Assembly (NCBI GenBank): GCA_016213945.1 | Contig: JACQZF010000048.1 | Coordinates: 33,854-97,853 of the forward strand | Length of the DNA: 64,000 bases | Reading direction: 5' to 3' | Origin: Nitrospirota bacterium | Lineage (GTDB): Bacteria; Nitrospirota; Thermodesulfovibrionia; UBA6902 | Shown here: positions 1-64,000 of the stretch, piece by piece | How positions within the stretch are numbered: the first letter of the stretch is position 1 | Layout of the letters: the number at the start of each line of letters is the position of its first letter | Notes under the pieces: generated by a model | Seen by the model: the letters and a program-made list of their open reading frames with translations, nothing else | Databases searched by the model: none | Told to the model about the DNA's origin: nothing | Position numbers and translations under genes: made by a program

Positions 1-2
1 CG

Positions 3-380
3 GGTGTTTTCTCAAGTCATTATCTCCTTGAACGCCTGCCGCAGGCAGGACCAAAATTATGGCCCTCAGATGAAGAAGTATCTTCGCTCAAAGGCTTCCT
101 CAAATGGCTTGAGCGTGAGATCGGCACGGCAATTGACGAACTAACAAATAAAACAGCAATCAAGGAATATCATGAACACGACTTCAATCAGTTTCTTGAC
201 GTTCTCAAGAGAAATAAAAACAAACTCTCAATAGACCCTTCAGACCGCAAGAAACAGGAACTCCTCGAAAAGCATTTCACAATAAGTATGTCGAGACTTG
301 AGCCATTGAAAAAAAGAATTGCTGAAACAGATAACTTAATAGATGAAATTGTCTTTAGGCTATACGGATTGACGGATGAG
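3..380 (+). CDS. C-terminal fragment (gene runs off the window start) of an N6-adenine DNA methyltransferase / Type IIG-IIL R-M enzyme (MmeI/Eco57I/BREX PglX-like). There is an apparent +1 frameshift at ~359-361: the canonical tail ...VFRLYGLTDEEIKIVKGGSVDG* lies in another frame and ends at 420.
   Basis: Frame 3 translates ...LSIDPSDRKKQELLEKHFTISMSRLEPLKKRIAETDNLIDEIVFR then reads PIRIDG*. The neighbouring frame reads LGLYGLTDEEIKIVKG*, the hallmark C-terminus of this methyltransferase family. The sequence aggcctatac looks like agg-cta-tac with one extra c. Confidence 0.5.
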
Positions 381-621
381 GAGATAAAGATTGTGAAAGG
401 TGGAAGTGTAGACGGGTGAATGAGAACAGGAGTACTTGCGCTGGTTCAATCTTGCAGATTGAACCAAGATTAACTCCATGATTAATTTTTTTGGTTTAGG
501 TTGCAAGCCTGAACCAGCAGGAAGGCGAGTTGGTGAAATATAAATAAGGGAGCTACGAAAAGTTTGAGGTTAATTAGCTCAAAGGATATACTATGTCCAT
601 AATAAACATGGGAGGTTTTAT

Positions 622-855
622 ATGACCACACAATCGTATAAAGAAAAGATAACGGCAAACCCGGACATAATGCTTGGCAAGCCGGTCATTAAAGGCACAA
701 GGATTACAGTTGAGTTGATATTGAGAAAATTGTCGGAGGGCGTTTCAATAGAAGAATTATTGACCTCCTACCCGCATCTGACAAAAGACGATATTTTGGC
801 AGCTCTTTCATATTCCGCAGACGTAATATCACAGGAGGAGTTAATTGCCTCTTAA
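622..855 (+). CDS. DUF433 family protein (HTH-like; antitoxin-like partner of DUF5615)
   Basis: 77 aa, MTTQSYKEKITANPDIMLGKPVIKGTRITVELIL..., which fits the DUF433 signature. It overlaps the next gene by 11 nt. Confidence 0.6.
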   Translation: MTTQSYKEKITANPDIMLGKPVIKGTRITVELILRKLSEGVSIEELLTSYPHLTKDDILAALSYSADVISQEELIAS

Positions 856-1207
856 ACTCATTGCAGATGAAAGCCTTGATTTTAGAATTGTAGTAAAACT
901 GAGGGATATGGGCTTTGATGTTATATCAGTCTTAAAAGAATACCAGGGCATATCCGACAAAAAGGTGTTAGAGCTGACAAGGCAGCATAATGCAATACTG
1001 ATAACAGAAGACAGCGATTTCGGGGAATGGGTATTTGCGCACAAAGAGAAGAATATCAGCGTCGTATTTTTAAGATACAAGCATGAGCAGATTGAAGACA
1101 TTTCATCTTCATTGGTCAAGCTTTTGAATAAATATCAGATCGATCTATACGGTAAATTTGTCGTGATTACGCCTCGCAAGATAAGAATCAGAGAGATTTA
1201 CAAATAA
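845..1207 (+). CDS. DUF5615 family PIN-like protein (putative toxin partner of DUF433)
   Basis: 120 aa with the conserved pairing and overlap with DUF433. The acidic residues (DES...TEDSDF) are consistent with a PIN-like fold. Confidence 0.5.
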   Translation: MPLKLIADESLDFRIVVKLRDMGFDVISVLKEYQGISDKKVLELTRQHNAILITEDSDFGEWVFAHKEKNISVVFLRYKHEQIEDISSSLVKLLNKYQIDLYGKFVVITPRKIRIREIYK

Positions 1208-1344
1208 ACATTCTTTCAAGAAGAGGGGGATACTGTCTTATTTAAGTAAAGCAGAGGCGCAATCAGCGGCTGTTTAAACTCGTCAATAATTGAAATCAGT
1301 AAAGAGGATCGACTTAACGGCGAGATTAGATTAGTTATCGTCCC

Positions 1345-3678
1345 TCAAATATTCTCCGTCATCTCCCACACGCCGCAGGGGCAGATGCCGGCGCAGAAGC
1401 TGCAGCCGATGCAGAGGTTTTCGTCAACCACGTATTCGTATGAGCCGTCGGGATTGTCCTTCCTGCTGATCGCCCCGTAATAGCATGTCGCCTCGCACAT
1501 GTGGCAGTCCCTGCATACGGCGCAGGACATGCAGCGGTTGGCCTCTTTTTCAGGGGTGAAGGGCTCGCCTTTGCAGATATCGTAATAGGAGGTTTTTATC
1601 TTTTCATAGGGGACCAGCGGTTTTTTAGCCGGCATGTAATAAGACCTTCCTGCAAGCAGGGCGTGTACGGCGTCAGCGGCCTTTCTGCCGTGACCGATGG
1701 CGTGCGTCACGAGTCCGAGCCTGGTTGCATCGCCGATCGCATAAACCTTGGGATCGGAGGTATGCCCGACTTCGTCAGATTCTATCCAGCCGTTCTTGTT
1801 TGTGTGAATACTTGGAATCAGGAACTCGGTCATTGGCGTATCGCCGATTGATATCACAACAACATCCGCGTCAAGCGATGAGCCGTCGGTGAAGTAGATC
1901 TTCTTTTCTTCCTTTACAAATTTTTCGGTGAACTTCGGCCAGAGGATCTTCGTTCCCAATGCCTGGGCGATCTCAAGCTCCTTGCCGAATGCCGCGGGTT
2001 TCTGAATATCAACTGCCGTCACCTCTTTCGCGCCGCAGTGGAAGGCCTGGGCCGCAACGTCCATTCCTACATTTCCCGCTCCGATGACGACAACTCTCTT
2101 GTCTTTCAATTTCGGGGCATCGCCGATATTTATTCCCTTCAAAAAGTCATATGCGGAAACCGTGTCCTCCGCCCCGGGGACATTCATCATCCTCGGCTTG
2201 TGCGCCCCGCACGCAACTACTACAGCATCATGCTTTTTGTATATATCTTCAAACTTCTTTTTATTCACCGCTGCCTTCAAATGGACTTTCACGCCGATCT
2301 TTTCAAAACGCGAAAGTTCATTTATAAGGACCTCCTGAGGAAGCCTTTCTCTTGGGATGCAGAGTTCGAGTTTGCCGCCAAGCTTTTCCGCTGCCTCGTA
2401 AAGGTCAACGTCATGCCCTTTCAGCGCAAGCTGCCATGCTGCGGACAGTCCGCCGGGGCCGCCGCCGATGATGGCAACTTTTTTGTTTGTCTTTTTCTCG
2501 CGCTTTGGAAGCTTTAAATCAACACTCGCCCTGCCCAGTTCCTTGATATTGAAAGGCGTATCAACTTGCGCCCTTGTGCATGTCTGCATACAGAGGTTGG
2601 GGCATATCTCGCCGCATACTGAAGCGGGAAGCGGGCTGTATTGCAAAACAAGCTCCAATGCCTCATGGAGTTTTCCAGCCCGGATTAGCTGCGCGCGTTT
2701 TTGCGTAGGTATTCCGCTTGGGCATGCGTATTCGCAGGGTGGAGCGTATTTATAATTATTCCAGACAGGCTTATATCTCCTGTCTTCGCCTGTTGTTATA
2801 TACGGAAGAACAGTGAAAGGGTGATTCAGATATTCCGCGAAGATCCCGCCCTTGCCGACACCCGTTTCCCAGATATTACTCCGGAATTCGGCGATGGGCA
2901 TCTTGAAGACTTTCTTCTTCGCGCGTTCCTGCGCTGTGTAGGGGGCGAGCTTTTTCCAATCGTCCTTTGAGCGGGTAAGTGTGTCAAGATATTCGGTGCG
3001 CTCTATTGCCGCAAGATAGGGCTTCATGTTTTCTGTGAGCCATTGCCAGTCCTGATCGGTAAGATCAAGGAGCCTGACATCGCCTTCGCTGTAGCCCTGG
3101 ATCGGCCCGCGGAAATACACCATGCCGCCAACCATGCCGACACACGGGCGGTAGCCTAAAACATTGTCAGGATTCCTCGGATCTACTCCGCAGACAACAG
3201 CAATGCCGCCTGCCTTGAATTCCGCGAATGTATCTCCCACGTCCCTGAAATACCATGACTGAGGCGGGTCGAATTTCGGGTTGTGCTTTGTCATCGTATC
3301 GCAGCGCGCGCCTCCGCTTCCCTGCACATAGAGGACCCCCTGTGCAGCGGCATTGTGTGCGCCGTTAGTGACATCGCCTAACACGGTTATCTTCGCGCCG
3401 CAGTTTATCCAGCCCACATCGTCAGAGGAGCTCCCTTTTACAATAATCTCTGTGCCGTACATGCCCATACTGCCGAGCCTCTGCCCGACAGGCCCTTCCA
3501 CGGTAAGCTTTACAGCCTCGCCTCTTGGCCAAACCCTTCCGCCGATGCCGTGCTGACCGTCAGCAATAATCTGAATTTCGCGCGCGCCCTGTCTGACTGC
3601 GTCCTGGATCTCTTCTTCAAAAATCCTTGACGGGGTGCGCTTGCCTTTGATGTTTCCTTGTAGAGTTATCTTTTTCAT
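1345..3678 (-). CDS. Glutamate synthase domain 3 (GXGXG) fused to a GltD-like NADPH-dependent FAD oxidoreductase and C-terminal 4Fe-4S ferredoxin domains
   Basis: The N-terminus has GXGXG-domain repeats (GQRLGSMGMYG, VLGDVTNGA, VQGSGGARC). The centre has the Fe-S cysteines CEYACPSG/CGEICPNLC, a dinucleotide motif AIIGGGPGGLSAAWQLA and a second motif VVVIGAGNVGMDVA. The C-terminus reads CMSCAVCRDCHMC...CIGCSFCAGICPC. Confidence 0.8.
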   Translation of the reverse strand: MKKITLQGNIKGKRTPSRIFEEEIQDAVRQGAREIQIIADGQHGIGGRVWPRGEAVKLTVEGPVGQRLGSMGMYGTEIIVKGSSSDDVGWINCGAKITVLGDVTNGAHNAAAQGVLYVQGSGGARCDTMTKHNPKFDPPQSWYFRDVGDTFAEFKAGGIAVVCGVDPRNPDNVLGYRPCVGMVGGMVYFRGPIQGYSEGDVRLLDLTDQDWQWLTENMKPYLAAIERTEYLDTLTRSKDDWKKLAPYTAQERAKKKVFKMPIAEFRSNIWETGVGKGGIFAEYLNHPFTVLPYITTGEDRRYKPVWNNYKYAPPCEYACPSGIPTQKRAQLIRAGKLHEALELVLQYSPLPASVCGEICPNLCMQTCTRAQVDTPFNIKELGRASVDLKLPKREKKTNKKVAIIGGGPGGLSAAWQLALKGHDVDLYEAAEKLGGKLELCIPRERLPQEVLINELSRFEKIGVKVHLKAAVNKKKFEDIYKKHDAVVVACGAHKPRMMNVPGAEDTVSAYDFLKGINIGDAPKLKDKRVVVIGAGNVGMDVAAQAFHCGAKEVTAVDIQKPAAFGKELEIAQALGTKILWPKFTEKFVKEEKKIYFTDGSSLDADVVVISIGDTPMTEFLIPSIHTNKNGWIESDEVGHTSDPKVYAIGDATRLGLVTHAIGHGRKAADAVHALLAGRSYYMPAKKPLVPYEKIKTSYYDICKGEPFTPEKEANRCMSCAVCRDCHMCEATCYYGAISRKDNPDGSYEYVVDENLCIGCSFCAGICPCGVWEMTENI

Positions 3679-3698
3679 ATTATCTATATTTCTTGGCT

Positions 3699-3755
3699 GT
3701 CATTCCGGCTTGTTCGGAATCCTTTTTAAGAAGATTCCCGACAAGCGGGAATGAC
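3699..3755. repeat. REP-like palindromic element copy 1 (GTCATTCCGGCTTGTTCGGAATCC...GATTCCCGACAAGCGGGAATGAC) between two glutamate synthase genes
   Basis: Two inverted ~24-nt hairpin units. The termini GTCATTCC...GGAATGAC are shared by all copies. Confidence 0.7.
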
Positions 3756-3803
3756 ATCATTCGGTAACTTCCGCGCTTTTGCTCTTCTGCGCTATTGAAC
3801 TTT

Positions 3804-5465
3804 TTAACATACATAATTAATCTGTAGTCTCTCTGCAATCGCATGGTCGTCTGTGCTGATGCCGTCTGACATGCCGATTGGCAGTTCCGTGCTTCGGCCC
3901 ATTGGGGCGAATATTTTCTTCAACTCTATATCCAATGATTTGTAAACTTCAACCACCCTCTCTGCAACCACATCAGGGTCAAGCCTCCTGTAGAGTTTTG
4001 GGTCCTGAGTCGTGATGCCTCTCGGGCATTTGCCAAGGTTGCATACGTTGCAGCGGTTCATCTCATCTCCATGACAGGCTGCTGCCGCCTGCATGATATA
4101 TTTCCCGATTGAAACAGCGGATGCGCCTAACATGAAGAGCGCTGCAGCATTCGCCGCAAGGTTGCCCTTCTTTCCGACACCTCCTGCCGCAATGAGAGGC
4201 AGTTCATTCTGTTTGCCGTATTTTACGAGGTCGAGATAGCATTCTCTAATATTGGATGCGATGGGATGCCCCATCGTGTCCATTGATACGGCGTATGCCG
4301 CGCCTGTCCCGCCGTCCTCACCGTCAATCGAAAGGGCAGCGGCATACTGATTTCTGACTAAATTATTCAGGACCGCCTTTGCAGTCCGCGTTCCTGAGAT
4401 CTTCGGATAGACAGGGACCCTGAAGCCCCACGCCATGGACATTGACTGGATCATCTTTGCGACAGACTCTTCAATCGAATATTTCGTCTGATGCGTCGGA
4501 GGCGAGGGGAGGTCTACACCCATCGGCACTCCCCGAATCTCTGAGATTAATTTCAAAACCTTGTGCGCCATCAGGAGCCCGCCGTCTCCGGGCTTTGCGC
4601 CCTGCCCGTATTTGATCTCAATCGCGCAGGGGTCTTCGATCATATGAGGGAGCGTCCTGATAATCTCGTCCCAGCCGAAATAACCTGAGGCGATCTGGGG
4701 TATAAAATATTTAATGAACCTCGACTTGAGAAGCCTGTGCGGCATCCCGCCTTCACCTGAGCACATGACAACCGGCATCCCTTCAACTTCATTGAGATAC
4801 GTAATGCCCATTGCAAGCCCTTCCCACATGGTGGGAGAAAGCGCGCCGATGGACATGCTGCCTATCATCACAGGGTATATTTCCCGGACAGGCGGTATGA
4901 ATTTACCGGTAGTTTTATCAGCATCGAGCTTGCCGTCAATCATCTTCAGCGGCAGTTCTTCCGCAGGCAGTATCCTGCCTAAGTACGTACGTATCCTGAA
5001 TTCGTGCCTGCCTGCGTCAAGCGCAGGGTCGGTGAGCATGGAGATTCTTGTAAATCTCAATCTGTCCAAAGTGGAAGGCGACGGATCGTTTCTCCTGCCG
5101 CCCCTTCTGTAGGGATGACCGCCTTTGTTTTTATGGAAGTTGAATTTATGCTGCGGATTATACTCCGGCTCAATTGCCTCGTTGGGACAAACGAGTGTGC
5201 AGGTCCCGCAGCCAATGCAATAGCGTTCTATATTGGTTGTCTGTTTGACCATAGTCGTGACAACCCGCGCTGCTTTGGGTTCAGGTGTCATTCCTTCTGA
5301 CTGTAAAACCCGTTTTACAACAACAACCGGTTCTATTGAAAGCATCGGGCAGACGGCTGTGCACCTGCCGCAGCGTTTGCACCTGTCATCACGCCATCTA
5401 ACAACGTATGGTAGATCTTTTACTGAAAGCTCATGATTATGGTCTAAGCGTGAAGCTGGTTCCAT
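3804..5465 (-). CDS. Glutamate synthase FMN-binding domain protein (archaeal-type domain 2) with an N-terminal 2x[4Fe-4S] ferredoxin
   Basis: It carries CKRCGRCTAVCP / CIGCGTCTLVCP and the Glu_synthase core (GVDLPSPPTHQ..., IDGEDGGTGAA, LIAAGGVGKKGN). Confidence 0.8.
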   Translation of the reverse strand: MEPASRLDHNHELSVKDLPYVVRWRDDRCKRCGRCTAVCPMLSIEPVVVVKRVLQSEGMTPEPKAARVVTTMVKQTTNIERYCIGCGTCTLVCPNEAIEPEYNPQHKFNFHKNKGGHPYRRGGRRNDPSPSTLDRLRFTRISMLTDPALDAGRHEFRIRTYLGRILPAEELPLKMIDGKLDADKTTGKFIPPVREIYPVMIGSMSIGALSPTMWEGLAMGITYLNEVEGMPVVMCSGEGGMPHRLLKSRFIKYFIPQIASGYFGWDEIIRTLPHMIEDPCAIEIKYGQGAKPGDGGLLMAHKVLKLISEIRGVPMGVDLPSPPTHQTKYSIEESVAKMIQSMSMAWGFRVPVYPKISGTRTAKAVLNNLVRNQYAAALSIDGEDGGTGAAYAVSMDTMGHPIASNIRECYLDLVKYGKQNELPLIAAGGVGKKGNLAANAAALFMLGASAVSIGKYIMQAAAACHGDEMNRCNVCNLGKCPRGITTQDPKLYRRLDPDVVAERVVEVYKSLDIELKKIFAPMGRSTELPIGMSDGISTDDHAIAERLQINYVC

Positions 5466-6553
5466 ACCATCACCTCCTGCGCTCCCGGCTTGACGATAAC
5501 CATGTCGTACTTCATGGGGAATATATCCTGAGCTTTATCTCTCACAGATATTACGCTGTCAAGCCCGCACTCCTCGGACATAAATCCGTACTTGCCTTTC
5601 ACGCCGCCGACAACACCCGGCCTGAGTTTCTTGGCGTCCTGGACCATAAGGCACGTCCCGTCCGGCGTAAAGGCAATGACGCAATTCGGGCCGTCTATGC
5701 AGAGCGGTCTCAAGGATATTTTTAACAATCTCGCGACTTCGCTGTCACTTCTTTTATCAATCTCAGACTGTTTAAGCGGCGTAATTACGTCCTTATAATA
5801 TGTAAGCGGATAACCAAGCTGCTTGCAGGTGTAATGCAAAATGTGACAGAAGACTTCGCTGTCGCTGTTGTAACCGATATATCCGGAAAAGTTCCTGCTC
5901 ATTAAAAATTCTCTTATAGGCACGAACGCCGTATTCTCGCCGTTTGTCATCGAGCCGTAACCCTGAATGAAAAAAGGATGACACGCATACATGTTGATAG
6001 CATAATTGGTATTCTGTCTTCCCTGGGCAAAGATAATCTTTGCTTTAAGCGGGGATTTATCAAGGCCGAAAAACTCACTGAGTTCAAGAGGATCGCCTAC
6101 CTCTTTCAATGTCAGGATATCAGGATAGAATGAGAAAACTATAATTGACTCATCACCCTCTCCGAATTTTCTGAGGGCGAGTCTCGTCTTCAGGAGCAGG
6201 TCTTCCTTATCTTCCTGAGCGCTGTATTTGTAGACATCCGGATAATCATAGACACGTGCAAAATAGTGATCGCGGCCAACAATCCCCCTGACCGTTCTGA
6301 GCTTGGGGGTCCAGGTGTATTTCAGTTTGAACCCGAGCTTGTTCATGTAATCATCAAGCGTCTTCATCCCCTCCTTGGAACAAATGCCTGACAGGATAGG
6401 GTATTCCTTCAGCTCCTCAAATTCACCGCCGAGGCTTTTCAGGATAAGCCCCATACCGGAGCCGTCATGCCCTTCCTTCATGGTCTCAAGGGCATTGATA
6501 TTCTCCATCGGAGAGAAGTATTCACTTGATGTTATCGCGGCAAGTCTGCACAT
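5444..6553 (-). CDS. Class II (Ntn) glutamine amidotransferase domain protein (archaeal-type glutamate synthase domain 1)
   Basis: It starts MCRLAAI, giving a Cys2 nucleophile. It is the first gene of a three-gene operon whose order mirrors domain 1-2-3 of GltB. Confidence 0.7.
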   Translation of the reverse strand: MCRLAAITSSEYFSPMENINALETMKEGHDGSGMGLILKSLGGEFEELKEYPILSGICSKEGMKTLDDYMNKLGFKLKYTWTPKLRTVRGIVGRDHYFARVYDYPDVYKYSAQEDKEDLLLKTRLALRKFGEGDESIIVFSFYPDILTLKEVGDPLELSEFFGLDKSPLKAKIIFAQGRQNTNYAINMYACHPFFIQGYGSMTNGENTAFVPIREFLMSRNFSGYIGYNSDSEVFCHILHYTCKQLGYPLTYYKDVITPLKQSEIDKRSDSEVARLLKISLRPLCIDGPNCVIAFTPDGTCLMVQDAKKLRPGVVGGVKGKYGFMSEECGLDSVISVRDKAQDIFPMKYDMVIVKPGAQEVMVWNQLHA

Positions 6554-6886
6554 ATCTTTTTCGTAACTATGCTTTTTATTCAGGCAAAAAGAGCGTCCAT
6601 ACCATTCCCTAAAACATCTTTATGGTAGTAGACGCTGCTGAATGGTTAAAGCGTTCCTCCGAATAATAATACCAATTAGATATGGTTTTTGTAAACTTGG
6701 TTACCGGCCCCGAATCTGCTTTAGAAAAATTGTCAGTGCTAACGAAGCTAAGCAATCACTGTTTTTTGACAATTGCCACGAACCCTCCGGATTTCAGCAA
6801 TGACACGTCAATAAAGGCTTAATGCTTTCTATATCGGAATTCGGGTTGACAGTTGCGCTTTTCTTATTTCGCACTATAATTAAATT

Positions 6887-7369
6887 ATGAAACGTCTCAT
6901 GGCCTTATTCGCTTTTATTATTTACGTCTCAGGCTGCGCCCACGTCGTGCCACAAGAGTTAAGGGACAAAGCAGAGAAGGGGACATCAGTTCCCGCGCTC
7001 TTCAAGGACCCTGATGAATACAAAGGCAGGATTTTCATTCTTGGAGGCGCTATTGTAAGCGCTGTAAACATGCAGGACGGGACATATATTGAGGTGGTTG
7101 AAAAGCCGCTCGATTATCGTGGAAGGCCGGAGTACACGGACATATCCCGCGGCAGGTTTCTTGTTTTATACGAAGGGTATCTTGATACGGCAGTGTTCTC
7201 TCCCGGCAGGGACGTTACCGTGGCCGGCGAGGTTATAGGGACAAGGGTCCGCCATCTTGGAGAAATTAACTACTCATATCTTCTTTTGAGAAGCAGGGGG
7301 CTTTATTTATTAAAACAGGGAAACGGGGTTCCTATTCAGTTTGGGATTGGCATATGGCACAGCTTTTAG
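6887..7369 (+). CDS. slp: Slp family outer-membrane lipoprotein
   Basis: Signal peptide with lipobox VSGC. Its length and sequence (DPDEYKGRIFILGGAIV...) resemble starvation lipoprotein Slp. Confidence 0.6.
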   Translation: MKRLMALFAFIIYVSGCAHVVPQELRDKAEKGTSVPALFKDPDEYKGRIFILGGAIVSAVNMQDGTYIEVVEKPLDYRGRPEYTDISRGRFLVLYEGYLDTAVFSPGRDVTVAGEVIGTRVRHLGEINYSYLLLRSRGLYLLKQGNGVPIQFGIGIWHSF

Positions 7370-7435
7370 TGCGAGTAATACAGACATTATTAAATAAATT
7401 GCATGGTATGTTTTGTTGATAAACCCGGCTGATTT

Positions 7436-7503
7436 GTCATTCCCGCAAGCGAAGCGCGTCGGGAATCCTTCTTGAAGAAAGATTCCGGACAAGCCGGAAT
7501 GAC
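7436..7503. repeat. REP-like palindromic element copy 2 (between slp and tpx)
   Basis: GTCATTCCCGCAAGCGAAGCGCGTCGGGAATCC-N12-GATTCCGGACAAGCCGGAATGAC. Confidence 0.7.
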
Positions 7504-7541
7504 AGAAACAAACACTATTTATTTCATAACGCAAGGAGGAA

Positions 7542-8045
7542 GTGATGGCGGAAATAACATTTAAAGGTTCACCGGTAAACACTATTGGAGAGCTGCCACA
7601 GGCAGGGGAACAGGCGCCGGATTTTCTTCTCACAAAGACCGACCTGTCCGACATATCGTTAAAAGACGTAGCCGGTAAGATAGTGGTCCTGAACATTTTC
7701 CTCAGCATTGACACCCCTGTTTGCGCGGCCTCTGTGCGAAGGTTCAATGCTGAGGTTGATAAGTTGAGCAATACAGTTGTTCTCTGTGTTTCCTCAGACC
7801 TGCCTTTTGCACTTTCCCGTTTCTGCTGCGCAGAAGGTCTCAATAACGTTATTCCCGTATCTGAACTGCGCAACAGGGCCTTTGGCAACCGTTACGGGGT
7901 CAGGATAGCTGAAGGCCCTCTCGCGGGCCTGTTAGCGCGCTCCGTAGTTATCCTTGATGAAAAAGGGAAAGTGATATACACTGAGCTGGTAAAAGAGATT
8001 ACTGAAGAACCCGATTATGAAAAAGTTCTGCGAGCATTGCGATAG
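7542..8045 (+). CDS. tpx: Thiol peroxidase (atypical 2-Cys peroxiredoxin Tpx)
   Basis: Near end-to-end similarity to Tpx (…[21 protein letters not shown]…, [14 protein letters not shown]). Confidence 0.85.
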
Positions 8046-8073
8046 CCTATAAAAAACAAGACAAGGAGGGTTT

Positions 8074-8523
8074 ATGATCTCAAAGATTCTCGTGCCCACA
8101 GATGGTTCCGGCACATCGCAGAAAGCTGTTGACTTTGCAATAGGGCTTGCAAAACAGACAGATGCATCCATAATTCTTATCAGCGTAATCGATCAAAGCG
8201 CCTATATTGCCACAGCCATATCAGCGGAGGCCGCGCCTACTCACCTCATAGAGCCAATAGGGGAATATCTCCGAACTGCCGCCGAGGCATTGCTTGAAGA
8301 GGGGAAAAAATTATGCAAGAAGAACGGTATCCATGCAACAAAAATTATAAGCACGGGTCATCCCGTTGAGGAAATAATAAATGAAGCGGAAAAAGCAAAC
8401 GTTGATATCATTGTCATCGGCTCGCACGGAAGAAGCGCCATCGCCTCAGCGGTCCTCGGCAGCGTTACATTCGGGATCATACACAAAGAGTCAAGATTTC
8501 CTGTTCTCGTAGTTAGAAGGTAA
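8074..8523 (+). CDS. Universal stress protein (UspA family)
   Basis: 149 aa starting ILVPTDGS and ending ...VIGSHGRS...GSVT... A GC-rich hairpin with a T-tract follows at 8526-8560. Confidence 0.8.
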   Translation: MISKILVPTDGSGTSQKAVDFAIGLAKQTDASIILISVIDQSAYIATAISAEAAPTHLIEPIGEYLRTAAEALLEEGKKLCKKNGIHATKIISTGHPVEEIINEAEKANVDIIVIGSHGRSAIASAVLGSVTFGIIHKESRFPVLVVRR

Positions 8524-8525
8524 CC

Positions 8526-8560
8526 GCAGGGGCAGGGTAACCCCGCCCCTGCATTTTATA
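8526..8560 (+). terminator. Rho-independent terminator after usp (GCAGGGGCAGGGTAACCCCGCCCCTGC + ATTTTAT)
   Basis: GC-rich perfect stem plus a T-tract. Confidence 0.5.
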
Positions 8561-9995
8561 CACATTCTTTATTTAATGTGGTTTCAGGGACAGGCATATA
8601 ATTTTTCAATGCCGTGACGTGTTGCAGCGCGTGTAAATTTTCTACTTCCACGGGTTGGGTTAAATCCCGTGACCTTGCCCTTGCGAGACCCCAAACAACT
8701 ACGGAACAGCCTGTTGCTATAAAACATAAAATTCCCGCAAAGACAAATGCCATGACGTACTGCTGCGTTGCGTCATAGAGCACGCCTCCCACAACAGGGC
8801 CGAGGATGCCTGCAACGCCATACGCTGTAAATATCCATCCGTAGTTTACTCCGAGATTCTTAGTCCCGAAATAGTCGGCGGTTGCCGACGGGAAAAGTGC
8901 AAAGATCCCGCCGTAATTCAACCCTACCCATGCAGAGGCAAGGAATATAGATACGTGTGATTCAACGCTTACAAGTAGCATAAAAGCCATGCCTTGTGCA
9001 AGAAACATAATCATCATGGCACGCGGTCTGTCAATAAGATCACTGACCTTGCCCCAGAAGACGCGTCCGAGTGCATTGAAGATAGCAAGGATGCCGATGG
9101 GTTCGACAAAACGTCCAAAGGTGCCCATCCATTCAGGGGCAAAAGTTTTCCCCTTGAGAATTGCGCCCATCAAAGGATTCCACTGGCCGATAGCCATTAA
9201 TCCTGATGTGGCTCCAAAAATAAATGTGAGCCACAGCATACAGGAAAGCGGTGTATTGAGCATCTCTCTCCACTCTACATCATGCGGAGTCTGATTTTTG
9301 ACCTTACCTGAATTCCAGCCCACGGGCTGCCACCCTGCCGGGGGATTACACAAAAGTGAAGCGCCGAGAATAACGAAAACAGCGCTGGTAAAGCCGTGAA
9401 GGACAAAAAATGTCTGCCAGCCGATCCCAAATCCGTTCCCTTTGGAAATACCGAGGGCTATCATCAGGATTTGTGACAAACCCATGGCCTCTCCTCCTGT
9501 CCCAGGCTGTTGTAAAAGTATGGATGCGGGTCCAGCAAAAAAGAGCGCCCCTGCTCCGAAACCGGCAACTGACAAACCTGTGATCAAGCCCTTTTTATCC
9601 GGGAACCACTTTACTGCGGCGGCAATAGGACAGACATATGCAAATCCTATCCCTGCGCCACCGATAATTCCATATGTGAGATACAGCGTCCACGGATGGC
9701 TTTTGTCAACCAGCAATGCCCCGAGCAGAAAAGAAATGCCAAGAAGGATGCCGCCAAATGATGCTACCTTGCGTGGCCCGATACGGTCCTGCAAACGGCC
9801 TGCCGGGATCATGATAGCGGCAAAGGTGAGCAAAGAAAACGAGAACGCCCACTGAGTTGTTGTGCGGCTCCATCCGAATTCCGCTTCAAGAGGCTTTACA
9901 AAAACGCTGAACGCGTAAACAGTTCCCAAAACTACCTGGACAATCAATGCCCCGGCTAAAACAGTCCAGCGGTTTTTATTTTTTTCTTCATTCAT
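8556..9995 (-). CDS. MFS transporter, oxalate/formate antiporter (OFA) family-like
   Basis: 479 aa with 12 predicted TM segments. The N-terminus (WTVLAGALIVQVVLGTVYAFSVF) is OFA-like. Confidence 0.65.
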   Translation of the reverse strand: MNEEKNKNRWTVLAGALIVQVVLGTVYAFSVFVKPLEAEFGWSRTTTQWAFSFSLLTFAAIMIPAGRLQDRIGPRKVASFGGILLGISFLLGALLVDKSHPWTLYLTYGIIGGAGIGFAYVCPIAAAVKWFPDKKGLITGLSVAGFGAGALFFAGPASILLQQPGTGGEAMGLSQILMIALGISKGNGFGIGWQTFFVLHGFTSAVFVILGASLLCNPPAGWQPVGWNSGKVKNQTPHDVEWREMLNTPLSCMLWLTFIFGATSGLMAIGQWNPLMGAILKGKTFAPEWMGTFGRFVEPIGILAIFNALGRVFWGKVSDLIDRPRAMMIMFLAQGMAFMLLVSVESHVSIFLASAWVGLNYGGIFALFPSATADYFGTKNLGVNYGWIFTAYGVAGILGPVVGGVLYDATQQYVMAFVFAGILCFIATGCSVVVWGLARARSRDLTQPVEVENLHALQHVTALKNYMPVPETTLNKECV

Positions 9996-10142
9996 GCTTT
10001 TATCTCCCGAATAATTGTTATGGTGTCAGCACAGGCGGGGTAACCCCGGCCATACTGAACTAATCGGGTGATGAAGGGGAAATCTTTAGTTAAAAGAATT
10101 CCTCTTGGCTCTGCTTCGGGGTCAATCAGACACTCCTTTGAC

Positions 10143-10219
10143 TGTCATTCCCGCAATTTGTTGAGCGGGAATCCAGAGTCTTTTCATAAAGAACTGGATT
10201 CCCATTTTCATGGGAATGA
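10143..10219. repeat. REP-like palindromic element copy 3 (between the MFS and isochorismatase genes)
   Basis: GTCATTCCCGCAATTTGTTGAGCGGGAATCC...GGATTCCCATTTTCATGGGAATGAC. Confidence 0.7.
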
Positions 10220-10245
10220 CGAAAAAGCGCGGTTGCAAATAAAGT

Positions 10246-10797
10246 CTACTTTATTCTCTTTACTATCGTTACGAACTCAGGCGTCCCGGCTTTTTCGAGG
10301 AGCTGGAACAAGACCGTTTCAGTACATGTGATCACCGCGCCTGCATCGCGCATGAGCTCTCTGCCGGAGAGGAAATCATCTTTCTTCCTTGAGCAGGCAG
10401 CGTCGCTGACAAGATGAACAAAGTATCCTTTTTCTAAAAGTCCCAGACAAGTCTGCAAGACACAAACATGCGTTTCCATCCCGGTGAGAATGATATGTGT
10501 TTTTCTCAACGAGGCGATTTTCTCAAGAAAACCATCTCCCCTGCAGCAGTCGAATGTGACTTTTTCCAGAGGCTCGTAGTGCGGTACGGCTTCTTTAATT
10601 TCCTTAACTGTCTGGCCGAGTCCTTTTGGATATTGCTCTGTAACGAGGATCGGGATGTTCAGTAGCTTTGCGGCTTCAATGAGGTGAAGGCAGTTATCTG
10701 TCACCCGCTGTTTGTGTTTCATCACAACCGCGAGTTTGTCCTGAATGTCCACGATGACGAGTATAGAGTTGTTTCTGTCGAGGATGAATTTGTCCAT
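10246..10797 (-). CDS. Isochorismatase-family cysteine hydrolase
   Basis: It has the ILVIVDIQ... start and a catalytic Cys region (VHLVSDAACS). Confidence 0.7.
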   Translation of the reverse strand: MDKFILDRNNSILVIVDIQDKLAVVMKHKQRVTDNCLHLIEAAKLLNIPILVTEQYPKGLGQTVKEIKEAVPHYEPLEKVTFDCCRGDGFLEKIASLRKTHIILTGMETHVCVLQTCLGLLEKGYFVHLVSDAACSRKKDDFLSGRELMRDAGAVITCTETVLFQLLEKAGTPEFVTIVKRIK

Positions 10798-10808
10798 GAT
10801 TAAAGATG

Positions 10809-11090
10809 CTATTTGCTGCTTGCTCTAAAATTTTCATAAAACTTTTTGCCAAGAGTATCAACGGGCGGAATATTATAATCCTGTTTTTTCACTAATCCGA
10901 GGCAATTCATTTTCTTTAGAAAATTTTGAAGCTTAATAATATCAGGATTCGCTTTACACTTTTGTTGTGCCTTTTCAAGAGTCTCTATGAGCTTATCGAC
11001 TGTATTCATTTTTCCAGCAAGATATCCCTGACTGTTCTGTCTAAATTTTGCATGTAAAATGTCCCCGCATTTTTGTATAAATTTTATCAC
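10809..11090 (-). CDS. Hypothetical small protein (93 aa) directly downstream of res
   Basis: ORF only; no family recognised. Confidence 0.3.
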   Translation of the reverse strand: MIKFIQKCGDILHAKFRQNSQGYLAGKMNTVDKLIETLEKAQQKCKANPDIIKLQNFLKKMNCLGLVKKQDYNIPPVDTLGKKFYENFRASSK

Positions 11091-11123
11091 AGCACTCTAT
11101 AACGTGTGAAGTTAACTCTTAAA

Positions 11124-14048
11124 TCAAAACAACTGACTCTTCACCTTCTGATGTGTGAGCTTTGCGAATTCCATAATGTCTTTAATTGATGCTCCCTTAT
11201 CCCTCAGACTATAAAAAGTGTTTTCACCAAGCAGCGCATAGTTCCACTCGCACTCCATTCTGTCATCTGGTTTCAGATCATTAATTTTATTGAGCCAATC
11301 CAAAGCAGCAAGTTCTTTTTGCCGCACGTTGGCATCGTTCAAATCTTTGGTTGCCTTTGTTTCGACGAGGTAGATTGATGAATTCACCTTTACGATAAAG
11401 TCCGGATAATAAGACGACAGCATACCGTCGTTGCGGATATAATTTAAGTGGGCGAAATCATGATAATTCTCATTGATCTTCACGAAGCTGTTAACCAGAG
11501 AATCGCTGTCACAGAAGAGCATGAATTTTCTCTCTAATTCTCCTTTGTTTGAAGGGTAAGGAAGTTTCTCATATATTGTCTTTGTAATATCGAGAGAATA
11601 ATTTTCACGCATCTTCAATTCATTTACTTCAGAAAAGTATTTCTTGATTACAACCGCCTCTTCAACATCGATATTGTTCTGCATATCATAAATAATCTGG
11701 CTGAGTTCTTTCACGATATGCTGGATAATGCCTGCCTTTGAAAGCATCAGGACACGCCAGTTGTTGTCCTTAAACGGATCAAAGGTCTCATTGAACAGGC
11801 GGTTTCGAATAAAGTCGTCAACAACCTTTATGAGAGATGCATTATTTATTTGCATTACAGGATAATCCTTCATCGTTCTCTGACTGACTTTGACGAGAGT
11901 GCTGGTAATCACTTTAATGATTTTCGCCATCAATTCGTTATAACTTTTGGCGGTGAATAGGTCGCCTGTTACTTTGTAATCTCCAAAACGGGTCTTAACG
12001 GTTATTTCCTCTGAAACAAAAATCTCCTCTTTGGGAACCATCGCCTTGAGTTTATCCAGTTGATACCAGTCAACTCCTGCAAAATATTTTGTGGATGGCT
12101 CCATTACCTGCAAGGTCTCCTCTCTGTCCCTAATAACAATAGGCCAATAAAGATCATAGTCTTTATAGTTGCTTTTCAATCCGACCTTTATGATATCTCC
12201 GAGGATGCTTTCCCGATCTTCAGGCAAATCATGCGTTTCAGCGATAGAACCTTCCTTAACAAGTTCATCATAAAATTCGATAAAGGCAGGGTGCTCAACA
12301 ATACTCAGAATATCGAGATAATTTGACGGCTCTTCTTTTCTTTGTAAAAGCTTGATCCTGTTCTCAGTCTTTATCTCCTGATAATCCGGTTCGCGCCACA
12401 TGAGGCGCAGACCTCTGCCGATGATCTGTTCAAGAAGGATCGGGGCCTGCGTTGACCGCAACGGAACGATAACACAGATATTGCTTACATCAAAACCTTC
12501 CCGAAGCATCAGGACAGATACAATGACCTTCGGGCTGGAATGATTATCTATGTTAAAAAGCCGCTGTTTAACTTTCCCCCATTCCTTTGCAGGTATTGAG
12601 CCTTTCTTGTCTGAATCTATCTGAACAACATCTTCTTCGCCAAGCCCTTCGTTGTCAGCAAGAAACTGCGTCACAAAAGGAGAAACCTTTGTATCCTCGC
12701 ATATCACCAGCATCTTTGGATGCTTGTCTGACATTCCAGATGTATCAGAAGTTAAAGTCACAAACTGTTCTTCCAGTATCATTAATTTCTGCAAGCCTGC
12801 CCTGAGCATGAGCTTCTGCCCGTCAGAAAGACCGACCACTGTATTCCCTTCACGGACAGCTTTGAAATCAAGCTCCATTGTGGCAATCTCCTTACGCTTA
12901 TCAAGAGTAATTGTCTTCACAAGTCCCTGATGAATGGCTGTCTTAAGATCAAAGTCCACGACAATATGAGGGAAGAAATGTTTCGTCCTTTTCTGTCCGC
13001 TTCCGGTCACATCATAGGGAGTTGCTGAAAAATCAATCTGGATAAAACTTCTGCCTTTGCCTTCGGCAATTTTGTTCAGCGATTTCTGCCATTCAACTTC
13101 AGAGACGATACCGGCCTTCTTTGTTTCATGAATGTGGTGCGCCTCGTCATTAAAGACGACCATATTCTCAAGTCCTGCGAGATATTCAATCTCACCCCCG
13201 CTCAAATACTGATTATCGAGAGTTTCGAGGGAATGTCCTGTTGACGTGCCGGGCGTGATCGGGAATATTTCCTTTACCGCCTTTGAAGGGTCTTCCAATG
13301 GAGCTGTCTCAGTGTATTCCTCTTCTTCAACTCCTGACAAGAGATGCCAATTGGTAATGGCGATCATTCCGTCACCGGTAATCTTCTTTCCTATCTCTTC
13401 TTTTCTAACAACATTGGATTGGATAAAGCCAAAGAGTGTTTCTTTATATGCAGAAGGGATGAACAAGTCCTCGAACTTTTTGAAGTCCGATGTGGCAAAG
13501 TTCCTTGTACCGTCCTGTCCTTCCTTGCCCAGATAAGCGTCCAGAAGTCGTTCATATACAATTAAACCCGGCGCTACGATTAAAAACCTTTGGGAATAAA
13601 GACCGCTTGGCGATTCTTCATGTCTTGCATTGAGATATTGCCATATCAAGAGAGCATTCAGCACCCATGTCTTGCCAGTGCCTGTAGCCATCTTGATGCA
13701 GTATTTTGGATGGCTGAATTTGTCTTTTTTGAGATAGGACAGATCCATCTCGGCAGTAATGTCACTGCTAACTGAGGAATACATATCGAACACAGACTCT
13801 GCCTTCAAAATTTCATGAGTATAGATTGTATTCAGGATTGCCTGTCTCTGTCCTTCGTGAAAGTTGACTGTCCTTGCGTCACAGAAGGGACCGGAGAACC
13901 AGAACCTGAGCAGGTCTTGCGTAACCGGCGTAGTTTTGCTGATGAAGCTGCCGTTTTCCCATTCGCTGATTACCAGCGCTGAGAGTTCTTTAGCAAATTT
14001 CAATGGTATGTCGCGCGTGCCTGTGTTAAGAGCAATACTCATAATCAA
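11124..14048 (-). CDS. res: Type III restriction enzyme Res subunit (SF2 helicase plus C-terminal PD-(D/E)xK endonuclease)
   Basis: Walker A MATGTGKT, DEAH box VVFNDEAHH, and a C-terminal ...YLVETKATKD endonuclease-type motif. Confidence 0.85.
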   Translation of the reverse strand: MIMSIALNTGTRDIPLKFAKELSALVISEWENGSFISKTTPVTQDLLRFWFSGPFCDARTVNFHEGQRQAILNTIYTHEILKAESVFDMYSSVSSDITAEMDLSYLKKDKFSHPKYCIKMATGTGKTWVLNALLIWQYLNARHEESPSGLYSQRFLIVAPGLIVYERLLDAYLGKEGQDGTRNFATSDFKKFEDLFIPSAYKETLFGFIQSNVVRKEEIGKKITGDGMIAITNWHLLSGVEEEEYTETAPLEDPSKAVKEIFPITPGTSTGHSLETLDNQYLSGGEIEYLAGLENMVVFNDEAHHIHETKKAGIVSEVEWQKSLNKIAEGKGRSFIQIDFSATPYDVTGSGQKRTKHFFPHIVVDFDLKTAIHQGLVKTITLDKRKEIATMELDFKAVREGNTVVGLSDGQKLMLRAGLQKLMILEEQFVTLTSDTSGMSDKHPKMLVICEDTKVSPFVTQFLADNEGLGEEDVVQIDSDKKGSIPAKEWGKVKQRLFNIDNHSSPKVIVSVLMLREGFDVSNICVIVPLRSTQAPILLEQIIGRGLRLMWREPDYQEIKTENRIKLLQRKEEPSNYLDILSIVEHPAFIEFYDELVKEGSIAETHDLPEDRESILGDIIKVGLKSNYKDYDLYWPIVIRDREETLQVMEPSTKYFAGVDWYQLDKLKAMVPKEEIFVSEEITVKTRFGDYKVTGDLFTAKSYNELMAKIIKVITSTLVKVSQRTMKDYPVMQINNASLIKVVDDFIRNRLFNETFDPFKDNNWRVLMLSKAGIIQHIVKELSQIIYDMQNNIDVEEAVVIKKYFSEVNELKMRENYSLDITKTIYEKLPYPSNKGELERKFMLFCDSDSLVNSFVKINENYHDFAHLNYIRNDGMLSSYYPDFIVKVNSSIYLVETKATKDLNDANVRQKELAALDWLNKINDLKPDDRMECEWNYALLGENTFYSLRDKGASIKDIMEFAKLTHQKVKSQLF

Positions 14049-14364
14049 CTACCCGTCAACTAAATATTATCTTAATAATCAGCTTGTTATCGTAATTGTC
14101 GGTCAAATCTATAATCTCCAATCAAGTATCCAGCTTTGTTAGCCATTTGTTAAACGAATCTTCAGTTTTGCCTTTTTAACAAAGGATAACCCCTTGAAAT
14201 AAATATAGTTAGATGCATAGGACCTTTGATTATTCTTTAATCTCCTTTGTTAAAATCGTGTTCGTTCTGCCTCAGTTGCCTAAGGAGCTATTCTTTGTGC
14301 CTGCATTCAATGAGATGGACATTATCTACCAGCAGCCGCTAAATTATTTTGCCTGCCGAATAAA

Positions 14365-14387
14365 GATTCTGGACAAGCCAGAATGAC
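14365..14387. repeat. Half copy of the REP-like element (GATTCTGGACAAGCCAGAATGAC) in the vapC-res intergenic region
   Basis: It matches the right-hand hairpin unit of the family. Confidence 0.5.
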
Positions 14388-14403
14388 AAAGTTAAGGAAA
14401 ACA

Positions 14404-14787
14404 TTACACAAGTTCAACACCGGCAATCCTTTTGAAATGGTTTTTGTTAATAGTTGCGAGCGGGAGGTTGTAAGCCAGTGAAGTTGCAGCGATAAAAATA
14501 TCCGGAATTTCTATAAGCTTATTTTGGGATTTAAGACCACTGTAAATATCTCTTGCTTTTAGAGCGCATTTTGAATCAAACGGTAGGACATCAATGTTTT
14601 TCAACAGGCTTTTGCCGAACTCCAATTCTCTATCTTTAAAGCCCACCAGCCATTCAAATTCGGTTATAACAGAAATTACCACGCTGTGCTTCCTGGCTAT
14701 CTCTACCAGGATGGCAGTCTCTTTTTTCTGCTTTCTGAAATACTCAACAAGAATTGAAGTGTCAACTAAAACTTTGCCGGTTTCCAT
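14404..14787 (-). CDS. vapC: PIN-domain toxin (VapC-like)
   Basis: 127 aa starting VLVDTSILVEY... with conserved acidic residues. It overlaps the upstream antitoxin. Confidence 0.7.
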   Translation of the reverse strand: METGKVLVDTSILVEYFRKQKKETAILVEIARKHSVVISVITEFEWLVGFKDRELEFGKSLLKNIDVLPFDSKCALKARDIYSGLKSQNKLIEIPDIFIAATSLAYNLPLATINKNHFKRIAGVELV

Positions 14788-14999
14788 CTTTTCATGTCCT
14801 CCCTTACAGCAAGAAAAGCTTTAATGTCATCTTCTCCTAATACAGGTCCCTTCATAAGAACTTCTGAAAGTTTCTTTTTTGTCTCTCTTTTTGTATAAGG
14901 CAAAATAATCACTTCAACCTTTTCATCTTTAAAATCTTCGGGAAGATCGATAACTACCCTTCTGTTTTTCACATTCTTAATCTCTCTTAATGCCCGCAT
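14766..14999 (-). CDS. Antitoxin (VapB/Phd-like) partnered with the PIN toxin
   Basis: 77 aa, overlaps vapC by 22 nt, small charged protein. Confidence 0.5.
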   Translation of the reverse strand: MRALREIKNVKNRRVVIDLPEDFKDEKVEVIILPYTKRETKKKLSEVLMKGPVLGEDDIKAFLAVREDMKRWKPAKF

Positions 15000-15040
15000 A
15001 CAGTTACCTCCTTTCTCATGCTTACTCTATATTATACCCA

Positions 15041-16972
15041 TTACCCCACTTCCTCCACTACCACGCTTTCAAACCCAAACACATCAACCGCCTTCACGCA
15101 GATCCTGCGTTTGCCTTTGACTTTTGGTGATAAGATGCTGACTTCTTTCACGACCCTGAAGGGGTCTGCATCATTGCCAACATTGCTTCTGTAATCCTGC
15201 CATTTACTGCGGAAGGTTTCGCCGTCGTAGTCAGGGTCTACGCTCCAGTATTCAATAAGCGCAAGAGGGTCATGCGCGATGATGTCCTGCAATTTTTCCT
15301 TGTTTGCGTCATCAAGGGGCAGGGCGTCAGGAGAGAGCAGGATGTAATTGTCCAGTTCGATAGTTATTTCATCAATATCGGATGAATAGTTTTTCAGAAC
15401 AGGCTTTTTGATGGAGAGATACTGAAGCGATGAGAAGCGTATCTTGCCGCTTTTCAGGAGGCTTTCATAACTGGACTTTGTCTTGAGCTTGTCGAGAAGA
15501 TCAGGAGGAATAACCAGCACCTCAAGTTTATCGTCGTTGAAGTTCTTGATGACCGTTGCAATATCAAAAACAAAGTTCCAGCCGAGGACTACCACCTTGT
15601 TCCACCCGCCAAGAAAGGACTCCCTCAATTCCTGCGCCTTCTTCAATGTTGCATAGCCGGTCAGTTTTGAAGGGGAATCAACCATGACGAGGGTGCGTGA
15701 ATTTTTGATATATCCAAGGTTGCGATTTGGATTCTGCTCATCAGGGAAGGGTAATGCGCCGTAGAGGTTGAGGACGACCTGCGACAAATCACCGATGCGC
15801 CTGAACAGTCGGCTTGAGGTAAAGGCCTCTTTCTGGTAATCCCCGATTGATTGGTAGAGGAATGGCTTCGCCTCCTGATCTATAAGCCGCTGCCTCGTAA
15901 TCATGATAGCAGGCTTGCCGATGTCGGACATTATCCACCTGCGGCCATTTTTTTCGGCAACTGTTCCGGTAGAGCCGGAGCCGGAGAAGAAGTCGGCGAT
16001 GATGGAATTTTCGTTGGAAGAACTTTTGATGATGCGCTCAAATAGTTTTTCAGGTTTTTGTGTCGTATAGTCAACTCTTTCTTTTGCAACTGGATTGACT
16101 GGCGGAATATCGTCCCAGACCGAATCAACAATATCGCCTTCAACGTCATCTAAATATATTTTTCTTGTACCGCCGCCTGTGGGGTTCACATCCGTTCTGC
16201 ATAATCTTCCTGTTTCATCAGGCTTGAACCTTTTCAAATACTGCTCATTATGCGGTTTGTATTGTGTATTCCAAATGTATGATGCAGACTTCGTGTAAGA
16301 ATAAATCACATCGTGCTTTTGAGGAAACTTTTTTGCCGTAGCTCGCTTAAAACCAAAATATGTCCACACAATTTCATTTCTGAAATTTTCTTTCCCAAAC
16401 ACATCATCCATCAACACCTTCACATAATGCCCGACATGCCAATCAAGATGGACATAGATTGATCCCTGCTCGCTCAGCAATTCTCTCATCAATGCAAGTC
16501 TCGGATACATCATTCGCAGATAACTGACTGTCCCGTCTTTCCATGTGTCGGAATAGGCAAACTGCTCCAGTACGGTCGGCTTCTGTTCGATGGTGGTTCC
16601 GGGCAGGGTGATCTTTGTCCGGTAATCAGCTTTGCTGTCAAAAGGCGGGTCATTATAGATAAGATCAACCTTGCCGCGCATGGAAGGCAAACCGGTTGCC
16701 GGATCACCGGCAAGCAATGCCTGCATCACAAGCAGGTTGTCGCCATAAATAAGCCTGTTGTGCCATTCCTGCTCTGAAATTTCCTTCAGTTGCCCGCGAT
16801 AAAGCCCGGACTTGTCCTTGGATGGCAGCACATACTCATTGGTCTGCAAGGTAAGCTTATTGGTCCCGGACAACCTCTCAAGTATCCGCTCCACTTCCTT
16901 CTTACCCTCGGCAACAATCTTTGATAGTTGGTCGATTAAAGATTCAGGCATGATAAATATATGTCCCTTCAA
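15041..16972 (-). CDS. mod: Type III R-M Mod subunit (beta-class N6-adenine DNA methyltransferase)
   Basis: Motif IV (DLIYNDPPF) precedes motif I (FFSGSGSTG), which is the beta-class order. It lies in the same transcriptional direction as res. Confidence 0.85.
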
Positions 16973-17071
16973 AATTCGACTATTGCTCTATTTTGGTTAA
17001 TACCCTTACTAATAACTTCGTCTATTATACAAAACCAATGGAACAATGATGGGTAATTTTTTGAAACGCGG

Positions 17072-17098
17072 GGTATATTGCAGGGGCGGGTTTGAAAC
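17072..17098 (-). terminator. Perfect hairpin CAGGGGCGGGTTTGAAACCCGCCCCTG downstream of acs
   Basis: Inverted repeat; the T-tract is weak. Confidence 0.4.
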
Positions 17099-17122
17099 CC
17101 GCCCCTGTAGGGAAATTAAAAG

Positions 17123-19099
17123 TTACAATCTCTCTTTCACCAGATTATCAACCACTGACGGGTCGGCAAGGGTCGATGTATCGCCGAGGTCTTCGACATC
17201 TCCCTTTGCGATCTTCCTGAGGATCCTTCTCATGATCTTGCCGCTTCTGGTCTTTGGAAGTCCAGGAGCAAACTGGAGTTTGTCCGGCGATGCAATCGGG
17301 CCGATGACCGTTCTGACATGGCCTATGAGGATCTTTTTGAGTTCATCAGAAGGCGTCTGTCCATCCTTTAAAGTTACATATACATATATGCCTTCGCCTT
17401 TAATTGCGTGAGGGAATCCTACAACCGCAGCCTCTGCTACTGCCTCGTGGCTGACAAGCGCTGATTCCACTTCGGCTGTTCCAAGCCTGTGGCCGGAGAT
17501 ATTGATAACGTCATCAATCCTTCCCATAAGCCAGTAGTCGCCGTCTTTATCGATACGCGCCCCATCGCCTGTGAGGTATTTCCCGGCGAATCTTGCAAAA
17601 TAAACCTCTTTCACCCGCTTCTGTTCAGGATCGCCGTAGGTACCGCGTATCATTCCGGGCCACGGTTTATCAATTACAAGATAGCCGCCTTCGTCAACAG
17701 CCGCTTCTGAGCCGTCCTCTTTTAAAATCTTTGGCACTACGCCGGGGAACGGCCTGTTTGCGGAGCCTGGCTTCAATGTCATTGCGCCGGGAAGCGCCGT
17801 GAGTAATATACCGCCTGTCTCTGTCTGCCACCATGTGTCAACGATCGGAAGTTTTTCTTTTCCTACATTGACGTGATACCACATCCACGCCTCAGGATTG
17901 ATAGGCTCTCCAACTGAACCGAGCACCCTGAGAGATGAAAGGTCATGCTTGTTCACATAGCTTTCTCCTTCTTTCATCAAGGCCCTGATTGCGGTTGGCG
18001 CGGTGTAGAAAATACTTACTTTATGTTTATCGCAAATTTGCCAGAACCTTCCTGCGTCAGGATACGTGGGAATGCCTTCAAACATCAGGCTTGTGGCCCC
18101 GCTTGCAAGCGGTCCGTACACAACATAACTGTGTCCTGTCACCCAACCGATGTCTGCTGTGCAGAAGTGAATGTCTTCATCATGATAATCGAATATCCAT
18201 TTAAATGTAAGATTGGCAAAAAGGAGATAACCTCCTGTCGTGTGCAGAACGCCTTTGGGCTTCCCTGTTGAACCTGAGGTGTAAAGAATGAAAAGAGGAT
18301 CTTCCGCGTCCATCTGTTCAGGCTCGCAGAAGTTTGCGATATCAGGGGCACTCATCTCATCATGCCACCAAAGGTCTCTCTTCGGCTCCATGTCGATATT
18401 CTGGTCGGTCCTTTTTACAATAATTGCCTTTTCAACTGTCGGGCATTCCTGCAGCGCGGTATCGCAGTTAACCTTTAGAGGGACAAACCTTCCGCCTCTT
18501 ACACTCCTGTCCGCAGTGATAACAAGTTTTGATTTGCAGTCCTGGATCCTGTCCCTGAGGGCTGAGGCGCTGAAGCCGCCAAATACTATAGTGTGAATGG
18601 CCCCTATCCTTGCACAGGCCAGCATCGAGATCGCCAGTTCCGGGATCATCGGCAGGTAGATGGTTACCCGGTCTCCTTTTCCCACGCCGTGTTTTTTCAA
18701 CACGTTGGCAAACCTGTTTACCTCGTAATAAAGCTGCTGATATGTGAAAGTTCGGTAGGTCCCGCTGTCGGCCTCCCATATGATCGCAGCCTTGTTTCTT
18801 GTTGCAGATGTTATATGCCTGTCAAGACAATTGACTGATGCGTTGAGCTTGCCGCCCTGAAACCATTTTATCTCAGGCTTGTGGAAATCATATTCAAGAA
18901 CCTTGTCCCATTTTCTATACCATGTCAGATTTTTCTCAGCCATTTCAGCCCAGAAACCTTCCGGATCTTCAACTGAACGTTTGTAAATCTTCTCATACTC
19001 TTCCATGCTCTTGATGTGAGCCTTGCTGCTGAAATCCTTTGACGGCGGAAAGGTCCTTTCCTCAGTCATCAGGACTTCAATCTTTTTGTCATCTGCCAT
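17123..19099 (-). CDS. acs: Acetyl-CoA synthetase
   Basis: 658 aa with the AMP-binding motif [12 protein letters not shown] and an Acs-typical N- and C-terminus. A perfect hairpin at 17072-17098 follows it. Confidence 0.9.
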
Positions 19100-19222
19100 T
19101 TCCTGGGCCTCCTTTTGTTTTGAGATATTCTTATTTCGGTTTATTCAATCGGGCTTCTTTTAACCATCTCTTAACTATTAAACGGACAATCATGATATAA
19201 ACTTTATCACTGTCCCTGTTGT

Positions 19223-20371
19223 TTACCACTTTAAATTCCTTACGGCAACCGGAGTAATTACAGTAGTTACAAGAGACATCATCACTATCGACACATACAA
19301 ATTCTGGCTTATTATGTTTGAGGTCAAACCGATCAGGGCAACTATCATCGCAACCTCGCCCCTTGGAGACATACCAAACCCGATGATCAAGGATTCCGAA
19401 TTACTGAAACGGACCATTTTCGCCGCGATCCCGCAACCGATGACCTTTGTTAAAACCGCCACTAAAATTAATGCCCCGAAAAAAGGCAGGATGTTAAATG
19501 TCAGTTCCTTCAAATTCACCAGTATCCCCAGGCTTATGAAAAATATCGCGCCGAAGATTACGTGCAGGTATTCAGCCCCTTCCTTAAGGTCCTTGCTGTT
19601 CTTAAACTTCAGGCCTTCCAGCACCACTCCGGACAAAAAGGCCCCGACAATCGCTGATAGCCCGATTATCTCCGCAACAGACGCATATAAGAAACAGAAC
19701 ATGATCGACATGATGAATAAAAAATCCGGAAATTCTTTAGCGACTCCCTGCTCATCAAGCTTCATGAACAGTTTTTTTATGTACGGGGCCGCAAAGATCC
19801 CTGCGATCAAAAAGGCTGCCGCTTTCATTGCTGTCAAAACTATTTTCATGAGCTCAATATTGCCTTCTCTTACGGATTGCGCGGCTATTGACAGCGCCAA
19901 TAAACCGAGGACATCGTCTATAACCGCCGCCCCGATTATCGCCTTTGCCGCCGGGGTATTCAGTTTCTTCATCTCTTTTAATACGCTTGCTGTGATAGCT
20001 ATGCTGGTGGCGGTCAACGATACCCCGATAAACATTGATTCCTGAAAATTATAATCAAAGATATTCGCGAGGAAATAACCTGCTGTCCATGGAAGGATTA
20101 TGCCGATAAACGCAATGAGCAAATATTTTGTCTGGTAGATTTCCCTGTTCTTAAATTCAAGCCCTATCGCAAACAAAAGCATTATCGCGCCGAGATGCGC
20201 CAGCATCTTGATAGCGTCGCTGTATTTTATGATCGCAAGGAAGCTTGGGCCTATTATTATTCCGACAATGATTATGCCGACAACTGCGGACTGATTGATT
20301 CTCGAGGAAAGCAGATATCCTGCTAAAGCAAACAGGAGGATTAAACTTATCTGTAATTCAATCGTGGCCAT
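19223..20371 (-). CDS. Cation:proton antiporter (CPA family Na+/H+ exchanger)
   Basis: 382 aa, polytopic, KefB/NhaP-like N-terminus. Confidence 0.7.
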   Translation of the reverse strand: MATIELQISLILLFALAGYLLSSRINQSAVVGIIIVGIIIGPSFLAIIKYSDAIKMLAHLGAIMLLFAIGLEFKNREIYQTKYLLIAFIGIILPWTAGYFLANIFDYNFQESMFIGVSLTATSIAITASVLKEMKKLNTPAAKAIIGAAVIDDVLGLLALSIAAQSVREGNIELMKIVLTAMKAAAFLIAGIFAAPYIKKLFMKLDEQGVAKEFPDFLFIMSIMFCFLYASVAEIIGLSAIVGAFLSGVVLEGLKFKNSKDLKEGAEYLHVIFGAIFFISLGILVNLKELTFNILPFFGALILVAVLTKVIGCGIAAKMVRFSNSESLIIGFGMSPRGEVAMIVALIGLTSNIISQNLYVSIVMMSLVTTVITPVAVRNLKW

Positions 20372-20418
20372 ATCGTTTATAACCAGTTACCAAAAACATA
20401 AGTATGATAACTTGATTT

Positions 20419-20476
20419 GTCACTCCGGCTTGTCCAGAGTCTTTCTTAAAAAGGATTCCCGACAAGCGGGAATGAC
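20419..20476. repeat. REP-like palindromic element copy 5 (between the antiporter and kinase genes)
   Basis: GTCACTCCGGCTTGTCCAGAGTC...GGATTCCCGACAAGCGGGAATGAC. Confidence 0.7.
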
Positions 20477-20483
20477 CTCTTAT

Positions 20484-21965
20484 TTATAAACTTGTTAGTA
20501 AATATACCATGTAATAATAAACAATGCCTCTCCTAACCCGCGGCTTCGCCACCTGCTCCATGATCTCCGGCCTGATGCGCCCGCGCACAACGGTCACTGT
20601 GCAGGGCGCTTCCGCGACAACCTGAGAAGACACGCTTCCAAGGAAACGCCGCAGGGTCGAGCTGCCGCGCGCGCCTATGACGATATGATCAACATGATTC
20701 GCCCTTGCATAATTGACGAGGGCCGCTGCAGGGTCGGGAAATTCAAGGACATGAAACGATATCCTGTCAGCCGGGATTTCCAGCGCGCGCGCCCAGTGCT
20801 TAAGTTCTATCAGAAATTGCACATGCAGATTTTGTCCCGCTTCGTCAACGCCGAGGTCGAGGCCCACGAGAGGCGTTTTACGGACAGTGACGCAGGTGAG
20901 GCGGGCGTTTCTTTCCGTACGAAAAATACGCTTTACGGCTTTGCGCAGTGAATCGGAGAGGGCCTCCATTTCAGGAGAGGTATCCACGGCAGCCATGACA
21001 ATCGGCACAGTATCAAGATGTCTGGCTATCGATCTGTTTGCGGATGGACCGAATTTATTATAATTCATCCAGCGCTTAAAAATTGTCCAGTGACTGTCCC
21101 GCCTGCCTCGTTCCGCGCGCGGCGTAAGCACGACCTGTTCAGGGTGCTGAAGGGCAAAGGCAAGCTGTGCCGCGCTGCCGTACCGCTTTGCGGGATCTAC
21201 CTCAAGACATCGTAAAACTATCTCCTGCAGCCAGCGGGGGCATTCTTTGTTTAATGCCCGTGGAGGAACGAAATCAACATACAGGCGTCTCCTGAGGCCG
21301 GCCTTGCTTTTCGGGTCGCCGAAAGGCTGTTCCCCGGTGCTCAATTCATACAAGATCACTCCGAGGGCGAAGATGTCGCTGCGCGAATCACTGCGCACAT
21401 TCAGCACCTGCTCAGGTGAGATATACGGGGCAGTGCCCATCGGCAGGTGAAACTCCTCGGCCATCAGGTCGGGGAGCTGATCATGCCGTGAAAGGCCGAA
21501 GTCTATAAGCACGGCTTCCCCACTTTTACGGAAGAGTATGTTGTCCGGCGTAAGATCGAGGTGAATGACACGCTGACAGTGAAGATCATGCAGCGCAGCA
21601 GCCGTTTTTGCCCCGATGCCAGCTATTTTATCCGGCGGCAGCGGCGCCTCAGGCAGGCGGGATTCAAGCGAACCGCCCGGAATATGCTCCATGACAAGAA
21701 ACGGTTGCTGCGAGAAATCGCCGGAAGCGATGAAGCGCGGGACATGCGGCCCTGAAAGCTTAGGCAGGACCATCTGCTCGACTTCGAAGCTTACGATAAA
21801 TGATGGATCATCTCCATCCTTAAGACGCGGGACTTTCATTACCATTGGTAAAGAAAGGTCTTCTCTCGTCACCTTCCATATGGTTGCCATTCCGCCCGCG
21901 TGAATTCTTTTCACAAGCTTGAAGCCGCCCAGGAATGCCCCTGCTGAAAGTGATTCCGCAACCAC
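20484..21965 (-). CDS. Ser/Thr protein kinase fused to a C-terminal universal stress protein (USP) domain
   Basis: Kinase motifs HLDLTPDNILF, DFGLS and APE-like PYISPE. The C-terminus is a USP (…HIVIGARGSSTLRRFLGSVSSQVV). Confidence 0.8.
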   Translation of the reverse strand: MVAESLSAGAFLGGFKLVKRIHAGGMATIWKVTREDLSLPMVMKVPRLKDGDDPSFIVSFEVEQMVLPKLSGPHVPRFIASGDFSQQPFLVMEHIPGGSLESRLPEAPLPPDKIAGIGAKTAAALHDLHCQRVIHLDLTPDNILFRKSGEAVLIDFGLSRHDQLPDLMAEEFHLPMGTAPYISPEQVLNVRSDSRSDIFALGVILYELSTGEQPFGDPKSKAGLRRRLYVDFVPPRALNKECPRWLQEIVLRCLEVDPAKRYGSAAQLAFALQHPEQVVLTPRAERGRRDSHWTIFKRWMNYNKFGPSANRSIARHLDTVPIVMAAVDTSPEMEALSDSLRKAVKRIFRTERNARLTCVTVRKTPLVGLDLGVDEAGQNLHVQFLIELKHWARALEIPADRISFHVLEFPDPAAALVNYARANHVDHIVIGARGSSTLRRFLGSVSSQVVAEAPCTVTVVRGRIRPEIMEQVAKPRVRRGIVYYYMVYLLTSL

Positions 21966-21971
21966 CCTAAT

Positions 21972-22715
21972 TTATACTCCCTGTTCCAAACGTGTCCCAA
22001 ACCATTCAGGCAGTCCAGCCTCTTTTATCTTCCTTGCTGCCGCTTCCACGTCAAACGGCACACGAAAATATGTCAGCATGTTAAGAGCTGAATCGTATAC
22101 AGCATAACATGCCGCAGGGTTTCCGTCACGCGGCTGCCCCACGGACCCCGCATTGATAAGCCAGCGGCGATGCGTGCTGAGCGGAATGTCCACACCCGGT
22201 TGAGGGACAAAAGCATTAACGCTCCTGCTGCCGTTCTGGTGATACAGGTACCGTTCATGAACATGGCCGCAGAATGTTAACCGGCAGCGGGTAAAGGCAA
22301 GGCTGCGTGCTGTATCAAATGTATCAGTTATATAGCCCCATTGATTCGGGGCCCAGGCGTTTGCGTGCACGTAAAGGCGGTCATGCTCGTCAATCTGGAG
22401 CGGAAGTCCCGACAGAAATTTCATCTGATGCCTATTAAGACGGGTACGCGTCCATTCAACAGCATAGCGCGCGTCGGAATGCATCCCGTTACGTGATCTC
22501 TGCAATACCGCTTCGTCGTGGTTGCCAAGTACGACTATCGCTCCGTTTTCATAGTAACGCATGACGGTGTCGAGTACCCATTCCGGATCAGCGCCATAGC
22601 CGATCAAGTCCCCTAAGAAAACATGCTTGTCAACACCTTGTAAGATTGAGTGATAGATGCATGCTTCTAAAGCTTCACGATTAGCGTGAATATCTGCAAA
22701 AAAAGCTATCCGCAT
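21972..22715 (-). CDS. Metallophosphoesterase (calcineurin-like Ser/Thr phosphatase family)
   Basis: Motifs DIHAN, GDLIGYG and GNHD. It sits immediately downstream of the kinase. Confidence 0.75.
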   Translation of the reverse strand: MRIAFFADIHANREALEACIYHSILQGVDKHVFLGDLIGYGADPEWVLDTVMRYYENGAIVVLGNHDEAVLQRSRNGMHSDARYAVEWTRTRLNRHQMKFLSGLPLQIDEHDRLYVHANAWAPNQWGYITDTFDTARSLAFTRCRLTFCGHVHERYLYHQNGSRSVNAFVPQPGVDIPLSTHRRWLINAGSVGQPRDGNPAACYAVYDSALNMLTYFRVPFDVEAAARKIKEAGLPEWFGTRLEQGV

Positions 22716-22803
22716 ATCAAATTAATAAAAAGCATCCGGCAGGATGGCAGGCGCCATCCACCGGACACCTCAAGTAAAGAAAGGGGCTTCCCAACCGTCC
22801 GAA

Positions 22804-24065
22804 TTAATGCTCGTAAGAGGTAATGTCCCTTTCTTTTGTTTCTTTCAAAAAAAGCTCTCCAATGACTACTGTCGCAATCGAAACAACGATCGGATACCAT
22901 AGTCCGTAATAGATATCCCCTGTTGCCGCTACCATCGCCGTAGCTGTAAGCGGCAGCAAACCGCCGAACCAGCCATTGCCTATGTGATACGGCAAAGACA
23001 TGGATGTGTAGCGAATCCGGGTCGGGAACAACTCGACCAGGAACGCCGCGATCGGGCCATACACCATGGTGACGTAGATAACGAAGATAAACAGGATGAG
23101 CAGGACCATAGGATAGTTGATCTTGCTCTTGTCAGCTTCAGCAGGATAGCCCTGGGCTTTCAGCGCCTCTTTTACTGCCTGCTCGTTCCAGCCGACGATC
23201 TCGGTCGTTCCAATTGTTGTTACAACATCCTTGCCCTCCACTCCAGGGAGCGTAGTGAAGCTTAATCCCTGCTTGGTCATGTAGTCCTTAGCACGGTCAC
23301 AGTTGCTGAACTTGCTCCACGGGCCGACAAAAATGTGGAAGTTGCAATCGGATTCGTTTGCGGCAACAGAGATCTGCGTCCTGTTCTGAAAATCCTCCAG
23401 CGCCGGGTTGACATAGTGCGTCAGAGCCTTGAACATCGGGAAGTAGGTCACTGCCGCTATCAAACAGCCGACCAGGATGATCTTGAGCCGGCCTATCTTG
23501 TCCGACAGTTTGCCGAAGACGATGAAAAAGGGTGTCCCGAGGAGCAGAGACGCACCTATCAGTGTGTAAGTTGTAAGGAAATCGAGCTTCAGCGTGATCC
23601 GCCGTATTCTCCGCCAAGCGCAAGTCCCTGAAGCAGACGCAGCGTCACAAGAATAACCGGGGCGAACCAGCCGACCGAATCGAAAGTAGGCAGAAGGCCG
23701 ACCCCGAAAGTCGCAAGACCCATAACGACGATTGTTACTAAAAATGTGTATTTGCGGCCTACCAGATCACCGATGCGGCCAAACACGAGCGCGCCGAAAG
23801 GACGCACAAGAAAGCCCGCGGCGTATGTTGCGAATGCCGAAAGGAGTGCTGCCGTTTCGTTACCTTTCGGAAAAAACAGCGCGGCAAAGAACGGCGCCAG
23901 CGTTGCGTACAGGTAAAAGTCGTACCACTCGAATACCGTTCCAACCGATGAAGCGACGATAACCAGCTTTTCATCTTTGGATATCGGAGCTTTTTCTGCT
24001 ACTTGATCTGTTGCTATAGTTGTGCTCATTGAGCAATACCTCCTTTTTATTTTGTTGTTTGGCAA
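22804..24065 (-). pseudogene. MFS transporter of the metabolite:H+ symporter (MHS) family, interrupted by a frameshift/stop near 23589-23625 and carrying a ~100 aa hydrophilic insertion
   Basis: The N-terminal ORF (23589..24065) ends ...LGGEYGGSR*. The continuing frame reads ...LDFLTTYTLIGASLLLGTPFFIVFGKLSDKIGR... then ...ELFPTRIRYTSMSL... Both are MHS hallmarks, but they lie in different frames. Confidence 0.5.
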
Positions 24066-24130
24066 CAGGGTTGTAGAATCAACGCCTTGATAAGCGTTTT
24101 GTTTGGGTTTTTACATATAAAATACCTCCT

Positions 24131-24568
24131 TTATTTCTTATTGCGGCGCGCCCTGAGTGCGCCGGCTTTTCTTCCTGTTGTCAGCACCAGTCCGGAATAT
24201 CCTGACATTGACGGATGCGTTTCCAGAATTCCGAATAATATTTCTTTACTAATGAGATAGCATGTAGTATCTTCAACTGCTGAGACCCTGATTTTTGATC
24301 CAGCCTTGTCCCGGAGACAGCCGAATGAGTTGCCTTCCCGCCTGTATTCTGTGGCGTCTTTTTCACTCTCTTTAAACTTTACCCTTACATACCCTTTTTT
24401 AATAATCTGAAGATATTCGCAAGGCGGATTTTCTTCATTAATGATCACGGTATCTTTCGGATAGAATTCCACTATGACGCCTCCGGCAATTTGTCTTAAA
24501 GCGATATCGTCAAGTTCCTGAAATGGTTGAAGCTTACTGAGAAATTCTTTTACTTCTTCGATGGTCAT
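24131..24568 (-). CDS. Cyclic nucleotide-binding domain protein (the ORF could extend to 24679)
   Basis: cNMP-binding beta-barrel (…FGILETHP…) with a Gly-rich loop. The start is assigned to the internal Met of MTIEEVKEF. Confidence 0.55.
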   Translation of the reverse strand: MTIEEVKEFLSKLQPFQELDDIALRQIAGGVIVEFYPKDTVIINEENPPCEYLQIIKKGYVRVKFKESEKDATEYRREGNSFGCLRDKAGSKIRVSAVEDTTCYLISKEILFGILETHPSMSGYSGLVLTTGRKAGALRARRNKK

Positions 24569-24889
24569 CTTTATGATGACAAAGGAAGAGCAAATCATAT
24601 GCCTGAAAAAGGCAGAACCGTATTGACTGCTTAACTCATTGGAATAAAAAAGAATAAATGGGAATAAGGTGCTTTCCAAGATACGGGAAATGCTTAAACA
24701 AAAAGATGGAATGATACTTTATATAGCACAGCAAGAGGAAATTCTAAATAATCTTTATTTTTCATAATAGTTACGATGGTTACTTTTTGTAATGCAAATT
24801 TGTACTTGACGTAGAGATAAGTAACATGCCCAAACTGTTTTTGTCTTGATAGTTAATTAATACCATCAAAACTAAAATGACCTGGTCCT

Positions 24890-24912
24890 GTCATTCCGCA
24901 GTCTCTTAGGTA
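24890..24912. repeat. Degenerate partial copy of the REP-like element (GTCATTCCGCAGTCTCTTAGG) in the cNMP/galU divergent region
   Basis: It matches only the first ~20 nt of copy 6. Confidence 0.3.
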
Positions 24913-25086
24913 CTCTAAGGTGTCTTGCGATACTGAATTTATACTAAGCTGACGCATCACGAAACACATTATCATATAAGGGAAAGTTTGATTTGCCCTC
25001 TTTCAATAACTCATGCAACATGGTAGAATAAAAAATATTTTTTTCTCTGTTTTTCTATTTGCTAAAATTACAAAGGAGAAAAGTGT

Positions 25087-25974
25087 ATGCCTAATATCGT
25101 TAAGAAAGCTGTATTTCCTGCTGCAGGGTTAGGCACAAGGTTTTTACCTGCAACAAAGGCATCTCCCAAGGAGATGCTGCCCATTGTCGATAAGCCGTTG
25201 ATACAGTACGCAGTTGAAGAAGCGGAGAATTGCGGCATAAAGGAATTTATCATGATTACAGGTAAATCCAAGAGGGCAATTGAAGACCACTTTGATTCTG
25301 CCTGGGAGCTTGAGGAAAACCTTAAAAGCAAAGGCAAGCAAGCAATGCTCGAAGAAATACGCAAGCTGTCACGGCATCAGTTCGCTTACATAAGGCAGGG
25401 GGCCCCTCTCGGCCTCGGTCATGCGATTCTCTGTTCCAAGGCGTTTGTAAATAACGAACCTTTTGCAGTGATCCTGAGTGATGATATAATTGATCCAGAG
25501 GACAATCTTCTTGGAGAGATGCTGAAAATATATAATGAACATGGGGCAACGGTGCTCGCCCTGCAAAGAGTGCCACAAGAAGAAGTACACCGTTACGGAA
25601 TAATAGCCGGAAAAGAAGTCAAAAAAAATATTTTCAGGATTACCGATATGGTTGAAAAACCGAAACAGTCTTCCGCTCCTTCTGACATTGCCGTTATCGG
25701 AAGGTATATACTTACTCCGGATATTTTTAATTTCCTCGAAAAAACATTACCGGGCAAGGGCGGAGAAATTCAATTAACCGATGCATTAAATGCTCTTTTG
25801 CAAAAGAAGCCGGTTTATGGTTACCTTTTTGAGGGCACACGCTATGACGCGGGAGACAAGCTTGGTTATCTAAAGGCAACTGTTGAATTTGCATTAAAGA
25901 CACCGACTGTCAGAGACGAGTTTAAAAAATATCTTTTATCCACAGTTGCATCAATCATAAACAAGGAGCAATAA
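25087..25974 (+). CDS. galU: UTP--glucose-1-phosphate uridylyltransferase
   Basis: It starts [35 protein letters not shown]. Confidence 0.9.
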
Positions 25975-28340
25975 TGGCCGAAATAGATGTAAGAGAAGAG
26001 CGCGAAATTGAGATTCCGACATCCTTGCCCATCCTGCCTGTAAGAGACGTTGTTATTTTCCCCTACATGATCCTTCCGCTTTTTGTGGGACGGGACATAT
26101 CGATCAAGGCGATTGAGCATGCCGTCGGAGAAAACAAGATGATACTGCTTGTGTCACAAAAAGACGTTAATATCGAAGTCCCCTCCAAAGATGACCTTTA
26201 CACCGTTGGGACAGTCGGAACAATTCTGAGGATGCTGAAACTCCCTGACGGGCGTCTCAAGATACTTGTGCAGGGCGTTGCAAAGGCAAAGATACTTAAA
26301 TATATCCAGACGGACCCGTTCTATATCGGCGAAATTGGAAAGGTCATTGACCAGCAACAGCCGGAGATGACACTCGAAGTTGAGGCCCTGATGCGCAATG
26401 TAAAAGAGCTTGTGGACAAATCATTAGCGCTCGGAAAGTCTTTTCTTCCCGATATCATTGTCCTTATAGAAAATATAGAGGACCCCGGCAGGCTTGCAGA
26501 TTTAGTAGCGTCGAACCTCGGCTTAAAGGCCGATCAGGCCCAATCATTGCTGGAACAGACAGAACCTATACTGAGGCTTAAAAAAATCAGCGAACTGCTC
26601 AGCAGGGAGGTTGAACTCCTGCTTGTGCAGCAGAAAATACAGTCTGACGTCAAGGGTGAAATTGACAAGACCCAGCGCGAATATTTCCTGAGAGAACAGA
26701 TGAAGGCCATACAGAGAGAACTCGGTGAGATTGATGAAAAGGCTGAGGAGGTCATGGAGCTTCGTAAAAAGATTGAAAAGGCGAAGATGCCGGAGAAGGT
26801 CGAGAAGGAGGCCATAAAACAGATCAACCGTCTCGAAAAGATGCATCCGGACAGCGCTGAAGCAGGCACAATAAGAACATATGTGGACTGGCTTGTTGAA
26901 CTGCCGTGGTCGAAGAGCTCAAAAGACATCCTCGACCTGAAAAAGGCGAAAAAGATCCTCGACGACGACCATTACGACCTTGAAAAGGTCAAAGAGCGCA
27001 TACTCGAATATCTCGGGGTGAGAAAGCTCAAAGAGAAGATGAAAGGCCCCATCCTGTGTTTTGTCGGGCCGCCCGGAGTCGGCAAGACCTCGCTTGGCAA
27101 ATCCATTGCTCGCTCATTAGGCCGTGAATTCTTCAGGATGTCCCTCGGCGGCATGAGAGACGAAGCCGAAATAAGGGGACACAGAAGGACATATGTCGGG
27201 GCAATGCCCGGCAGGATCATTCAGGGCATTAAAACATCAGGCAAAAACAATCCCGTGTTCATGTTAGATGAGGTCGATAAAATAGGCATGGATTTCAGGG
27301 GCGATCCCGCCTCCGCGCTGCTGGAGGTTTTGGACCCGGAACAGAATTATGCCTTTGCAGACCATTATCTCGGGGTCCCTTTTGATCTAAGCAACGTGAT
27401 GTTCATAACAACCGCTAATCTCATAGACCCCATTCCTTCTCCTTTAAGGGACAGGATGGAGATAATCGCATTGTCGGGATATACCGCCGAGGAAAAAATC
27501 GGCATAGCGAGAAACTACCTTATTCCCAAGCAGTTAAAAGAACACGGCATCTCGGATAAAAACATAAAAATTTACGACAGCGCGCTACTCAGTATTACCA
27601 CAAATTATACCGCCGAGGCAGGCGTGAGAAATCTTGAACGCGAGATCGCAAACCTCTGCAGGAAGGTAGCGAGAAAGATTGCTGAGGGGAAGATTAAAAA
27701 ATACATTATTTCATCAAAGAACATCTCAAAGTATCTCGGCGTACAGAAATACATGCCTGAAGAAGAAATCAAAAAAGACGAGATCGGGGTATCTACCGGG
27801 CTTGCGTGGACGGAGAGCGGCGGAGACATAATCTACATCGAAGCCACGATAATGAAGGGCAAGGGCAGCCTGACGCTTACGGGGCAGCTCGGCGATGTTA
27901 TGAAGGAGTCGGCCCATGCGGCGTTGACTTATGTGCGCTCAAGGGCCAAAACACTCGGCATAAAAAACTCGATGTTTTCACAAAACGATATCCACATTCA
28001 TGTCCCCGCGGGCGGGATCCCCAAAGACGGGCCTTCCGCCGGCATAACAATGGCTACCGCTATCGCCTCGGTTTTTACCGGCAAGCCTGTTCATAAGAGC
28101 GTTGCCATGACAGGCGAGGTAACACTGCGGGGGAAGGTGCTCCCGATAGGGGGCCTGAAAGAGAAGTCCCTGGCGGCAAAGAGGATGGGCATCAAGAAGG
28201 TGATAATTCCCAAGCGCAATGAAAAGGACCTCGAGGATATTCCAAAGTATGTGAAGAAGGACATGCAGTTTATACCGGTGGAGACAATGGATGAAGTTTT
28301 AAAGAATGCCCTTATTACGAGCAAGAAAAAGAGAAAATGA
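25974..28340 (+). CDS. lon: ATP-dependent Lon protease (LonA)
   Basis: Walker [10 protein letters not shown] and the protease active site [17 protein letters not shown]. Its ATG overlaps the galU stop. Confidence 0.95.
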
Positions 28341-28430
28341 AAAATATAATGGACCACTGAGACGCTGAGAAGATTAAATATATTCTTGCCTTTTTCTTTC
28401 TCATTTTTCATTTCAAGATTTTTGTATTTT

Positions 28431-28470
28431 CCTCAGTGCCTCTGTGACCTCTGTGGTTGATTTATAAACT
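28431..28470 (+). repeat. Dispersed ~19-bp motif copy A (TTTCCTCAGTGCCTCTGTG + ACCTCTGTG), ending at the thiL start codon
   Basis: Matches copies B and C at 17/19 positions. Confidence 0.6.
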
Positions 28471-29454
28471 ATGCGGCTTTCTGAACTCGGCGAATTCGGC
28501 CTTATAAAAAGGATCAGGGCTAAATGCAAAAATGTTTCCCCTGAAATCATTGAAGGCATTGGCGACGACGCGGCAATTATAAAAACAGGGGCAAAAAAAA
28601 TTCTCGTCACCACTGACATGATGATTGAAGGGACCCATTTCGACCTTTCATTTACAACGTTCTCACAACTGGGCCACAAATTTTTAGCGGTAAACATCAG
28701 CGATATCTTTGCAATGGGCGGAAGCCCGGAATATTTTTTTATCAGCCTCGGTATTCCCCAAAAATGCAAAACTGAAGATATTGATGAACTGTATTCAGGA
28801 ATATTAAAGCTCGCAAAAAAATCCGGGGTTACAATTGCGGGCGGCGATACATGTTCATCAAAAGACGGACTTGTGCTAAGCGGAACTCTCATCGGGACCG
28901 CTGACAGAATAATTACACGCTCAGGAGCAAAAGCAGGAGACGGCATTTTCATCACGGACACAGTGGGGGATTCTGCAATGGGGCTTATACTTTTAAAAAG
29001 TCAGAAGTCAGAAGTCAGAAGTCAGAAGTTAAAAAACAAGAAGCTGAAATTTGGAACTCAAAACTCAAAACTCATCAAGAAACACCTGATGCCGGAGCCG
29101 TTCCCTATGAAAAACATGTCTAAGGTTACATCAATGATTGATATTAGCGACGGGCTTCTGATAGATTTAAGTCATATTTGTGACGAAAGCAAAGTCGGCG
29201 CTTTAATTTATACAGATAAGATCCCGGTATCAAAGGAGCTTGCAGAAGCTGCCGGGACATTGCGACTGAATCCTGTAAGTCTTGCGTTAAAAGGCGGGGA
29301 AGATTATGCGCTGCTTTTCACCGCACCGCAGGACATAAAGACAGATGCATTTAAAATCGGCGAGATTGTTAAGAGGGGCCGTTTTATAGTTGACGAAAAA
29401 GGGAGAAAGAGAAGATTTCAGGCGGAAGGATATGAACACTTTAAAAGAAAGTAG
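28471..29454 (+). CDS. thiL: Thiamine-monophosphate kinase, carrying an inserted low-complexity segment encoded by tandem 7/8-mers
   Basis: ThiL N-terminus (GEFGLIKRI...GDDAAII...) and PurM-like fold. The insert reads KSQKSEVRSQKLKNKKLKFGTQNSKL. Confidence 0.8.
   Translation: MRLSELGEFGLIKRIRAKCKNVSPEIIEGIGDDAAIIKTGAKKILVTTDMMIEGTHFDLSFTTFSQLGHKFLAVNISDIFAMGGSPEYFFISLGIPQKCKTEDIDELYSGILKLAKKSGVTIAGGDTCSSKDGLVLSGTLIGTADRIITRSGAKAGDGIFITDTVGDSAMGLILLKSQKSEVRSQKLKNKKLKFGTQNSKLIKKHLMPEPFPMKNMSKVTSMIDISDGLLIDLSHICDESKVGALIYTDKIPVSKELAEAAGTLRLNPVSLALKGGEDYALLFTAPQDIKTDAFKIGEIVKRGRFIVDEKGRKRRFQAEGYEHFKRK
29000..29078. repeat. 4 x heptamer GTCAGAA array plus 2-3 x octamer AACTCAAA array, in-frame inside thiL
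   Basis: gtcagaa x4 at 29000-29027; aactcaaa aactcaaa actcatca at 29056-29078. Confidence 0.85.
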
Positions 29455-29540
29455 ACAGAAGTTAGAAGTTAGTATAATGGTAGTTAAGATAAGACGTACT
29501 GCATTTATTCCCTTAACTACTTACTACCAACTACTCTCTA
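29455..29540. repeat. Intergenic element downstream of thiL with AGAAGTT x2 and degenerate AACTACT-type heptamers flanked by a short inverted repeat (GGTAGTTAAG / CTTAACTAC)
   Basis: It uses the same unit family as the thiL and cbiD arrays. Confidence 0.5.
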
Positions 29541-29541
29541 C

Positions 29542-30045
29542 TTGTTCCCAATTAACATGTCATACATAAGAGATAAATTCAGGGCCATATTCCAGGTGAA
29601 AGACACGCCGCACCGCATCGCTATAGCTTTTGCGCTCGGCGTGTTCATGGGTATTTCCCCTCTATTGGGACTTCACTATGTCGGGGGATTTTTTCTGGCG
29701 TGGCTTTTCCGCCTGAATAAACTCGTTACTCTTGTAGGAGTGAGCGTAAATAACCCCTGGACCATTGTTCCGCTGTCCTCCTTTTGTGTCTGGTTCGGGG
29801 CGAAATTAATCGGGATAAAACAGGTTTTGCCTGACGTGGACTGGGGCAGCATAACTTTCGGTAAAATTGCAGGCAGGCTGACGGACCTGAATAATTTAAT
29901 GGCTCTCGTCAAAGAATTAATGCCTCTAATAGCATCTTTTTTTGTCGGCGCCTCCATCGTCGGTGCAGTGTCAGCGGTAGCGGGCTATTTTATTGTTCAC
30001 AACCTGGTAACCAGATACCAGCAGAAAGCACATGACGCCGCATAA
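29542..30045 (+). CDS. DUF2062 membrane protein
   Basis: The sequence RIAIAFALGVFMGISPLLGLH... is typical of the family. Confidence 0.5.
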   Translation: MFPINMSYIRDKFRAIFQVKDTPHRIAIAFALGVFMGISPLLGLHYVGGFFLAWLFRLNKLVTLVGVSVNNPWTIVPLSSFCVWFGAKLIGIKQVLPDVDWGSITFGKIAGRLTDLNNLMALVKELMPLIASFFVGASIVGAVSAVAGYFIVHNLVTRYQQKAHDAA

Positions 30046-30871
30046 ATTGACCCGCACTCATGTCCTGCTTTTCATCGCGACTTTTATAACAACCACCCTT
30101 GCGGGCGCGCTGATGAAAAACGTCATACCGTGGGAGCACCCTGAAAAACTCTACCTCGGACTGCCGTTTTCACTCACGCTGCTCCTTATTTTAATGACAC
30201 ATGAATTATCGCATTACTTCATGTCTCTGAAGCACAACGTCTCAGCAACTCTTCCGTATTTCATCCCGGCCCCCTCCATAATCGGTACGTTTGGCGCTGT
30301 TATCAAAATGAAACCCCCGATACCCGACAGGCGGTCGCTTATTGACATAGGCGCCTCAGGCCCGATCGGCGGATTCATCATAGCAGTGATCGCTACGGTC
30401 ATAGGATTAAATTTTTCTGAAGTCAAACCGATGGGACAATTGCAGGAAGGACTTTCATTCGGCAGTTCAATTCTGTTTGATTTTTTATCCAGGATAGTTC
30501 TCAATATCGATCCTGACAAATACGACGTACTGCTCCATCCCGTTGCCTTTGCCGGCTGGATCGGCCTTCTGGTCACATCGTTGAACCTGCTTCCGATCGG
30601 CCAGCTTGACGGCGGCCATATTACTTACGCCCTGCTTGGAGACAAGCATGCGTGGATCTCAAAGGGCATGATCCCTGTATTGATTATACTCGGCATTTTG
30701 TTCTGGAGCGGATGGATCGTGTGGGCGGTGATAATGATCTTTTTAGGATACCGCCATCCGCCTGTGGTCTATCCCTATATTCAGCTTGACAGGAAAAGAA
30801 AGATCATCGGATGGATCACTTTTCTAATTTTTATTTTGACCTTCACTCCCGCGCCTGTGACGGGGATGTAG
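30032..30871 (+). CDS. Site-2-protease-type M50 zinc metallopeptidase
   Basis: HELSHY (HExxH) lies in a TM helix, with the NLLPIGQLDGGH (LDG) motif. Confidence 0.7.
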   Translation: MTPHKLTRTHVLLFIATFITTTLAGALMKNVIPWEHPEKLYLGLPFSLTLLLILMTHELSHYFMSLKHNVSATLPYFIPAPSIIGTFGAVIKMKPPIPDRRSLIDIGASGPIGGFIIAVIATVIGLNFSEVKPMGQLQEGLSFGSSILFDFLSRIVLNIDPDKYDVLLHPVAFAGWIGLLVTSLNLLPIGQLDGGHITYALLGDKHAWISKGMIPVLIILGILFWSGWIVWAVIMIFLGYRHPPVVYPYIQLDRKRKIIGWITFLIFILTFTPAPVTGM

Positions 30872-30880
30872 CTTTTTCGC

Positions 30881-32077
30881 TCAACTGCCCGCGATGATCT
30901 TCCCCTCGTATGACACAAGATGTGCGGTAACTGGGATGCCATCAATTATTGTTTCAGCATATTTCTTTGCATGAACGCAAACCTTTGGAAACAGTGACAA
31001 GTGACGGGTGACGGGTGACGAGTTAATAAAGTCAAAAATCTCTCTTGCAGTATTGAAGTCCTTTTCCTCAGGCACAGTAATTCCGAGCGAGTTTAAAAAC
31101 TCTACGGCCTTCTTCATATCAATCGCTCCGAATCTCACATGAGTCTGCGGAGTCGCCATTGCTATCTTGACCATCTTGGCCCATTGCGCGCAGAGATGGA
31201 TTTTTTTAAATCCATGTTTCTTTGCCTCTCGCAGTGAGTATTCGAGATAGTCGCCGATGAGGACATATGATTCTTCGGGAAGATGATATTCCGCCATGTG
31301 CGCCTTTTCAGATGTCCGTCCCGCAGAAAGGACTATCTCCTGAAGCCCTGCCGCCTTTGCCACCTTCATTGATGAAGTAATTGTAGCCGTCCACGCTTCG
31401 GCAGATACAGGTTTGACAATACCCGTTGTGCCGAGTATCGAGATGCCGCCCGTTATGCCGAGTCTCGCATTTAAAGTCTTCTTCGCCAGCTCCTCTCCGT
31501 GAGGCACGGAGATAGTGACCTCAAGAAGAGCAGAAGTGCAAAAATGCAGAAGCGCAGAAGATGCATTGGTTTCCGAGTAGCTTTTCTCATCTTCCGCTTT
31601 TGCACTTTTGCACTTTTGCTCTTTTGCACTATTATCCAGCAACGCTTCCCTCACTGCCTCTTCTATCATCTTTCTCGGTACAGGATTGATCGCCGCTTCA
31701 CCAACAGGAACCGGCAGTCCGGGCTTCGTGACAATACCAACGCCCTTGCCGCCTTTGATTAAAATCAGGGATTGGGGATTGGGGATTGGGGATTGCTCTG
31801 TGCTCTGAATTCTGACTTCCGCCGCTATTTCAGCGCCGTTGGTTATATCCGGGTCATCTCCCGCGTCCTTTATTACCGATGCAATTGCCGTAAATATTCC
31901 GTCCTGAACTCTGAATTCTGAATTCTGAATTCTGAATTTATGCCTGCTGCCGTCAGGGAAGGGAATGTCAACATCAGTGACGGGTGACGGGTGACGGGTG
32001 GCGAGCAAGGCTGCCGCTTTCGCAGCGGCCGCCGCGCATGCGCCTGTTGTATATCCTGAGCGTAAATTCTTTTTCAT
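30881..32077 (-). CDS. cbiD: Cobalt-precorrin-5B (C1)-methyltransferase CbiD, carrying at least six in-frame tandem-repeat insertions
   Basis: N-terminus LRSGYTTGACAAAAAKAA. The inserted peptides SPVTRHPSPVT, RIQNSEFRVQ, QSPIPNPQS and AKEQKCKSAKAEDEK are encoded by heptamer/octamer arrays. Confidence 0.75.
   Translation of the reverse strand: MKKNLRSGYTTGACAAAAAKAAALLATRHPSPVTDVDIPFPDGSRHKFRIQNSEFRVQDGIFTAIASVIKDAGDDPDITNGAEIAAEVRIQSTEQSPIPNPQSLILIKGGKGVGIVTKPGLPVPVGEAAINPVPRKMIEEAVREALLDNSAKEQKCKSAKAEDEKSYSETNASSALLHFCTSALLEVTISVPHGEELAKKTLNARLGITGGISILGTTGIVKPVSAEAWTATITSSMKVAKAAGLQEIVLSAGRTSEKAHMAEYHLPEESYVLIGDYLEYSLREAKKHGFKKIHLCAQWAKMVKIAMATPQTHVRFGAIDMKKAVEFLNSLGITVPEEKDFNTAREIFDFINSSPVTRHLSLFPKVCVHAKKYAETIIDGIPVTAHLVSYEGKIIAGS
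30994..31021. repeat. 4 x heptamer GTGACGG tandem array, in-frame inside cbiD
   Basis: gtgacaa gtgacgg gtgacgg gtgacga. Confidence 0.9.
31530..31561. repeat. 4 x octamer GCAGAAGN tandem array inside cbiD; inverted counterpart of the 31597-31628 array
   Basis: gcagaagt gcaaaaat gcagaagc gcagaaga. Confidence 0.85.
31597..31628. repeat. 4 x octamer CTTTTGCA tandem array inside cbiD
   Basis: cttttgca x2, cttttgct, cttttgca. An 18-bp segment TTGCTCTTTTGCACTATT recurs at 43947-43964. Confidence 0.85.
31768..31795. repeat. ~4 x heptamer GGATTGG tandem array inside cbiD
   Basis: gggattggggattggggattggggattg. Confidence 0.9.
31904..31938. repeat. 5 x heptamer CTGAATT tandem array inside cbiD
   Basis: ctgaact then ctgaatt x4. 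Confidence 0.9.
31977..32004. repeat. 4 x heptamer GTGACGG tandem array inside cbiD (same unit and orientation as 30994-31021)
   Basis: gtgacgg x3, then gtggcga. Confidence 0.9.
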
Positions 32078-32123
32078 TGATCAAAATTAAACCAGATAGA
32101 AAATGATAAAATCATCCGCAGAT

Positions 32124-32190
32124 TCCGCAGATTAAACACACGAATTAATATTTTTAAATCTGTGTAGCTCTGTGTAATCTGTGGATGGAG
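32124..32190. repeat. Intergenic cbiD-manC spacer packed with 9-10-mer tandem repeats (TCCGCAGAT x2; ATCTGTGTA / GCTCTGTGTA / ATCTGTGGA)
   Basis: Visible tandem units. Confidence 0.7.
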
Positions 32191-32228
32191 TTTTCTCCGT
32201 GCCTCTGTGGTTAATTTGTTTATAGCGG
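32191..32228 (+). repeat. Dispersed 19-bp motif copy B (TTTTCTCCGTGCCTCTGTG) in the cbiD/manC spacer
   Basis: Identical 19-mer to copy C. Confidence 0.65.
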
Positions 32229-32231
32229 AAT

Positions 32232-33662
32232 CTACTTCCTGCCGAAGTCGTCGTCAAAACGGACGATGTCGTCCTCTTCAAGATAATTGCCAAGTTGCAC
32301 TTCAATGAGATGAAGGGGAATCTTGCCGGGGTTTTCAAGGCGGTGCGGCATAGTTTTGGCAACATATGTTGACTGGTTTTCTTCCAGGAAGATAGTCTGA
32401 TCTCCGTTTACAATTTTTGCCGTGCCCTGGACCACTATCCAGTGTTCGCTTCTGTGATGGTGCATTTGCAGGGACAGTTTTGCCCCGGGATAAACAACGA
32501 TGCGTTTTATCTTGGTAGTCTTGTTTTCTTCCAGAATAGTGTAAGTCCCCCACGGCCTGTATACCGTTGTATGCGCCTTGTATTCCGGGCGTCCCTGCTT
32601 TTTCAGTTCCTGCACTATTGCTTTAACATTCTTGCTTTTTTCGAGGTCGGACACAAAAACCGTGTCAGGCGTTTCCACCACCACAATGTTTTCAATATCG
32701 TTTGTTACAACCAGCCGGTTATTGCCGCGTATCAAACAGTTCTTTGTGTTCTTGAGAATTACGTCACCTTCAACAACATTGTTGTTTGCCCCCTTTGGTA
32801 AAAAATCATAAAGAGATTTCCAGGAGCCGATGTCGCTCCACCCGAAATCAGACGGAAGCACAACGCCTTTTTTGGTTTTCTCCATTATGGCGTAATCAAT
32901 GGAGATATCCGGCAGGGACTGATATTTGCTCAGAGGGACAGAGGCCGTCTTTGAAACCATCCTTTGAATATTTTTCAAAAGGTCAGGGGCATATGTCCTG
33001 AATTCGTTTAAAAGCACAGATGCCTTGAAGGCAAACATCCCGCTGTTCCAGAAAAAGTTGCCTGCTTTGAGATAATGCTGTGCAGTTTTTTCATCGGGTT
33101 TCTCCACAAACCGTTTGATGGCAAAAGCGCCGTTTTGCACAGGTTTGGCTCCCTCTATATATCCGTAACCTGTTTCCGGATAGTCGGGTTTTATTCCAAA
33201 CGTTACGATGTAGTCCCTCTTTGCGAGTGATACAGCTGTCATCAATCTCTCCTGAAATCCTTCAACATCTTTAATCACATGATCAGAGGGGAATATCAAT
33301 ATCACCGCATCTTTTTCCGTCTTCAGAATATTCATGATCGCAAGCAGTATGGCTGGAGCTGTGTTGCGTCCGCAGGGCTCGGCAATGATTTTCCCTTTAG
33401 CCGGTACGCCGATTTCCTCAAGGTGCCGCGCTATTTCAAAAAAATGTTCATCTCCGCAGACAACCCGGATATCATCGGCCTCGAAAAGGGGGAACAATCT
33501 CTTGATCGTGCCTTGAATCAGCGAGTCGGACCCGACAAGGCTAACTAATTGTTTTGGGAAAAGCTCTCTGGAAACGGGCCATAATCTTGAGCCGCTGCCG
33601 CCGGCCAGCAGGACAGGGAATGTTTTAATTTCTTTTTTTGGCATGAAGTATTTCTCCCTCAC
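32232..33662 (-). CDS. manC: Bifunctional mannose-1-phosphate guanylyltransferase / mannose-6-phosphate isomerase
   Basis: Nucleotidyltransferase N-terminus (LLAGGSGSRLWP) and a C-terminal cupin. Confidence 0.85.
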   Translation of the reverse strand: MREKYFMPKKEIKTFPVLLAGGSGSRLWPVSRELFPKQLVSLVGSDSLIQGTIKRLFPLFEADDIRVVCGDEHFFEIARHLEEIGVPAKGKIIAEPCGRNTAPAILLAIMNILKTEKDAVILIFPSDHVIKDVEGFQERLMTAVSLAKRDYIVTFGIKPDYPETGYGYIEGAKPVQNGAFAIKRFVEKPDEKTAQHYLKAGNFFWNSGMFAFKASVLLNEFRTYAPDLLKNIQRMVSKTASVPLSKYQSLPDISIDYAIMEKTKKGVVLPSDFGWSDIGSWKSLYDFLPKGANNNVVEGDVILKNTKNCLIRGNNRLVVTNDIENIVVVETPDTVFVSDLEKSKNVKAIVQELKKQGRPEYKAHTTVYRPWGTYTILEENKTTKIKRIVVYPGAKLSLQMHHHRSEHWIVVQGTAKIVNGDQTIFLEENQSTYVAKTMPHRLENPGKIPLHLIEVQLGNYLEEDDIVRFDDDFGRK

Positions 33663-33763
33663 GAAGAAAAAGATAGTTTGGAAGTTTCAAATCCTTAAAA
33701 CATTATATTAGTTTATAATCGGGAAGGTCAACAAATTGTCATTACGAGGATAGAAATACCAAT

Positions 33764-34759
33764 CTACAAAAGCCCTGTTCCCCAGGGATGCGCATTTTTC
33801 CCAAGCTGGATGGTGTCTATTACTTTGTTGTTTTTCAGATCGATCACCGAAATACTGTTGTCGGCCTTGTTGGCGACATAGGCTTTCCTGGCCGCATGAT
33901 CTATCGCAATGCCTTTGGGCGATGCCCCGACCTTTATTGAGCCTGTCACAGTATCAGTGGTGGTATCAATTACTGCAACGCTGTTGTCCCCGGCGCAAGT
34001 AACGTAAATCCTGTTGGCAGACGCATCAACGCCTATATACCAGGGATTTAAGCCAACCGGTACCGTCCCTTCAACCTTATTGGCTGCCGTATCTATAATA
34101 GCAACGGCATTGTCATCGTGGCTTGTTACATACACTTTTTTGCTTGCGGAACTGTATGCCAGGCCCAAAGGTATTTTGCCGACGGGTATCTTTGTGATTT
34201 CCGTGTTGTCCCTGAGACTGATGACCGAAACATACTGGCCGCCTGAAATAACAATATATGCAAGTTTCTTATCAGGGACAAGCGCCGTTTCAAACGGCTC
34301 GATACCATCAAATTTTATTCTGCCTTTTATTGAATCATTTGTAATATCAATGATGGTTACGCTTTTATTTTCCTTGTCATCGGTATTTGTGACATAAGCG
34401 AGATTTGATTCAGGATCAATTGCCATATGCATCGGACCAATGTCTGTTTTTATGGTATTGACAACCTCATTGGTTGTCGTGTCAATCACAGATACTGAAC
34501 TGCTTTCGGCGCTTGAGTTAAGGACGTAAATCTTCTTTTTGTCAGGACTGACCGCAAGGCCCGCAGGCCATTTTCCAACCTGAATTGTTTCCAGTATCTG
34601 ATTAGTGGCGGTATCTATGACCGCTACATTTTCAGCCCCTGAATTCACTATATAAAGCCGTGGAGCTTTTGCAGAGCGGGTGACATCGCTTCCGCTTACT
34701 GTAACAGGAGGCATTGCAAGTGACAAGAACAGAAGCAGAAAGATTCGCAGTGATTTCAT
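33764..34759 (-). CDS. Secreted YVTN-family beta-propeller repeat protein
   Basis: Signal peptide, then ~40-aa repeats of the pattern ...YV.N...SV.VIDT.TN.V..TI.VG..P.G.A. Confidence 0.6.
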   Translation of the reverse strand: MKSLRIFLLLFLSLAMPPVTVSGSDVTRSAKAPRLYIVNSGAENVAVIDTATNQILETIQVGKWPAGLAVSPDKKKIYVLNSSAESSSVSVIDTTTNEVVNTIKTDIGPMHMAIDPESNLAYVTNTDDKENKSVTIIDITNDSIKGRIKFDGIEPFETALVPDKKLAYIVISGGQYVSVISLRDNTEITKIPVGKIPLGLAYSSASKKVYVTSHDDNAVAIIDTAANKVEGTVPVGLNPWYIGVDASANRIYVTCAGDNSVAVIDTTTDTVTGSIKVGASPKGIAIDHAARKAYVANKADNSISVIDLKNNKVIDTIQLGKNAHPWGTGLL

Positions 34760-34825
34760 TAGTTACCAATTCCTATAATTGCAATCAAAAGAAGTTATTG
34801 AAGCCCTGCTTCAGGGTAGAATATT

Positions 34826-35110
34826 TTATCCTTCCAACTTTCTCCAGCAATCAGCGCTGTCCAAAGATTCCTGCAGTATGTCCGTTAACTCCCGCTCGGC
34901 GGCCGGACTGCCGTTTTTCAAATCCAGAAGCAGCTTTTTAGAAAGTTCCACAATGCACATCGTATCCTTCTTTATCAATTGCACCCTGTAAATAAGGGTA
35001 TCCAGCAAATAAAATACCCTGAACAATATTACCGTATTGTCAATCTGCCGGATCTTTGCTTCAATTATGTCATATGCCGGCACTTTATCATCCGGGACTC
35101 GTGGATCCAT
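34826..35110 (-). CDS. Hypothetical protein (94 aa)
   Basis: ORF only. Confidence 0.25.
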   Translation of the reverse strand: MDPRVPDDKVPAYDIIEAKIRQIDNTVILFRVFYLLDTLIYRVQLIKKDTMCIVELSKKLLLDLKNGSPAAERELTDILQESLDSADCWRKLEG

Positions 35111-35282
35111 GGCCTTTCCTGTTAGGACCTTGTTATCAGTATTTTTTAAAGTGTAATTTTACATTTATCATTATGTTTTGTCACTTAAAATATATTGAAT
35201 TAAAAAATAATAATACCCCGCCTTTTACTGCAAACTTTCAGAAAAGGATAAAATTAAAAAAGGGAGAGGGGGGGTTGTTATG

Positions 35283-35615
35283 TTAATGACTGTCCGGAGT
35301 TATACGAAGCAATAAGGTGCCGACCGTGCGGCAGATATTTCCTAATCCTTCCTCATCTTTCACCCTGGCATGAAATTTACATGTAGCGCAGGAGCATGTA
35401 TTGTAAAAAGGAGAGCAAAGCAGGGGATTTTTCTTTAATTTTTCAGCAATGACCCAGCAAATCCTGCCGCCGTTAATCCCGCTGTTAAGCCCATCAGCCA
35501 ATATCTCGGCTGCTACGGGACAGCGGGCAAAAGAAGCGCCGTTTTCATCAAATGACGGCCCTTGTCCGCACTTCATAAATTCCCAGCAGTTAATTTTGTC
35601 CATACGTTTCCGCAA
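35283..35615 (-). CDS. Small cysteine-rich protein with an N-terminal CWEFMKC motif (possible two-CW-like redox/metal sensor)
   Basis: It has 10 Cys in 110 aa (NCWEFMKCG...CSCATC). Confidence 0.35.
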   Translation of the reverse strand: MRKRMDKINCWEFMKCGQGPSFDENGASFARCPVAAEILADGLNSGINGGRICWVIAEKLKKNPLLCSPFYNTCSCATCKFHARVKDEEGLGNICRTVGTLLLRITPDSH

Positions 35616-35723
35616 TAAATAATTGTTAAATACGTTCAGGCTTTAATGCATTATTTCATTATCCCGATGCTAAGTAAAGGTAAAATTCACATCACAATGG
35701 CCCTGGAAATAGAAGGCAGGAAA

Positions 35724-36569
35724 TCAGGTCTGATCACTACAGAAACACAGTTCATCTGCTTGTTGTTTGAGGATGGAGGCTTTACTCTCTTTAACAGATA
35801 ATAGTTTTTGTATATCCTGTGCCCTCATCTGTGCGAGGTCTTTCATAAGGATGACCCGATGTTCGATCAGTCTCCTGATCTGGGCGGAATTCAGGGTTGA
35901 CATGACCGTTACCGGGTACAGTTTTTTATCTTCGATCATTTTTTCAAGACTGTTGTTATCCGGATAACGCCAGCTTTTTACCTTGAGGCCGATGCATCGG
36001 GAATACTGAAGGGCATCAGAAGTGAAGCGGGTATTTGTTACCAGCCATCCGGCAAAGGTCTTGTTTGGATAACGGCTTTTGATTACGGGCTTGAGGTCCT
36101 GAAAGCGCGAGTTAACATACAGCGTGGTCTTTACATCAGGAGCGCCCTCAGCGGTGTTGCGGTATTTGCATTCCACAAGGATGATTTCCTTTTCACTTTC
36201 CGCAAACACATCGATCTCGTGTTTCACGCACTGCCCTTCCATTATTACATTAACGTCCGCATGGTATCCGTAGTGCCTTAACAGTTCGGCAAAAAATTTC
36301 TCGAATGGATAGCCTGAAGGGCCAAGCCTGAAGAGGGCCCTTTTTAACGAGTACCTCAGCACAGATGCGCGATTGAATTGCCTGAGATATTTGTGCGCAA
36401 GTCTGAAGATCCTTTTCGTGCTTGCATATGGAGTTATTTCCGACACTACTTTTTCGATGACCTCTTCCGCGTTTTCCCTTTCCGCTCCCGACCTGATCAG
36501 GGATTCCAGGAGCTTCTGCGAATTGAAGTCCTCAATTATTCCCGACGCCTTTTTGATCTTTATGCTCAT
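35724..36569 (-). CDS. ATP-cone domain fused to an Mrr-cat-like restriction endonuclease domain
   Basis: N-terminus MSIKIKKASGIIEDFNSQKLLESL (ATP-cone). The core is D...E.K (IDVFAE...ILVECKY). Confidence 0.55.
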   Translation of the reverse strand: MSIKIKKASGIIEDFNSQKLLESLIRSGAERENAEEVIEKVVSEITPYASTKRIFRLAHKYLRQFNRASVLRYSLKRALFRLGPSGYPFEKFFAELLRHYGYHADVNVIMEGQCVKHEIDVFAESEKEIILVECKYRNTAEGAPDVKTTLYVNSRFQDLKPVIKSRYPNKTFAGWLVTNTRFTSDALQYSRCIGLKVKSWRYPDNNSLEKMIEDKKLYPVTVMSTLNSAQIRRLIEHRVILMKDLAQMRAQDIQKLLSVKESKASILKQQADELCFCSDQT

Positions 36570-37431
36570 TTGAAGATTCCCTACGGTTTAGGCCAATTGT
36601 TTTTTTCCAGTATGCAGCAAATATCCAAACTACAAACAACAGAGCAATAATTAATAACCATACTGTTTCCGGTGTAAAAAAAGAAAGAATTCCCCATGGG
36701 CCTGCATGTTTGTGATTATATTTAATCATTGGCTCTTCAGCCCTGAGCCATGATAAATCTTTAAAGACCTCCGTGTACCATTTTACAGCATCCGGTGTGT
36801 TGGAAAGACAGAGGCCGATTATGATTAAGTCAATAGTTATAATTCCGGCTAACAGGCTGACAGAGAATTTATTTACAGGTTTGCTGATAACTCCCGGTTT
36901 AATCCCTTTCCACATCGCAAGTTGAAATATCCCTCCGCCAAGGGTGTTAAAGCCCACATCCCTGAAATCCCAGAATCTTTGCGGTATCAACCATTGAAAA
37001 AACTCGTCCGCCGTGCCAAATAGCAGCACGCATAAAACAGTGGTCAAATATATTGTCCGGTCGTGAATCCGGTAGCTTAACGCATTGAACAGGCAATACG
37101 ACAGCAGTCCGTATTCAATAAAATGGACCGCCTCTTCAGGACTTTTTATATGTATAGTAAAGTATGAATACAGCCCTGCGCACGCGATAATCCAAATGTA
37201 CTGGAAAGCATTTTTTATCTTAAGCTTAAAAATAAAAAAACAGACAACCGCGGCCAGTCCGCTCGCTACCACAAAAAGTATCGAATAAGTAAAAAACTCC
37301 CGGCCGGCTGTTTTATAAACAAGCCGCTGAACGCCCCGCGCGACGGGGACCGTGGCCATGATCCCGGCGGCGCATAAAAAAACCCACAGCCACGCCATCC
37401 TGTTCCATGATTCAACACGCTCATTAATCAT
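36532..37431 (-). CDS. VanZ-like family membrane protein
   Basis: Polytopic, with the VanZ-like segment ...ADEFFQWLIPQR...DV.FN.LGG... Confidence 0.5.
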   Translation of the reverse strand: MINERVESWNRMAWLWVFLCAAGIMATVPVARGVQRLVYKTAGREFFTYSILFVVASGLAAVVCFFIFKLKIKNAFQYIWIIACAGLYSYFTIHIKSPEEAVHFIEYGLLSYCLFNALSYRIHDRTIYLTTVLCVLLFGTADEFFQWLIPQRFWDFRDVGFNTLGGGIFQLAMWKGIKPGVISKPVNKFSVSLLAGIITIDLIIIGLCLSNTPDAVKWYTEVFKDLSWLRAEEPMIKYNHKHAGPWGILSFFTPETVWLLIIALLFVVWIFAAYWKKTIGLNRRESSNEHKDQKGVGNN

Positions 37432-39680
37432 ATGGACCTGCCGTAAGCAGCCTGGCCGAGGGCCAAGCCGCCATCATTTGGAGGGACAAGCTGGTGGACC
37501 AGCGGCGTGAACCCGGTTTCTTTAAGACGCCGGAAGGTGTTTTCAAGAAGCACCGCGTTTTGAAATACCCCTCCTGATAATGCAACTGCGGTTATGCCGG
37601 TTTCATCCCTGACGGATTCTGAAACGTTAACGATTATCTCAACGACCGTATTGTGGAATTTTTTTGCGATCACCTCTATCGGGGTTCCGGCCTTTAGATC
37701 GTCGACTATGTTATCGATGACAGGGAATTGATAAATCATGTTGTTTTTGACAACAACCGGATACGAGTCTGTTATGTCAGATCTCTCAGCCGCCTGTTCC
37801 AGTTCAATAGCGGCCTGGGCGTGATAGGATACCCTGTGCTTTAATCCGGCAATAGAGGCAACTCCGTCAAAGAGCCTTCCCATGCTTGTTGTGAGCGGGG
37901 AGTTAATGTCCTTTTCCATCATGCTGATCAGGAACGATCTCTCCTCTTCACTCAGGGGGATGAAATCAAAATCTTTTGCCCTTTCACCAAACGTCTCGTA
38001 TAAGAGTGAAAGGGCTGTCCTGCAAGGCTCTTTAACAGCCTTGTCCCCGCCCGGAAGTTTATAGGGCTGTAAATGATACGCCCTTTTAAATCCCCTGTAT
38101 GAGGATATCAGAACCTCCCCGCCCCAGATTGTTTTGTCAGTCCCGTAACCCGTCCCGTCAAATGCGAAACCTATTACTTCCGCATCTTCAGCTATTTCGT
38201 TTTCAGCCATGCACGACAAAATGTGGGAATAATGGTGCTGCGCCTTTACCAGCCTGTCGGCGTAATGCGCTTCCCCGTATTTTGTGCTGTAATATCCGGG
38301 ATGCAGATCCGAGACAACTATTTCAGGCTGAACGTCAAATAACCTGAGAAAATCTTTTATCGTCTCATCATAAAATTCCACTGCGAGCGGGGTGTCGAGG
38401 TCTCCTATGTGCTGGGACAAAAACACCCTGTCATCAATGCCGAGAGCAATGGTGTTGTTCATATAGGGCCCAAGGGCGAGGACGGGCTTACTGAATTTAA
38501 AAGGCACGTTTACAGGCAGAGGCGCAAAACCCCTTGAACGCCTCACCGGCGCCTGTCTTTCAGCTACAATTCTTACGACTGAATCATCACATCTTCTGAC
38601 GATCTCCCTGTTATGCGAGAGAAAATAGTCGGCTATCGCTGAGAGCCGGGAAAAGGCGTCAGCATTATCTTTTGCAATCGGTTCGTCCGTGGTGTTGGCG
38701 CTTGTGGCCACAACAGGCTTTTTCAGTTTTTTTAAGATCAAATGATGCAGCGGCGTATATGGAAGAAATACTCCGGCGGTTCTGTTGCCGGGCGAGACAG
38801 AATGGGCGAGAGCAGTGCCCTCTCTTTTTTTGACTATTACAACCGGCCTCTCTATCGATTGAACTGCGCGCTCCTCCAGCATGTTAAGATGCGTTTCTTT
38901 CTTTATTGAATCCAGGTCCGGGAACATTACAGCAAGGGGCTTTTCCTCCCGGTGTTTCTTTTGTCTCAACCTGCTGACAGCGTCTTCATTTGTCGCGTCG
39001 CAGATAAGATGATATCCGCCAAGGCCTTTTACAGCAACGATATACCCTTTGCGGACCAGGTTTACGGCCTTTTCAAGCGCATCTTCTTTTTCACATAATA
39101 ACGCGCCTTCGCAGTCATAGAGGCTTATCCACGGCCCGCATTCATGACACGCGTCAGGCTGGGCGTGAAATCTCCTGTCATCGGGGAGGCTATATTCCTT
39201 CTCACATTTTGGACACATCCTGAAATCTTTCATGGCAGTATTTTTTCTGTCATAGGGCAGTTTATTGATAATGGTAAATCTGGGCCCGCAGTTTGTGCAG
39301 TTCGTAAAGGGATAGAGGAACCTGCGGTCTTTGGGATTTGTCACATCATTCAGGCATTCATCACAGACAGTTAGGTCGGGAAGAATGAGCGCACTTTTGT
39401 CGCCTTCTTCTCTGCTTTCCCGTATCTCGAACTCTCCGCAGCCGGATTCTTCAAGGAAGGTATGGCGGAGGCTGTAGATTCTTGAGAGCGCGGGTTTATC
39501 TTTTTCCACGCGGACGAGGAATTCATCGAGCTTTTCCTTTTCCCCCTCGGCTTCAATCAGTACACCGGCTGTGTCGTTTAACACATATCCTCTCAATCCC
39601 AATTCCCCGGCCAGCCTGTAAACAAACGGCCTGAAACCCACTCCCTGGACAAGTCCCGTTATGTTGACTTTTAATCTCAT
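37428..39680 (-). CDS. hypF: [NiFe]-hydrogenase maturation carbamoyltransferase HypF
   Basis: Acylphosphatase N-terminus, two CxxC...CxxC zinc fingers, and YrdC plus Kae1-like domains. Confidence 0.9.
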   Translation of the reverse strand: MRLKVNITGLVQGVGFRPFVYRLAGELGLRGYVLNDTAGVLIEAEGEKEKLDEFLVRVEKDKPALSRIYSLRHTFLEESGCGEFEIRESREEGDKSALILPDLTVCDECLNDVTNPKDRRFLYPFTNCTNCGPRFTIINKLPYDRKNTAMKDFRMCPKCEKEYSLPDDRRFHAQPDACHECGPWISLYDCEGALLCEKEDALEKAVNLVRKGYIVAVKGLGGYHLICDATNEDAVSRLRQKKHREEKPLAVMFPDLDSIKKETHLNMLEERAVQSIERPVVIVKKREGTALAHSVSPGNRTAGVFLPYTPLHHLILKKLKKPVVATSANTTDEPIAKDNADAFSRLSAIADYFLSHNREIVRRCDDSVVRIVAERQAPVRRSRGFAPLPVNVPFKFSKPVLALGPYMNNTIALGIDDRVFLSQHIGDLDTPLAVEFYDETIKDFLRLFDVQPEIVVSDLHPGYYSTKYGEAHYADRLVKAQHHYSHILSCMAENEIAEDAEVIGFAFDGTGYGTDKTIWGGEVLISSYRGFKRAYHLQPYKLPGGDKAVKEPCRTALSLLYETFGERAKDFDFIPLSEEERSFLISMMEKDINSPLTTSMGRLFDGVASIAGLKHRVSYHAQAAIELEQAAERSDITDSYPVVVKNNMIYQFPVIDNIVDDLKAGTPIEVIAKKFHNTVVEIIVNVSESVRDETGITAVALSGGVFQNAVLLENTFRRLKETGFTPLVHQLVPPNDGGLALGQAAYGRSI

Positions 39681-39698
39681 AGGGTATATTTATAATAA

Positions 39699-40478
39699 AT
39701 GATTTTAAGAAAATTCAGAATGATATTATTCTTCGGGCTGTCCATTCTCCTGTATTCCATACAGCCTGCTGGATCAGAAGCCGCTCCTGTTTTCACCTAT
39801 AAAATCGTCAACACTTATCCTCATGACCAGCAGGCCTTCACGCAGGGGCTGGTTTTTAAAGAAGGTGTTTTGTATGAAGGGACAGGGCTGAACGGACAGT
39901 CTTCGTTGCGGAAGGTAAAACTTGAAAACGGGGAGGTCCTTAAAATTCATAAACTGCCGCCGGAGTTTTTCGGTGAGGGGATTACCGTCTGCGGGGACAA
40001 GATCATCCAACTTACATGGAAGTCCCACGCCGGATTTGTTTACGATAAGGACAGCTTTAAGCTGTTCAAGCAATTCAGCTATCCCACAGAAGGATGGGGC
40101 CTTACATATGACGGCAGGCAGTTGATCATGAGTGACGGGACAGAGGGCCTGTATTTTCTTGACCCGGAAACCTTTAAAGAACTCCGCCGGATCAAAGCGC
40201 ATGACAGTAAAGGCCCTGTGATCAAGCTCAATGAACTGGAATATATTAACGGCGAGATATTCGCAAATATATGGCCGACGGACCTGATTGTAAAGATCGA
40301 TCCGCGGACAGGCCGTGTAACAGGATGGATAAACCTGGAAGGGCTTTCTCCTGTCAATGACGGACAGAAGAAAAAGGTACTTAACGGCATTGCCTATGAC
40401 GCAAAGAGCGACAGGTTGTTTGTTACGGGTAAATTGTGGCCTGCTCTTTATGAGATTAAACTGGTACCTTTAGAGTAA
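39699..40478 (+). CDS. Glutaminyl-peptide cyclotransferase (bacterial/plant beta-propeller type), secreted
   Basis: Signal peptide and a typical QC sequence (…QQAFTQGLVF…YEGTG…). Confidence 0.6.
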   Translation: MILRKFRMILFFGLSILLYSIQPAGSEAAPVFTYKIVNTYPHDQQAFTQGLVFKEGVLYEGTGLNGQSSLRKVKLENGEVLKIHKLPPEFFGEGITVCGDKIIQLTWKSHAGFVYDKDSFKLFKQFSYPTEGWGLTYDGRQLIMSDGTEGLYFLDPETFKELRRIKAHDSKGPVIKLNELEYINGEIFANIWPTDLIVKIDPRTGRVTGWINLEGLSPVNDGQKKKVLNGIAYDAKSDRLFVTGKLWPALYEIKLVPLE

Positions 40479-40500
40479 TTAGTGTCTGCCCATAAGTAAC

Positions 40501-40579
40501 GTCATTCCCGCAGTCCTTTGAGCGGGAATCCAGTTTTTCAACAAGTTCTGGATACCCGATTACAGACTTCGGGCATGAC
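40501..40579. repeat. REP-like palindromic element copy 6 (after the cyclotransferase gene)
   Basis: GTCATTCCCGCAGTCCTTTGAGCGGGAATCC...GGATACCCGATTACAGACTTCGGGCATGAC. Confidence 0.65.
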
Positions 40580-40645
40580 GAAATTGAAAACTTGCAATTT
40601 ATGGGCAAACGCCAATTAGAAAGTAGCACGAAGTTATTTTGAAAG

Positions 40646-40966
40646 TTATTGCTTTCCCCTGGTGTTCCTTTTTTCTTTCCTCCTGTCGAGTATCTCCGCA
40701 AGAAAAGGTATAAGCGCGCCTCCGGGCAAGAGAAAGATTATCAGCTTCGGGACGTAGAGTGATAAATGCTTTATGTGCGAGATGAGCAATTTCCTTTCTT
40801 CCACCGACCACTTTACGCCGGTGTTTACCGGCTTCATCAAAAGCTGCATAAAACCTTTAATGAGCGCTGCCTCGCGGTAAATGATCTCCTTGTGCGCGGA
40901 TATAATTTTATTGAGCAAACGACGCAGCATATCAGATACTTTACATTTCAGGAAAACTCCCGGCAA
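40646..40966 (-). CDS. Hypothetical protein (106 aa, one C-terminal TM)
   Basis: ORF only. Confidence 0.25.
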   Translation of the reverse strand: MPGVFLKCKVSDMLRRLLNKIISAHKEIIYREAALIKGFMQLLMKPVNTGVKWSVEERKLLISHIKHLSLYVPKLIIFLLPGGALIPFLAEILDRRKEKRNTRGKQ

Positions 40967-41006
40967 GGATTTTCAGTCTGTAGTATATTATTTAATATTA
41001 TGAGCT

Positions 41007-42383
41007 TTGAAGATAAAACAAAGGCCCCGGACCATGGCTGAAAAAATACTTATAGTGGAGGATGAGGAGACCTTGCGGGAATCCTTAAAGAGGGTGCTCT
41101 CGCATGAAGGCTATACGGTCGATACTGTCAACAGCGCGGAATCAGGACTTAAGAGCATCGAAGAAGGCAATTACGATCTCATAATAACCGACATCATCCT
41201 TCCCGGTATTGACGGCATAGAGCTTGTGCGGAGGGTAAGGGAGAAAATAACGGACCAGGCGGTAATCGTCATCACTGCGTATGCGTCGCTTGAGACTGCT
41301 GTAGGCGCGTTGAGGGCCGGCGCATATGATTATGTTGCAAAACCGATAATTCATGAAGAAATAAAAAGTACCATCAGAAACGCTTTGAAGGAAAAAGCGC
41401 TGAGGGCGGAAAACCTCATTCTTAAAAAGCAGATTGAGGGGAGATATGATTTTGAAAAGATAATAGGACAAAGCAAGGTCATTACATCTCTTATAGATGA
41501 GGTAAAAAAGATCGCCGGCTCCAAGAGCAACACCCTTCTTCTTGGCGAGACAGGCACGGGGAAAGAGCTGTTTGCGAGGGCCGTGCACTACAACAGCTCA
41601 AGGCGCGATAAGCCGTTTGTGCCGATAAACTGCAGCGCCATTCCTGACAACCTGCTGGAGTCCGAATTGTTCGGATACACGAAGGGGGCCTTTACCGGGG
41701 CCGTAAGCGCAAAGAGGGGCCTCTTTGAAGAGGCTGACGGAGGCGCTGTATTTCTTGATGAGATAGGCGACCTGAATCTCTCGTTACAGGCGAAACTGCT
41801 CCGCGTTATTGACGACCTTGAGATAAGGCCGCTTGGCAGGGTGCAGAGCAGAAAGGTCGATATCAGGATCATCACCGCAACAAACAGGGACATTGTGAAG
41901 GCCGTGAAGGAAGGGACCTTCAGGGAAGACCTTTACTACAGGATTAATGTGGTCACATTGAAGCTGCCGCCTTTACGCGAGCGCAAGGAAGACATAATAG
42001 TCCTTGCAGGACACTTCCTCGAAAAATATTCCAATGAGATCGGCAAACATATAAAGTCCATTAACGCTACCGCGCAGACGCTCTTGACGAACTATTTATG
42101 GCCCGGCAATGTCAGGGAACTGCAAAACATAATAGAAAGGGCGGTGCTGATCACGGACGGCGACACCATATTGCAGGAGCATCTGCCGGAGACGCTTCAG
42201 GACACATCGCCGTTCCCGTGCGAGGCCCTCGAAAAGGCTTTCTCGATAGAGGAATACACAAAGGAGTTCATCTTAAGATACGAGCCCAGCTACGGCGAGC
42301 AGGCCCTGGCGGACATGCTCGGCATAACAAGAAAGTCGCTCTGGGAAAAAAGGAAGCGGTGGGGCATCAGCAAAAAGAAGTGA
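41007..42383 (+). CDS. Sigma-54-dependent response regulator (NtrC family: REC, AAA+ and Fis-type HTH)
   Basis: REC Asp (IITDIILPG), Walker A GETGTGKE, GAFTGA, and a C-terminal HTH. Confidence 0.9.
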   Translation: MKIKQRPRTMAEKILIVEDEETLRESLKRVLSHEGYTVDTVNSAESGLKSIEEGNYDLIITDIILPGIDGIELVRRVREKITDQAVIVITAYASLETAVGALRAGAYDYVAKPIIHEEIKSTIRNALKEKALRAENLILKKQIEGRYDFEKIIGQSKVITSLIDEVKKIAGSKSNTLLLGETGTGKELFARAVHYNSSRRDKPFVPINCSAIPDNLLESELFGYTKGAFTGAVSAKRGLFEEADGGAVFLDEIGDLNLSLQAKLLRVIDDLEIRPLGRVQSRKVDIRIITATNRDIVKAVKEGTFREDLYYRINVVTLKLPPLRERKEDIIVLAGHFLEKYSNEIGKHIKSINATAQTLLTNYLWPGNVRELQNIIERAVLITDGDTILQEHLPETLQDTSPFPCEALEKAFSIEEYTKEFILRYEPSYGEQALADMLGITRKSLWEKRKRWGISKKK

Positions 42384-42387
42384 TGTC

Positions 42388-43611
42388 TCAATTCTTTATA
42401 TTTACGTTCCTCACTCCGGATGGCCTCCATGCCGGGGATATAACGCCTGGCGGTTTTGCCTGTTCGAGATAAGACGCCCATGTGACAGTGAACTCTCCGT
42501 GCTTGTCATTGATGGAATCAACCGCGTTGAGGATGGATTTCTCCTTTGCCCTGTGATCAAATAACGCCATCTGGTCATTATCGTCCCTCTTTAATTGTGA
42601 GATGCTGACGCCGACCAATCTGACCTTGTCACGAAGGCGTATTGAATTGAGAATGCCCAATGCGCAGTTGTAAATTTCACGGGTAATGTTTGTGTGCTCG
42701 GACAGAGTAGTCTGCTTTGTGAAGGTCTCAAAATCAGGATACCGTATGGTGAGGGTGACCTTCTTCCCTGCAAAGCCGTACTTCCTTGCCCGCCGTCCAA
42801 CCATTGCGCTTAACTTTAAAATCTGCGCCTCTATCTGCTTCCTGTTTGAAATATCCTGAGGTAATGTCATGCTGTGACCGATGGATTTCGGATCTTCTTC
42901 TTTGACGATGAGAGGCCTGTGGCAGATCCCCTGCCCCATGAGTTTCAATGTCTCCCCGACGATGCCGAATCTGTTTCTCAATAAACCTGCGGGCGCGCTG
43001 CCAAGCTCGCCGCAGGTTTTTATCCCAAGCCCGGCAAGTCTTCGCTCAATTGACGGACCGATGCCCCATAATTCCTTCACGGGCAGATCTTTGAGCACGG
43101 ATGGAATATCTTCTTCTTTAAACCAACGTAAACCGTCCGGCTTTGCAATGTCGCTGGCAAGTTTTGCCATAAGAATATTCGGGGCGATGCCGACCGTGCA
43201 ATTGATGCCGAACTGTTTTTTGACTTCCTCCTTAATTGAAAGTCCGATAGCCTCAGCCCCCCCGAACAAATGATGCGTTGTCGTCACATCAAGGAAGGCT
43301 TCATCGATGGAGTAGACCTCAATATCAGGCGTGAACCTGCTGTAGACCTTGGAAAGCTCCCTGCAGGTGTGAGTATATTTTTCACTATCTCCAACAACGA
43401 AGATGATATGCGGACACAACTTCTTCGCCTCATAAATGTTCATCCCCGTCTTAACGCCGAATTTCCTCGCCTCATACGAACGCGTGGTGACGACCGTCCT
43501 GCCGCCGGAGCCGATGACCGCAACCGGTTTGCCCCTGAGCTTCGGATTCGCCTGCTGCTCAACAGAGGCAAAGAAGGCGTCCATGTCTATGCAGAGAATG
43601 ATGGTTTTCAT
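42388..43611 (-). CDS. dinB: DNA polymerase IV
   Basis: MKTIILCIDMDAFFASVEQ... with a strong RBS (AAGGAGGGG) before the Met. The 43638 TTG extension is probably not used. Confidence 0.85.
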   Translation of the reverse strand: MKTIILCIDMDAFFASVEQQANPKLRGKPVAVIGSGGRTVVTTRSYEARKFGVKTGMNIYEAKKLCPHIIFVVGDSEKYTHTCRELSKVYSRFTPDIEVYSIDEAFLDVTTTHHLFGGAEAIGLSIKEEVKKQFGINCTVGIAPNILMAKLASDIAKPDGLRWFKEEDIPSVLKDLPVKELWGIGPSIERRLAGLGIKTCGELGSAPAGLLRNRFGIVGETLKLMGQGICHRPLIVKEEDPKSIGHSMTLPQDISNRKQIEAQILKLSAMVGRRARKYGFAGKKVTLTIRYPDFETFTKQTTLSEHTNITREIYNCALGILNSIRLRDKVRLVGVSISQLKRDDNDQMALFDHRAKEKSILNAVDSINDKHGEFTVTWASYLEQAKPPGVISPAWRPSGVRNVNIKN

Positions 43612-43684
43612 TACAGGTTGAAATCCCCTCCTTAACAAGGAGGGGCAGGGGAGGTTTTTTCATGGGATCGTTCTTGAAGTTTTA

Positions 43685-43969
43685 TTAATTAAATTCCCCG
43701 TCCTGCTCTCCCCGTGTGTCTGCGTGGTATTCGGAACTGTCTGACGATTCCTTACCGCGCTGTTCAATGATAATGCCGAGCAATTCAGTCATGAATTCCT
43801 TGTCACTGGTCATTCTTGTTACTACACCGTCTCTTTCTTTTTTTGGCAATTCCTTTAACGCCCTCCAGAACACTTCTGGTACTGCTTCATTAATTGTCAT
43901 GGTCCCTGCCTCCTTATGAAAAGTACAAAAGTATAAAACAAAGAAATTAAAGTCCTTGCTCTTTTGCAC
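43685..43969 (-). CDS. Hypothetical small protein in the lexA-dinB operon (likely starts at the internal Met of MTINEAV)
   Basis: ORF between lexA and dinB. Confidence 0.35.
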   Translation of the reverse strand: MQKSKDFNFFVLYFCTFHKEAGTMTINEAVPEVFWRALKELPKKERDGVVTRMTSDKEFMTELLGIIIEQRGKESSDSSEYHADTRGEQDGEFN

Positions 43970-43988
43970 TATTGCGCTTCTGCACTTC

Positions 43989-44231
43989 TTATGTCTCCAC
44001 GCCCTCCAGTCTCCATATCAGTGACGTTGCGTCGAAAGCAAGCTCATACAGGGTCTTGCCGTCTGTCACGGAAAAATGGTGAACCAGGTTTTGTCCATCG
44101 GTTGTTTTCCACATGTATGTGATTTCCTTAACCTCAAAAGTCTTCCCCAACCATTTAAACTTGACCGGCCGTATCCTGTAACGCGGCCCGAATGAGACGA
44201 TGACGCTTATGTGTTCACTGATCTGCATCAC
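43989..44231 (-). CDS. Hypothetical small protein (80 aa), overlaps the lexA stop by 4 nt
   Basis: The ATGA-type overlap suggests translational coupling to lexA. Confidence 0.4.
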   Translation of the reverse strand: MMQISEHISVIVSFGPRYRIRPVKFKWLGKTFEVKEITYMWKTTDGQNLVHHFSVTDGKTLYELAFDATSLIWRLEGVET

Positions 44232-44824
44232 ATCTTCCTTATGACGCCCATGACTTTTCCCATGATGGTTACTTCATCTGCGTTGTATGTCGCGGGCTTC
44301 ATAGTTTTGTTTTCCGGTCTTAAAATTATCTTTCCCTTTTCTCTGAAGACCCTCTTTACGGTAGCTTCGTCTTCTATGAGAGCGACCCCGATCTCGCCAT
44401 TCCTTATAGTGCTTTGAGGCCTTACCACTATAAAGTCGCCGTCGAGTATCCCCGCATCTATCATGCTGTCGCCTGTTACTTTTAGGGAGAAAGCGTCCTC
44501 TGCCGGGAAAAGTGTTTTATCAATAAAGATGTGCGAGTCGATCTCCTCCACCGCTAATATCGGCCTTCCTGCCCTTATCCTTCCAGCCACAGGTGCCATA
44601 ATTCCCTCTGATTGCCTGAGCCCCAATATCTCGATGCCCCTTGATTTGGCGGGGTTTATCTTTATAAATCCTTTCCGCTCGATTGCCTTCAGGTGCATCC
44701 TCGCGGCAGCCCACAGGAACCCGAAATGCTCGCCTATTTCCCTGACCGTAGGAGGGTAGCCGTGCTTTTGCGCGTACTCTTTAAGGAAGTCCAGGACCTT
44801 TTTCTGTCTGCCGGTTAATTCCAT
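44228..44824 (-). CDS. lexA: LexA repressor
   Basis: N-terminal wHTH (LTGRQKKVLDFL...YPPTVREIGE), the Ala-Gly cleavage site region, and an S24 peptidase Ser/Lys dyad. Confidence 0.9.
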   Translation of the reverse strand: MELTGRQKKVLDFLKEYAQKHGYPPTVREIGEHFGFLWAAARMHLKAIERKGFIKINPAKSRGIEILGLRQSEGIMAPVAGRIRAGRPILAVEEIDSHIFIDKTLFPAEDAFSLKVTGDSMIDAGILDGDFIVVRPQSTIRNGEIGVALIEDEATVKRVFREKGKIILRPENKTMKPATYNADEVTIMGKVMGVIRKM

Positions 44825-44828
44825 TATA

Positions 44829-44842
44829 TATACATATGTATA
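44829..44842. promoter_or_regulatory. Perfect 14-bp palindrome TATACATATGTATA directly upstream of lexA; candidate LexA operator (SOS box)
   Basis: It is self-complementary and sits in the lexA / DUF2400 divergent region, a few bp from the lexA start. Confidence 0.4.
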
Positions 44843-44900
44843 CTATATGGGGATTATTTTGTCAAGGCAAGTTTTAATCAACCTTATGTTAATATGAACT

Positions 44901-45764
44901 ATGCCGATTCGATTAAAATCTGAATTCTCACTCAAGGAAACCCTCGACAAATTCTACAATGAATATGATTTCAAGGAACGGATCAAACACGACCCGATTG
45001 AGCTTCCTCACAGGTATTCCAGACCTGAAGATATAGAAGTCGCGGGCTTTATCGCGTCATGTTTTGCTTATGGAAGGGTCGGCCTTTTCAAGCCTGTGAT
45101 AGAAAAAATTCTCAAGCCCGGCGGGAAACACCCCGCAAGCTTTATCAGGGATTTCGATCTGCAAAGAGATAAGAAGTATCTTTTGGGAATCAGCTACAGG
45201 TTCAATAAGGAGAAGGACGTCCTCTGCCTCATATATATTTTGAATCAGACGCTGGGTGAATTCGGTTCGCTGAAAAGTCTTTTCTATCATTACCACAACC
45301 CCTCTGTGTCCCCCGAAGACATCGGGCCTGCGCTTACTGAATTTGTAAATTATTTTTTAAGCATTGACACGTCGCCTGTTTACGGAAGAAATATTAAGCC
45401 CGATGGGTTGAAGCAGTTTTTCCCTTCTCCTCGAAACGGCAGCGCGTGCAAGCGCGTAAACCTTTTTCTGAGATGGATGGTAAGGAGAAAAGATATCGAC
45501 TTCGGCATCTGGAATAAGATCCTGCCTTCTAAATTAATCATTCCTCTTGATGTCCACATCGCAAGGATTTCAAGATGCCTCGGCCTGACAAAGAGAAAAG
45601 CATCCGACTGGAAGACGGCAAAAGAGATAACCGGGGCATTGAGAAAGTTTGACCCCGAGGACCCGCTCAAATACGATTTTGCCCTCTGTCATTACGGAAT
45701 ATCGAAATCATGCAGAGGTGAAAAATTCAAAGACGCTTGTTCTGCCTGCGCAATCCTGTCCTGA
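44901..45764 (+). CDS. TIGR02757/DUF2400 family protein (HhH-GPD-like)
   Basis: 287 aa containing an HhH-GPD-like motif IPLDVHIARISRCLGL. Confidence 0.45.
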   Translation: MPIRLKSEFSLKETLDKFYNEYDFKERIKHDPIELPHRYSRPEDIEVAGFIASCFAYGRVGLFKPVIEKILKPGGKHPASFIRDFDLQRDKKYLLGISYRFNKEKDVLCLIYILNQTLGEFGSLKSLFYHYHNPSVSPEDIGPALTEFVNYFLSIDTSPVYGRNIKPDGLKQFFPSPRNGSACKRVNLFLRWMVRRKDIDFGIWNKILPSKLIIPLDVHIARISRCLGLTKRKASDWKTAKEITGALRKFDPEDPLKYDFALCHYGISKSCRGEKFKDACSACAILS

Positions 45765-45784
45765 AAAATCACCTGCTTCCAACC

Positions 45785-45812
45785 GCTTGTGTTCTATGTG
45801 TTCTATGTTGCC
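45785..45812. repeat. TGTTCTATG x~3 tandem repeat downstream of the DUF2400 gene
   Basis: gcttgtgttctatgtgttctatgttgcc. Confidence 0.6.
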
Positions 45813-45975
45813 ATCATGTTTTTTGTGTGATATAAGTTACATATGACATAAATCATATGACGAAAATCATTTCATAATGTATAACATCAGGTGTATAAAA
45901 AATATGGAATTTAAATTTAACTATTCTCCTGAATTCAGGTAATCAGTATAAACAAATTAAAAAGGAGGTTACTCT

Positions 45976-46647
45976 ATGAGTACAAATGCCGCAAAAAATC
46001 TGTTCATATACGGCAGCCTGCTCTGCTTTATCGTCCTTATTGTGCTCACCATTGACACGATGGGAACACTGGACAAGAGGGCACCTGTAATTACAGACAA
46101 AGTAGACGCCGGCAAAAAGGTCTGGCACAAATATGACTGTATTGGCTGTCATACCATTTTGGGGAATGGTTCATACTTCGCCCCTGACATGACAAAGGCG
46201 GTTGAACGCAAGCCGAAAGGGTATTTGAAAAAATTTATAATGGACCCAAGGACGATAAAAGCTGATTCAGCTATGCCGGTACTTGGGATATCTGAACAAG
46301 AAGCTGACGACCTGATAGCATTCCTTGACTGGATTGCTAAAGTAGACACTAATGGCTGGCCGCCGAAACCTATCCTCGTAGCGGCTGCAGCAGGCAAGGC
46401 GGCAACTCCGGGACAGGTGCTTTTCCAGCAAAATGACTGCTCGGCATGTCATCAGATCCAGGGATTAGGCGGCACAGCAGGGCCTGATCTTACACGCATA
46501 GGTCTAAAACAGGCTGATATCGAGTGGCATATCAAGCATCTCAAAAACCCTGAATCTGTTGTACCGAAATCCGCGATGCCGGACTTTGCTCATTTAAACG
46601 ATGAGGAATTGAAGGCTCTGGCAGAGTACATGGTTACATTGAAATAA
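45976..46647 (+). CDS. norC: Nitric-oxide reductase cytochrome c subunit NorC fused to a second C-terminal monohaem cytochrome c domain
   Basis: An N-terminal TM and CIGCHTILGNGSYFAPD...VDTNGWPP match NorC. A second CSACHQ haem site lies in a ~75 aa C-terminal extension. Confidence 0.7.
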   Translation: MSTNAAKNLFIYGSLLCFIVLIVLTIDTMGTLDKRAPVITDKVDAGKKVWHKYDCIGCHTILGNGSYFAPDMTKAVERKPKGYLKKFIMDPRTIKADSAMPVLGISEQEADDLIAFLDWIAKVDTNGWPPKPILVAAAAGKAATPGQVLFQQNDCSACHQIQGLGGTAGPDLTRIGLKQADIEWHIKHLKNPESVVPKSAMPDFAHLNDEELKALAEYMVTLK

Positions 46648-46664
46648 CTACATCGGAGGAAATA

Positions 46665-48032
46665 ATGAAATATCAAAGTCAGAAAATAGCAGTCAATTTT
46701 TACACGGCTGCATTGCTGCTTTTTGCCGTGCAAGTTGTAGTAGGCATAATTGCGGCGCTGCAATTTATGTGGCCGGATTTCTTTATCCTTAACTTCAACA
46801 CCATTCGCACATTGCATATTAATGCGCTGGTTGTTTGGTTGCTGATGGGAATGATGGGCGCGACATATTATGTAGTCACTGAGGAATCGGAAACAGAGTT
46901 GTGGAGCATTCCGCTGGCGCAGCTCCAATTCTGGGCAACCGTCATTGCTGTAACCGCTGTTGTAGTCGGCTATATTGTGATGGGTGTGTTCCCACAGGCT
47001 AATATAGAAGTGTTCGGCACACAGTTGCTAAACGAAGGCCGGGAATACATTGAAGCGCCGAGATGGGCGGACATACTAATCGTCGTATCAGTGCTACTGT
47101 TTTTGTTTAACTGCCTCATGACGGTTTTCAAAACAAAAAAGTTTACCGCGGTCCAGGGAGTGCTGCTTGGCGGCCTGACCTTTCTGGCGCTTATGTATCT
47201 TCCGGGAATGTTTTATACAAAGAGCATGGTGAAAGACCAGTTCTGGTGGTGGTGGGTTGTGCATCTCTGGGTTGAAGGTTCGTGGGAATTAATTGCAGCG
47301 GCGCTTCTGGCATTTATGCTGCATAAACTCCTTGGGGCTGACGTAAAGGTGTTAGCCAAATGGATGTATATCGAGACAGGGCTTGTGCTCTTCACAGGCA
47401 TACTCGGCCTCGGTCACCATTACTACTGGATAGGCACACCGAAATACTGGCTCTGGGTCGGCGGTTTCTTCAGCTCGCTTGAGCCGATACCATTACTGCT
47501 GATGGTGTGGGACGCCTTCAGGACCACACGCGAAACACGCGTAGCTGTGCCAAATAAAATTGGATTGTACCTGACCGTTGCTCACGCAATATTTAATTTT
47601 GTCGGCGCGGGCCTCTGGGGAGTGATACATACACTTCCGCAAGTGAATAAATGGACCCACGGCACGCAGTTGACAACAGCACACGGGCACCTTGCCTTTT
47701 ACGGGGCATATGTACTTTTAATCGTTGCAATGATCTACGTTACCCTGCCGTCAATAAGGGGCGTAAAGGAATTCAACCAGTCAAAGGGTTATCTCGCCTT
47801 CTGGTGGATGACGATCTCAATGGTTTTCATAGTGATAACAATAACAGGCGCCGGAATGGTCCAGACATATCTTGAAAGGCTTCTCGGTCTTGATTATGTA
47901 ACGGTAAAAGCCAGCTACAATCTTTGGTTCTGGATATTCAGGGCGATCTTCGGGGTGGGCTTTCTTGTCGGCGTGTTGATACTTGTTGCTGATTTTTTCA
48001 CTCTCGGCAAAAAACCTTTACCCGCTAAATAA
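46665..48032 (+). CDS. norB: Nitric-oxide reductase large subunit NorB (cNOR, haem-copper oxidase superfamily)
   Basis: Motifs FWWWWVVHLWVEGSWEL, GLGHHYYWIG and THGTQLTTAHGHLAFYGAY. Confidence 0.85.
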   Translation: MKYQSQKIAVNFYTAALLLFAVQVVVGIIAALQFMWPDFFILNFNTIRTLHINALVVWLLMGMMGATYYVVTEESETELWSIPLAQLQFWATVIAVTAVVVGYIVMGVFPQANIEVFGTQLLNEGREYIEAPRWADILIVVSVLLFLFNCLMTVFKTKKFTAVQGVLLGGLTFLALMYLPGMFYTKSMVKDQFWWWWVVHLWVEGSWELIAAALLAFMLHKLLGADVKVLAKWMYIETGLVLFTGILGLGHHYYWIGTPKYWLWVGGFFSSLEPIPLLLMVWDAFRTTRETRVAVPNKIGLYLTVAHAIFNFVGAGLWGVIHTLPQVNKWTHGTQLTTAHGHLAFYGAYVLLIVAMIYVTLPSIRGVKEFNQSKGYLAFWWMTISMVFIVITITGAGMVQTYLERLLGLDYVTVKASYNLWFWIFRAIFGVGFLVGVLILVADFFTLGKKPLPAK

Positions 48033-48068
48033 ATGAAATTCTAAACCCATCCCCCCCTCAAAGAAAAA

Positions 48069-48090
48069 GGTCAGGCAGCAATGCCTGGCC
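48069..48090 (+). terminator. Possible stem-loop after norB (GGTCAGGCA-gcaa-TGCCTGGCC)
   Basis: Imperfect inverted repeat with a weak T tract. Confidence 0.25.
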
Positions 48091-48145
48091 TCCCCCTTCC
48101 TGTTTAGTAAAGCTATAAGCTAAAAGCTATTTTGTAGAATGCGGC

Positions 48146-48688
48146 CTAAAACCAGTACTCTGGATACTTCCTGTTTTTAGAGAGGTTATTTATAAGGAGA
48201 GCAATTATTAAAAGTATAAACGCGCCGAGTCCCGCAGGGATAAAGGCGTAAAGAAAGCCGAGGTCGTGTATCTTTTTGCCGCCGATAACGGCGATCAAAG
48301 CGGTTGCGCCGCCCGGCGGGTGAAGTGTCTTTGTCAGAAGCATGGCCGCAATGGCAAGCGATACAGCTAATGATGATGCCATCCAGATTGTGTCACCAAA
48401 GAGATTATAGCAGGCAACTCCTGCAAGGCCGGATATTACGTGACCGCCGATCAGATTTCTCGGCTGGGCGAGAGGGCTCTTTATCGCGCCATATGCAAGC
48501 ACTGCTGATGCGCCGAAGGAACCGATTAAAAGAGTTGAATCCCTCGGCTCGAAATAATTAATAGACAGGTACCCGCATATACCGATCCCCGCGGCAGAGC
48601 CGAGCCCTGACCAGAGTATTTCCGTGAATGAAACGCCGGGCGGGCTCTGCGCCCCGCCCTTCATCTTTGCGATGTATTTCCTGACCAT
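48146..48688 (-). CDS. HPP family membrane protein (family includes nitrite transporters)
   Basis: 180 aa, 4 TM, with Gly-rich HPP-type helices. Confidence 0.5.
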   Translation of the reverse strand: MVRKYIAKMKGGAQSPPGVSFTEILWSGLGSAAGIGICGYLSINYFEPRDSTLLIGSFGASAVLAYGAIKSPLAQPRNLIGGHVISGLAGVACYNLFGDTIWMASSLAVSLAIAAMLLTKTLHPPGGATALIAVIGGKKIHDLGFLYAFIPAGLGAFILLIIALLINNLSKNRKYPEYWF

Positions 48689-49323
48689 TATTGGGATCCC
48701 CCGATAGCCCTCACGATATCCGCGCGTGAGATAATCCCTATGAGCCTGTTTTCATCATCAACTACCGGAAGCCTCTTGATCCTTTGTTCATCCAGGATCC
48801 TTGCCGCTTCTTTTATGTCGTCATCAGCTTTTGCGGTAATTGCAGGAGAGGCCATGATGTCTTTAATTTTATTGCCTTCCCTGCGTTCAGGCAGAGGCTC
48901 TCCGAATATGTGTCTTAAGATATCTTTAAACGTGTGACCTTTCTTCATTCCGGCAGTGGACAGAATATCCGCTTCAGAGACAACGCCGACGACAATGTTT
49001 TCTTCATCTACAACTGGCAGCCCGCTTATGTTATGTTCGGAGAGAAGCCTCGCCGCCTCATGGAAATCATCCTCCTTCTTGACGGCGATTACGATTCTGG
49101 TCATTATTTCGCCGACGGTGGTCCTGGCAGCAAGCCTCTGCCGCGCATGTTTCAACGCTATTTCGTAAATCTTCCTCAGGTCTTCCTCTGTGACATCGAT
49201 ATAAGTTTTCATCTCACTGAGTGCGGCCCTTAAGTCTTCTTCAGAAATATTGCAGTATTTTTGCGAGTCGTCCATAACACTATTATCATTGAAGCAAAGC
49301 AATTTTCTTATGACGAAAATCAT
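48688..49323 (-). CDS. CBS-domain pair protein
   Basis: Two CBS motifs (…NISGLPVVDEE…, …IKRLPVVDDEN…). Confidence 0.7.
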   Translation of the reverse strand: MIFVIRKLLCFNDNSVMDDSQKYCNISEEDLRAALSEMKTYIDVTEEDLRKIYEIALKHARQRLAARTTVGEIMTRIVIAVKKEDDFHEAARLLSEHNISGLPVVDEENIVVGVVSEADILSTAGMKKGHTFKDILRHIFGEPLPERREGNKIKDIMASPAITAKADDDIKEAARILDEQRIKRLPVVDDENRLIGIISRADIVRAIGGSQ

Positions 49324-49375
49324 ATTTATGATTTAGCTCATGGCATCGCTTCTTCTGCAAATGGTATAAAAAAAC

Positions 49376-50344
49376 ATGAAGCTTACCGTTTACAGGAGAA
49401 CCACCCAGGCAGCGTTCATACTTTTCATACTCCTCATGCCGGTCTTAAACATCTTCCACTATGACGTGGATACGAAGGAGTTGATAGTCTTCGGCAATGT
49501 ATGGGGCCTCGGCCTGCCTGAAGAGTTTTACACTGACCGCAGTATCACAGGGTCGCTTCATGTAGCTTTGCAGTTTTTCCTCAAGGCAATACTGCCGTGG
49601 ATCTTAATTTTATCCGTATTCCCGCTTCTCGGCACGCTTACCGGGAGATTCTTCTGCGGATGGTTCTGCCCGGAGGGGGCAGTATTCGAGCTTTTCGATT
49701 TCTTCACGGTAAAGATCTTCGGCAGAAGAAGCCTGTTCACAAAAAAGCCCAATGACCCCGGAGAACCTGCAAGTAACCGGATGCCCTACATAATCCTTTC
49801 TCTATTCTGCATGATGGCCATTCCGCTTTTTACCGGTATTATGCTTACCGGTTATTTTGTGGCCCCCCGGACAGTGTGGGGGCAGATAATGAACTGGGAT
49901 TTTACATTTGGCGTGAAGGCAGGGATTATCGGGGTTTCCATATATCTGTTCATCTCTGCAATGATCGTCCGTCATGCACTGTGTAAATATGTATGCGGCG
50001 CGGGACTAATGCAAATGTTATTCGGATGGGCCAGCCCGGTTTCATTAAGAATAAAAGCAGACCCCGCAAAACTGGGCGCGTGCACGGATTGCAAGCAATG
50101 CGAAAAGGTATGCTTTATGAATGTAAAACCGAGGCTGTTCAGAAAAGATATCAATTGCGTAAATTGCGGCGCATGTATCTCTGCGTGCACTAAAGAGCTG
50201 GGCAAAGAGAAATGTGTATTCAGTTTTGCGCAATCGAGGCATTGCCCCCTGCCTTCAAAAGAATCCTTCAAGAAACAGGAAAACACTCCGCCGATTCTCA
50301 ACAATCCAATCAGAGATGATAACTGTGAAAAAACCTTCCGTTAA
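49376..50344 (+). CDS. NapH/CcoG/NosR-like membrane-bound polyferredoxin
   Basis: CGWFCPEGA motif, TM helices, and C-terminal 2x[4Fe-4S] (CTDCKQCEKVC / CVNCGACISAC). Confidence 0.6.
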   Translation: MKLTVYRRTTQAAFILFILLMPVLNIFHYDVDTKELIVFGNVWGLGLPEEFYTDRSITGSLHVALQFFLKAILPWILILSVFPLLGTLTGRFFCGWFCPEGAVFELFDFFTVKIFGRRSLFTKKPNDPGEPASNRMPYIILSLFCMMAIPLFTGIMLTGYFVAPRTVWGQIMNWDFTFGVKAGIIGVSIYLFISAMIVRHALCKYVCGAGLMQMLFGWASPVSLRIKADPAKLGACTDCKQCEKVCFMNVKPRLFRKDINCVNCGACISACTKELGKEKCVFSFAQSRHCPLPSKESFKKQENTPPILNNPIRDDNCEKTFR

Positions 50345-50506
50345 GATGCTCATTTTGCCGCATACTTTATAGAATCTTCCTTCACCTTGCAAATTTTCAT
50401 TAGCTTGATTTATGAATGCAGAATAATTTTTTATTAGACAACAGCCACGAACTTTGTACAAAATGAGCTTTATTTTATAAAACAGACGCAATAAGGAGGA
50501 CTTAAC

Positions 50507-50800
50507 ATGGCTTTCGTTTTCTTACGGTATAAGATTGAAAATTACAAAAAATGGAAAACCGCTTTTAATGACGCTTTTGAGATGCGGAAGAAGGGCGGCG
50601 AAAAAAGTTATAAAGTTTTCAGGAGCGCTGACAACCCGAATGAACTGGCTGTTCTCCTTGAATGGAGCAGTATCAGCAACGCCAGAAGGTTTATAAACTC
50701 AAAAGAGGTTCAGCAGTGCATGGCAAAAGCCGGGATAGTAGGAAAACGCGAAATTGCTTTTTTTAAAGAAGCTCCCCAGCCGGAACAATCAGGACATTAA
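50507..50800 (+). CDS. Small ABM/Dabb-like alpha+beta barrel protein (hypothetical)
   Basis: 97 aa; ...ELAVLLEWSSISNARRF... fits an ABM-like pattern. Confidence 0.3.
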   Translation: MAFVFLRYKIENYKKWKTAFNDAFEMRKKGGEKSYKVFRSADNPNELAVLLEWSSISNARRFINSKEVQQCMAKAGIVGKREIAFFKEAPQPEQSGH

Positions 50801-50834
50801 GACTCAGACATGTTACTGATTTTATAAATCTGCC

Positions 50835-51440
50835 TTACAATACGATGATAAAACTTTCTCTCCGGTGAAAGTCTGCCTGCGGCCCGGGATGGATCAACGC
50901 CCAGTAAGCCAATTTACCGTCCCTTGTTTTTATGACCGCGCAGATTCCGGCCTTCAATGCTTGATCTGCCCGGATGATCTTATTCAAGTCGACTTCAACA
51001 GAAAGCAGCAAGGCGCCGGACTTCCTCCGGACGCTGAAAGGGAGTGATGTAAAGGCATGTTCCTCATGCATCCCTTGTCGATAGGATATGAACCTATAGA
51101 CATTCCAGTGCCCGGCAGGAGAAAGATTGAATTCCCAATATTGATCGGATCTTTCAGCGCCGAGAAAGAACTCAAAACAGGTATCCCCCCAAAGAGCGTT
51201 TTTACGGCATGGCACATCTGCCGCCGCAGGGACCAGAAGGTCCGCAACGGGGCCATGACATGCATAGCTGATGGCAAGTGTATTGGAACGCCGGGCGGTT
51301 TTGCCGGTGATCTTTAATTTTGGCAGAAGGCCGGTTGATGAAAATGGCTTCAGGGAAAAGTGGTTAATCATTGCTGGATTATAACAAATTGCATCACAGG
51401 CCCAGATGATTATTTGGCAGTCAGACCGCGGGTATCGCAA
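50835..51440 (-). CDS. Hypothetical protein, possibly DOMON/CBM9-like
   Basis: ORF; only weak motif resemblance. Confidence 0.25.
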   Translation of the reverse strand: MRYPRSDCQIIIWACDAICYNPAMINHFSLKPFSSTGLLPKLKITGKTARRSNTLAISYACHGPVADLLVPAAADVPCRKNALWGDTCFEFFLGAERSDQYWEFNLSPAGHWNVYRFISYRQGMHEEHAFTSLPFSVRRKSGALLLSVEVDLNKIIRADQALKAGICAVIKTRDGKLAYWALIHPGPQADFHRRESFIIVL

Positions 51441-51507
51441 CCGGGCTTGCGCTTTGGCCCTGAAACAGATAGGATTAAATGAACGTTTGGTAAGTGAGGT
51501 TTGAGAG

Positions 51508-51810
51508 GTGGATTATTTTATTTCTCCGGTTTCCGATGAGGAGGTCAGGAGAGAAAAACATAAGGCTCGGGAGCTGCGGAAGACTCAGTGGTGGAAACGG
51601 AAATGCGCCGAAGGAAGGTGTTATTACTGTGGGCGGGAAGTGCCGCTTCATGAGCTGACCATGGACCATATTGTGCCTGTCATACGGGGAGGAAAATCAG
51701 AAAAGAACAACATTGTCCCCGCCTGCAAGGAATGCAATAACAAAAAGAAACACTCCCTTCCCATGGAATGGGAGGAATACCTGACACGGTTTAAGACGGA
51801 AGAAGACTGA
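51508..51810 (+). CDS. Small HNH endonuclease
   Basis: CYYCGREV...LTMDHIVP...NNIVPACKECNNKK. Confidence 0.75.
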   Translation: MDYFISPVSDEEVRREKHKARELRKTQWWKRKCAEGRCYYCGREVPLHELTMDHIVPVIRGGKSEKNNIVPACKECNNKKKHSLPMEWEEYLTRFKTEED

Positions 51811-52014
51811 CTGGTTCGGCATCATAGATGCGCCCTCTTTTATTTTCGACGCACTTACATTTTCTCCCTTGACTAACTGTTTGAGAAACTGTTATTCTGA
51901 AAACAGAATTTTAGAAGTTTTTGCGTACACAAAGGCCCCAAAGACTTTTTGACTTTGTGGCTTTTTTTAATGCCTTCTGAAATTTCAGTTTACAGAAAAG
52001 GAGGTAAAGCAATT

Positions 52015-52212
52015 ATGCAAGGAACTGTGAAATGGTTCAACGAAAGCAAAGGATACGGCTTTATTTCGTGTGAAGACGGAAGCGAAGCTTTTGTCCACCA
52101 CACGTCCATCCAGGGCAATGGTTTTAAGACACTTGCCGAAGGTGACAAGGTTAGCTTTGATACTGAGAAGAGCCCAAAAGGCCTCAAGGCTATCAACGTT
52201 GTAAAATTATAA
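52015..52212 (+). CDS. cspA: Cold-shock protein (CspA family)
   Basis: [17 protein letters not shown]...FVHHTSI, with RBS AAGGAGG 8 nt upstream. The longer ORF from 51949 is unlikely. Confidence 0.85.
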
Positions 52213-52330
52213 TTAACCGGAAAAGGCTCCCCTTTCTATAGCGGGGGCCTTTTCATTTGGGAAGCACTCAACCAACCGCACAAACAGCGTAATGCTGCTT
52301 TTGGGGAATGTATTTTTTTGCTAAAAAGAA

Positions 52331-53365
52331 TTAAAACTCGTCGCGGTCTGCTTCGGAAATAAACTCCTGATCACCGTTTCCGCTGTTTTGAGGTTGATGT
52401 TCAACCGGTAAGGTTTCCAATTCCCCTATCAATCGAGACATCTCTTCCTGCGTCACTGCGCGAAACGCCCTCGCCCTCAATTTTTTTACCCGCATTCCCC
52501 TTGCATACCATGCAAAGAATTTGCGGAAGTGCATAACGCCGACCTCTTCTCCGCGAAATGCCACGATCAGCGAAAGATGCTCTTTCATAGTTCGCGTAAT
52601 TTCAAAGACATCGGGCCTGCGCGGCTCCGCCCCGCTCTTCAAATACTCATCTGTCTCACGGAATATCCAGGGATTGCCGAGCGCGCCCCTTGCTATTGCC
52701 ACGCCGTCACAGCCTGTCTCATCCAACATTTTTTTAATGAGCGCCGGAGTGAATGCGTCCCCGCTTGCTATCACCGGTATTTGCAAGGACTTTTTTACTT
52801 CACGTATTATGTCGTAATCGACCGTTCCACTGTATCCCTGCGCCTTCGTCCTGCCGTGGATAGAAAGACAGCTCACGCCGGCATCCTGCGCGCGGAGCGC
52901 CGTATCAACTGCATTGATTGAAGAATCATCCCAGCCGGAACGTATCTTGACTGTGACGGGTAAACTGGTATTTTCAACAATTCCTCTCAGGAGTTTTTGT
53001 AACTTCCCGGGCTCTCTGAGAAGCCCGGCCCCTTTCCCTCCTGAGATAACTTTGCTTGCAGGACATGCGGCGTTAAAATCTATGATATCGAATTTGTATT
53101 CCAGGATAATATCCAGCGCCCTTTTGATTATTTCAGGATCAGCTCCGAGCATCTGCACCCCCAAAGGTTTGTCTTCCGCAGACGCAGAAAGCATTTTCAT
53201 GGTGTTCCTGCTTTTAAAAGCAAGGGCCGTGGCGCTGATCATCTCGGTAAATGCCAGTCCGCATCCGAAAGACCTGTTGATTAAACGGAAGGGCAGATCG
53301 CTAATGCCTGCCATAGGGGCAAGGACCAGAGGTGAAGCAAGCTGTAAATTTCCAATTGCAAGCAT
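52331..53365 (-). CDS. dus: tRNA-dihydrouridine synthase
   Basis: LVLAPMAGISDLPFR... and a TIM-barrel FMN site (CP...KV). Confidence 0.8.
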   Translation of the reverse strand: MLAIGNLQLASPLVLAPMAGISDLPFRLINRSFGCGLAFTEMISATALAFKSRNTMKMLSASAEDKPLGVQMLGADPEIIKRALDIILEYKFDIIDFNAACPASKVISGGKGAGLLREPGKLQKLLRGIVENTSLPVTVKIRSGWDDSSINAVDTALRAQDAGVSCLSIHGRTKAQGYSGTVDYDIIREVKKSLQIPVIASGDAFTPALIKKMLDETGCDGVAIARGALGNPWIFRETDEYLKSGAEPRRPDVFEITRTMKEHLSLIVAFRGEEVGVMHFRKFFAWYARGMRVKKLRARAFRAVTQEEMSRLIGELETLPVEHQPQNSGNGDQEFISEADRDEF

Positions 53366-53371
53366 AATGAT

Positions 53372-53974
53372 TTATTTAATTCTCACCCCGAATTTTTTGA
53401 GGCCCCCGGTCAGCGCGGATAGAGGAAGCCCCATCACGTTGAAAAAATCTCCCTCTATTTTCTCAATGAAAACCGACCCGCGTCCCTGAATCGCATATGC
53501 CCCTGCCTTATCCAGCGGTTCCTTTGATTTGACATATATCCGTATATCTTCGGCGCTGAGCTTCTTGAAATACACCTTTGTTTCCACTGAGCGGGATAAT
53601 ATTTTATCGCTGCCGGTATCCATGATTGTGAAGCCGGTTATTACTGAATGCGCCTTACCGTTCAGCCTACGCAGCATCTTCCCGGCTTCTTTTTCAGTAT
53701 GCGGCTTGCCTAACAATTTATTCTTGAAAACTATAAATGTGTCCGCCGCGATGATTATTGCATTTGAGTATTTATTTGCGACAGCTTCCGCCTTTTTGCG
53801 TGACAAGTGTCTTGCAAGCTCACGGGGTTTAAACAGCAGATCAAGGTCCTCCTCATAATCACTCGCCCGGACAGAAAATTTCAGACCTGTTAATTTCAGG
53901 ATTTCCTTTCTCCTCGGCGACGCTGATGCAAGTACTATTTTTCTCCGTGCCTCTGTGTCTCTGTGACTATTCAT
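53372..53974 (-). CDS. maf: Maf-like nucleoside triphosphate pyrophosphatase
   Basis: KIVLASASPRRKEIL... Its start overlaps the upstream gene stop as ATGA. The 19-bp dispersed motif covers the first codons. Confidence 0.8.
   Translation of the reverse strand: MNSHRDTEARRKIVLASASPRRKEILKLTGLKFSVRASDYEEDLDLLFKPRELARHLSRKKAEAVANKYSNAIIIAADTFIVFKNKLLGKPHTEKEAGKMLRRLNGKAHSVITGFTIMDTGSDKILSRSVETKVYFKKLSAEDIRIYVKSKEPLDKAGAYAIQGRGSVFIEKIEGDFFNVMGLPLSALTGGLKKFGVRIK
53938..53973 (+). repeat. Dispersed 19-bp motif copy C (TTTTCTCCGTGCCTCTGTG + TCTCTGTG), overlapping the first codons of maf on the opposite strand
   Basis: Identical 19-mer to copy B. Confidence 0.65.
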
Positions 53975-55152
53975 ACAAACTGCCCCGCTGCATGGCCCGA
54001 CGCCCAGGCCCATTGCAGATTATATCCTCCGAGTTGTCCCGTTACATCAACAACTTCTCCGATAAAATATAAACCCGGGACTTTTTTCGCCTCCATTGTC
54101 TTTGACGAGAGTTCATTTGTATCAACTCCGCCGAGAGTGACCTCGGCGCTGCTGTATCCTTCGCTGCCCGCTGGCTTTATCTCCCAGTTTTTCAGACGTC
54201 TAACGATATCTTCGATATCCTTATCCGCATACTGGTATACGGGTTTTGAGCGTATGTACAGCTCACACCACTTTTGAATAAATCTCTTTGGGAAATACAA
54301 GGCCAGCAGGTTTTTCATTTCCATCCTGCTTTGTCGCTTCTCAATAAAGGTTTCGCGGATATTAAAGTCAGGCAACAGGTCGATGTGAATTGTGTCCCCG
54401 TTGTTCCAGTATGATGAGATCTGAAGTATCGCGGGGCCGCTCAGTCCTTTGTGAGTGAAGAGTATATTACCGTAAAATTCTTTATTATTGCAGCCTACCT
54501 TTGCCTTGACAGAGACACCGCTCAACTCGCTGAAGATACTCAGGTCTTTTCTGTTGAATGTCAGAGGCACAAGCGCCGGCCTTAAGGGCGTGACCTTGAG
54601 GCCGAAGTTTTCAGCAACCTTGTGCCCGAAACCCGTCGCCCCGATTTTCGGATATGAAAGCCCCCCCGTTGCTATCACCAGCGACTTGGAGAGGAAAGTC
54701 CCTCGGCTGGTTGCCACATTAAAAAATTCCTGCTTCCTGGTCCCTGAAATCCGGCAGTTCAGATGTATCTGGACGCCAGCCGCCTCACCTTCCTTTCTGA
54801 TAATATTGATGATCGAGCCGGAACCCTCATCGCAAAACAGTTGCCCGTTTTCTTTTTCATGATATCCGATGCCGTGTTTTACGAGCAGGGAGATAACATC
54901 ACCGGGAGTAAAACGGCTCAGTGCGGATTTGCAGAAGTGCGGATTTTGAGATATATAATGTTCCGGGCCCGTGTTGAGATTAGTGAAATTGCAGTTCCCG
55001 CCGCCGGAGACACGGATCTTTTGTCCTGCTTTTCCGCTGTGGTCAATGACGGAAGCCCTGCGCCCGCGCCTACCTGCCTCGATGGCGCACATCAGCCCGG
55101 CAGCTCCTGCGCCTATAATAACGACATCCCTTTCCATCAAAGAAGTTAACAT
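53971..55152 (-). CDS. HI0933-family NAD(P)/FAD flavoprotein (BaiN / aminoacetone-oxidase-like)
   Basis: DVVIIGAGAAGLMCA..., GGGNCN, and a C-terminal GGYNLQWAWASG. Confidence 0.75.
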   Translation of the reverse strand: MLTSLMERDVVIIGAGAAGLMCAIEAGRRGRRASVIDHSGKAGQKIRVSGGGNCNFTNLNTGPEHYISQNPHFCKSALSRFTPGDVISLLVKHGIGYHEKENGQLFCDEGSGSIINIIRKEGEAAGVQIHLNCRISGTRKQEFFNVATSRGTFLSKSLVIATGGLSYPKIGATGFGHKVAENFGLKVTPLRPALVPLTFNRKDLSIFSELSGVSVKAKVGCNNKEFYGNILFTHKGLSGPAILQISSYWNNGDTIHIDLLPDFNIRETFIEKRQSRMEMKNLLALYFPKRFIQKWCELYIRSKPVYQYADKDIEDIVRRLKNWEIKPAGSEGYSSAEVTLGGVDTNELSSKTMEAKKVPGLYFIGEVVDVTGQLGGYNLQWAWASGHAAGQFV

Positions 55153-55446
55153 GGGATTATTTTACCTGAAACATACATTTGAAAAAATGCAGGGAACCTG
55201 AAGGCCATGCAAATGGGAAGAGAAACAAAAAAGGTACTGTTGGGAAAACTATACAGTTGTTATGAAAACCATACAACTCCTGATCTCCTCCCAAATAATT
55301 AAATCATGTTGTTTGAATAAGATATTCTTAATATTAAAGAGGTTATCACGGCTTTATACTTTGAGGCATTACTTTTGCATCTCAATACGATCCAGTGCTT
55401 TACTGAATAATGGTTTATTAAATTTTCTTCATTAAAGAAAGGATCC

Positions 55447-56766
55447 ATGTGCCGAATCATTGGCCTGTCACTCTTATCCAATAGGCTACGTCTTATAGTT
55501 CTTTTTATCGTCATCTTATCTCTCCATGGATGTGCTACAACGAAAAGCATTCATGAGGGATACCAACCCACTTCAGGACATCTGGAAGATAATATCGAAC
55601 AAAATGAGTTTTCAGTTGCAAAAGGAGATGGTGTCGTTGGCCGGTTGGCATTCATCAGTCTTGAAAAGGGGGATACGCTGCCGGATATTGCAAGGCACTT
55701 CAGCCTGGGAATCAATGGAGTCAGTGCAGCTAATCCAGGGGTAGATATATGGGTGCCTGAGGCCGGAGAACGTATCATGTTGCCTCTGAGTTTTATCCTG
55801 CCGGACGCTCATAGAAGCGGCATTGTGATCAACTTGGCCGCCATGAGGCTTTTTCAATTTAAAGAAGATAGTGAGTCCCTGGCGGTGTTGACCTACCCGG
55901 TCGGGGTCGGTACCGAAGAGCGACCCTCGCCCACAGGTCAAATGTATGTGGAGCGCAAGGTAATCCGGCCGACCTGGCATGTGCCTGCCTCAATTGCCAA
56001 GGATCATCTAAAAAAAGGAGATCCTCTGCCCGCTAAAGTTCTGCCGGGACCCCAAAATCCCTTGGGAGAATACGCGCTATATTTAAGTAAGTCGAGTTAT
56101 TTGATCCATGGCACTAATAAACCGGCCAGCATTGGTCTTAGGGCAACCAATGGCTGCATAAGACTCTATCCAGAAGACGTGAAGAATCTCTATGAGAACA
56201 CTCCGGTTAAAACACCTGTAAGCATCGTTAACCAGCCATATCTCGTAGGTCAGCGTGATGGAGTAGTTTACATGGAAGTTCATGCGCCCCCGGAAGATTT
56301 GGACGCTGTTGAGTTTGATAAGATATATGCAAAATTGAGAAATATTGAAAAGGAATCGGGGCGCACGCTTGACTGGAGTAAAGTTAAGAAAGTATTGGCC
56401 GAGGCCCGGGGGATTCCTGTACCCATATTCGAGATCAGGCAAGGAAGTGGAAAAGGGGTTGCGGAAACCATAGAACTCAGGCACCCGGGTGGATTATCTG
56501 GCAGACCAGAAATACCAGAACTGAAAACAGAGGCGTGGTCTGTTTTGGCTGCTGACGTGCATGACGAGATTGATGCTTTGAGGCTTGCCGCCATTATCAA
56601 CCACCAGGGCCCACAAATTCCGGCAAGGGTGTTATCAAAGAACGTTAGCTACCGTGTTATCGCTGGCCCTTTCAATGATATCAGAGAGGCCAAAGATGCA
56701 ATCAAACGCTTGAAAATTGATTTGGAAATAGATGGTATATTGATTGAACCTGTCAATAAGAGATAG
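55447..56766 (+). CDS. L,D-transpeptidase with an N-terminal LysM-like and a C-terminal SPOR-like domain
   Basis: Lipoprotein signal, GDTLPDIARHF, the YkuD catalytic region (…HGTNKPASIG...TNGCIRL), and a C-terminal YRVIAGPFNDIREA... Confidence 0.75.
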   Translation: MCRIIGLSLLSNRLRLIVLFIVILSLHGCATTKSIHEGYQPTSGHLEDNIEQNEFSVAKGDGVVGRLAFISLEKGDTLPDIARHFSLGINGVSAANPGVDIWVPEAGERIMLPLSFILPDAHRSGIVINLAAMRLFQFKEDSESLAVLTYPVGVGTEERPSPTGQMYVERKVIRPTWHVPASIAKDHLKKGDPLPAKVLPGPQNPLGEYALYLSKSSYLIHGTNKPASIGLRATNGCIRLYPEDVKNLYENTPVKTPVSIVNQPYLVGQRDGVVYMEVHAPPEDLDAVEFDKIYAKLRNIEKESGRTLDWSKVKKVLAEARGIPVPIFEIRQGSGKGVAETIELRHPGGLSGRPEIPELKTEAWSVLAADVHDEIDALRLAAIINHQGPQIPARVLSKNVSYRVIAGPFNDIREAKDAIKRLKIDLEIDGILIEPVNKR

Positions 56767-56790
56767 AAAAAGAAAGGAGGTGATTAGACA

Positions 56791-57114
56791 ATGAAGAAGA
56801 TTCTTTTGGTGATCTCAATGATGCTTGTTCTTGCTATTACTATGCTGGGTTGTGCAACAAAAGGTGACCTTGAGAGAGTTCAGTCGCAGCAAATGCTGAC
56901 TGGTGCGAAAGCTGATCAGGCAGCGCAGGATGCGCAGGATGCCAAGGCGGCAGCTGATGCGGCCACGTTAAAGGCAGAGGCTGCCGCAACCCGCGCCGAA
57001 AATGCCCTGAAGATAGCAGAGGAAAGGGAGAAGATAGCAGAGGAAAAGGCGAAGATGGCAGATGAAAAAGCGAAGATGGCTGACGACATGTTCCAGAAAT
57101 CAATGAAGAAGTAA
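56791..57114 (+). CDS. Lpp (Braun)-like alanine-rich coiled-coil lipoprotein ending in Lys
   Basis: Lipobox LGC, Ala/Lys/Glu-rich heptads, and the terminal sequence ...SMKK. Confidence 0.6.
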   Translation: MKKILLVISMMLVLAITMLGCATKGDLERVQSQQMLTGAKADQAAQDAQDAKAAADAATLKAEAAATRAENALKIAEEREKIAEEKAKMADEKAKMADDMFQKSMKK

Positions 57115-57149
57115 GTCAATTTTATGGGAGTGTAGGGGCAATTCATGAA

Positions 57150-58178
57150 TTGCCCCTACACTCTTATGTATTAACGAACACGAAGGGATATATGGGTAAA
57201 AAGCAAAGTAGGACAGGTGAGCATTTTTACTTTTTCTTTGTCTGCATCATAATAACACCAATTTTAATATGCGGATGCAGTCACCTTAATGAGGGATTTC
57301 GGGCCAAGTCAACCTTCAAGGAAGCGAATGATCTTTTCAGCCAGGGAAGCTATAAGGCCTCTCTGAGCAAATATGAGCAGCTTATTGAAAAATATCCTGC
57401 GGCGGGAGACAGGGTTCTTTTCGAGATGGGTATTATTTATGCGTATCCTATAAATGAGCAAAAAGATTATCAGAAATCTCTGGAATGTTTTCAGAAACTA
57501 ATAAAGGATTACCCGGAGAGTGGGTACAGGAAGGACAGTGAGATGATGATATTCCAGATCAATAATGTCATCTTCAAAGATAAGACGATTGGTACGCAGC
57601 AAACACAGATTGAGACTCTCCAGCAAGAAGTCAAAAGCAGAGGGCATGAGATTATTACACTGCAAGAAAAGATCGAAGCGCTTGAACAAGAGGTCAAGAG
57701 CAAAGAGAATGAGATTATTACACTGCAAAAAGAGGTTTTTGCACTCCAGAAGGGACCGGCAGATAAGATTCTGATAGAAAAGAAAGAGCGACGATTGACA
57801 TTGCTCTCAAAGGGCAAGGCGATCAAGACCTACAACATAGCCTTGGGGGGGAACCCGAATGGTCCAAAAGAAAGGCAAGGCGATAACAAAACCCCGGAGG
57901 GAATCTACGTTATCGATTCAAGAAACAGGGACAGCCCTTATCACCTGTCTCTTCATATTTCCTATCCAAACGAGAAGGACAAAAAGCGGGCAAAAGAACT
58001 TGGTGTTTCTCCGGGCGGAGACATCATGATCCACGGCATTAAGAATGGTTTCTCGTGGGTTGGTAATTTGCACACAGAGGTTGACTGGACGAAAGGGTGT
58101 ATTGCCGTTACAGACGAAGAAATAGAGGAAATTGACAAGTTAGCGCCAAATGGTACGATTGTTGAGATAAGGCCATAG
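57150..58178 (+). CDS. L,D-transpeptidase (YkuD domain) with an N-terminal TPR-like region and a coiled-coil repeat
   Basis: It ends ...HLSLHISYPN...GDIMIHG...WTKGCIAVT, with a QEVKS..EIITLQ repeat. Confidence 0.75.
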   Translation: MPLHSYVLTNTKGYMGKKQSRTGEHFYFFFVCIIITPILICGCSHLNEGFRAKSTFKEANDLFSQGSYKASLSKYEQLIEKYPAAGDRVLFEMGIIYAYPINEQKDYQKSLECFQKLIKDYPESGYRKDSEMMIFQINNVIFKDKTIGTQQTQIETLQQEVKSRGHEIITLQEKIEALEQEVKSKENEIITLQKEVFALQKGPADKILIEKKERRLTLLSKGKAIKTYNIALGGNPNGPKERQGDNKTPEGIYVIDSRNRDSPYHLSLHISYPNEKDKKRAKELGVSPGGDIMIHGIKNGFSWVGNLHTEVDWTKGCIAVTDEEIEEIDKLAPNGTIVEIRP

Positions 58179-58432
58179 AAGGCCGCATAACTTATCATGC
58201 TACCGATCATTCTACCGAATCTCAGGAGGAATCGCTCGGAGGGGGTCACAAAAAAGGTCACAGTGATGAAGAAAAAGGGGCTACGATTGCCGTAACCCCC
58301 TTAATATTGCTGGCGTCCCTTTATTGATGAATTCAGAACCTGGCTGATTCAGAATGCGGCATGAAAGACAGAATAGTGAACTATTTCTACGAAAGCAAAT
58401 TTATACGCTAATTTTTTTGCTTTCAGGCAAAT

Positions 58433-58888
58433 TTGTTGTATAATGTGAACATGCTGAAGGACAGGTATCTGGCATCTTATATCCTTGAGGATCTTAAGGA
58501 GAAAATGGTCTTTGTCGGCGGGCCTCGTCAGGTCGGAAAGACTACTCTCTGCCGTAAAATTGTTGCATCTCATTTTAGAAATCACGCGTATTTCAACTGG
58601 GACAACAGGGCGGACAGAAAAACCATTACCGCCTCTTCCTGGCCTGGGGATGCTGAACTCCTCATTTTTGATGAGATACATAAATACCGGCGGTGGAAAG
58701 GTCTCATCAAAGGCGAGTACGATAAGTTGAAAGAGATATATAAATTCCTCGTTACGGGCAGCGCACGGCTTGATCTTTATCGTAGGGGCAGCGATTCACT
58801 TCAAGTGGTAAAGCCGAACCATATCGATAAGCTTGAGAAAGGGATTAGAATCATTTCAGCAGGGAAATTCCTTTCCGGGCTAATCTGA
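58433..58888 (+). pseudogene. Truncated AAA_14/DUF4143-family ATPase (N-terminal ~125 aa only)
   Basis: Walker A GGPRQVGKTT and ...LVTGSARLDLYRRGSDSL are present, then similarity is lost. Full-length homologues are ~400 aa. Confidence 0.5.
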
Positions 58889-59247
58889 TACATTTTTAAT
58901 CCAACAAGTCGAGAGTGGGTGGCAAGGTTACAATTTATTAAACTTGAACTACACATAATTGACCAAACCAAATCTTCTGTCTGTTGACAACACCTCATTG
59001 CTATATGTTTTAATATCCTACCTTTTGGGGGGGCACATTGGCTGAGAAATATTTCAACAACAAAAGATTCTTGTGACTTAATAACAAGTTTTTTTAAAAG
59101 GCATTTTATCTGCCTGTATTAATAAAACATTTTCTAATGAGAGGATGCCGATATGAAGGGGACATGGCTGCATTTAAAAAAAGACACCAAACTTTTTTGA
59201 GTGGAAAAAAATCAAGTCGGCATCCTCTCTCCGGATCAGGTCCTGAC

Positions 59248-60081
59248 ATGTTTATAAGGATCATCTTAGCAGCGCTATTTCTTGTCGTACCCGCCTGGCC
59301 AGGCGTAAATGCCCTGGAAATCATGCTGCCTCAGGTTTATGAGCAAGGCATTGATGTCTCTAACTGGCTGATGAGCGAAAAACTTGATGGGGTGAGGGGC
59401 TATTGGGACGGCCGGCAACTGCTCTCGAAAAACGGGGCACCGTTTCATCCACCTTCGAGCTTTGTCAGGAATTTTCCGGATTTTGCGATCGAAGGCGAAA
59501 TATGGGGTGGTAGAAACACCTTTGAGAAAACCGTCGGAATAGTCAAAAAACAGGGACCCCATGACGGTTGGCTGGATTTGAAATTCGCCGTATTCGATGT
59601 CCCGGCAGCAGAAGGAGGCTTTGAAGAGCGGCTGAAGGTCGCAGAGGAATGGTTTATAAAGAACCCTTCCAGATATGCCTTTGTCATAGAGCACACCCCC
59701 ATTAAAAACAGCAGGCATTTACAGCAGGAATTAAAAAAGGTGGAAGCTCTGGAAGGTGAAGGGATAATCCTCAGAAGACCCGGTTCTCCATATACAAAGG
59801 GCCGAAGCGGAGACATCCTGAAAGTCAAAAGCTATTCGGACATGGAAGCTGTAGTAATAGGTCATATTCCCGGACAAGGCAGAAACGAAGGCAGGATGGG
59901 ATCTTTACTCGTGGAATTGCCGGGCAGCCAAACGATATTCAAAATAGGCACAGGCTTTTCCGACGAAATCAGGAAAAATCCTCCCACCGTAGGGTCGCTC
60001 ATCACCTTCAAGTATTACGGCTTCTACGAATCCGGAATTCCCAAATTCCCTTCTTTCATGAGGATCAGAGAAGAATTCTGA
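59248..60081 (+). CDS. LigE-type minimal ATP-dependent DNA ligase with an N-terminal signal peptide
   Basis: Motif I SEKLDGVRG (KxDG) and motifs III-V (AIEGEIW, EGIILRRPGSPYTKGRS). The signal peptide reads MFIRIILAALFLVVPAWPGVNA. Confidence 0.65.
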   Translation: MFIRIILAALFLVVPAWPGVNALEIMLPQVYEQGIDVSNWLMSEKLDGVRGYWDGRQLLSKNGAPFHPPSSFVRNFPDFAIEGEIWGGRNTFEKTVGIVKKQGPHDGWLDLKFAVFDVPAAEGGFEERLKVAEEWFIKNPSRYAFVIEHTPIKNSRHLQQELKKVEALEGEGIILRRPGSPYTKGRSGDILKVKSYSDMEAVVIGHIPGQGRNEGRMGSLLVELPGSQTIFKIGTGFSDEIRKNPPTVGSLITFKYYGFYESGIPKFPSFMRIREEF

Positions 60082-60727
60082 CACGGCTTGCGACTTGATG
60101 TTAAAGTGTTATCCCGAAGAAAAGAAGGTGTTTCTGACCGAGGAAGCTGTCCGAGCTTATAGCGCTTGGTGTACTTTATTTCCCCGCCAAAGAAGGTAGC
60201 TGACATCTTATGAGCTTCGTCACAGACTATAAGATCCCAGCGGCAATCCGGGGTCTTGAGCTTTTCCTGAACAGCTTCATTGCGGGACAATTTATCCAGC
60301 CGCGCTATAACGAGATTTGTCTCCAGGAACCAGTTACCAGTTCGCGCTGCCTCCAGCTTATCATTAGTGAGAATCTCAAAAGGCAGATGGAAGCGCCGAT
60401 AAAGTTCATCCTGCCACTGCTCAGCCAGGCTGCCGGGACAAACCTCAAGACACCTTTGGAGATCGCCGCGTACAATAAGTTCTTTGATTAGGAGCCCAGC
60501 CATGATCGTCTTGCCGGCGCCGCTTCATCATGGCGGTAAAGCAATTCGTTGGCAACACTGCCAGTCGGGGTCTTGTATGTAAGTTCAAGTGCTTCAGAGC
60601 CAAACCATTGAATATTAACCACGGTAACAAGGCTATTCGGTAGAATTCCTCTAACTGATGCATTAGGTTTTAAGTCTTCAAGCTTGCTCATAAGTATCCC
60701 CTTTGAATTGTTCCCTTCCTGGTGCAT
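60024..60727 (-). pseudogene. Fragments of an SNF2/DEAD-box family helicase gene (two ORFs in different frames, truncated by the ligase gene)
   Basis: DEAH-box LIVCDEAHKM in the 159-aa ORF. The 79-aa upstream ORF resembles SNF2-helicase N-termini. Confidence 0.45.
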
Positions 60728-61023
60728 TTTGCGCGTTTATGGCGTATTTGAAAAATGTCCCGATTGTCCCCATTATGTCCCCTTTCATTTTCTGCTCATA
60801 CCTGGTTCCCATCAACCTTTTCATGTCTTCTTTGTCCGGCTTTCTCTGTAAGGCATTTGGGGCATATTCAAGACAATTCCTGATCCGGTTGGCCCCTTAG
60901 CCCGATCTTACCATCATCCACATTACCCTTTTTATTACCCTCTGTTAGATGTATTACCTTTTGTCTTTCAGAGTGCCGCTCTATTTTACCTAATTCATTA
61001 CCTAATTAAATGGATATTACCTA

Positions 61024-61800
61024 TTACCTCTTTTCCCACTGGGCATTCTGTCCCCGACCGAGACATTTGACCTGTCCGGATGCTTTCATTGTCTTTAACA
61101 CCCGCCGGATCATATCCAAACTGACCCCGGGACACTCCCTCTGCATATCGCTAATGCGAAAAGGGGCAAAAGTCTTTTCAATTGCAGATTTGATCATCTC
61201 CGTCTTTGCGCCTTTCGGCGACCTCAATTGTCCTACCCGCTCCTCAAAATCACGATAGGCCGTTTTGAGCGTAAAGAGTACGTAATTGATAAAAGGCCAG
61301 GGATCATTTTTGCCTTTATGCCAGTCTTGAGAGCTTTGCTCCAGAGTTTCATAATAACGATCCTTGCTCTGTTCTATAATCCGCTCGATGCTGATATAGC
61401 GTCCGACTTCATAGCCCAAATGGTAACTTTGAAGCAATAGAAGAAGCCTTGAAGCCCTGCCGTTTCCGTCACGGAAGGGATGAATACACAGGAAATCAAG
61501 GTTGAATGCCGCAAGTGCTATCATGGGATGCACCCATTTTTCGCGGAGGCATCGGTTCCACATCTCAAGCAGCTTTGCCATATATTCAGAGGTCCTGTCA
61601 GCAGGCACTGTCTTAAAACGTATCCGGGATGTCCCATCAGGATATTTTTCAATTATATCGCTGTCCTGTTCCTTGTATTTTCCGGCATCCCATATCTGCC
61701 CCCGAGAAAGTTTATGCAGTTTGAGTATGGTATCCTCTGAAGCCGGGAGTTTGATGCCTTGCTCATGAATCAGTTTAAGAGCGTTGCGATACCCTCTCAC
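61024..61800 (-). CDS. Fic/Doc family protein
   Basis: HPFRDGNGRASR motif. Confidence 0.85.
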   Translation of the reverse strand: MRGYRNALKLIHEQGIKLPASEDTILKLHKLSRGQIWDAGKYKEQDSDIIEKYPDGTSRIRFKTVPADRTSEYMAKLLEMWNRCLREKWVHPMIALAAFNLDFLCIHPFRDGNGRASRLLLLLQSYHLGYEVGRYISIERIIEQSKDRYYETLEQSSQDWHKGKNDPWPFINYVLFTLKTAYRDFEERVGQLRSPKGAKTEMIKSAIEKTFAPFRISDMQRECPGVSLDMIRRVLKTMKASGQVKCLGRGQNAQWEKR

Positions 61801-62229
61801 TTCCTCCTCATCACGGTCGCGTAAATGTGATTTGCCGAGTATAAAATTGCTTTAATGTCATCATGCTTGTTTTCCCCCGTAAGGAGTCCGCTCTTCCCTC
61901 ACCTGTATCGACTCGTCAAATAACGGGCTTTCAATAATCAGACCTTCTCGAAATGGGAGATTGTTCATTTAACTAATAAAAAACCTGCCTCTCAGAGAAT
62001 GAAATATTATATATTAAACGAGCAAAAAGAGAGTGAAAAAGAAGGTGAGAATTTTATGCTCATTTACATGCAAACCAAAGTTATTATGATGAGGGAATAC
62101 GGATTTTAGAACTCGCTAACCATGCGTATGAATTATATAAAGTGAACAATCATCAGGAAAGGGCTAAATTACTGAAAACCGTACTTTCGAACTGCTCCCT
62201 GAAAGACGGAACTCCTTATCCCATTTATA

Positions 62230-62262
62230 AAAATCCCTTTGGCATGATAGCCAAAGGGATTC
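62230..62262 (-). terminator. Hairpin AATCCCTTTGG-N8-CCAAAGGGATT followed by a T/A-rich tract on the minus strand; terminator of the tRNA-Lys/tRNA-Glu unit
   Basis: Perfect 11-bp inverted repeat immediately 3' of tRNA-Glu. Confidence 0.5.
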
Positions 62263-62273
62263 AAAATGAGAGC

Positions 62274-62351
62274 TGGCGTCCCCAAAGGGATTCGAACCCT
62301 TGTTACCGCCGTGAAAGGGCGATGTCCTAGGCCGGGCTAGACGATGGGGAC
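62274..62351 (-). tRNA. tRNA-Glu (UUC)
   Basis: Cloverleaf: acceptor GUCCCCA/UGGGGAC, anticodon loop CUUUCAC, T-loop GGUUCGAAUCC, CCA encoded. It is very similar to the bacterial tRNA-Glu consensus. Confidence 0.85.
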
Positions 62352-62353
62352 AC

Positions 62354-62429
62354 TGGTGAGCCGCGTTGGATTCGAACCAACGACCCACGCCTTAAAAGGG
62401 CGTTGCTCTACCAACTGAGCTAGCGGCCC
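62354..62429 (-). tRNA. tRNA-Lys (UUU)
   Basis: Acceptor GGGCCGC/GCGGCUC, anticodon loop CUUUUAA, T-loop GGUUCGAAUCC, CCA encoded. Confidence 0.85.
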
Positions 62430-62575
62430 TTTTTAAAAGGGCTTAATCCGTTACCCGGTAATAACGGACAATTAGTATAGCAAAAAGTTTAATTAAAAAA
62501 AAACAGGCTTAGTTTTAGCGCTAAGCAGTCAGCAAATGTATTTTATAATTTGATTTACTCGTTACACATTACCCG

Positions 62576-63928
<1,353 letters not shown>

Positions 63929-64000
63929 TTAATTAGACAGGCAGATGAATCTGCTTTACTGAAAGGATATTCGGAAGTTTCTTGATCTCGGAAAGGACAT

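Follow-up and report, generated by a model that had tools for sequence, protein, structure and literature searches.

We find that a three-gene operon on the minus strand of a Nitrospirota contig probably encodes a self-contained, pyridine-nucleotide-linked glutamine:2-oxoglutarate amidotransferase (GOGAT), with the products of genes A, B, and C as subunits of one enzyme. The operon runs from 6553 to 1345 of the window, the 64,000-nucleotide stretch of DNA that we analysed (Table 1), and the coordinates, lengths, and first residues of its genes match those given in an earlier, sequence-only reading of the same DNA. These genes are far beyond chance ORFs: among the loci that we fetched, each has 63-78 orthologues, and their order is conserved. 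A and B share 22 nt where A ends and B starts, and an overlap of this same length recurs in 71 of 78 related loci, suggesting translational coupling. Observed for the operon are the folds, domains, and motifs of its proteins, the conservation of their ligands and of gene order, and a genomic context related to nitrogen.

Table 1 Features of the operon and its surroundings, in window coordinates.
Feature	Position	Strand	Basis
Gene C, 777 aa: GXGXG beta-helix, linker, GltD/NfnB-like reductase, dicluster ferredoxin	1345..3678	-	
C residues 712-770, 'EANRCMSC' followed by a 2x[4Fe-4S] ferredoxin motif	1369..1545	-	Fer4_7 at 722-770
C residues 399-664, FAD- and NAD(P)H-binding domains	1687..2484	-	Pyr_redox_2, E 7e-38
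C residues 312-389, N-terminally truncated Fer4_20 Fe-S domain	2512..2745	-	PF14691
C residues 199-310, conserved family-specific linker of ~110 aa	2749..3084	-	no Pfam match
C residues 54-198, GXGXG beta-helix (GltB domain 3 / FwdC fold)	3085..3519	-	PF01493, profile vs PDB
REP-like palindrome in the B-C spacer (125 nt), made of two 24-nt hairpin units in inverted orientation	3698..3756	.	
Gene B, 553 aa: ferredoxin domain and FMN/2-oxoglutarate synthase domain (archaeal-type GltB domain 2)	3804..5465	-	
B residues 192-523, Glu_synthase FMN domain	3897..4892	-	PF01645, E 6.6e-61
B residues 464-480, Fe-S site by the FMN, C464-X7-C472-X2-C475-X4-C480-P	4026..4076	-	
B residues 21-99, 2x[4Fe-4S] ferredoxin domain	5169..5405	-	Fer4 families, two CX2CX2CX3CP motifs
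Overlap of A end and B start, 22 nt	5444..5465	-	
Gene A, 369 aa: stand-alone class II (Ntn) glutamine amidotransferase, GltS type	5444..6553	-	ORF, structure
Upstream non-coding region, 333 nt, with a putative sigma-70-like site	6554..6886	-	

The architecture is uncharacterised yet not rare, nor is it peculiar to this genome, because the same operon is conserved in hundreds of genomes of anaerobic bacteria. Relatives of A occur in at least 592 species genomes, and the A-B-C order with a full-length C fusion is kept in nearly every related locus that has room for it (about 70 loci; C itself is full length in 63). The hosts are bacteria of the Nitrospirota, Desulfuromonadia, and Deferribacteres, with isolates among the latter two; a branch at 43% identity, with Syntrophotalea acetylenivorans and Deferribacter abyssi among its isolates, likewise keeps the gene order, the full-length fusion, and the 22-nt overlap of A and B. 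The operon often adjoins amt, PII, NrpR, or gdh genes in these relatives; their neighbours include an ammonium transporter gene directly upstream, glutamate dehydrogenase, PII, NrpR, and a GAF-sigma54 activator. Around the operon studied here, no nitrogen-metabolism neighbours were found within the 64-kb window. No conventional gltBD was found there either, so the earlier proposal that the locus stands in place of gltB-gltD holds only for the window. Some relatives also carry a second split GOGAT entirely without a reductase (as at locus L057), and a second, more distant Glu_synthase-like gene lies at some related loci.

The identity of A as an amidotransferase was set by structure, with no match to a curated family: searches of Pfam and NCBIfam returned nothing for A, including any Pfam GATase model at threshold. 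The AlphaFold model is confident (pLDDT 93.6), and its best Foldseek matches are the N-terminal domains of GltS alpha (7mfm_G, E 7.8e-15, TMq 0.74), followed by GlmS and PurF. TMq is 0.70-0.74 for GltS alpha but 0.4-0.5 for GlmS and PurF, which places the modelled fold nearer to GltS than to other amidotransferases. The protein begins Met-Cys (MCRLAA...), and Cys1 (residue C2, codon at 6548-6550) is invariant in all 79 sequences, as are the motifs R179-QNTN, N204-GENT, and S230-DS among the homologues. A profile of the family matches only class II amidotransferases in the PDB, although by sequence the family is isolated, with 250 matches among 1.84 billion representatives. The separate 369-aa amidotransferase of the sequence-only reading thus proves to have an Ntn class II fold by AlphaFold and Foldseek; of the families put forward there for a domain check, Glu_synthase, GXGXG, Pyr_redox_2, and Fer4 were found, whereas GATase_2 on A was not.

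Gene B encodes, as previously claimed, a 553-aa FMN-domain protein with its own ferredoxin, recognised through PF01645 and two Fer4 clusters. All eight ferredoxin ligands (C29, C32, C35, C39 and C83, C86, C89, C93) are invariant in 71 of 71 sequences, and residues 100-190, which follow this domain, are not assigned to any domain by Pfam. The synthase domain aligns with GltS alpha residues ~860-1200 (against 7mfm_G and 1llw_A) and retains the motifs QIASG.FG, QGAKPG.GG, SPP.H..YSIE, and DGGTGA; its substrate-site motifs match those of true GltS. Three cysteines, C464, C475, and C480, align with the GltS alpha Cys triad, a region that we take to be a [3Fe-4S] cluster site. An extra cysteine, C472, is present in B and all four are invariant, which from the sequence suggests a [4Fe-4S] variant of the cluster by the FMN.

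These features of A and B bear on whether the operon makes some other split GltB-like enzyme, either of the N-methylglutamate-synthase/GlxBCD type or a reductive aminase that uses some other 2-oxo acid or amide donor. Such enzymes exist: MgsABC/GlxBCD has three subunits resembling GltB1, GltB3, and GltB2, and MgsABC has a different chemistry (PMC6237917). The divergence and sequence isolation of the A family would fit this idea, as would the second Glu_synthase-like gene at some loci. Against it, the B substrate-site motifs are those of true GltS, the modelled fold of A is closest to GltS, and the informative contexts (amt, PII, NrpR, gdh) point to ammonium assimilation. By published annotation, MgsABC/GlxBCD has neither ferredoxin domains nor an Fe-S/FAD/NAD(P)H reductase and is tied to gmaS, mgd, and methylamine use (PMC6237917); no gmaS, mgd, or methylamine genes were found among the neighbour families common to at least 3 of 81 related loci. 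We regard an enzyme of this kind as extremely improbable and return to GOGAT as the probable function of the operon.

The sequence-only reading had described the 777-aa product of gene C as a fusion of a GXGXG fold, a GltD-like oxidoreductase, and a C-terminal dicluster, and it had staked its proposal on the GXGXG fold being found at the N-terminus. All three parts were recovered, through PF01493, Pyr_redox_2, and Fer4_7. On the whole protein, PF01493 matches residues 54-190 with E 2.5e-6 and 27.6 bits, which is below the 32.5-bit gathering score; on the N-terminal 300 aa alone the score is 31.4 bits (E 1.7e-7), and the C homologues of loci L081-L083 give clear matches. For a profile built from 15 homologues, the matches in the PDB were limited to FwdC/FmdC (FwdC at E 1e-4) and, within GltS alpha, the beta-helix at its C-terminus (residues 1299-1435, E 2e-3). 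The linker that follows has no Cys, and its conserved positions include W211, W213, and W241.

The reductase part of C departs from GltD in several respects. Its match to PF14691 covers profile positions 29-108 of 113, and the first CxxC is missing; the six remaining Cys (C315, C319, C355, C359, C363, C367) are all invariant. The ten C-terminal Cys are also all invariant, namely the pair C716 and C719 and two groups of four (C722, C725, C728, C732 and C756, C759, C762, C766). When the CxxC of residues 716-719 was spliced before the Fer4_20 core in a chimera, the score rose from 46.1 to 60.6 bits, compared to 48.7-52.4 in controls; this is suggestive only, but the C716/C719 pair may supply the ligands absent from the truncated domain. 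Against the GltD equivalog models TIGR01317 and TIGR01318, C scores 123 bits where the cut-offs are 448 and 483, and against PRK12771 it scores 330 where the cut-off is 516. The closest matches to the reductase module are 9bov (E 2e-52), 9n5u (E 3e-45), NfnB 4ylf (E 4.5e-44), and 8oh5 (E 5e-36), with GltD at about E 1e-24. Judged by these scores, C is no bona fide GltD and is nearer to the NfnB-like modules of bifurcating complexes than to GltD.

In the nucleotide pocket of C, beta-2 ends in a conserved Asp (VTAVDIQ); at this site NfnI has YRR. The best alignment of the nucleotide domain is to NADH peroxidase. Because of this replacement and this alignment, the pocket looks NADH-like rather than NADPH-like, and NADH is more likely than NADPH to be the donor. 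NADPH had been put forward earlier as a possible reductant; the NAD(P)H domains that this calls for are present, but the NADPH-type Arg-Arg pocket is absent.

For the GOGAT, we infer complex formation, an ammonia channel, and the activity itself, along with the donor and an electron path as follows. Glutamine would be hydrolysed in A by the N-terminal cysteine, releasing ammonia; B would bind FMN and 2-oxoglutarate, and with ammonia from A would form 2-iminoglutarate and reduce it to glutamate. The GXGXG beta-helix of C would be a structural domain, which in ordinary GltB forms the last part of the large subunit. The flavoprotein part of C would pass a hydride from NAD(P)H to FAD, with NADH the likelier donor by the rule of an Asp after beta-2, and single electrons would then travel from FAD through the [4Fe-4S] clusters of C and those of B to the FMN. 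In the GltS alpha subunit the ammonia tunnel is lined by the central domain; this domain (Glu_syn_central) gave no Pfam match at E <= 0.01 in any of the three proteins. Archaeal-type enzymes are not known to have it either.

The two ferredoxin-like domains raise the question of whether reduced ferredoxin is the physiological donor, docking at the surface diclusters of the B N-terminus and/or the C C-terminus, in which case the FAD/NAD(P) module would be an auxiliary ferredoxin:NAD(P) link or catalytically unused. The N-terminal 2x[4Fe-4S] domain of B is of archaeal type (PMC2483277), the C-terminus of C is a ferredoxin-like dicluster, and the second split GOGAT of some relatives (L057) is reductase-less. 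The split gogat of C. thermocellum carries a ferredoxin-linked annotation, with which the shifts in H2 yield are consistent (PMC9888227). We nevertheless consider ferredoxin dependence rather unlikely: the FAD motif (GGGPGG, 405-410) and the second dinucleotide-binding motif (GAGNVG, 534-539) are intact and conserved in 63 homologues, and the reductase is covalently joined to the GOGAT beta-helix in every orthologue and genome examined. The fusion is hard to explain unless the reductase is the electron entry point, as it would be in a pyridine-nucleotide-linked enzyme.

The same clusters could also serve flavin-based electron bifurcation. The FAD of C would then split the NAD(P)H pair, sending one electron downhill via B to 2-iminoglutarate and the other uphill via the C dicluster to ferredoxin; C716/C719 would complete a re-wired Fer4_20 cluster, and the C-terminal dicluster would be the ferredoxin port. 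A reverse form, confurcation of NADH and ferredoxin, is conceivable. If true, the large free-energy drop of glutamate synthesis would be saved as reduced ferredoxin, and anaerobes would regain energy from nitrogen assimilation. Several points fit: NAD(P)H lies far below the 2-oxoglutarate/glutamate couple, the hosts live close to thermodynamic limits as strict anaerobes, and the two separate ferredoxin-like domains bring more clusters than a linear wire needs. The resemblance of the C module to NfnB-like modules of bifurcating and transhydrogenase complexes over GltD has been counted here too, but does not amount to evidence for bifurcation: the same module occurs in GltD and DPD, neither of which bifurcates (review PMC8097209). 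No sequence feature marks a bifurcating flavin, and our literature search found no proposal of such an enzyme. Bifurcation is accordingly a reading that we hold to be very unlikely, and we retain the linear, pyridine-nucleotide-linked GOGAT.

The operon also contains, as the sequence-only reading had noticed, a REP-like element. Its hairpin arms (3698-3726 and 3728-3756) are 83% complementary, with an RNA fold of -40.1 kcal/mol (z -6.1), and the spacer that holds it compares with a median of 72 nt in relatives. Within the window the 24-nt unit is repeated 4 times, where 0 would be expected. Copies lie at 3698-3756, 7435-7504, 10143-10173, 14365-14388, and 20455-20475; it also occurs at L001 (again within the B-C spacer), L041, and L049. 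The B-C hairpin genuinely belongs to a REP-like family whose copies are dispersed; such elements are short, imperfect, intergenic palindromes, often in inverted pairs. Upstream of A, the putative sigma-70-like site lies at 6695..6666 (TTTACA-18-TATTAT, 10/12 matches), while 6554-6886 contains no sigma-54 consensus and no match to Rfam families.

Compared to GltB/GltD (Azospirillum brasilense, B. subtilis GltAB; 2vdc, 6s6s, 7mfm) and eukaryotic NADH-GOGAT, the system has the same catalytic parts in the same linear order: an Ntn amidotransferase, an FMN domain with its Fe-S cluster, GXGXG, and a GltD-type FAD/NAD(P)H reductase that begins with an Fe-S domain. The order GATase, FMN, GXGXG, GltD follows that of gltB-gltD and also that of the eukaryotic NADH-GOGAT, which is a single chain. 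The differences are that here there are three proteins, with the beta-helix on the reductase rather than on the synthase, two extra dicluster ferredoxin domains, and no detected central domain, as if gene boundaries had shifted, the central domain had been lost, and the ferredoxin domains gained. Where GltB has a three-Cys [3Fe-4S] site, B has four invariant Cys; relative to GltD, C falls far under the equivalog cut-offs, its Fer4_20 domain lacks the first CxxC, and an Asp takes the place of the Arg-Arg NADPH signature.

The best sequence matches to C residues 312-700 are flavoproteins of the NfnB/StnC/DsrL type (4ylf, 5jca, 8oh5, 9bov, 9n5u), which have in common with C a Fer4_20-type domain with 'PPCxxACP' and FAD and NAD(P)H domains. 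DsrL-type proteins likewise end in a dicluster ferredoxin. Unlike C, these flavoproteins have no GXGXG beta-helix and share no operon with genes for a GltB-like amidotransferase and synthase; they pair with NfnA, Bfu subunits, or DsrAB.

The split gogat cluster of C. thermocellum (Clo1313_2032-2036) has five separate genes versus three here and, by the description in that paper, resembles A-B-C as a split bacterial GOGAT with a ferredoxin-binding subunit (PMC9888227). When ammonium was limiting, its deletion forced GDH activity up 160-fold (PMC9888227). Among the systems that we found, it alone has genetic evidence for a role in ammonium assimilation.

In the archaeal-type split GltS (M. jannaschii/A. 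fulgidus-type ORFs, also in Thermotogales), the synthase protein, of ~490-550 aa, opens with a two-[4Fe-4S] ferredoxin signature, and the synthase domain comes after it (PMC2483277). The architecture of B is identical and the amidotransferase is again separate, a likeness of architecture. The label 'archaeal-type' given to the operon earlier therefore suits B and the split layout but not C: in the classical archaeal set domain 3 is a protein of its own and a GltD-like reductase is lacking, whereas here domain 3 is fused to a reductase and a ferredoxin. The present system is therefore a hybrid, one that through this fusion would have its own pyridine-nucleotide entry point.

Three minus-strand ORFs, designated A, B and C, lie exactly where the sequence-only reading had placed them and have the lengths it gave them. 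Genes A and B share 22 nt, and 125 nt separate B from C; G+C is 0.47-0.56 across the three genes versus 0.39-0.44 in the flanks. The earlier interpretation, a three-gene archaeal-type glutamate synthase (GOGAT) with a REP-like element in the operon, is right in substance; its further claim that the genes stand in place of gltB-gltD holds within the window, where no ORF reaches the size of gltB and a Pfam screen of ten larger ORFs (about 380-490 aa) found unrelated proteins and no gltD, glnA or gdh. The window also contains no nitrogen-assimilation neighbors of the amt, gdh, NrpR or PII kind. A consensus scan for a sigma-54 promoter 5' of A performed at chance level, with no matches in the upstream region 6554-6886, and a search of positions 1-12000 for Rfam riboswitch and leader families returned none besides a chance RUF20 match over the REP-like element. 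Elsewhere in the window are a COX1-family gene (haem-copper oxidase or NorB-like; PF00115, E 9e-66), located in what is apparently the genome of a Thermodesulfovibrionia-type anaerobe, and an ORF whose product joins a Ser/Thr protein kinase domain and a Usp (universal stress protein) domain.

Coordinates of the operon, the REP-like units and other features in the window and in loci of related genomes (L numbers)
Feature	Sequence	Positions	Strand	Description
Gene A	window	6553..5444	minus	ORF, 369 aa, starts MCRLAA
Gene B	window	5465..3804	minus	ORF, 553 aa
Gene C	window	3678..1345	minus	ORF, 777 aa
Beta-helix cysteines of C	window	3085-3519		residues 93, 126, 163, 179
REP-like hairpin	window	3698-3756		B-C spacer
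Further REP-like copies	window	7435-7504, 10143-10173, 14365-14388, 20455-20475
ORFs containing REP-like units	window	7310..7888, 10068..10331		apparently spurious
REP-like unit	L001	2919-2941		also in B-C spacer
REP-like unit	L041	6293-6315
REP-like units	L049	3100-3122, 11964-11986
Kinase-Usp fusion	window	20484-21965		493 aa
COX1-family protein	window	46665-48032		455 aa
Orphan A-type gene	L003	3856-4971		371 aa
Second split GOGAT	L057	1308-5452		directly upstream of A-B-C
NrpR	L061	907-1902		PF01995, E 1e-84
PII / GAF-sigma54 neighbors	L048; L012	1956-2297; 12135-13655

Direct searches with protein A yield little: nothing in Pfam or NCBIfam matches even at E <= 10 except GATase_6 (E 0.095), and phmmer against the PDB returns GlmS alone (E 0.72). 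The family is large yet compact. Clustering at 90% identity gives 4180 clusters, which lack any precomputed Pfam domain and are named at source 'glutamate synthase' or 'glutamate synthase domain-containing protein 1', and a search of 1.84 billion representatives gave only 250 matches. Four lines of evidence settle the predicted fold. The Cys following the initiator Met is invariant (79/79 sequences), as are the motifs R179-QNTN, N204-GENT and S230-DS, which we take to be the substrate-Arg, oxyanion Asn-Gly and Asp motifs of Ntn amidotransferases. In the PDB, the A-family profile finds only class II amidotransferases (PurF, E 7e-4; 3mdn, E 0.03), and a distant relative, P0386, connects A to Pfam GATase_2, GATase_6 and a GXGXG domain. 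Finally, an AlphaFold model built from an 87-sequence alignment that included representatives of 30-60% identity (pLDDT 93.6, pTM 0.92) has as its top structural matches the amidotransferase domains of the B. subtilis, Azospirillum and Synechocystis glutamate synthases (E 7.8e-15 to 7e-10, TMq 0.70-0.74), with GlmS and PurF clearly behind (TMq 0.4-0.5). The model and the invariant Cys agree with the separate amidotransferase first read from the sequence.

Two relatives of A stand apart. P0248, a full-length A-like protein of 365 aa that is 32% identical to A, starts MGNIL and has neither the N-terminal Cys nor the NGE motif; presumably it is a catalytically inactive paralogue. Besides a complete A-B-C operon, the MAG CSMAG_664 has an orphan gene (product 83% identical to A) that follows carB on the same strand at a distance of about 55-60 nt and is itself followed by neither B nor C (compare L010). 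Its product might work with a different amidotransferase partner, or the arrangement could stem from faulty assembly or binning.

Protein B bears out the proposed FMN-domain protein with its own ferredoxin: Pfam places a dicluster ferredoxin region at residues 21-99 (several Fer4 families) and the glutamate synthase FMN domain at residues 192-523 (PF01645, E 6.6e-61). Among solved structures its only relatives are the large subunits of glutamate synthases, aligned over their residues ~860-1200, and the alignment retains QIASG.FG, QGAKPG.GG, SPP.H..YSIE and DGGTGA. C464, C475 and C480 occupy the positions of the GltB Cys triad, presumably the [3Fe-4S] cluster site, and C472 is extra. All four, together with the eight ferredoxin Cys, are invariant in 71 orthologues; we infer that the C464-C480 site would hold a [4Fe-4S] cluster in place of the [3Fe-4S] cluster of GltB. 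The layout of ferredoxin plus synthase is shared with a protein of ~490 residues in M. jannaschii, A. fulgidus and Thermotogales (PMC2483277), and GltS domains as separate ORFs are a general feature of archaeal genomes (PMC8097209).

Protein C begins with the GXGXG fold that had been claimed for its N-terminus, recovered here by domain search, profile and orthologues. The beta-helix (PF01493) spans residues 54-198; on full-length C the match falls under the gathering score (E 2.5e-6), the N-terminal fragment gives E 1.7e-7, and orthologues show clear matches. Against the PDB, a 15-sequence profile finds nothing but FwdC/FmdC and the beta-helix at the C-terminus of GltS alpha. Four Cys within the helix are strictly or almost strictly conserved, in 62-64 of 64 sequences; we know of no metal site in GltS or FwdC beta-helices. 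A conserved, Cys-free linker that matches no known domain follows (residues 199-310).

The remainder of C is, as proposed, a GltD-like reductase with extra C-terminal clusters. Residues 312-700 form an iron-sulfur flavoprotein module of the GltD/NfnB type, in which Fer4_20 is combined with FAD and NAD(P)H domains, and the E values place it nearer to NfnB-like modules (9bov, 2e-52; 9n5u, 3e-45; NfnB 4ylf, 4.5e-44) than to GltD (about 1e-24 to 1e-25), whose NCBIfam cut-offs it misses by far. Unlike GltD and NfnB, C lacks the usual first CxxC of Fer4_20, the match beginning at profile position 29. Six invariant Cys remain in this truncated domain, and the C-terminus has ten more, eight of which fit a standard 2x[4Fe-4S] ferredoxin preceded by 'EANRCMSC' (C716, C719); the sixteen are thus enough for four all-Cys [4Fe-4S] clusters. 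When the segment 'PEKEANRCMSCA' is spliced before the truncated core, the Pfam score rises from 46.1 to 60.6 bits, compared to 48.7-52.4 bits for control splices (other CxxC segments and a shuffled version). Cys counting and these chimera scores suggest that C716 and C719 may supply the missing Fer4_20 ligands.

What donates the electrons? The second Rossmann domain of C aligns best with NADH peroxidase (KKVTVIDI), and after its beta-2 strand C has a conserved VTAVDIQ where NfnI has YRR; since VTAVDIQ fits the classical acidic-residue rule, the motif points to NADH rather than NADPH as the probable donor. An enzyme that instead depends on ferredoxin, taking up electrons at the surface diclusters of the kind found in B and C, is possible though rather unlikely, because the fusion of beta-helix and reductase argues that pyridine nucleotide would enter this widespread form of GOGAT through a built-in NfnB-like module. 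Electron bifurcation, for which the NfnB-likeness of C and the surplus clusters are the sole hints, is decidedly improbable.

The REP-like element reported inside the operon is a near-perfect hairpin of 59 nt in the B-C spacer (-40.1 kcal/mol, z -6.1), composed of two inverted 24-nt units. It belongs to a dispersed family (GTCATTCCSGCTTGTCSGGAATC), common to related Thermodesulfovibrionia genomes, whose units occur singly or as inverted pairs; those checked in the window lie outside predicted genes, some within apparently spurious ORFs encoding 'HFHGNDE'-type peptides. No U-run follows the hairpin on the mRNA strand, which rules out a classical intrinsic terminator in the sense direction; the element may act on mRNA stability or allow C to be expressed differentially.

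A degenerate-pattern scan, with one genome per species, found relatives of A in at least 592 genomes. The best 80 of these are almost all Nitrospirota (Thermodesulfovibrionia), the closest among the matches listed being Nitrospiraceae SURF_45 (92%). In these loci A-B-C are collinear wherever the contig allows, with a full-length C in 63; the 22-nt overlap is kept in 71/78, and the B-C spacer has a median of 72 nt among relatives. A 43%-identity branch also has A, B and C, the last at 767-777 aa; among its members are Desulfuromonas, Geobacteraceae, Geothermobacter, Deferribacter abyssi and Syntrophotalea acetylenivorans, whose operon spans 1,791,355-1,796,421 of CP015519.1. The system is one case of a widespread, automatically annotated and biochemically uncharacterised GOGAT variant, not peculiar to this genome. 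The genes that surround the operon in relatives point towards nitrogen assimilation: directly upstream of it in S. acetylenivorans lies an ammonium transporter gene, L081 has an adjoining glutamate dehydrogenase gene, and among the 80 loci there are NrpR (10), PII (7) and a GAF-sigma54 activator (10). The activator lies directly downstream of the operon. NrpR, present near it in L061 and nine other bacterial loci, is familiar chiefly as a nitrogen repressor in methanogens.

L057 has a further split GOGAT of another type, made up of a 496-aa ferredoxin+FMN protein (PF01645, E 7e-91) together with an 884-aa protein that has a Pfam GXGXG domain, no reductase and, read by eye, a CGVVGF/HNGD-type amidotransferase start. 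B-like genes of 25-31% identity are likewise found upstream of A in L002 and L045; some genomes may hold a reductase-less GOGAT beside the reductase-fused form.

GOGAT is the main route of ammonium into biomass when ammonium is scarce. In many strict anaerobes, including sulfate reducers of the Thermodesulfovibrionia, Geobacter relatives and clostridia, it is known from split genes alone, and its donor has never been measured, leaving a gap in redox and energy balances. A-B-C offers a compact three-gene system for this question, including possible ferredoxin coupling. It also flags an annotation gap: with A missed by Pfam and NCBIfam and C named variously 'FAD-dependent oxidoreductase', '4Fe-4S ferredoxin', 'PreT' or 'GltD', pathway reconstructions may score these hosts as lacking GOGAT. 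Desulfovibrio vulgaris DVU1823-1821 may be an orthologous operon. One paper assigns DVU1823-1821 to a nitrogen regulon, without annotation. Searches of the open-access literature on archaeal-type glutamate synthase, bifurcating GOGAT and Geobacter GOGAT turned up no account of the fusion seen in C.

Split GltB-like enzymes can have other activities, as in the N-methylglutamate synthase MgsABC (PMC6237917); given the reductase, the nitrogen context and the GltS-like sites of A-B-C, we consider such a function very improbable. The five-gene cluster of C. thermocellum is an analogous split system and the one for which genetic support exists: its deletion induced GDH 160-fold under ammonium limitation, and the acknowledged gap concerning its donor bears on metabolic engineering (PMC9888227). 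In the probable pyridine-nucleotide-linked GOGAT formed by A, B and C, A would free ammonia from glutamine and B would aminate 2-oxoglutarate, the product being reduced on FMN. The beta-helix of C would anchor the complex, and electrons would pass through C from NAD(P)H to FAD, the [4Fe-4S] clusters and FMN. On this model the complex would carry about 7 [4Fe-4S] clusters (4 in C, 3 in B), 1 FAD and 1 FMN, and no [3Fe-4S] cluster. Taken across the three genes, the order GATase, FMN, GXGXG, GltD is that of gltB-gltD and of the single-chain eukaryotic NADH-GOGAT, so A-B-C resembles a GOGAT whose gene boundaries have moved and which would have lost the central domain and gained two ferredoxin domains.

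Follow-up and report, generated by a model that had tools for sequence, protein, structure and literature searches.

Hairpin units between the genes of the window

The stretch of Nitrospirota DNA analysed here (64 kb, hereafter the window) contains 11 hairpin units at six loci, which are arranged as five inverted doublets (E1 to E5) and one singlet (Table 1). All copies are located between ORFs with Pfam support, and at five of the six loci the element follows a stop codon by 7-48 nt. E1 is found 48 nt past the stop of a GltB-like gene and 20 nt ahead of the start of a GltD-like gene (both on the - strand), E2 between the Slp and Redoxin genes, E3 25 nt past the isochorismatase stop codon, the singlet 16 nt past the stop of a PIN-domain gene and 316 nt ahead of the start of a ResIII gene, E4 7 nt past the stop of a Ser/Thr kinase gene and E5 22 nt past that of a glutaminyl cyclase gene. 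In each doublet the two inverted units have their heads outward and are separated by a spacer of 11-23 nt. These results agree well with the original prediction, which had listed five full copies and a half copy (only the third was one base off, now 10144-10220), two hairpin units in inverted orientation and intergenic positions throughout, including the GltB-like/GltD-like and PIN-domain/ResIII gaps. Its density of about one per 10 kb corresponds to six loci per 64 kb, all of which are confined to the first 40.6 kb.

Table 1. Hairpin elements of the window and genes next to two of them
Feature	Position	Strand	Description
GltD-like gene	1345-3678	-	Pfam support
Doublet E1	3699-3755		a-type 3699-3721 (+), spacer CTTTTTAAGAA, b-type 3733-3755 (-)
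GltB-like gene	3804-5465	-	Pfam support
Doublet E2	7436-7503		c-type 7436-7467 (+), spacer CTTCTTGAAGAAA, a-type 7481-7503 (-)
Doublet E3	10144-10220		units 10144-10176 (+; 10-nt loop) and 10194-10220 (-; CGTCATTCCCATGAAAATGGGAATCCAG)
ResIII gene	11124-14048		Pfam support
Singlet	14365-14387	-	a-type unit GTCATTCTGGCTTGTCCAGAATC; covariance model 42.3 bits
PIN-domain gene	14404-14787		Pfam support
Doublet E4	20419-20476		a-type 20419-20441 (+), spacer TTTCTTAAAAAG, b-type 20454-20476 (-)
Doubtful relic	24890-24912	+	head GTCATTCC and loop-like stretch, without 3' arm
Doublet E5	40501-40579		units 40501-40533 (+) and 40548-40579 (-)

A covariance model was built from the 11 half-units, as had been suggested, and the 64-kb window was scanned with it. 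The model gave 35-44 bits on the 11 units, which are its training set, and the next best match in the 64 kb reached only 10.7 bits; thus, the window holds no further copies. The head octamer GTCATTCC occurred 10 times in the window compared with 2.24 ± 1.59 times in dinucleotide shuffles (10 or more in 0 of 100 shuffles). A degenerate fragment that had also been proposed (24890-24912) resembles the units only in this head and, loosely, in the loop of unit 40501. It was not recovered by the model at E<=10 and gave no fold, and is therefore unsupported as a copy. The suggested comparison with known structured-RNA families returned no Rfam 15 covariance-model match overlapping any element, either at the gathering threshold or at E<=1. 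No direct repeats indicative of target-site duplication were observed around the five doublets or around E2-type copies in other genomes, and a classification as MITE (a TIR element with target-site duplication) was rejected for this reason.

Unit anatomy and family membership

All units follow one plan, in which a [T/C]GTC head is followed by an ATTCC-stem, a loop, a stem-GGAAT and a C. The GTC directly 5' of the palindrome and the C directly 3' of it are invariant columns in 11 of 11 units, and both stay unpaired when each unit is folded alone. As a single strand the unit folds into a 7-8 bp hairpin with a sequence-specific ATTCC/GGAAT outer stem; in the window the loop measures 4-5 nt in seven units (the 5-nt loop being CTTGT) and 9-14 nt in four, among them the c-type unit of E2 with its long loop CAAGCGAAGCGCGT. 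At -1.7 to -9.5 kcal/mol as DNA, these short stems are weak. Compensation within the stem was observed: both-side changes were seen in six of eight stem pairs, 90.9% of the stem cells of the window units were paired, and the observed values were reached in 0 of 500 shuffles. In the singlet, for example, a change from C-G to T-A is compensated. The a-type unit of E4 is decayed with one stem mismatch, and the diverged unit 40548-40579 of E5 has a G-T wobble. In a larger set of 148 distinct units (100 loci), pairing held in 98.3% of cells, and the inner pairs covaried. Whole doublets can also fold into a single long hairpin (z-scores -3.3 to -6.5). However, the two units of a doublet differ from each other exactly at covarying positions, and what is conserved is therefore the local hairpin rather than the long one.

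The repeats of the window belong to an already described and very widespread hairpin family, which includes the Neisseria dRS3/NTS repeats, CGTC-tagged REPs and Ssn-related motifs, and within this family the window units form a new subfamily. The original prediction was thus right in kind in naming REP/BIME-like elements, as head, stem, 3' C and dimer organization all match the CGTC-REP/dRS3/NTS family (PMC3733652, PMC11893778); by the same match, its suggestion of protein-binding sites is probably correct as well. SsnA, a 94-aa GIY-YIG nuclease, binds and cuts NTS/SRM units as single-stranded DNA and has no action on RNA; the 3 nt upstream of the palindrome are critical for cleavage and the C after it for binding (Chenal et al., Nat Commun 2025, PMC11893778). 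The invariant GTC and C of the 11 units are these same positions. The doublet pattern was also found in genomes of many bacterial phyla; two of the groups concerned, Povalibacter and sphingomonads, are listed as SRM-rich in the Ssn paper (PMC11893778). The invariance of the outer stem across phyla is in part a product of the pattern used for the search.

E3, of the classical type, and E5 are NTS-like and have CCAG/CTGG tails. The published SRM search pattern matched only 1 of the 11 units (10143-10176, in E3), and the NTS consensus with at most one mismatch matched 0 of 11, the closest unit (10194-10220) differing at four positions by direct reading. Because the published SRM pattern overlooks most units of the window's variant, current motif counts may be underestimates. 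We suggest that such elements be annotated as CGTC-REP/SRM repeats, not as RAYT-type REPs or RNA genes.

A GIY-YIG gene between the units in related DNA

Within the 64-kb window no Ssn-like gene was found; a syntenic contig (L168) carries one. At a related locus (L025), a 96-aa GIY-YIG ORF lies exactly between two inverted units. Metagenomes were then scanned for pairs of heads with a separation of about 330-380 nt, one head of the pair carrying the short-loop unit of the window. The scan yielded 110 stretches (length mode 361 nt), and an Ssn-like GIY-YIG gene was present between the units in 89 of them, with the spacing fixed to Ssn gene size and longer partner genes (for example, RAYT) outside its reach. 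The cassette gene matched the Pfam GIY-YIG family (PF01541, E=1.5e-13), and its product (median length 105 aa) was 55% identical to the L025 protein. Like members of the Ssn family (cd10448), it has a single GIY-YIG domain, fewer than 150 aa and hairpin repeats on both sides. In the L025 protein, Y7, Y18 and E65 (counted by eye) show a Tyr-Tyr-Glu spacing equal to that of Y6, Y17 and E64, the residues mutated in SsnA (PMC11893778).

The cassette ends were near invariant, with identical left units in 57 of 73 and identical right units in 72 of 73 cassettes, whereas whole cassettes were only 72% identical. In 63 of the 73, the ORF end (IPDKPE-stop, that is, the last six codons and the stop) was located inside the right-hand hairpin. 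Cassettes were of a+a composition, whereas gene-less doublets were always a+b or a+c heterodimers; thus, the doublets are not simple internal deletions of the cassette.

Several observations pointed to mobility. The E2-type heterodimer was present in four Nitrospirae MAGs at about 90-93% identity (BLAST) with unrelated flanks, and cassette flanks fell into 111 unrelated groups among 126. The orthologous gltB/gltD spacer contains a doublet in the window and one different unit in another relative (L167), and is empty in L168. In addition, public short-read contigs of the window sequence end inside units; the units also break short-read assemblies.

Origin of the elements and comparison with known systems

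We consider it likely that the elements are gene-less hairpin doublets (and a singlet) that act as non-autonomous companions of an ssn cassette and are spread or maintained via Ssn; the doublets share their end architecture with the arrangement of unit, ssn gene and inverted unit, and companions are therefore the best reading of them. By analogy with SsnA of N. meningitidis, a small single-domain GIY-YIG nuclease (Ssn) would be expected to be encoded elsewhere in the genome. It would bind the hairpin on one strand of single-stranded DNA and introduce a nick a few bases to its 5' side; because the heads point outward, the nicks would fall just outside the doublet, one on each strand. The doublets are probably spread or maintained through this activity on single-stranded DNA in replication, repair or DNA uptake. 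That the organism has an Ssn, that this enzyme cuts the window units and that cutting drives their spread is what we infer. To our knowledge, GIY-YIG enzymes have no strand-transfer activity, and for this reason any route from nicking to spreading is hypothetical.

Other origins appeared less probable. Retention for a host RNA function, in which the elements would be weak bidirectional terminators or attenuators, or mRNA-stabilizing 3' hairpins, and their repetition would reflect convergent use of a good hairpin, seems unlikely to us. It would fit the five loci shortly past a stop codon, and E. coli REPs stabilize upstream mRNA. Moreover, 5 of the 11 units were weakly terminator-like, the hairpin being followed by a T-rich tail or spacer (such as CTTTCTT or CCTTTTT), and in three of these five the flagged strand was the sense strand of the upstream gene. 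However, the stems are weak and the T tracts interrupted, E1 lies within an operon, a nuclease gene is bracketed by units of this kind, no Rfam family was matched even at E<=1, and SsnA is inactive on RNA (PMC11893778). Nor does termination need an invariant GTC head, outer stem sequence or 3' C, all of which are kept across phyla. A role as terminators, or as the mRNA hairpins of the original prediction, may exist as a side effect, but it would leave the sequence-specific conserved head and tail unexplained.

It is rather improbable that the doublets are REPINs, non-autonomous elements mobilized by a RAYT, an IS200/IS605-like Y1 enzyme whose gene would lie at another place in the genome, although an inverted hairpin doublet that also folds as one long hairpin is REPIN architecture, and the Neisseria repeat ATTCCCGCGCAGGCGGGAATC has been regarded as a REPIN population associated with a Group 2 RAYT (Bertels and Rainey). 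RAYT-like ORFs are present in some related loci (L065 and L228), but they are not flanked by units, and it is the GIY-YIG gene that units of the window type do flank. Furthermore, the 64-kb window has no Y1/RAYT-like ORF, the unit head is [C/T]GTC rather than the GTAG cut by RAYT, and no transposase was associated with CGTC REPs by Di Nocera et al. (PMC3733652). The earlier proposal of a RAYT/IS200-like transposase target is therefore not supported. The chance that the elements are attachment or target sites of a site-specific recombinase or an IS110-type transposase, as dRS3 is for Neisseria filamentous prophages, appears very slight. There are precedents, since a phage recombinase of Neisseria has been found to target dRS3 (cited in PMC11893778) and some IS elements are known to insert into REPs (PMC3733652). 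However, none of the 11 units contains an insertion, the 64-kb window has no integrase, IS110, other IS or prophage gene, and viral contigs rarely carry the pattern (39 stretches among 2.9 million contigs). A target role would also leave the multiplication of the units unexplained.

The ssn cassette itself may be an autonomous mobile element of hairpin, ssn and hairpin with a mechanism of a new kind, driven by a GIY-YIG single-strand nuclease and not by a transposase, in which case the window doublets would be its miniature non-autonomous derivatives; we regard this as a possibility, but a doubtful one. In the Nitrospirota-type subfamily, the final six codons and the stop of the nuclease gene usually form part of the right terminal hairpin, and thus end recognition and coding are physically coupled. 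Chenal et al. (PMC11893778) offer an IS-like nature of the Ssn cassette as a hypothesis only, to which our data add many unrelated insertion contexts, the rule that gene-less doublets are heterodimers, and one site that is filled, variant or empty according to which of three relatives is examined. The first description of the Ssn/NTS system dates from 2025, and its hairpin family is now seen in a Nitrospirota genome, where loci occur about once per 10 kb. The cassette (a+a, with a gene whose ORF ends inside a hairpin) and the doublet (a+b or a+c) offer concrete substrates for asking whether Ssn spreads its own repeats.

Compared with known systems, E. coli REP/BIME elements are likewise short intergenic palindromes just 3' of genes and often within operons. 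However, their sequence is unrelated to the window units, and they form clusters of alternating units, which are absent from the window; 138-nt tandem arrays of doublets occur in the relatives L169, L182 and L205. The REPIN-RAYT system (Bertels and Rainey; Nunvar et al.) has in common with the present one that inverted hairpin doublets are the dispersal unit, that they are intergenic at about one per 10 kb, and that a single-copy partner gene is bracketed by the same units. Its partner is a Y1 (HUH) transposase with a GTAG head, in contrast with the GIY-YIG nuclease and GTC head here. CGTC-tagged REPs, whose family CGTC-1 is dRS3 and whose CGTC end is often TGTC, as here, have stems of about 8 bp and a 3-bp tail, are intergenic without a linked transposase, and are mostly inverted dimers, often of two units that differ in stem or loop (Di Nocera, De Gregorio and Rocco, BMC Genomics 2013, PMC3733652). 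They are defined by an 8-9 bp stem and a 4-5 nt loop (PMC3733652), whereas four units of the window have a 9-14 nt loop; the Nitrospirota lineage of the window is a further difference. NTS (CGTCATTCCCGCGMAVGCGGGAATCYRG), whose CCAG tail is also found in E3 and E5, has a 4-nt loop, whereas the window loops are of 5 nt (CTTGT) or 10-14 nt, and the inner stem pairs differ. Unlike the NTS/SsnA system, the window lacks an ssn gene and its Nitrospirota-type subfamily is known from sequence alone; Nitrospirota, to which the window host belongs, are without mention in the main text of the NTS/SRM paper (PMC11893778). On the other hand, NTS/SRM and the present elements share the 5' [C/T]GTC head, the ATTCC...GGAAT hairpin, the C that follows the palindrome and the intergenic site (PMC11893778), as well as, in related DNA, the order of unit, small GIY-YIG gene and inverted unit, with a single-domain protein of about 100 aa.

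Hairpin units in the window and their structure

By direct sequence reading, five full doublets (two inverted hairpin units each, with the heads outward and a spacer of 11-23 nt between them; E1-E5) and one half element consisting of a single unit were found in the window (see the table below). These are the five full copies and one half copy of the original prediction, the third being shifted by one base. Each unit has the anatomy [T/C]GTC-ATTCC(N2-3)-loop-(N2-3)GGAAT-C. For the head octamer GTCATTCC, 10 occurrences were counted in the window, compared with 2.24 ± 1.59 in shuffled sequences. The 11 units scored 35-44 bits against a covariance model derived from them, as expected for its own training set. 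The best non-unit match in the window reached only 10.7 bits, and thus no further copies are present there. A degenerate fragment previously suggested at 24890 was rejected as a family member, as the model did not recover it.

All elements were located between Pfam-supported ORFs, in agreement with the intergenic location proposed before. The flanking pairs were GltB-like/GltD-like, Slp/Redoxin, isochorismatase/MFS, PIN/ResIII and Ser-Thr kinase/Na-H exchanger, and the remaining element lies downstream of a glutaminyl cyclase gene. At five of the six loci, a stop codon was found 7-48 nt before the element.

Coordinates of the hairpin elements and of other features in the window
Feature	Position	Description
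E1	3699-3755	full doublet
E2	7436-7503	full doublet
E3	10144-10220	full doublet
E4	20419-20476	full doublet
E5	40501-40579	full doublet
Half element	14365-14387	single unit
Type III restriction-modification pair	11124-16972	Res 11124-14048; Mod 15041-16972
PIN-domain toxin gene	14404-14787	between Mod and Res genes
MFS/sugar-transporter gene	22804-24065	minus strand; overlapping ORFs 22804-23463, 23297-23623 and 23589-24065
CbiD ORF	30881-32077	minus strand
Second repeat family	31526-31639	inside CbiD ORF
Second repeat family	43947-43995	intergenic
Second repeat family	3770-3810	intergenic
Heptamer run	30992-31022	near one cbiD end
Heptamer run	31975-32005	near the other cbiD end
Third repeat family	28418-28448
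Third repeat family	32181-32211
Third repeat family	53929-53967	partly tandem
HNH endonuclease gene	51508-51810	100 aa, stand-alone

Alignment of the 11 window units revealed two-sided, pairing-preserving changes at six of the eight stem pairs (C-G to G-C, C-G to T-A, G-C to A-T and T-A to C-G), and the observed covariation values were reached by none of 500 shuffles and by no shifted register. Each unit alone folds into a hairpin that leaves GTC and the 3' C unpaired, and an entire doublet can also be folded as one long hairpin. The positions at which the two units of a doublet differ are precisely the covarying ones (for example, CCGG...TCGG on the left versus CCCG...CGGG on the right in E1, and a 14-nt loop on one side versus a 5-nt loop on the other in E2), and therefore it is the local hairpin that is conserved. 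A role at the RNA level, for example as a terminator, is possible as a side effect: five units are weakly terminator-like owing to a T-rich tail, but the stems are weak and such a role would leave the conserved sequence features unexplained. A known structured-RNA family, which had been named as an alternative identity, was not matched at any element in Rfam, either at the gathering threshold or at E<=1.

Several other features were observed in the window. A PIN-domain toxin gene and the single hairpin unit lie between the Mod and Res genes of a Type III restriction-modification pair, and a weak match to a TnsA-like endonuclease was seen at the C-terminus of Res. A second repeat family is composed of octamer-like units (CTTTTGCAC/GTGCAAAAG), and its sole Rfam match was a meaningless sub-threshold plant miRNA. 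One copy, an inverted repeat with 29-nt arms, lies in frame inside the CbiD ORF, where it contributes ~35 residues (...KEQKCKSAKAEDEKSYSETNASSALLHFCTSALL...) and divides the Pfam match in two; of the two intergenic copies, one is 15 nt from E1. Near both cbiD ends, runs of three to four GTGACGG/GTGACAA heptamers share 90% identity, and a third short repeat family has the form TTTTCTCCGTGCCTCTGTG(T/A)C. The MFS/sugar-transporter gene appears split into three ORFs with Pfam matches confined to its N- and C-terminal parts, and is thus probably a pseudogene. The HNH endonuclease gene (Pfam HNH_5/HNH) has no obvious mobile-element context.

Distribution and signs of mobility

A scan for the doublet pattern, using one genome per species, yielded at least 120 stretches. 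Among the stretches listed were those of Proteobacteria, Nitrospirota, Bacteroidota, Planctomycetota, Chloroflexota, Patescibacteria, Omnitrophota, Spirochaetota and other phyla, including cultured isolates (Povalibacter uvarum, Dyella, Duganella, Sphingopyxis and Pedobacter). Stem pairing was preserved in 98.3% of cells across 148 distinct units taken from 100 of the listed loci. The inner three stem pairs covaried, and ATTCC/GGAAT hardly varied, an invariance partly imposed by the search pattern. The window variants (short CTTGT loop and CAAGCRAAGCGCGT loop) recurred, among the matches listed, mainly in Nitrospirae/Thermodesulfovibrionales MAGs; the window coding regions share 69-73% identity with one Nitrospirae MAG (L105). 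A Nitrospirota bacterium is therefore the probable source of the window. The pattern was rare in viral contigs (39 stretches), and thus a phage origin is not indicated.

Doublets of the E2 type were found by BLAST in four other Nitrospirae MAGs at ~90-93% identity; their boundaries are sharp (T|GTCATT...AATGAC|A), and the flanking sequences are unrelated. Two metagenome contigs, L167 and L168, are syntenic with window 1347-6553, and the gltB/gltD spacer contains doublet E1 in the window, one long-loop unit in L167 and no unit in L168, which carries an intact Ssn cassette (described below) ~6.5 kb beyond this spacer. At 4449-4528 of L168, the doublet-free spacer has a tandem AATTCAAA repeat instead. 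Public short-read contigs (2-3 kb) with a sequence identical to that of the window terminate within E2 and E3, as would be expected of a multi-copy repeat. No target-site duplication was seen at the doublets.

The associated gene and its cassettes

In a related locus (L025), a 96-aa GIY-YIG ORF was found exactly between two inverted units. We then scanned the metagenome collection for one head with the short-loop (CTTGT) unit of the window, here called a, lying 290-350 nt after it. The 110 stretches obtained had a sharp length mode of 361 nt; 89 contained an Ssn-like gene by tblastn, with an intact ORF in 73. The encoded protein (median length 105 aa) matches Pfam GIY-YIG (E=1.5e-13) and shares 55% identity with that of L025. 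No close relative with a solved structure was found by sequence search of the PDB, the best match being a UPF0213 GIY-YIG protein (E=0.044).

The cassette order is a-unit, TTTCT, a TATAAT-like stretch, the ORF, GGAAAG and the inverted a-unit. In 63 of the 73 cases, the ORF takes its six terminal codons and its stop codon (ATT CCG GAC AAG CCG GAA TGA, IPDKPE*) from the right-hand unit. The end units are nearly invariant, whereas whole cassettes share 72% identity, and the flanks fall into 111 unrelated groups among 126. A palindromic target was rejected, as no complementarity was found between the flanks. Many cassettes (L123-L232) are directly preceded by ...TTTGTGTGGAT, with ...CCCACAGGAATC ~17 nt after them and unrelated wider flanks; T occupies position -1 and A position +1 in 57 and 53 of 71, respectively. 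These recurrent motifs may reflect a preferred target or an outer repeat; the flank motifs GGCTTTTGTGTGGAT and CCCACAGGAATC were absent from the window.

Within the window itself, no Ssn gene was detected by regex or tblastn, no IS gene was present, and Pfam/NCBIfam analysis of ~60 ORFs identified no transposase, integrase or GIY-YIG domain. A RAYT/IS200-like transposase had been proposed as the partner, and according to Bertels and Rainey the Neisseria repeat considered below is a REPIN population of a Group 2 RAYT. No RAYT was found in the window by HUH/Y-motif regex or by tblastn with the RAYT-like protein of L065. Considering that the spacing of the cassette scan fits Ssn-size genes only, RAYT-like ORFs were searched separately as a control: 1.46 Mb of collected DNA contained two such ORFs and one fragment (L191), none flanked by units. 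The RAYT reading is thus not supported.

Gene-less doublets share with the Ssn cassettes the end architecture and the TTTCT beside the a-unit, and their spacer is usually TTTCT...AGAAG. We examined 36 doublets from the window and related loci having a short-loop unit on one side. The partner was a unit with a CCCG/CGGG stem (b) or a long loop (c) in all but one, L114, which has a near-a partner. Cassettes are a+a, but two canonical a units were not combined in any of the 36 doublets, and an origin of the doublets by simple internal deletion of cassettes was therefore rejected. Following Di Nocera et al., a plausible explanation for the absence of a+a doublets is that inverting two identical units with only a few bases between them would create a long, perfect and hence unstable palindrome. 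In relatives, a+c doublets also occur as tandem arrays (L169, L182, L205 with a 138-nt period, L191 and L160), the repeat being the doublet plus ~69 nt. They resemble Neisseria NIME and E. coli BIME clusters; no such array was present in the window.

Relationship to CGTC-tagged REPs and the Neisseria Transformation Sequence

CGTC-tagged REPs were defined by a CGTC or TGTC head, 8-9 bp stems and a 3-bp tail; they are mostly dimers, CGTC-1 is Neisseria dRS3, and no transposase was associated with them (Di Nocera et al., 2013, PMC3733652). dRS3 has been extended to the 28-nt Neisseria Transformation Sequence (NTS), CGTCATTCCCGCGMAVGCGGGAATCYRG, and Ssn-related motifs (SRM) bracket ssn homologues across bacteria (Chenal et al., 2025, PMC11893778). 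The 94-aa GIY-YIG protein SsnA binds the NTS only as ssDNA and on one strand only, and cuts a few nt upstream of it; binding needs the C after the palindrome and cleavage needs the three bases before it (Chenal et al., 2025, PMC11893778). What has been demonstrated in Neisseria is that transforming ssDNA with the NTS is restricted on entry.

By analogy, each unit in single-stranded DNA would fold into a hairpin, and an Ssn-type nuclease would read the hairpin along with its GTC head and 3' C, nicking just 5' of the unit. With the heads outward, the nicks on both strands would fall just outside the element. Beyond the anatomy and gene association observed in the present data, we infer that the source organism has such an enzyme, that a, b and c units are all cut by it and that copying follows from the nicks. 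The Ssn cassettes may be a nuclease-driven mobile element, with the doublets as passengers.

The proposal of REP-like palindromic elements was right in kind, since the anatomy is that of the published CGTC-REP/NTS family. The window repeats are a new subfamily member of this already known family. The published SRM pattern, which matches one of the 11 window units and one spurious site, does not cover the lineage and unit variant of the window. The anatomy of the window units is precisely that of the NTS, with both critical positions invariant, and a CCAG tail is common to the NTS, E3 and E5.

Follow-up and report, generated by a model that had tools for sequence, protein, structure and literature searches.

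What is a toxin–antitoxin pair doing between the two genes of a restriction–modification (R-M) system, and does it work with the enzyme, act on its expression or simply travel with it? This question is raised by a locus in a 64,000-nucleotide stretch of a Nitrospirota bacterium contig (JACQZF010000048.1), referred to here as the window. The gene order on the minus strand is mod, a 77-aa gene at the antitoxin position, a PIN/VapC toxin gene, a spacer and res (Table 1). Our analysis bore out the preliminary description: mod and res form a Type III-like R-M pair, a PIN toxin–antitoxin in the same orientation lies between them, and all four open reading frames are on the minus strand. The GC content is 0.36–0.46 inside the island compared with 0.47–0.51 in the flanks; the locus forms a low-GC island, some 6 kb long and acquired by horizontal transfer, which holds an intact Type III-like R-M pair. 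The mod 3′ end, vapB and vapC are found at 100% identity to the window in two independent SRA assemblies (L164 and L165), the L164 match running on 213 nt into the spacer, and the arrangement is therefore not an assembly artefact.

Table 1. Coordinates of the genes and sequence elements of the island, as positions in the window.
Feature	Position	Strand	Description
mod	15041–16951 (mechanical ORF to TTG at 16972)	−	Type III-like β-class N6A/N4C DNA methyltransferase
TATAAT box	15031–15036	−	Immediately 3′ of the mod stop codon (15041–15043); candidate vapBC −10 element
vapB-position antitoxin gene	14766–14999	−	77 aa, uncharacterised family; named from position and conserved pairing with vapC
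vapC	14404–14787	−	PIN-domain toxin, predicted RNase; PF01850 (2.1e-16)
Spacer	14049–14403		355 nt between vapC and the res ORF
REP-like hairpin	14365–14387	−	GTCATTCTGGCTTGTCCAGAATC; ATTCTGG-CTTGT-CCAGAAT; belongs to a dispersed intergenic repeat family
Relic	14282–14367	−	Radical-SAM 3′ end (last ~45 nt) joined to the first ~13 codons of a res gene (MSISLNAGTKNSSLGN, then stop)
res leader	14043–14200	−	Conserved with the region 5′ of res in L161
res	11124–14042 (mechanical ORF to 14048)	−	SF2 helicase/ATPase with C-terminal PD-(D/E)xK nuclease, 972 aa

Mod matches the Pfam family N6_N4_Mtase (3.4e-42) and, over its full length (43–612 of 616 covered), the PADLOC profile MTase_III (PDLC03633; 1.1e-76). 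Its PDB matches are the Type III Mods Mbo45V (1.3e-14) and EcoP15I Mod (5.4e-13), and the motifs DPPF and FFSGSGSTG are present in its translation. The true gene is probably shorter than the mechanical reading frame, since its homologues begin at MPESLI, which corresponds to the ATG at 16951. In the same way, the ATG at 14042 corresponds to the start of the Res homologues; more than 100 of them span 966–987 aa, so that Res is not truncated, and the concern that it might be cut short can be set aside. Res matches ResIII in Pfam (6.1e-14) and REase_III in PADLOC (2.4e-23), whereas its scores for Helicase_C (2e-4; 22.0 bits for a Pfam cut-off of 23.5) and for the BPTD_3080 restriction endonuclease family of NCBIfam, near which it belongs (NF046055; 205 bits for a cut-off of 800), fall under the thresholds. 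KMATGTGKT, NDEAHH, GRGLR (Gly542, Arg543, Gly544, Leu545, Arg546) and Pro880-Asp881…Glu894-x-Lys896 are invariant in 18 Res homologues. Judged by sequence, neither Mod nor Res has lost its catalytic motifs. The order and shared strand of mod and res are those of the Type III systems EcoP1I/EcoP15I and Mbo45V, and Res resembles Type III Res in joining an N-terminal SF2 ATPase to a C-terminal nuclease, although a PDB search detected no sequence similarity to EcoP15I Res. The two genes differ from these prototypes in lying 998 nt apart instead of being adjacent.

The 77-aa reading frame is preceded by a strong ribosome-binding site (AAAGGAGG at 15014–15007) and overlaps vapC by 22 nt. Its pairing with vapC is kept in the VapC-homologue loci L166, L169, L170, L171, L176 and L177, and its family comprises 116 cluster representatives of 70–85 aa. 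The designation ‘vapB-like’ given to it in the preliminary description holds for position and conserved pairing, but not for fold: the protein has no match in Pfam, NCBIfam, PADLOC or the PDB, no DNA-binding fold could be assigned to it, and no AbrB, RHH, Phd or HTH domain was recognised. The family profile of the toxin matches the solved VapC toxins of Rickettsia (PDB entry 3zvk; 9.3e-14) and Shigella (PDB entry 3tnd; 5.9e-13), and Asp9, Glu43 and Asp96 are invariant in 19 homologues. A PIN protein of about 127 aa bearing these residues, a small overlapping gene upstream and a module that moves as a unit between contexts are all features of type II VapBC systems; the pair departs from those described in that its antitoxin falls outside all described families and that the fourth acidic residue of the PIN domain is replaced by Asn114/His117 throughout the window VapC subfamily. 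The TATAAT box and AAAGGAGG are conserved about 30–45 nt 5′ of vapB in L166, L169 and L170, despite differing genomic contexts, and we infer that the box is a putative vapBC promoter element. Similarity among these three cassettes and that of the window stops at the vapC stop codon.

Among 149 related loci, a sample of non-independent members that carries a bias from the search patterns, the mod–res gap is at most 103 nt in 106 (mostly −26 to +45), and the two genes are thus normally adjacent within this family, as had been supposed. The window is nevertheless not the exception that it first seemed to be, since the junction holds cargo of at least 200 nt in 43 of the 149 (29%; 71% are empty). 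This cargo includes HigBA, ParDE and YoeB-type pairs, TcmP/radical-SAM pairs, a TrlF ATPase, AlbA_2 proteins and small membrane proteins (identities confirmed by Pfam and NCBIfam, with hydrophobic-segment counts backing the membrane-protein class). The HigBA, ParDE and YoeB-type pairs are all antisense; as 13 loci hold an antisense toxin–antitoxin pair in the junction, co-transcription of mod and res is evidently dispensable in this family. Parsimony on the Res tree (130 loci) gives an empty junction at the root, with at least 19 changes between occupied and empty and at least 27 changes of cargo type, in agreement with the initial view of the pair as an acquired insertion. L081 and L161, which are separated from the window by a dS of 0.55–0.61 across the whole of res, illustrate this turnover: TrlF, AlbA_2 and radical-SAM genes occupy the junction of L081, and that of L161 is empty, with MNT-HEPN and DarT/Macro in the flanks. 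From these comparisons, the mod–res junction acts as a recombination-prone cargo slot, in which small toxin–antitoxin pairs, small membrane proteins and defence genes of larger size have repeatedly been gained and lost.

The order mod–vapBC–res itself recurs in two further Nitrospirota lineages. In L177/L178 res starts 12 nt past vapC, making a tight four-gene operon; in L166–168 an intact vapBC lies between a mod and a res with large internal deletions. Both lineages have this order without the REP hairpin, and the hairpin family is scattered through the intergenic DNA of the window (four copies, compared with 0.00 expected from shuffles), which argues against the proposed capture via the repeat element. 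Nor is an idiosyncratic, recent event supported, the arrangement being common to three deeply diverged lineages (vapC dS of 1.35–1.68). Moreover, the vapB–vapC pair is found away from any Type III system in L169, L170 (where it adjoins an Mrr-type gene), L171–174 and L176 (in a toxin–antitoxin array).

The explanation that we favour, and consider rather likely, is that vapBC is an autonomous cassette lodged in this slot of the intact R-M island, probably stabilising the island and perhaps providing a backup abortive defence. The presence of the same pair outside Type III systems, with its TATAAT box and ribosome-binding site kept, argues for autonomy, and its integrity beside the deleted mod and res of L166–168 argues that it persists without the enzyme. 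As an ordinary autonomous module, vapBC would be transcribed from its own −10 box and by read-through from mod; VapB would neutralise the VapC PIN RNase and, if autoregulation is assumed by analogy, repress its own operon. Should the island be lost or VapB synthesis be halted, VapC would arrest growth. The main consequence would be stabilisation of the R-M island, with a second-line abortive response as a possible side benefit, and this reading requires no specific molecular link of vapBC to Mod or Res. The conserved leader may hold a promoter, and Res would probably be made from it, via read-through, or in both ways. Type III Res acts only with Mod, as established for EcoP1I and EcoP15I, and a loosened coupling of the two genes should therefore be harmless. 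Two observations count against such autonomy: of the six VapC lineages closest to one another (at least 65% identity), three, namely those of the window, L166 and L177, occupy exactly the mod–res junction, which is more than simple hitch-hiking predicts, and the tight operon of L177/L178 would also suit a functionally integrated system. The replaced fourth acidic residue of the PIN domain and the failure to recognise a DNA-binding fold in VapB likewise weigh against an ordinary VapBC module.

Alternatively, VapBC and the remaining cargo of the junction in this family might be second-line suicide effectors functionally tied to the enzyme, VapC being released and the infection aborted when phage blocks or evades Mod/Res, much as is the case for PrrC with EcoPrrI or RonA with HsdMS; we consider this unlikely, although several observations favour it. 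The effector gene is co-oriented with the genes of both enzyme subunits and lies between them, the arrangement has been kept in the three lineages, and the junction cargo of the relatives consists mostly of toxins and small membrane proteins. PrrC, an anticodon nuclease in the Type Ic hsd locus of EcoPrrI, and the HEPN/PIN genes of Type I operons are likewise RNase toxins within an R-M cluster, and the window is a Type III example of this pattern of small toxin or defence genes inside R-M systems, already described for Type I. Such embedded toxin genes have been proposed as a second line of defence once restriction is blocked (PMC12707154, PMC3710099), the cell-death response of EcoR22I indicates that programmed cell death can be coupled to a Type III system (bioRxiv 10.1101/2023.04.06.535777), and a published survey lists PIN-like toxin–antitoxin genes with transcriptional links to Type I subunits, with no mention there of Type III (PMC5499597). 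However, it is the restriction enzyme that keeps PrrC inactive, whereas the toxin of this Type III-like system brings its own antitoxin, and a complete pair requires no outside guard. The likeness to Ronin (RonA + HsdMS), in which a small effector is also genetically tied to R-M subunits, is positional only: in 12 related loci the junction is occupied by small membrane proteins that are similar to RonA in size and hydrophobicity, but the window cargo is a soluble PIN toxin–antitoxin pair and not a membrane peptide. The occurrence of the cassette family without any Type III system and its integrity where mod and res have decayed also count against this reading. Finally, the marked heterogeneity of the cargo, with the other toxin–antitoxin pairs antisense, fits opportunistic insertion better than a dedicated partnership.

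The spacer bears on a third possibility, namely that the autoregulated vapBC promoter or the spacer itself reprogrammes res expression, either delaying Res after entry of the island into a new cell or boosting res when stress degrades VapB. We regard this as improbable. The conserved −10 box does travel with the cassette, upstream of res, the L177 res follows vapC almost directly, and the window res is preceded by a structured leader (RNA fold z = −2.07; no Rfam family matched) with a 13-nt perfect inverted repeat (14174–14186/14243–14255). Yet the leader is common to L161, which has no vapBC (positions 6506–6680; 72% identical by blastn, with a mean column identity of 75% when aligned), and the window vapC and res are held apart by the full spacer, with its hairpin and a dead res start. 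The relic is 75.6% identical over 86 nt to L081 9956–10040, the radical-SAM stop/res start junction of that locus (E = 1.5e-10 in a search of the six close-relative subjects, 4.8e-9 when all loci were searched). With its radical-SAM tail running into a dead res start, the window spacer is best read as a scar left by recombination or deletion during earlier cargo turnover. A search between vapC and res for the promoter and terminator that might separate their expression yielded no conserved promoter, the promoter-like site at 14153–14125 (9/12) not being conserved in L161, and no convincing terminator: the hairpin is terminator-like in a simple scan, but its predicted RNA fold is not favoured (z = −1.14). 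Classical Type III res genes have been reported with their own promoters. An uncoupling of res from mod expression, as suggested in the preliminary description, is a plausible hypothesis.

Also improbable is that one or both modules are functionally dead and the arrangement a snapshot of erosion, since, for all the debris in the spacer and the erosion of relatives such as L166 and L161 (Mod cut at residue 459), the four window reading frames are full length with conserved catalytic residues and the dN/dS values measured against relatives are low (Res, 0.08 with L081; VapC, 0.11 with L166).

[quoted passage not shown] Type III systems cleave DNA in an ATP-dependent manner at two inversely oriented unmethylated sites and methylate one strand only (hemimethylation). 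Res combines an SF2 helicase-like ATPase and a PD-(D/E)xK nuclease in a single polypeptide: the Walker A motif KMATGTGKT, NDEAHH, GRGLR (G542-R546) and PD881...E894xK896 are invariant in an alignment of 18 members, and a Helicase_C match (2e-4) falls under the Pfam cut-off. The preliminary description had left room for a truncated res; the gene is neither truncated nor frameshifted, since more than 100 homologues span 966-987 aa, compared with 972 aa for the window protein. Homology to the EcoP1I/EcoP15I Res family was not found, and the window Res represents a separate lineage: neither as a single sequence nor as a profile did it match EcoP15I Res in the PDB, and NF012027 reached 27 bits where the cut-off is 564. 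The nearest model in NCBIfam is NF046055 (BPTD_3080 family restriction endonuclease), which scores 205.5 bits over three stretches (cut-off 800), and Res is a relative rather than a member of this equivalog. As similarity to EcoP15I Res was not found and the BPTD_3080 score lies below its cut-off, ‘Type III-like by architecture’ is the safe label for the system.

Mod is a beta-class N6A/N4C methyltransferase with motif IV before motif I (the translation carries DPPF at around residue 108 and FFSGSGSTG at around residue 335) and an internal target-recognition region. The PADLOC Type III methyltransferase model MTase_III matches it over its full length (1.1e-76), and its best solved relatives in the PDB include the Type III Mods Mbo45V and EcoP15I Mod. 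Close homologues open with MPESLI, which makes the ATG at 16951 the probable start of the gene; between close alleles the ends of the protein are 94-96% identical and the central region is variable. As judged from sequence, the R-M pair in the window is intact. For the small ORF directly downstream of res, Pfam, NCBIfam and PADLOC gave no match, and a subset of the comparison loci contained no homologue.

Coordinates of the features discussed (L-numbers are comparison loci fetched from other genomes or metagenomes)
Feature	Sequence	Coordinates	Strand	Remarks
mod (DNA methyltransferase)	window	15041-16972 (mechanical ORF)	minus	Pfam N6_N4_Mtase 3.4e-42
TATAAT box	window	15036-15031	minus	conserved with ribosome-binding site upstream of vapB in L166, L169, L170
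vapB-position antitoxin	window	14766-14999	minus	77 aa; 22-nt overlap with vapC; AAAGGAGG just upstream
vapC	window	14404-14787	minus	PIN, PF01850 2.1e-16, 61 bits against cut-off 23.6
REP-like hairpin	window	14365-14387		dispersed family, 4 copies in window against 0 expected
Relic	window	14282-14367		86 nt; 75.6% identity to L081 radical-SAM end/res start
res leader	window	14043-14200		72-75% identity to region upstream of res in L161
Leader inverted repeat	window	14174-14186 / 14243-14255		TTTTAACAAAGGA / TCCTTTGTTAAAA; arms 56 nt apart
Third copy of TTTGTTAAA	window	14146-14154		in res leader
res	window	ATG 14042	minus	972 aa; Pfam ResIII 6.1e-14, SF2 ATPase region
93-aa ORF	window	10809-11090	minus	within low-GC island
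Dispersed intergenic palindromes	window	17083-17105; 10197-10220; 3699-3721; 7481-7503; 20419-20441		
Shared gene cluster	window; L161	1345-6553; 11455-16587		777, 553/513, 369 aa (glutamate-synthase-like); 79-84% aa identity
mod, close allele	L081	2995-5202		735 aa
TcmP and radical-SAM pair	L162; L163; L090	5857-7838; 5852-7848; 2132-4181		also L091, L092
radical-SAM alone	L081; L166	9168-10001; 3032-3901		
MNT-HEPN	L161	3889-4660		upstream flank
DarT and Macro-domain (DarG-like)	L161	9701-11434		downstream flank

That mod and res are normally adjacent or overlapping had been assumed from the outset. The sample of 149 loci encoding both genes came from metagenomes and species-representative genomes and, in addition, from look-ups with the closest Res proteins; adjacency or overlap held for 106, and in 43 loci the genes stand at least 200 nt apart (approximately 29% occupied). 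The interval between them, hereafter the junction, is a recurrent cargo site that hosts some 20 different cargo families, gained many times independently. With 130 loci placed on a neighbour-joining tree of Res, parsimony puts an empty junction at the root and needs no fewer than 19 switches between occupied and empty and no fewer than 27 of cargo type. In 28 of the 43 cargo-bearing loci, mod and res each gave a full match in a single alignment, and cargo is therefore not simply a sign of decay. The R-M family, of approximately 5000 members, is also found on conjugative plasmids.

Toxin–antitoxin cargo in the wider family comprises HigB/HigA (nine loci), ParE-like/ParD-like (two) and YoeB-type (two) genes, all 13 on the opposite strand; further cargo includes TcmP with a CX3CX3C radical-SAM protein and AIG2-like, GIY-YIG, IS200-type transposase, RusA-like and PLD-like genes. 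Small same-strand proteins of 74-241 aa with one to six hydrophobic segments, from eight unrelated families, occupy 12 junctions (L010, L012, L108, L110, L114, L119, L120, L129, L130, L131, L134 and L146); Pfam returned no match for these eight families, and in size and position the proteins recall the RonA effector of Ronin. TcmP (‘three-Cys-motif partner’, TIGR04474) and its CX3CX3C radical-SAM companion of approximately 270-290 aa recur at the junction in distantly related loci of the family, and the pair may provide this R-M family with an additional module for DNA modification or defence.

Among the closest relatives, L081 (Res 91% identical, dS 0.61) carries a TrlF-family ATPase, a Schlafen/AlbA_2 protein and a radical-SAM protein in its junction, L161 (92-93%) has an empty junction and a Mod cut at residue 459, and L162 and L163 (81-83%) carry TcmP and radical SAM. 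The order of the window, with vapBC separating mod from res, recurs in L177 and L178 (VapC 69% identical; mod, 93 nt, vapB–vapC, 12 nt, res) and in L166-168 (VapC 74% identical), where the junction holds vapBC, radical SAM and AlbA_2 and where mod and res have large internal deletions. A 394-aa protein of L166, considered as unknown cargo, is in fact Mod with residues 74-307 deleted. Divergence among the three carriers is deep, with dS values of 1.35-1.68 for vapC and at least 1.5 or saturated for res. The conserved mod ends are younger than vapBC and res (0.5-0.9 versus at least 1.3 or saturated), and the loci are therefore mosaics. The mod–vapBC–res arrangement is old, recurrent or both; the dS comparisons did not separate one ancient insertion from repeated captures. 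Strict synteny with L161 was rejected: the neighbouring gene cluster listed in the table is shared, but the two genomes differ in the side on which the R-M pair sits and in its orientation. This reflects either movement of the island or a rearrangement of its surroundings. It should be noted that toxin–antitoxin modules cluster around the R-M system (L161) as well as within it.

In type II systems of the VapBC kind, the toxin arrests growth unless neutralized by the antitoxin, and both together, as a complex, autoregulate their operon; VapB antitoxins join an N-terminal DNA-binding domain (AbrB, RHH, Phd/YefM or HTH) to a C-terminal toxin-binding region. The VapC family profile matches solved VapC toxins (approximately 1e-13), and the acidic residues Asp9, Glu43 and Asp96 are invariant, the fourth acidic position being N114/H117 across the subfamily; the NCBIfam VapC models fall under their cut-offs on the window protein (53 versus 140 and 51 versus 80). 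The small antitoxin gene lies upstream of vapC and overlaps it (translational coupling), and the two stay paired in several unrelated contexts (L166, L169, L170, L171, L176 and L177); they form a genuine two-gene module. The antitoxin family is small and uncharacterized (116 cluster representatives). Its AlphaFold model from 60 sequences is confident but extended (pLDDT 86.7, pTM 0.38): the N-terminal half is stretched out, and two helices form at the C-terminal end; with three sequences only, the pLDDT was 43. Since the antitoxin had no match in Pfam, NCBIfam, PADLOC or the PDB (two PDB profiles, one of 60 sequences) and Foldseek returned zero matches for the extended 60-sequence model, ‘vapB-like’ is best taken as a positional label. 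Similarity across loci ends at the vapC stop codon, and the cassette, of approximately 0.65 kb, seems to have its own candidate promoter. To judge from these loci, the toxin–antitoxin cassette is intact and mobile.

The 355-nt spacer between vapC and res has three parts: a REP-like hairpin, a relic and a leader. Within the relic, a dead start of res (MSISLNAGTK...) runs into a stop codon; the relic is seen in nucleotide comparison only, and tblastn of the spacer for radical-SAM, AlbA_2 and TcmP remnants returned none. This composition of relic and shared leader points to a scar that earlier cargo left behind on recombination or deletion rather than to the footprint of a repeat-mediated insertion, and the preliminary description's proposal that vapBC was captured via the repeat element was not borne out. 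A terminator and a promoter between vapC and res were likewise sought. The REP-like hairpin was flagged as a terminator by a simple scan, but it is unconvincing: its T-tract is weak, and RNA folding gives the stem no preference (z = -1.14). Promoter-like matches in the region numbered 20, compared with 12.7 ± 3.5 expected; L161 does not conserve the single such site of the spacer, and no promoter was assigned. For the 13-nt perfect inverted repeat of the leader (RNA fold z = -2.07), a role as operator or attenuator is conceivable, as is an origin from a degenerate mobile element; Rfam gave no match over 13900-15200. Three more copies of the GTCATTCYGGCTTGTYCRGAATC hairpin occur in the window. 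The palindrome GGGGCGGGTTTCAAACCCGCCCC lies directly 3′ of the acetyl-CoA synthetase stop codon, and GTCATTCCCATGAAAATGGGAATC is another; copies related to these dispersed repeats are also present in other Nitrospirota contigs (L171 and L172).

We infer that vapBC acts autonomously and stabilizes the island: it would be expressed from its own promoter, VapB would neutralize VapC, and loss of the cassette would lead to growth arrest. Any abortive-infection benefit would be secondary only. The main rival is a guard function in the manner of PrrC or Ronin, effectors that the R-M complex keeps inactive until anti-restriction factors release them. Such guarding would fit the compact operon of L177 and the recurrence of vapBC at the junction, yet the cassette brings its own antitoxin, is found without any R-M system and persists where mod and res have decayed. 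Moreover, consistent linkage between the effector family and the R-M family was not found: among the six closest VapC lineages, L169 (alone), L170 (near an Mrr-type gene) and L176 (in a toxin–antitoxin array) lie elsewhere, and no Type III system is nearby in the more distant L171-174. A regulatory role of the insertion is possible but unlikely. We regard as improbable a scheme in which the junction is a dedicated docking slot for guards (PIN, RelE-fold and ParE-type toxins, RonA-like membrane peptides and TrlF-type ATPases) that are co-expressed with the enzyme and fire on its inhibition, VapBC being the guard of the window and its autoregulated promoter raising res transcription upon VapB degradation. 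Finally, L164 and L165 speak against an assembly artefact as the source of the vapBC arrangement, and that reading was rejected.

Toxin or abortive-infection genes inside Type I loci are an established theme, as with PrrC, Ronin and PIN/HEPN (PMC12707154; PMC3710099; bioRxiv 10.1101/2023.04.06.535777), and PIN toxin–antitoxin genes linked to Type I subunits have been documented (PMC5499597). No description of a toxin–antitoxin pair between Type III mod and res was found in full-text searches of the literature outside subscription journals. The embedded-toxin theme extends here to a large Type III-like family across bacteria and archaea, and the family-wide cargo slot is a more interesting lead than the locus in the window. 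If the cargo is tied to the enzyme, the family would provide a ready-made set of suicide effectors linked to restriction, including uncharacterized membrane peptides and the TcmP/radical-SAM pair; if it is not, the junction is a clean example of the conserved gene ends of a mobile operon becoming a recombination hotspot for selfish cassettes. In genome annotation, mod and res should be treated as a single system even where approximately 1 kb separates them.

The Mod of L081, a close allele, has two in-frame insertions relative to the window Mod, the first being ‘PLNPLLDKEGRGVV’ and the second, of approximately 45 aa, containing ‘PPLNPLPSRAGNKEGV...GECKGEGG’; both resemble translated dispersed-repeat elements placed in coding sequence.

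Follow-up and report, generated by a model that had tools for sequence, protein, structure and literature searches.

The DNA that we analyzed, referred to here as the window, is a 64-kb stretch of a Nitrospirae MAG in which one short motif recurs three times, always on the plus strand. The sequence TTTCTCCGTGCCTCTGTG occurs exactly at 32192-32209 (copy B) and 53940-53957 (copy C), and with two mismatches at 28429-28446 (copy A). Shuffling gave a chance expectation of 0.02 matches, and three matches were reached in 0 of 100 shuffles. Copies B and C are identical over 19 nt, TTTTCTCCGTGCCTCTGTG (32191-32209 and 53939-53957), so the dispersed 19-bp motif of the original prediction is real, with coordinates that were 1-4 nt off. 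Each copy is one arm made of two or three CTCYGTG units with 1-2-nt spacers (Table 1), and all three fit the consensus (T)TTTCTCYGTG-N-CTCYGTG-N-CTCYGTG-GTRAA by nhmmer and position weight matrix. An nhmmer model built from 170 arms matches only these copies in the window (E 3e-8, 8e-5 and 1e-4). The heptamer CTCTGTG is itself enriched, with 13 occurrences against 5.3 expected, 12 of them on the plus strand. The genome is rich in 7-8-nt arrays.

Table 1. Repeat arms and associated features in the window.
Feature	Position	Strand	Sequence or length	Evidence or context
Copy A partner, decayed purine (R) arm	28353..28373	+	ACCACTGAGACGCTGAGAAGA	alignment and fold
Copy A, pyrimidine (F) arm, three units	28427..28460	+	TTTT-CCTCAGTG-C-CTCTGTG-AC-CTCTGTG-GTTGA	nhmmer arm model, E 1e-4
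Remnant inside cbiD	31796..31807	+	CTCTGTG-CTCTG, period 7	directly 3' of (GGGGATT)x4
Sister-family hairpin beside copy B	32114..32186	+	ATCCGCAGATTCCGCAGATT (32114-32133), loop, AATCTGTGTAGCTCTGTGTAATCTGTGGAT (32157-32186)	
Copy B, solo F arm, two units	32191..32214	+	TTTT-CTCCGTG-C-CTCTGTG-GTTAA	manC-cbiD spacer
maf ORF with repeat-derived N-terminus	53372..53974	-	200 aa	
Copy C, solo F arm, three units	53938..53965	+	TTTTT-CTCCGTG-C-CTCTGTG-T-CTCTGTG	E 3e-8; inside maf ORF, opposite strand

Copy A, whose units read CTCAGTG-C-CTCTGTG-AC-CTCTGTG, is a decayed hairpin occupying the 130-nt lon-thiL spacer. Its F arm pairs with the decayed R arm, which begins 13 nt past the lon stop codon, across a 53-nt AT-rich loop (28374-28426), giving the order R-loop-F with the purine arm 5' and the pyrimidine arm 3'. 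The spacer folds at -24.4 kcal/mol (z -2.1), and the stem consists of these two arms. The F arm stops 10 nt short of the thiL ATG (28471) rather than ending at it, as first described. Copies B and C have no partner arm. Copy B lies 18 nt past the manC stop (32232), with the cbiD ATG (32077) 114 nt away, so the claim that all three copies mark gene 5' ends does not hold. It runs directly into GTTAATTT instead of the CTCTGTG units thought to follow each copy; the TCTGTG units stand upstream, in the adjoining but separate sister-family hairpin. The CGCAGAT/ATCTGCG units of that hairpin also bracket a GxxExxY gene (see below) in another locus, L084, and folds of this hairpin and the copy B spacer are strongly structured (z -3.7 and -4.8). 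Copy C lacks the GTRAA end.

No promoter or terminator consensus was found on the three window arms, and the orientation of flanking genes is unbiased across 120 related loci with crude gene calls, in line with the earlier view that the motif is not a simple promoter. A promoter or translation signal shared by thiL, cbiD and maf is very unlikely. The outer end GGTGA does resemble part of an extended Shine-Dalgarno sequence, and it lies 12-16 nt ahead of the next ATG in many loci, much as copy A precedes thiL. However, the three copies do not share one orientation with respect to the gene, copy B sits far from the cbiD ATG on the other strand, no arm has a sigma-70-like match, and copies abutting the stops of convergent genes are equally many. 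Indeed, the outer arm end generally lies 10-20 nt from the nearest gene end, be that a start or a stop, which removes the suggested preference for start codons. Rfam covariance models identified two tRNAs in the window and nothing else.

Copy C has become part of a protein. As the original prediction had read from the opposite strand, its complement encodes HRDTEARR, in the context S-HRDTEARR-K and at residues 4-11 of Maf. Comparing Maf N-termini bore this out as an addition: 94 of 120 relatives begin MRKI[IV]LAS and have no N-terminal extension. The position of the ancestral maf ATG is now CGG, within the arm end CACGGAGAAAA, and the present ATG (53974-53972) shares bases with the TGA that ends the upstream HI0933-like gene. 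The solo arm is thus fused in frame to maf, with the ancestral ATG lost and the new N-terminus MNSHRDTEARRK-. We conclude that copy C displaced the original maf start codon, lengthening the protein by 9 residues at its N-terminus. Since the arms are free of stop codons in five of six frames, in-frame copies can become part of proteins. At present the window copies probably contribute secondary structure (RNA or DNA) in two spacers and the extra Maf peptide.

Copies A and B are each identical in L121, a relative with approximately 92% nucleotide identity to the window, and the whole 130-nt manC-cbiD block is missing from the more distant relative L122. In a third locus, L128, the corresponding maf spacer carries a different octamer hairpin. 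The missing block, the Maf extension, the L128 spacer and a set of Gemmatimonadota copies described below all show insertion-like behavior. These comparisons also bear on whether the copies are local simple-sequence repeats that arose by replication slippage, possibly as contingency (phase-variation) loci at gene starts. The units are indeed short and tandem, the genome abounds in 7-8-nt arrays, and the cbiD CTCTGTG array differs from that of L121 by a 45-nt in-frame indel (L121 has four units plus 27 further nt). Nevertheless, copies A and B keep the same unit number while the spacers differ at approximately 5% of positions, and the copies have two or three units each, with no long arrays. 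More than 120 species share one 32-nt arm down to its ends, which local origin could not have produced, and slippage leaves unexplained the fixed polarity and the bracketing of one gene family documented below. We regard this explanation as largely refuted.

We found the exact 18-mer in the genomes of at least 120 species (approximately 17 expected by chance), spread over at least 10 phyla, including Acidobacteriota, Proteobacteria, Planctomycetota, Gemmatimonadota, the PVC phyla, Bacteroidota, Desulfobacterota and Chloroflexota. At 97 of 119 loci it continues into an in-register third unit followed by GTGAA, and conservation is confined to a 32-nt arm composed of three direct octamers without an internal palindrome. 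The canonical form is TTCACC(CACRGAGN)3 - variable loop - (NCTCYGTG)3GGTGAA, and paired arms occur in the order purine-arm/loop/pyrimidine-arm 68 times versus 3 in reverse. Gene-less pairs enclose an unconserved loop of 3-120 nt and form stems of -35 to -65 kcal/mol in which the heptamer cores pair and the spacer bases are often unpaired. Solo arms, lacking a partner, make up about half of the copies. No functional theme was found among the neighboring genes. In one Gemmatimonadota MAG, three copies have common arms and loop. In Gemmatimonadota, GC-rich flanks followed by T-runs lengthen the stem; across the family, T enrichment after the arm is weak, with the Gemmatimonadota copies as an exception.

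Such stems raise the prospect of a role at the RNA level, as intercistronic mRNA stabilizers, RNase III sites or factor-independent terminators of the kind proposed for REP/BIME and ERIC, in which case the stem would be under selection and any enclosed gene would merely sit inside. The stability of the stems fits this, as do the strongly structured copy B spacer, the extended Gemmatimonadota stems with their T-runs, and the placement of elements in intercistronic operon spacers (lon-thiL in the window, nuoJ-nuoK, and pdhA-pdhB in Geobacter). Solo arms, on the other hand, cannot form a stem, the T-run is absent from the family as a whole, none of the three window arms has a terminator score and the copy A stem is weak. 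Moreover, because any inverted repeat gives a stem, this reading fails to account for the 68:3 polarity and the sequence identity across phyla. In eight hairpin-bearing loci, Rfam gave only sub-threshold matches to miRNA precursors, as generic hairpins do. Taken together, these results make an RNA-level function quite improbable.

The arms also occur as the ends of a longer form, with terminal inverted repeats around a gene. This full-length element, of approximately 0.45 kb, consists of TTCACC-(CACRGAGN)x3, about 20 nt, the gene, 0-18 nt and (NCTCYGTG)x3-GGTGAA. The gene encodes a 123-aa GxxExxY protein (PF13366/TIGR04256), a PD-(D/E)XK nuclease with a Cas4/RecB-like fold and an intact D-ExK-QxxxY motif. 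All five GxxExxY genes in loci selected by the repeat (L030, L098, L080, L120 and L084) abut arms or stand between them. In the reciprocal test, we picked 80 metagenome loci by the GxxExxY protein alone; because these are relatives of a single Geobacteraceae query (52-64% identity), they do not sample the whole family at random. A significant inverted repeat brackets the gene in 57 of 78 loci. A purine array upstream together with a pyrimidine array downstream accompanies 47 of 74 genes, and the reverse arrangement 3, compared with background frequencies of 2.4% for a purine array upstream and 1% for a pyrimidine array downstream. The 47 elements lie in 43 distinct flank contexts and have a median length of 447 bp; three-unit arms are present in 34, and in 37 of 46 a gap of 0-18 nt separates the stop codon from the array. 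The window's own phylum contains a full example, CCACAGAGACACAGAGGCACAGAG-gene-TGAGTCTCTGTGCCTCTGTGG, between nuoJ and nuoK in a Nitrospirae MAG. Arm type follows the protein: elements sharing an arm type have slightly higher protein identity (61.8 versus 59.8%, permutation p<0.0005), and distant phage-borne homologs are flanked by inverted triple arrays of wholly different 12-13-nt units. We conclude that the motif is a member of a family of dispersed repeats that form hairpins and are tightly linked with a small nuclease gene, and that the full-length form, with arms tied to a GxxExxY gene, is new here.

No GxxExxY homolog was detected in the 64-kb window by tblastn and profile search, and no GxxExxY gene in three related loci; the window copies are therefore gene-less derivatives and not full elements. 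Gene-less versions far outnumber gene-bearing ones, and tblastn detected no GxxExxY remnant in the loops of short hairpins. Nothing pointed to recent movement: an identical GxxExxY protein on 24 contigs always has the same context, a moxR-DUF58 site is occupied in four genomes that are 78-84% identical, and copies A and B are unchanged in L121. The ends of the 47 elements show no target-site duplication, having no direct repeat outside TTCAC...GTGAA, and the flanks are A-rich on the left and T-rich on the right without other pattern.

Alternatively, a global regulator or nucleoid-associated protein (IHF/HU, or a domesticated GxxExxY protein acting as a DNA binder) could use the arms as arrays of chromosomal binding sites, with the window copies modulating expression or DNA architecture at lon-thiL, manC-cbiD and maf. 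The arm layout, with three regularly spaced units whose cores are conserved while the spacers vary freely, would suit such an array, and IHF/HU has been put forward for 21 pairs of TCTCCGTS[Y]x3 sites in Geobacter metallireducens (Aklujkar et al. 2009). The co-variation of arm type and protein described above also agrees with it, and the persistence of an intact GxxExxY gene at the same site over approximately 20% nucleotide divergence fits a host function. Against this stand the lack of a functional theme or orientation bias among neighboring genes, the copies within maf and cbiD coding sequence, an 8-nt period out of step with the DNA helical repeat, inter-arm distances ranging from 3 to 120 nt, and the presence of unrelated unit families in the same spacer of close relatives. 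We consider the binding-array explanation unlikely.

On balance, we favor the view that the three window copies are arms, without the gene, of palindromic elements from a widespread family, and we propose that the nuclease drove the spread of this family. The GxxExxY protein would recognize the triple-octamer arms, either in duplex form or extruded as a hairpin or cruciform, and thereby promote the copying or movement of arm-bounded DNA, much as transposases act on their terminal inverted repeats and RAYTs on their REPINs. Elements that lost the gene would become MITE-like hairpins, and further decay would leave solo arms. Thus, of the earlier suggestion of a small mobile or regulatory repeat, the repeat family and its nuclease gene are observed, and we infer both mobility and nuclease action on the arms. 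The GxxExxY gene could equally be cargo that targets pre-existing hairpins. More tentatively, and with some doubt, the arms may bound an autonomous mobile element of approximately 0.45 kb whose sole gene encodes the 123-aa Cas4/RecB-like nuclease acting on extruded arms, and whose gene-less hairpins have spread through spacers and coding sequences in at least 10 phyla. To our knowledge, such an element would be smaller than every known insertion sequence, and we know of no precedent for a lone 123-aa PD-(D/E)XK protein as a mobility enzyme. If this is correct, GxxExxY proteins would constitute a new class of mobility enzyme, and the autonomous element would account for one large group of hepta- and octanucleotide arrays.

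The repeats also have practical consequences. Arms give rise to spurious ORFs, extend others and insert hypervariable peptides, as in maf, cbiD and thiL of the window. They probably also break assemblies, since many GxxExxY contigs are only 0.5-2 kb, and MAG pipelines should mask or annotate them. One metagenome scan contained at least 568 relatives of the GxxExxY/PF13366 family, which the PD-(D/E)XK census lists simply as 'unknown'. The proteins match Cas4 profiles at E 0.002-0.006 only, and they differ from Cas4/RecB-family nucleases in being half the size, lacking an Fe-S cluster domain and having no CRISPR association.

Hepta- and octanucleotide tandem arrays have been catalogued since the 1990s without a mechanism; one large family of them is now tied to a specific gene, which gives a testable origin for short tandem-repeat elements. 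Cyanobacterial STRR/GGGGATT, Xanthomonas GGGAATC (Rehm et al. 2015, PMC4692102) and Beggiatoaceae TAACTGA (MacGregor 2015, PMC4679880) resemble the arms in having 7-8-nt units, typically in 2-6 copies, that are intergenic or sometimes intragenic in unrelated phyla, with some convergent inverted pairs. Those arrays, however, are pure direct repeats, often long and with undefined ends, whereas here a three-unit arm has TTCAC/GTGAA ends and an associated gene. Unlike contingency-locus repeats, copies A and B have constant unit numbers in L121, and the related cbiD array alone varies; unlike intrinsic terminators, the three arms give no terminator match.

Work from 2000 by Ogata and colleagues reportedly describes Rickettsia palindromic elements as bacterial MITEs that enter coding sequence. 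These elements measure 100-150 bp, are restricted to one genus and do not consist of tandem octamers. They share with the present family short palindromic repeats in frame within conserved genes, here the maf N-terminus and hypervariable CbiD loops. MITEs share the terminal inverted repeats, but here no IS parent or target-site duplication was seen, and the loops are unconserved, without a tblastn match to GxxExxY.

The window motif belongs to a sequence family noted once before, as 'class 2' predicted global regulator binding sites (Gmet_I201-I221) of G. metallireducens GS-15 (Aklujkar et al. 2009, BMC Microbiol 9:109). These sites have three tandem TCTCCGTS[Y] repeats (the consensus in the figure legend), like copies A and C (copy B has two), are paired on opposite strands at variable distance, and lie in spacers 3' and 5' of unrelated genes; one unpaired 'vestigial' site is also listed. 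The window copies differ in being mostly unpaired, with one of them coding, and that paper describes class 2 sites in one genome and reports no gene family link, cross-phylum spread or fixed polarity. Another close parallel is the REPIN-RAYT system (Bertels and Rainey 2011, PMC3116915). There, the gene is an HUH/Y1 transposase and the REP is a small palindrome with a GTAG/CGTC head; here, it is a PD-(D/E)XK nuclease (PF13366/TIGR04256), the arm is three tandem octamers, and the gene is multi-copy with one arm sequence across many phyla. Both systems combine dispersed inverted hairpin doublets and decayed singlets with a small associated gene flanked by inverted repeats, and in both, retention is largely vertical with scant recent movement.

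The 18-mer TTTCTCCGTGCCTCTGTG is found exactly at 32192-32209 and 53940-53957 of the window and with two mismatches at 28429-28446, always on the + strand; by chance, 0.02 such matches would be expected. The 18- to 19-nt repeat of the original prediction is therefore real, and so are its three copies (A, B and C), although they lie 1-4 nt from the positions first assigned to them. In each copy, CTCYGTG units with 1-2 nt between them are strung into a short array, which we call an arm. The heptamer CTCTGTG occurs 13 times in the window against 5.3 expected, with 12 of the 13 on the + strand, and a search with a model of the arm matched the three copies only. Copy A sits in the spacer between lon (end 28340) and thiL (ATG 28471), stopping 10 nt before the ATG and not exactly at it as had been proposed, while copy C lies within the 5' end of maf, a gene on the opposite strand. 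Copy B occupies the spacer that separates two minus-strand genes, manC (stop at 32232) and cbiD (ATG at 32077); it lacks the further CTCTGTG units that were thought to follow it and does not fit a description of three gene 5' ends. To take the motif for a gene-start signal was a misreading. Comparison of the three arms with promoter and terminator consensuses gave no match, and a promoter role is effectively excluded. The predicted fold of the 130-nt spacer around copy A pairs the copy, weakly (z -2.1), with a decayed partner arm, and copy B is a solo arm of two units that adjoins a hairpin of a sister family (z -3.7 and -4.8).

Arms, arrays and other repeats located in the window
Feature	Position	Strand	Sequence or remark
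Copy A	28427-28460	+	TTTT-CCTCAGTG-C-CTCTGTG-AC-CTCTGTG-GTTGA
Copy A partner arm	28353-28373		ACCACTGAGACGCTGAGAAGA
Copy B	32191-32214	+	TTTT-CTCCGTG-C-CTCTGTG-GTTAA
Sister-family hairpin	32114-32186		
Copy C	53938-53965	+	TTTTT-CTCCGTG-C-CTCTGTG-T-CTCTGTG
cbiD GTGACGG arrays	30993-31023, 31977-32000		
cbiD octamer hairpin	31524-31565, 31597-31630		AGAAGTGC x5 facing CTTTTGCA x4; adds ~40 aa
cbiD GGGGATT x4	31768-31795		directly abuts CTCTGTG array, inside Nitrospirae coding sequence
cbiD CTGAATT x5	31904-31938		
cbiD palindrome	31491-31513		TCTCCGTG-AG-GCACGGAGA
thiL in-frame arrays	28998-29074	+	AAGTCAG x4.6 and AACTCAA x2.9
REP/REPIN-like palindromes	3697-3760, 7472-7506, 10144-10176, 14357-14390, 20416-20479, 40501-40533		GTCATTCC(C/G)GC...GC(C/G)GGAATGAC
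AAAAGTRC/GYACTTTT hairpin	43919-43990		purine arm/loop/pyrimidine arm
AAAAGTRC/GYACTTTT solo arms	3767-3796, 7804-7827		pyrimidine arms
21-nt tandem repeat x3.3	57009-57077		GAAGATAGCAGAGGAAAAGGC, within ORF 56791-57114
Adjacent tRNA gene pair	62277-62429	-	Rfam 56 and 71 bits

The three copies belong to a family of arms that is distributed across phyla. When 185,579 species genomes were scanned, the exact 18-mer turned up in at least 120 stretches against about 17 expected by chance; these matches are not accidental. Hosts among the matches listed include Acidobacteriota, Beta-, Gamma- and Zetaproteobacteria, Planctomycetota, Gemmatimonadota, Verrucomicrobiota/Lentisphaerota/Chlamydiota, Bacteroidota, Desulfobacterota, Chloroflexota and KSB1. 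In 97 of 119 matches listed the 18-mer continues in register with one more unit, YCTCYGTG, and then GT(G/T)AA, and sequence conservation stops sharply beyond the 32-nt arm. A local slippage origin is effectively excluded. The family also has a fixed polarity. Among the matches listed, a reverse-complement partner array, (CACRGAG)n, within 90 nt lay upstream in 38 of 121 and downstream in 2, and a looser pattern gave 68 purine-arm/loop/pyrimidine-arm pairs versus 3 of opposite polarity. Telomerase-like repeat addition at double-strand breaks would explain this polarity, yet we reject it in view of the conserved outer ends TTCAC/GTGAA and the fixed number of three units per arm. DnaA-box, attC (R'/R''), sigma-54 and Chi-like readings were dropped since the arm end GGTGAA or GGTTAA misfits and none matches the 8-nt period.

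Paired arms are predicted to form stems of -35 to -65 kcal/mol in which the heptamer cores pair and the spacer bases are often unpaired. The loops, 3-120 nt long, are like the flanks unconserved between genomes. Rfam contains no family of this kind: at gathering thresholds the window gave only tRNAs, and eight hairpin loci searched at E<=1 gave generic hairpin (miRNA) noise. In one Gemmatimonadota MAG, arms and loop are common to three copies. Gene calls, which were crude, place the closest gene end, start or stop alike, some 10-20 nt from an arm's outer end, and flanking genes show nothing unusual in their orientation (49 co-directional, 11 convergent, 10 divergent). A test for replication-strand bias put solo arms weakly on the C-rich strand (mean skew -0.035, p=0.02) and gave no bias for doublets; the effect is too weak to interpret.

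All-versus-all clustering of ORFs from 120 repeat-selected loci gave as recurrent neighbours only a few orthologous Acidobacteria neighbourhoods. It was not this clustering but the inspection of purine-pyrimidine arm pairs with unusually long "loops" that revealed a gene, a 123-aa ORF lying between the arms in two unrelated loci, one from Geobacteraceae (L030) and one designated L098. Its product belongs to PF13366 (PDDEXK_3, E 6e-43) and TIGR04256 ("GxxExxY protein", E 1e-44), with a PD-(D/E)XK nuclease fold. In a census of PD-(D/E)XK proteins, PDDEXK_3 is entered as "unknown" and as having undergone lateral transfer several times, and we found no literature on the family that concerns repeats. 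The protein is without a match in PHROGs or, by sequence, in the PDB, and PADLOC reports only weak similarity to Cas4.

The association between arms and gene is tight and reciprocal. Searching the repeat-selected loci by tblastn yielded five GxxExxY genes, all of which abut or are bracketed by arms; in one (L084) these are CGCAGAT/ATCTGCG, the sister unit family that also lies beside copy B. Reciprocally, we picked 80 metagenome loci by protein alone from at least 568 relatives. A significant inverted repeat brackets the gene in 57 of 78, nearly always of the form TTCACC(RCRGAGN)3...(NCTCYGY)3GGTGAA. Purine arrays upstream combine with pyrimidine arrays downstream in 47 of 74 loci, versus 3 of 74 in the reverse arrangement, and background 160-nt windows carry such arrays in 2.4% (purine) and 1% (pyrimidine) of cases. 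These 47 elements represent 43 distinct flank contexts, have three-unit arms in 34 cases and measure a median of 447 bp from array to array. The start codon follows the purine array by a median of 20 nt, and in 37 of 46 only 0-18 nt separate the stop codon from the pyrimidine array that comes after it. Arms of the window's type, CTCNGTG, account for 33 of the protein-picked loci and CTCNGCG for 25, and a shared arm type goes with slightly greater similarity of the proteins (p<0.0005). Viral contigs carry rare, distant homologues (42% identity) with inverted triple arrays of wholly different 12-13-nt units; phage-borne genes on IMG/VR contigs (L210-L214) have AT-rich units such as TTTTACTTAAAA with conserved outer ends GCTTCGCTTGAAA, and in one exception (L212) the two sides appear direct, not inverted. 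Thus the architecture is conserved while its sequence changes with the protein.

In a Nitrospirae MAG the GxxExxY gene lies between nuoJ and nuoK with flanks CCACAGAGACACAGAGGCACAGAG and GTCTCTGTGCCTCTGTGG, and in a Leptospiraceae genome it lies between acyltransferase and PNP_UDP_1 genes with like arms. Four loci (L151 at 1474-1935, L182, L159 and L132), from genomes 78-84% identical, have the element in the gap that separates moxR, which encodes an AAA ATPase, from its DUF58 partner. The longest ORF at these loci extends across both arms, with N-terminal HRRDAEAPRED and C-terminal SASQRLCGE, and gene callers would therefore over-extend these proteins. Neither tblastn nor profile searches found the gene in the window or related loci; a weak profile match at window 1-141 (E 0.02) proved on inspection not to be a GxxExxY fragment.

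The products of cbiD and maf in the window match those of a Nitrospirae MAG at 100% identity, and genomes of Thermodesulfovibrionales type are the nearest relatives. L121, a relative with 87% CbiD identity, has copies A and B in identical form; the copy B block is wholly absent from a 68% relative, where the spacer is just 24 nt. The window and L121 share ~92% nucleotide identity, and their arrays are unchanged apart from two indels, one of 45 nt in frame in the cbiD arrays and one of 7 nt at 29450, which adjoins an AGAAGTT array. Genes tolerate in-frame arm copies, as maf does copy C. The Maf N-terminus is MRKI[IV]LAS in 94 of 120 relatives and MNSHRDTEA-RRKIVLAS in the window, where the start predicted from sequence is MNSHRDTEARRK. 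The ancestral ATG position is CGG, inside the arm end CACGGAGAAAA, and the new ATG overlaps the TGA of the upstream gene. In an 81% relative (L128), the HI0933-maf spacer (2911-3000) has at the copy C position a different octamer hairpin, (GGGYTCRA)3...(TTGRACCC)4; in sister lineages, different unit families have therefore colonised this one spacer.

The cbiD ORF (30881-32077, -) contains at least five in-frame short-repeat insertions whose peptides are translated 7-8-nt tandem arrays, and an alignment of 14 orthologues (356-444 aa) shows that these insertions lie at hypervariable loop positions. A perfect short palindrome in cbiD also resembles an arm, probably by a coincidence of codons because it encodes the invariant motif ISVPxGE. 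The window as a whole is rich in 7-8-nt arrays, some within genes, with GTGACGG, CTGAATT, GGGGATT and AAAAGTGC as further families. The CTCYGTG copies are therefore one instance of a wider phenomenon of this lineage. The thiL interior encodes a KSQKSEVRSQK...NSKLKTQ-type peptide, and a 21-nt repeat elsewhere probably encodes a 7-residue peptide repeat. A hairpin of the AAAAGTRC/GYACTTTT octamer family has the same polarity as the CTCYGTG family. A second dispersed family consists of REP/REPIN-like palindromes, two of them inverted doublets, of a sequence type common in groundwater and sediment MAGs.

As far as our literature search showed, the link between arm repeat and GxxExxY is first made here, and the repeat had been noted once before, in Geobacter. 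Searches with the repeat sequence as text and for heptanucleotide or tandem repeats in Nitrospirae found nothing. A study of Geobacter metallireducens describes "class 2 predicted global regulator binding sites" in 21 pairs, where each site has three tandem repeats of consensus TCTCCGTS[Y] and the two sites lie a variable distance apart on opposite strands; it suggests IHF/HU binding (Aklujkar et al. 2009, BMC Microbiol 9:109). These sites are the same family as the window's arms. Arms that serve as a binding array for a regulator or nucleoid protein, possibly GxxExxY itself, would accord with that suggestion, and we consider this unlikely but conceivable. A function of the arms as RNA hairpins is conceivable too, though less probable. 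Comparable architectures with other units are GTTGCTYN and MTYCTGA in Geobacter (Aklujkar et al. 2009), GGGAATC in Xanthomonas and GGGGATT in Nostoc (Rehm et al. 2015, PMC4692102), and TAACTGA in Beggiatoaceae (MacGregor 2015, PMC4679880); GGGGATT, a cyanobacterial STRR1-type heptamer, forms G-quadruplexes in vitro (Rehm et al. 2015). The mechanism is known for none of these arrays.

We favor a model in which the GxxExxY nuclease acts on the arms and so spreads arm-bounded DNA. Short hairpins and solo arms would then be gene-less derivatives of the full element, and the window copies would be relics. Several observations count against active mobility: no target-site duplications were found at the elements, the gene context is identical on 24 contigs, and the moxR-DUF58 site is filled in all four genomes. 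Identical GxxExxY proteins in different contexts, a sign of recent transposition, were looked for and not found. We regard the window repeat as of a REPIN/MITE-like kind, and because of the missing duplications, the constant context and the filled site, the arm system is closer to the vertically persistent REPIN-RAYT than to a jumping IS.
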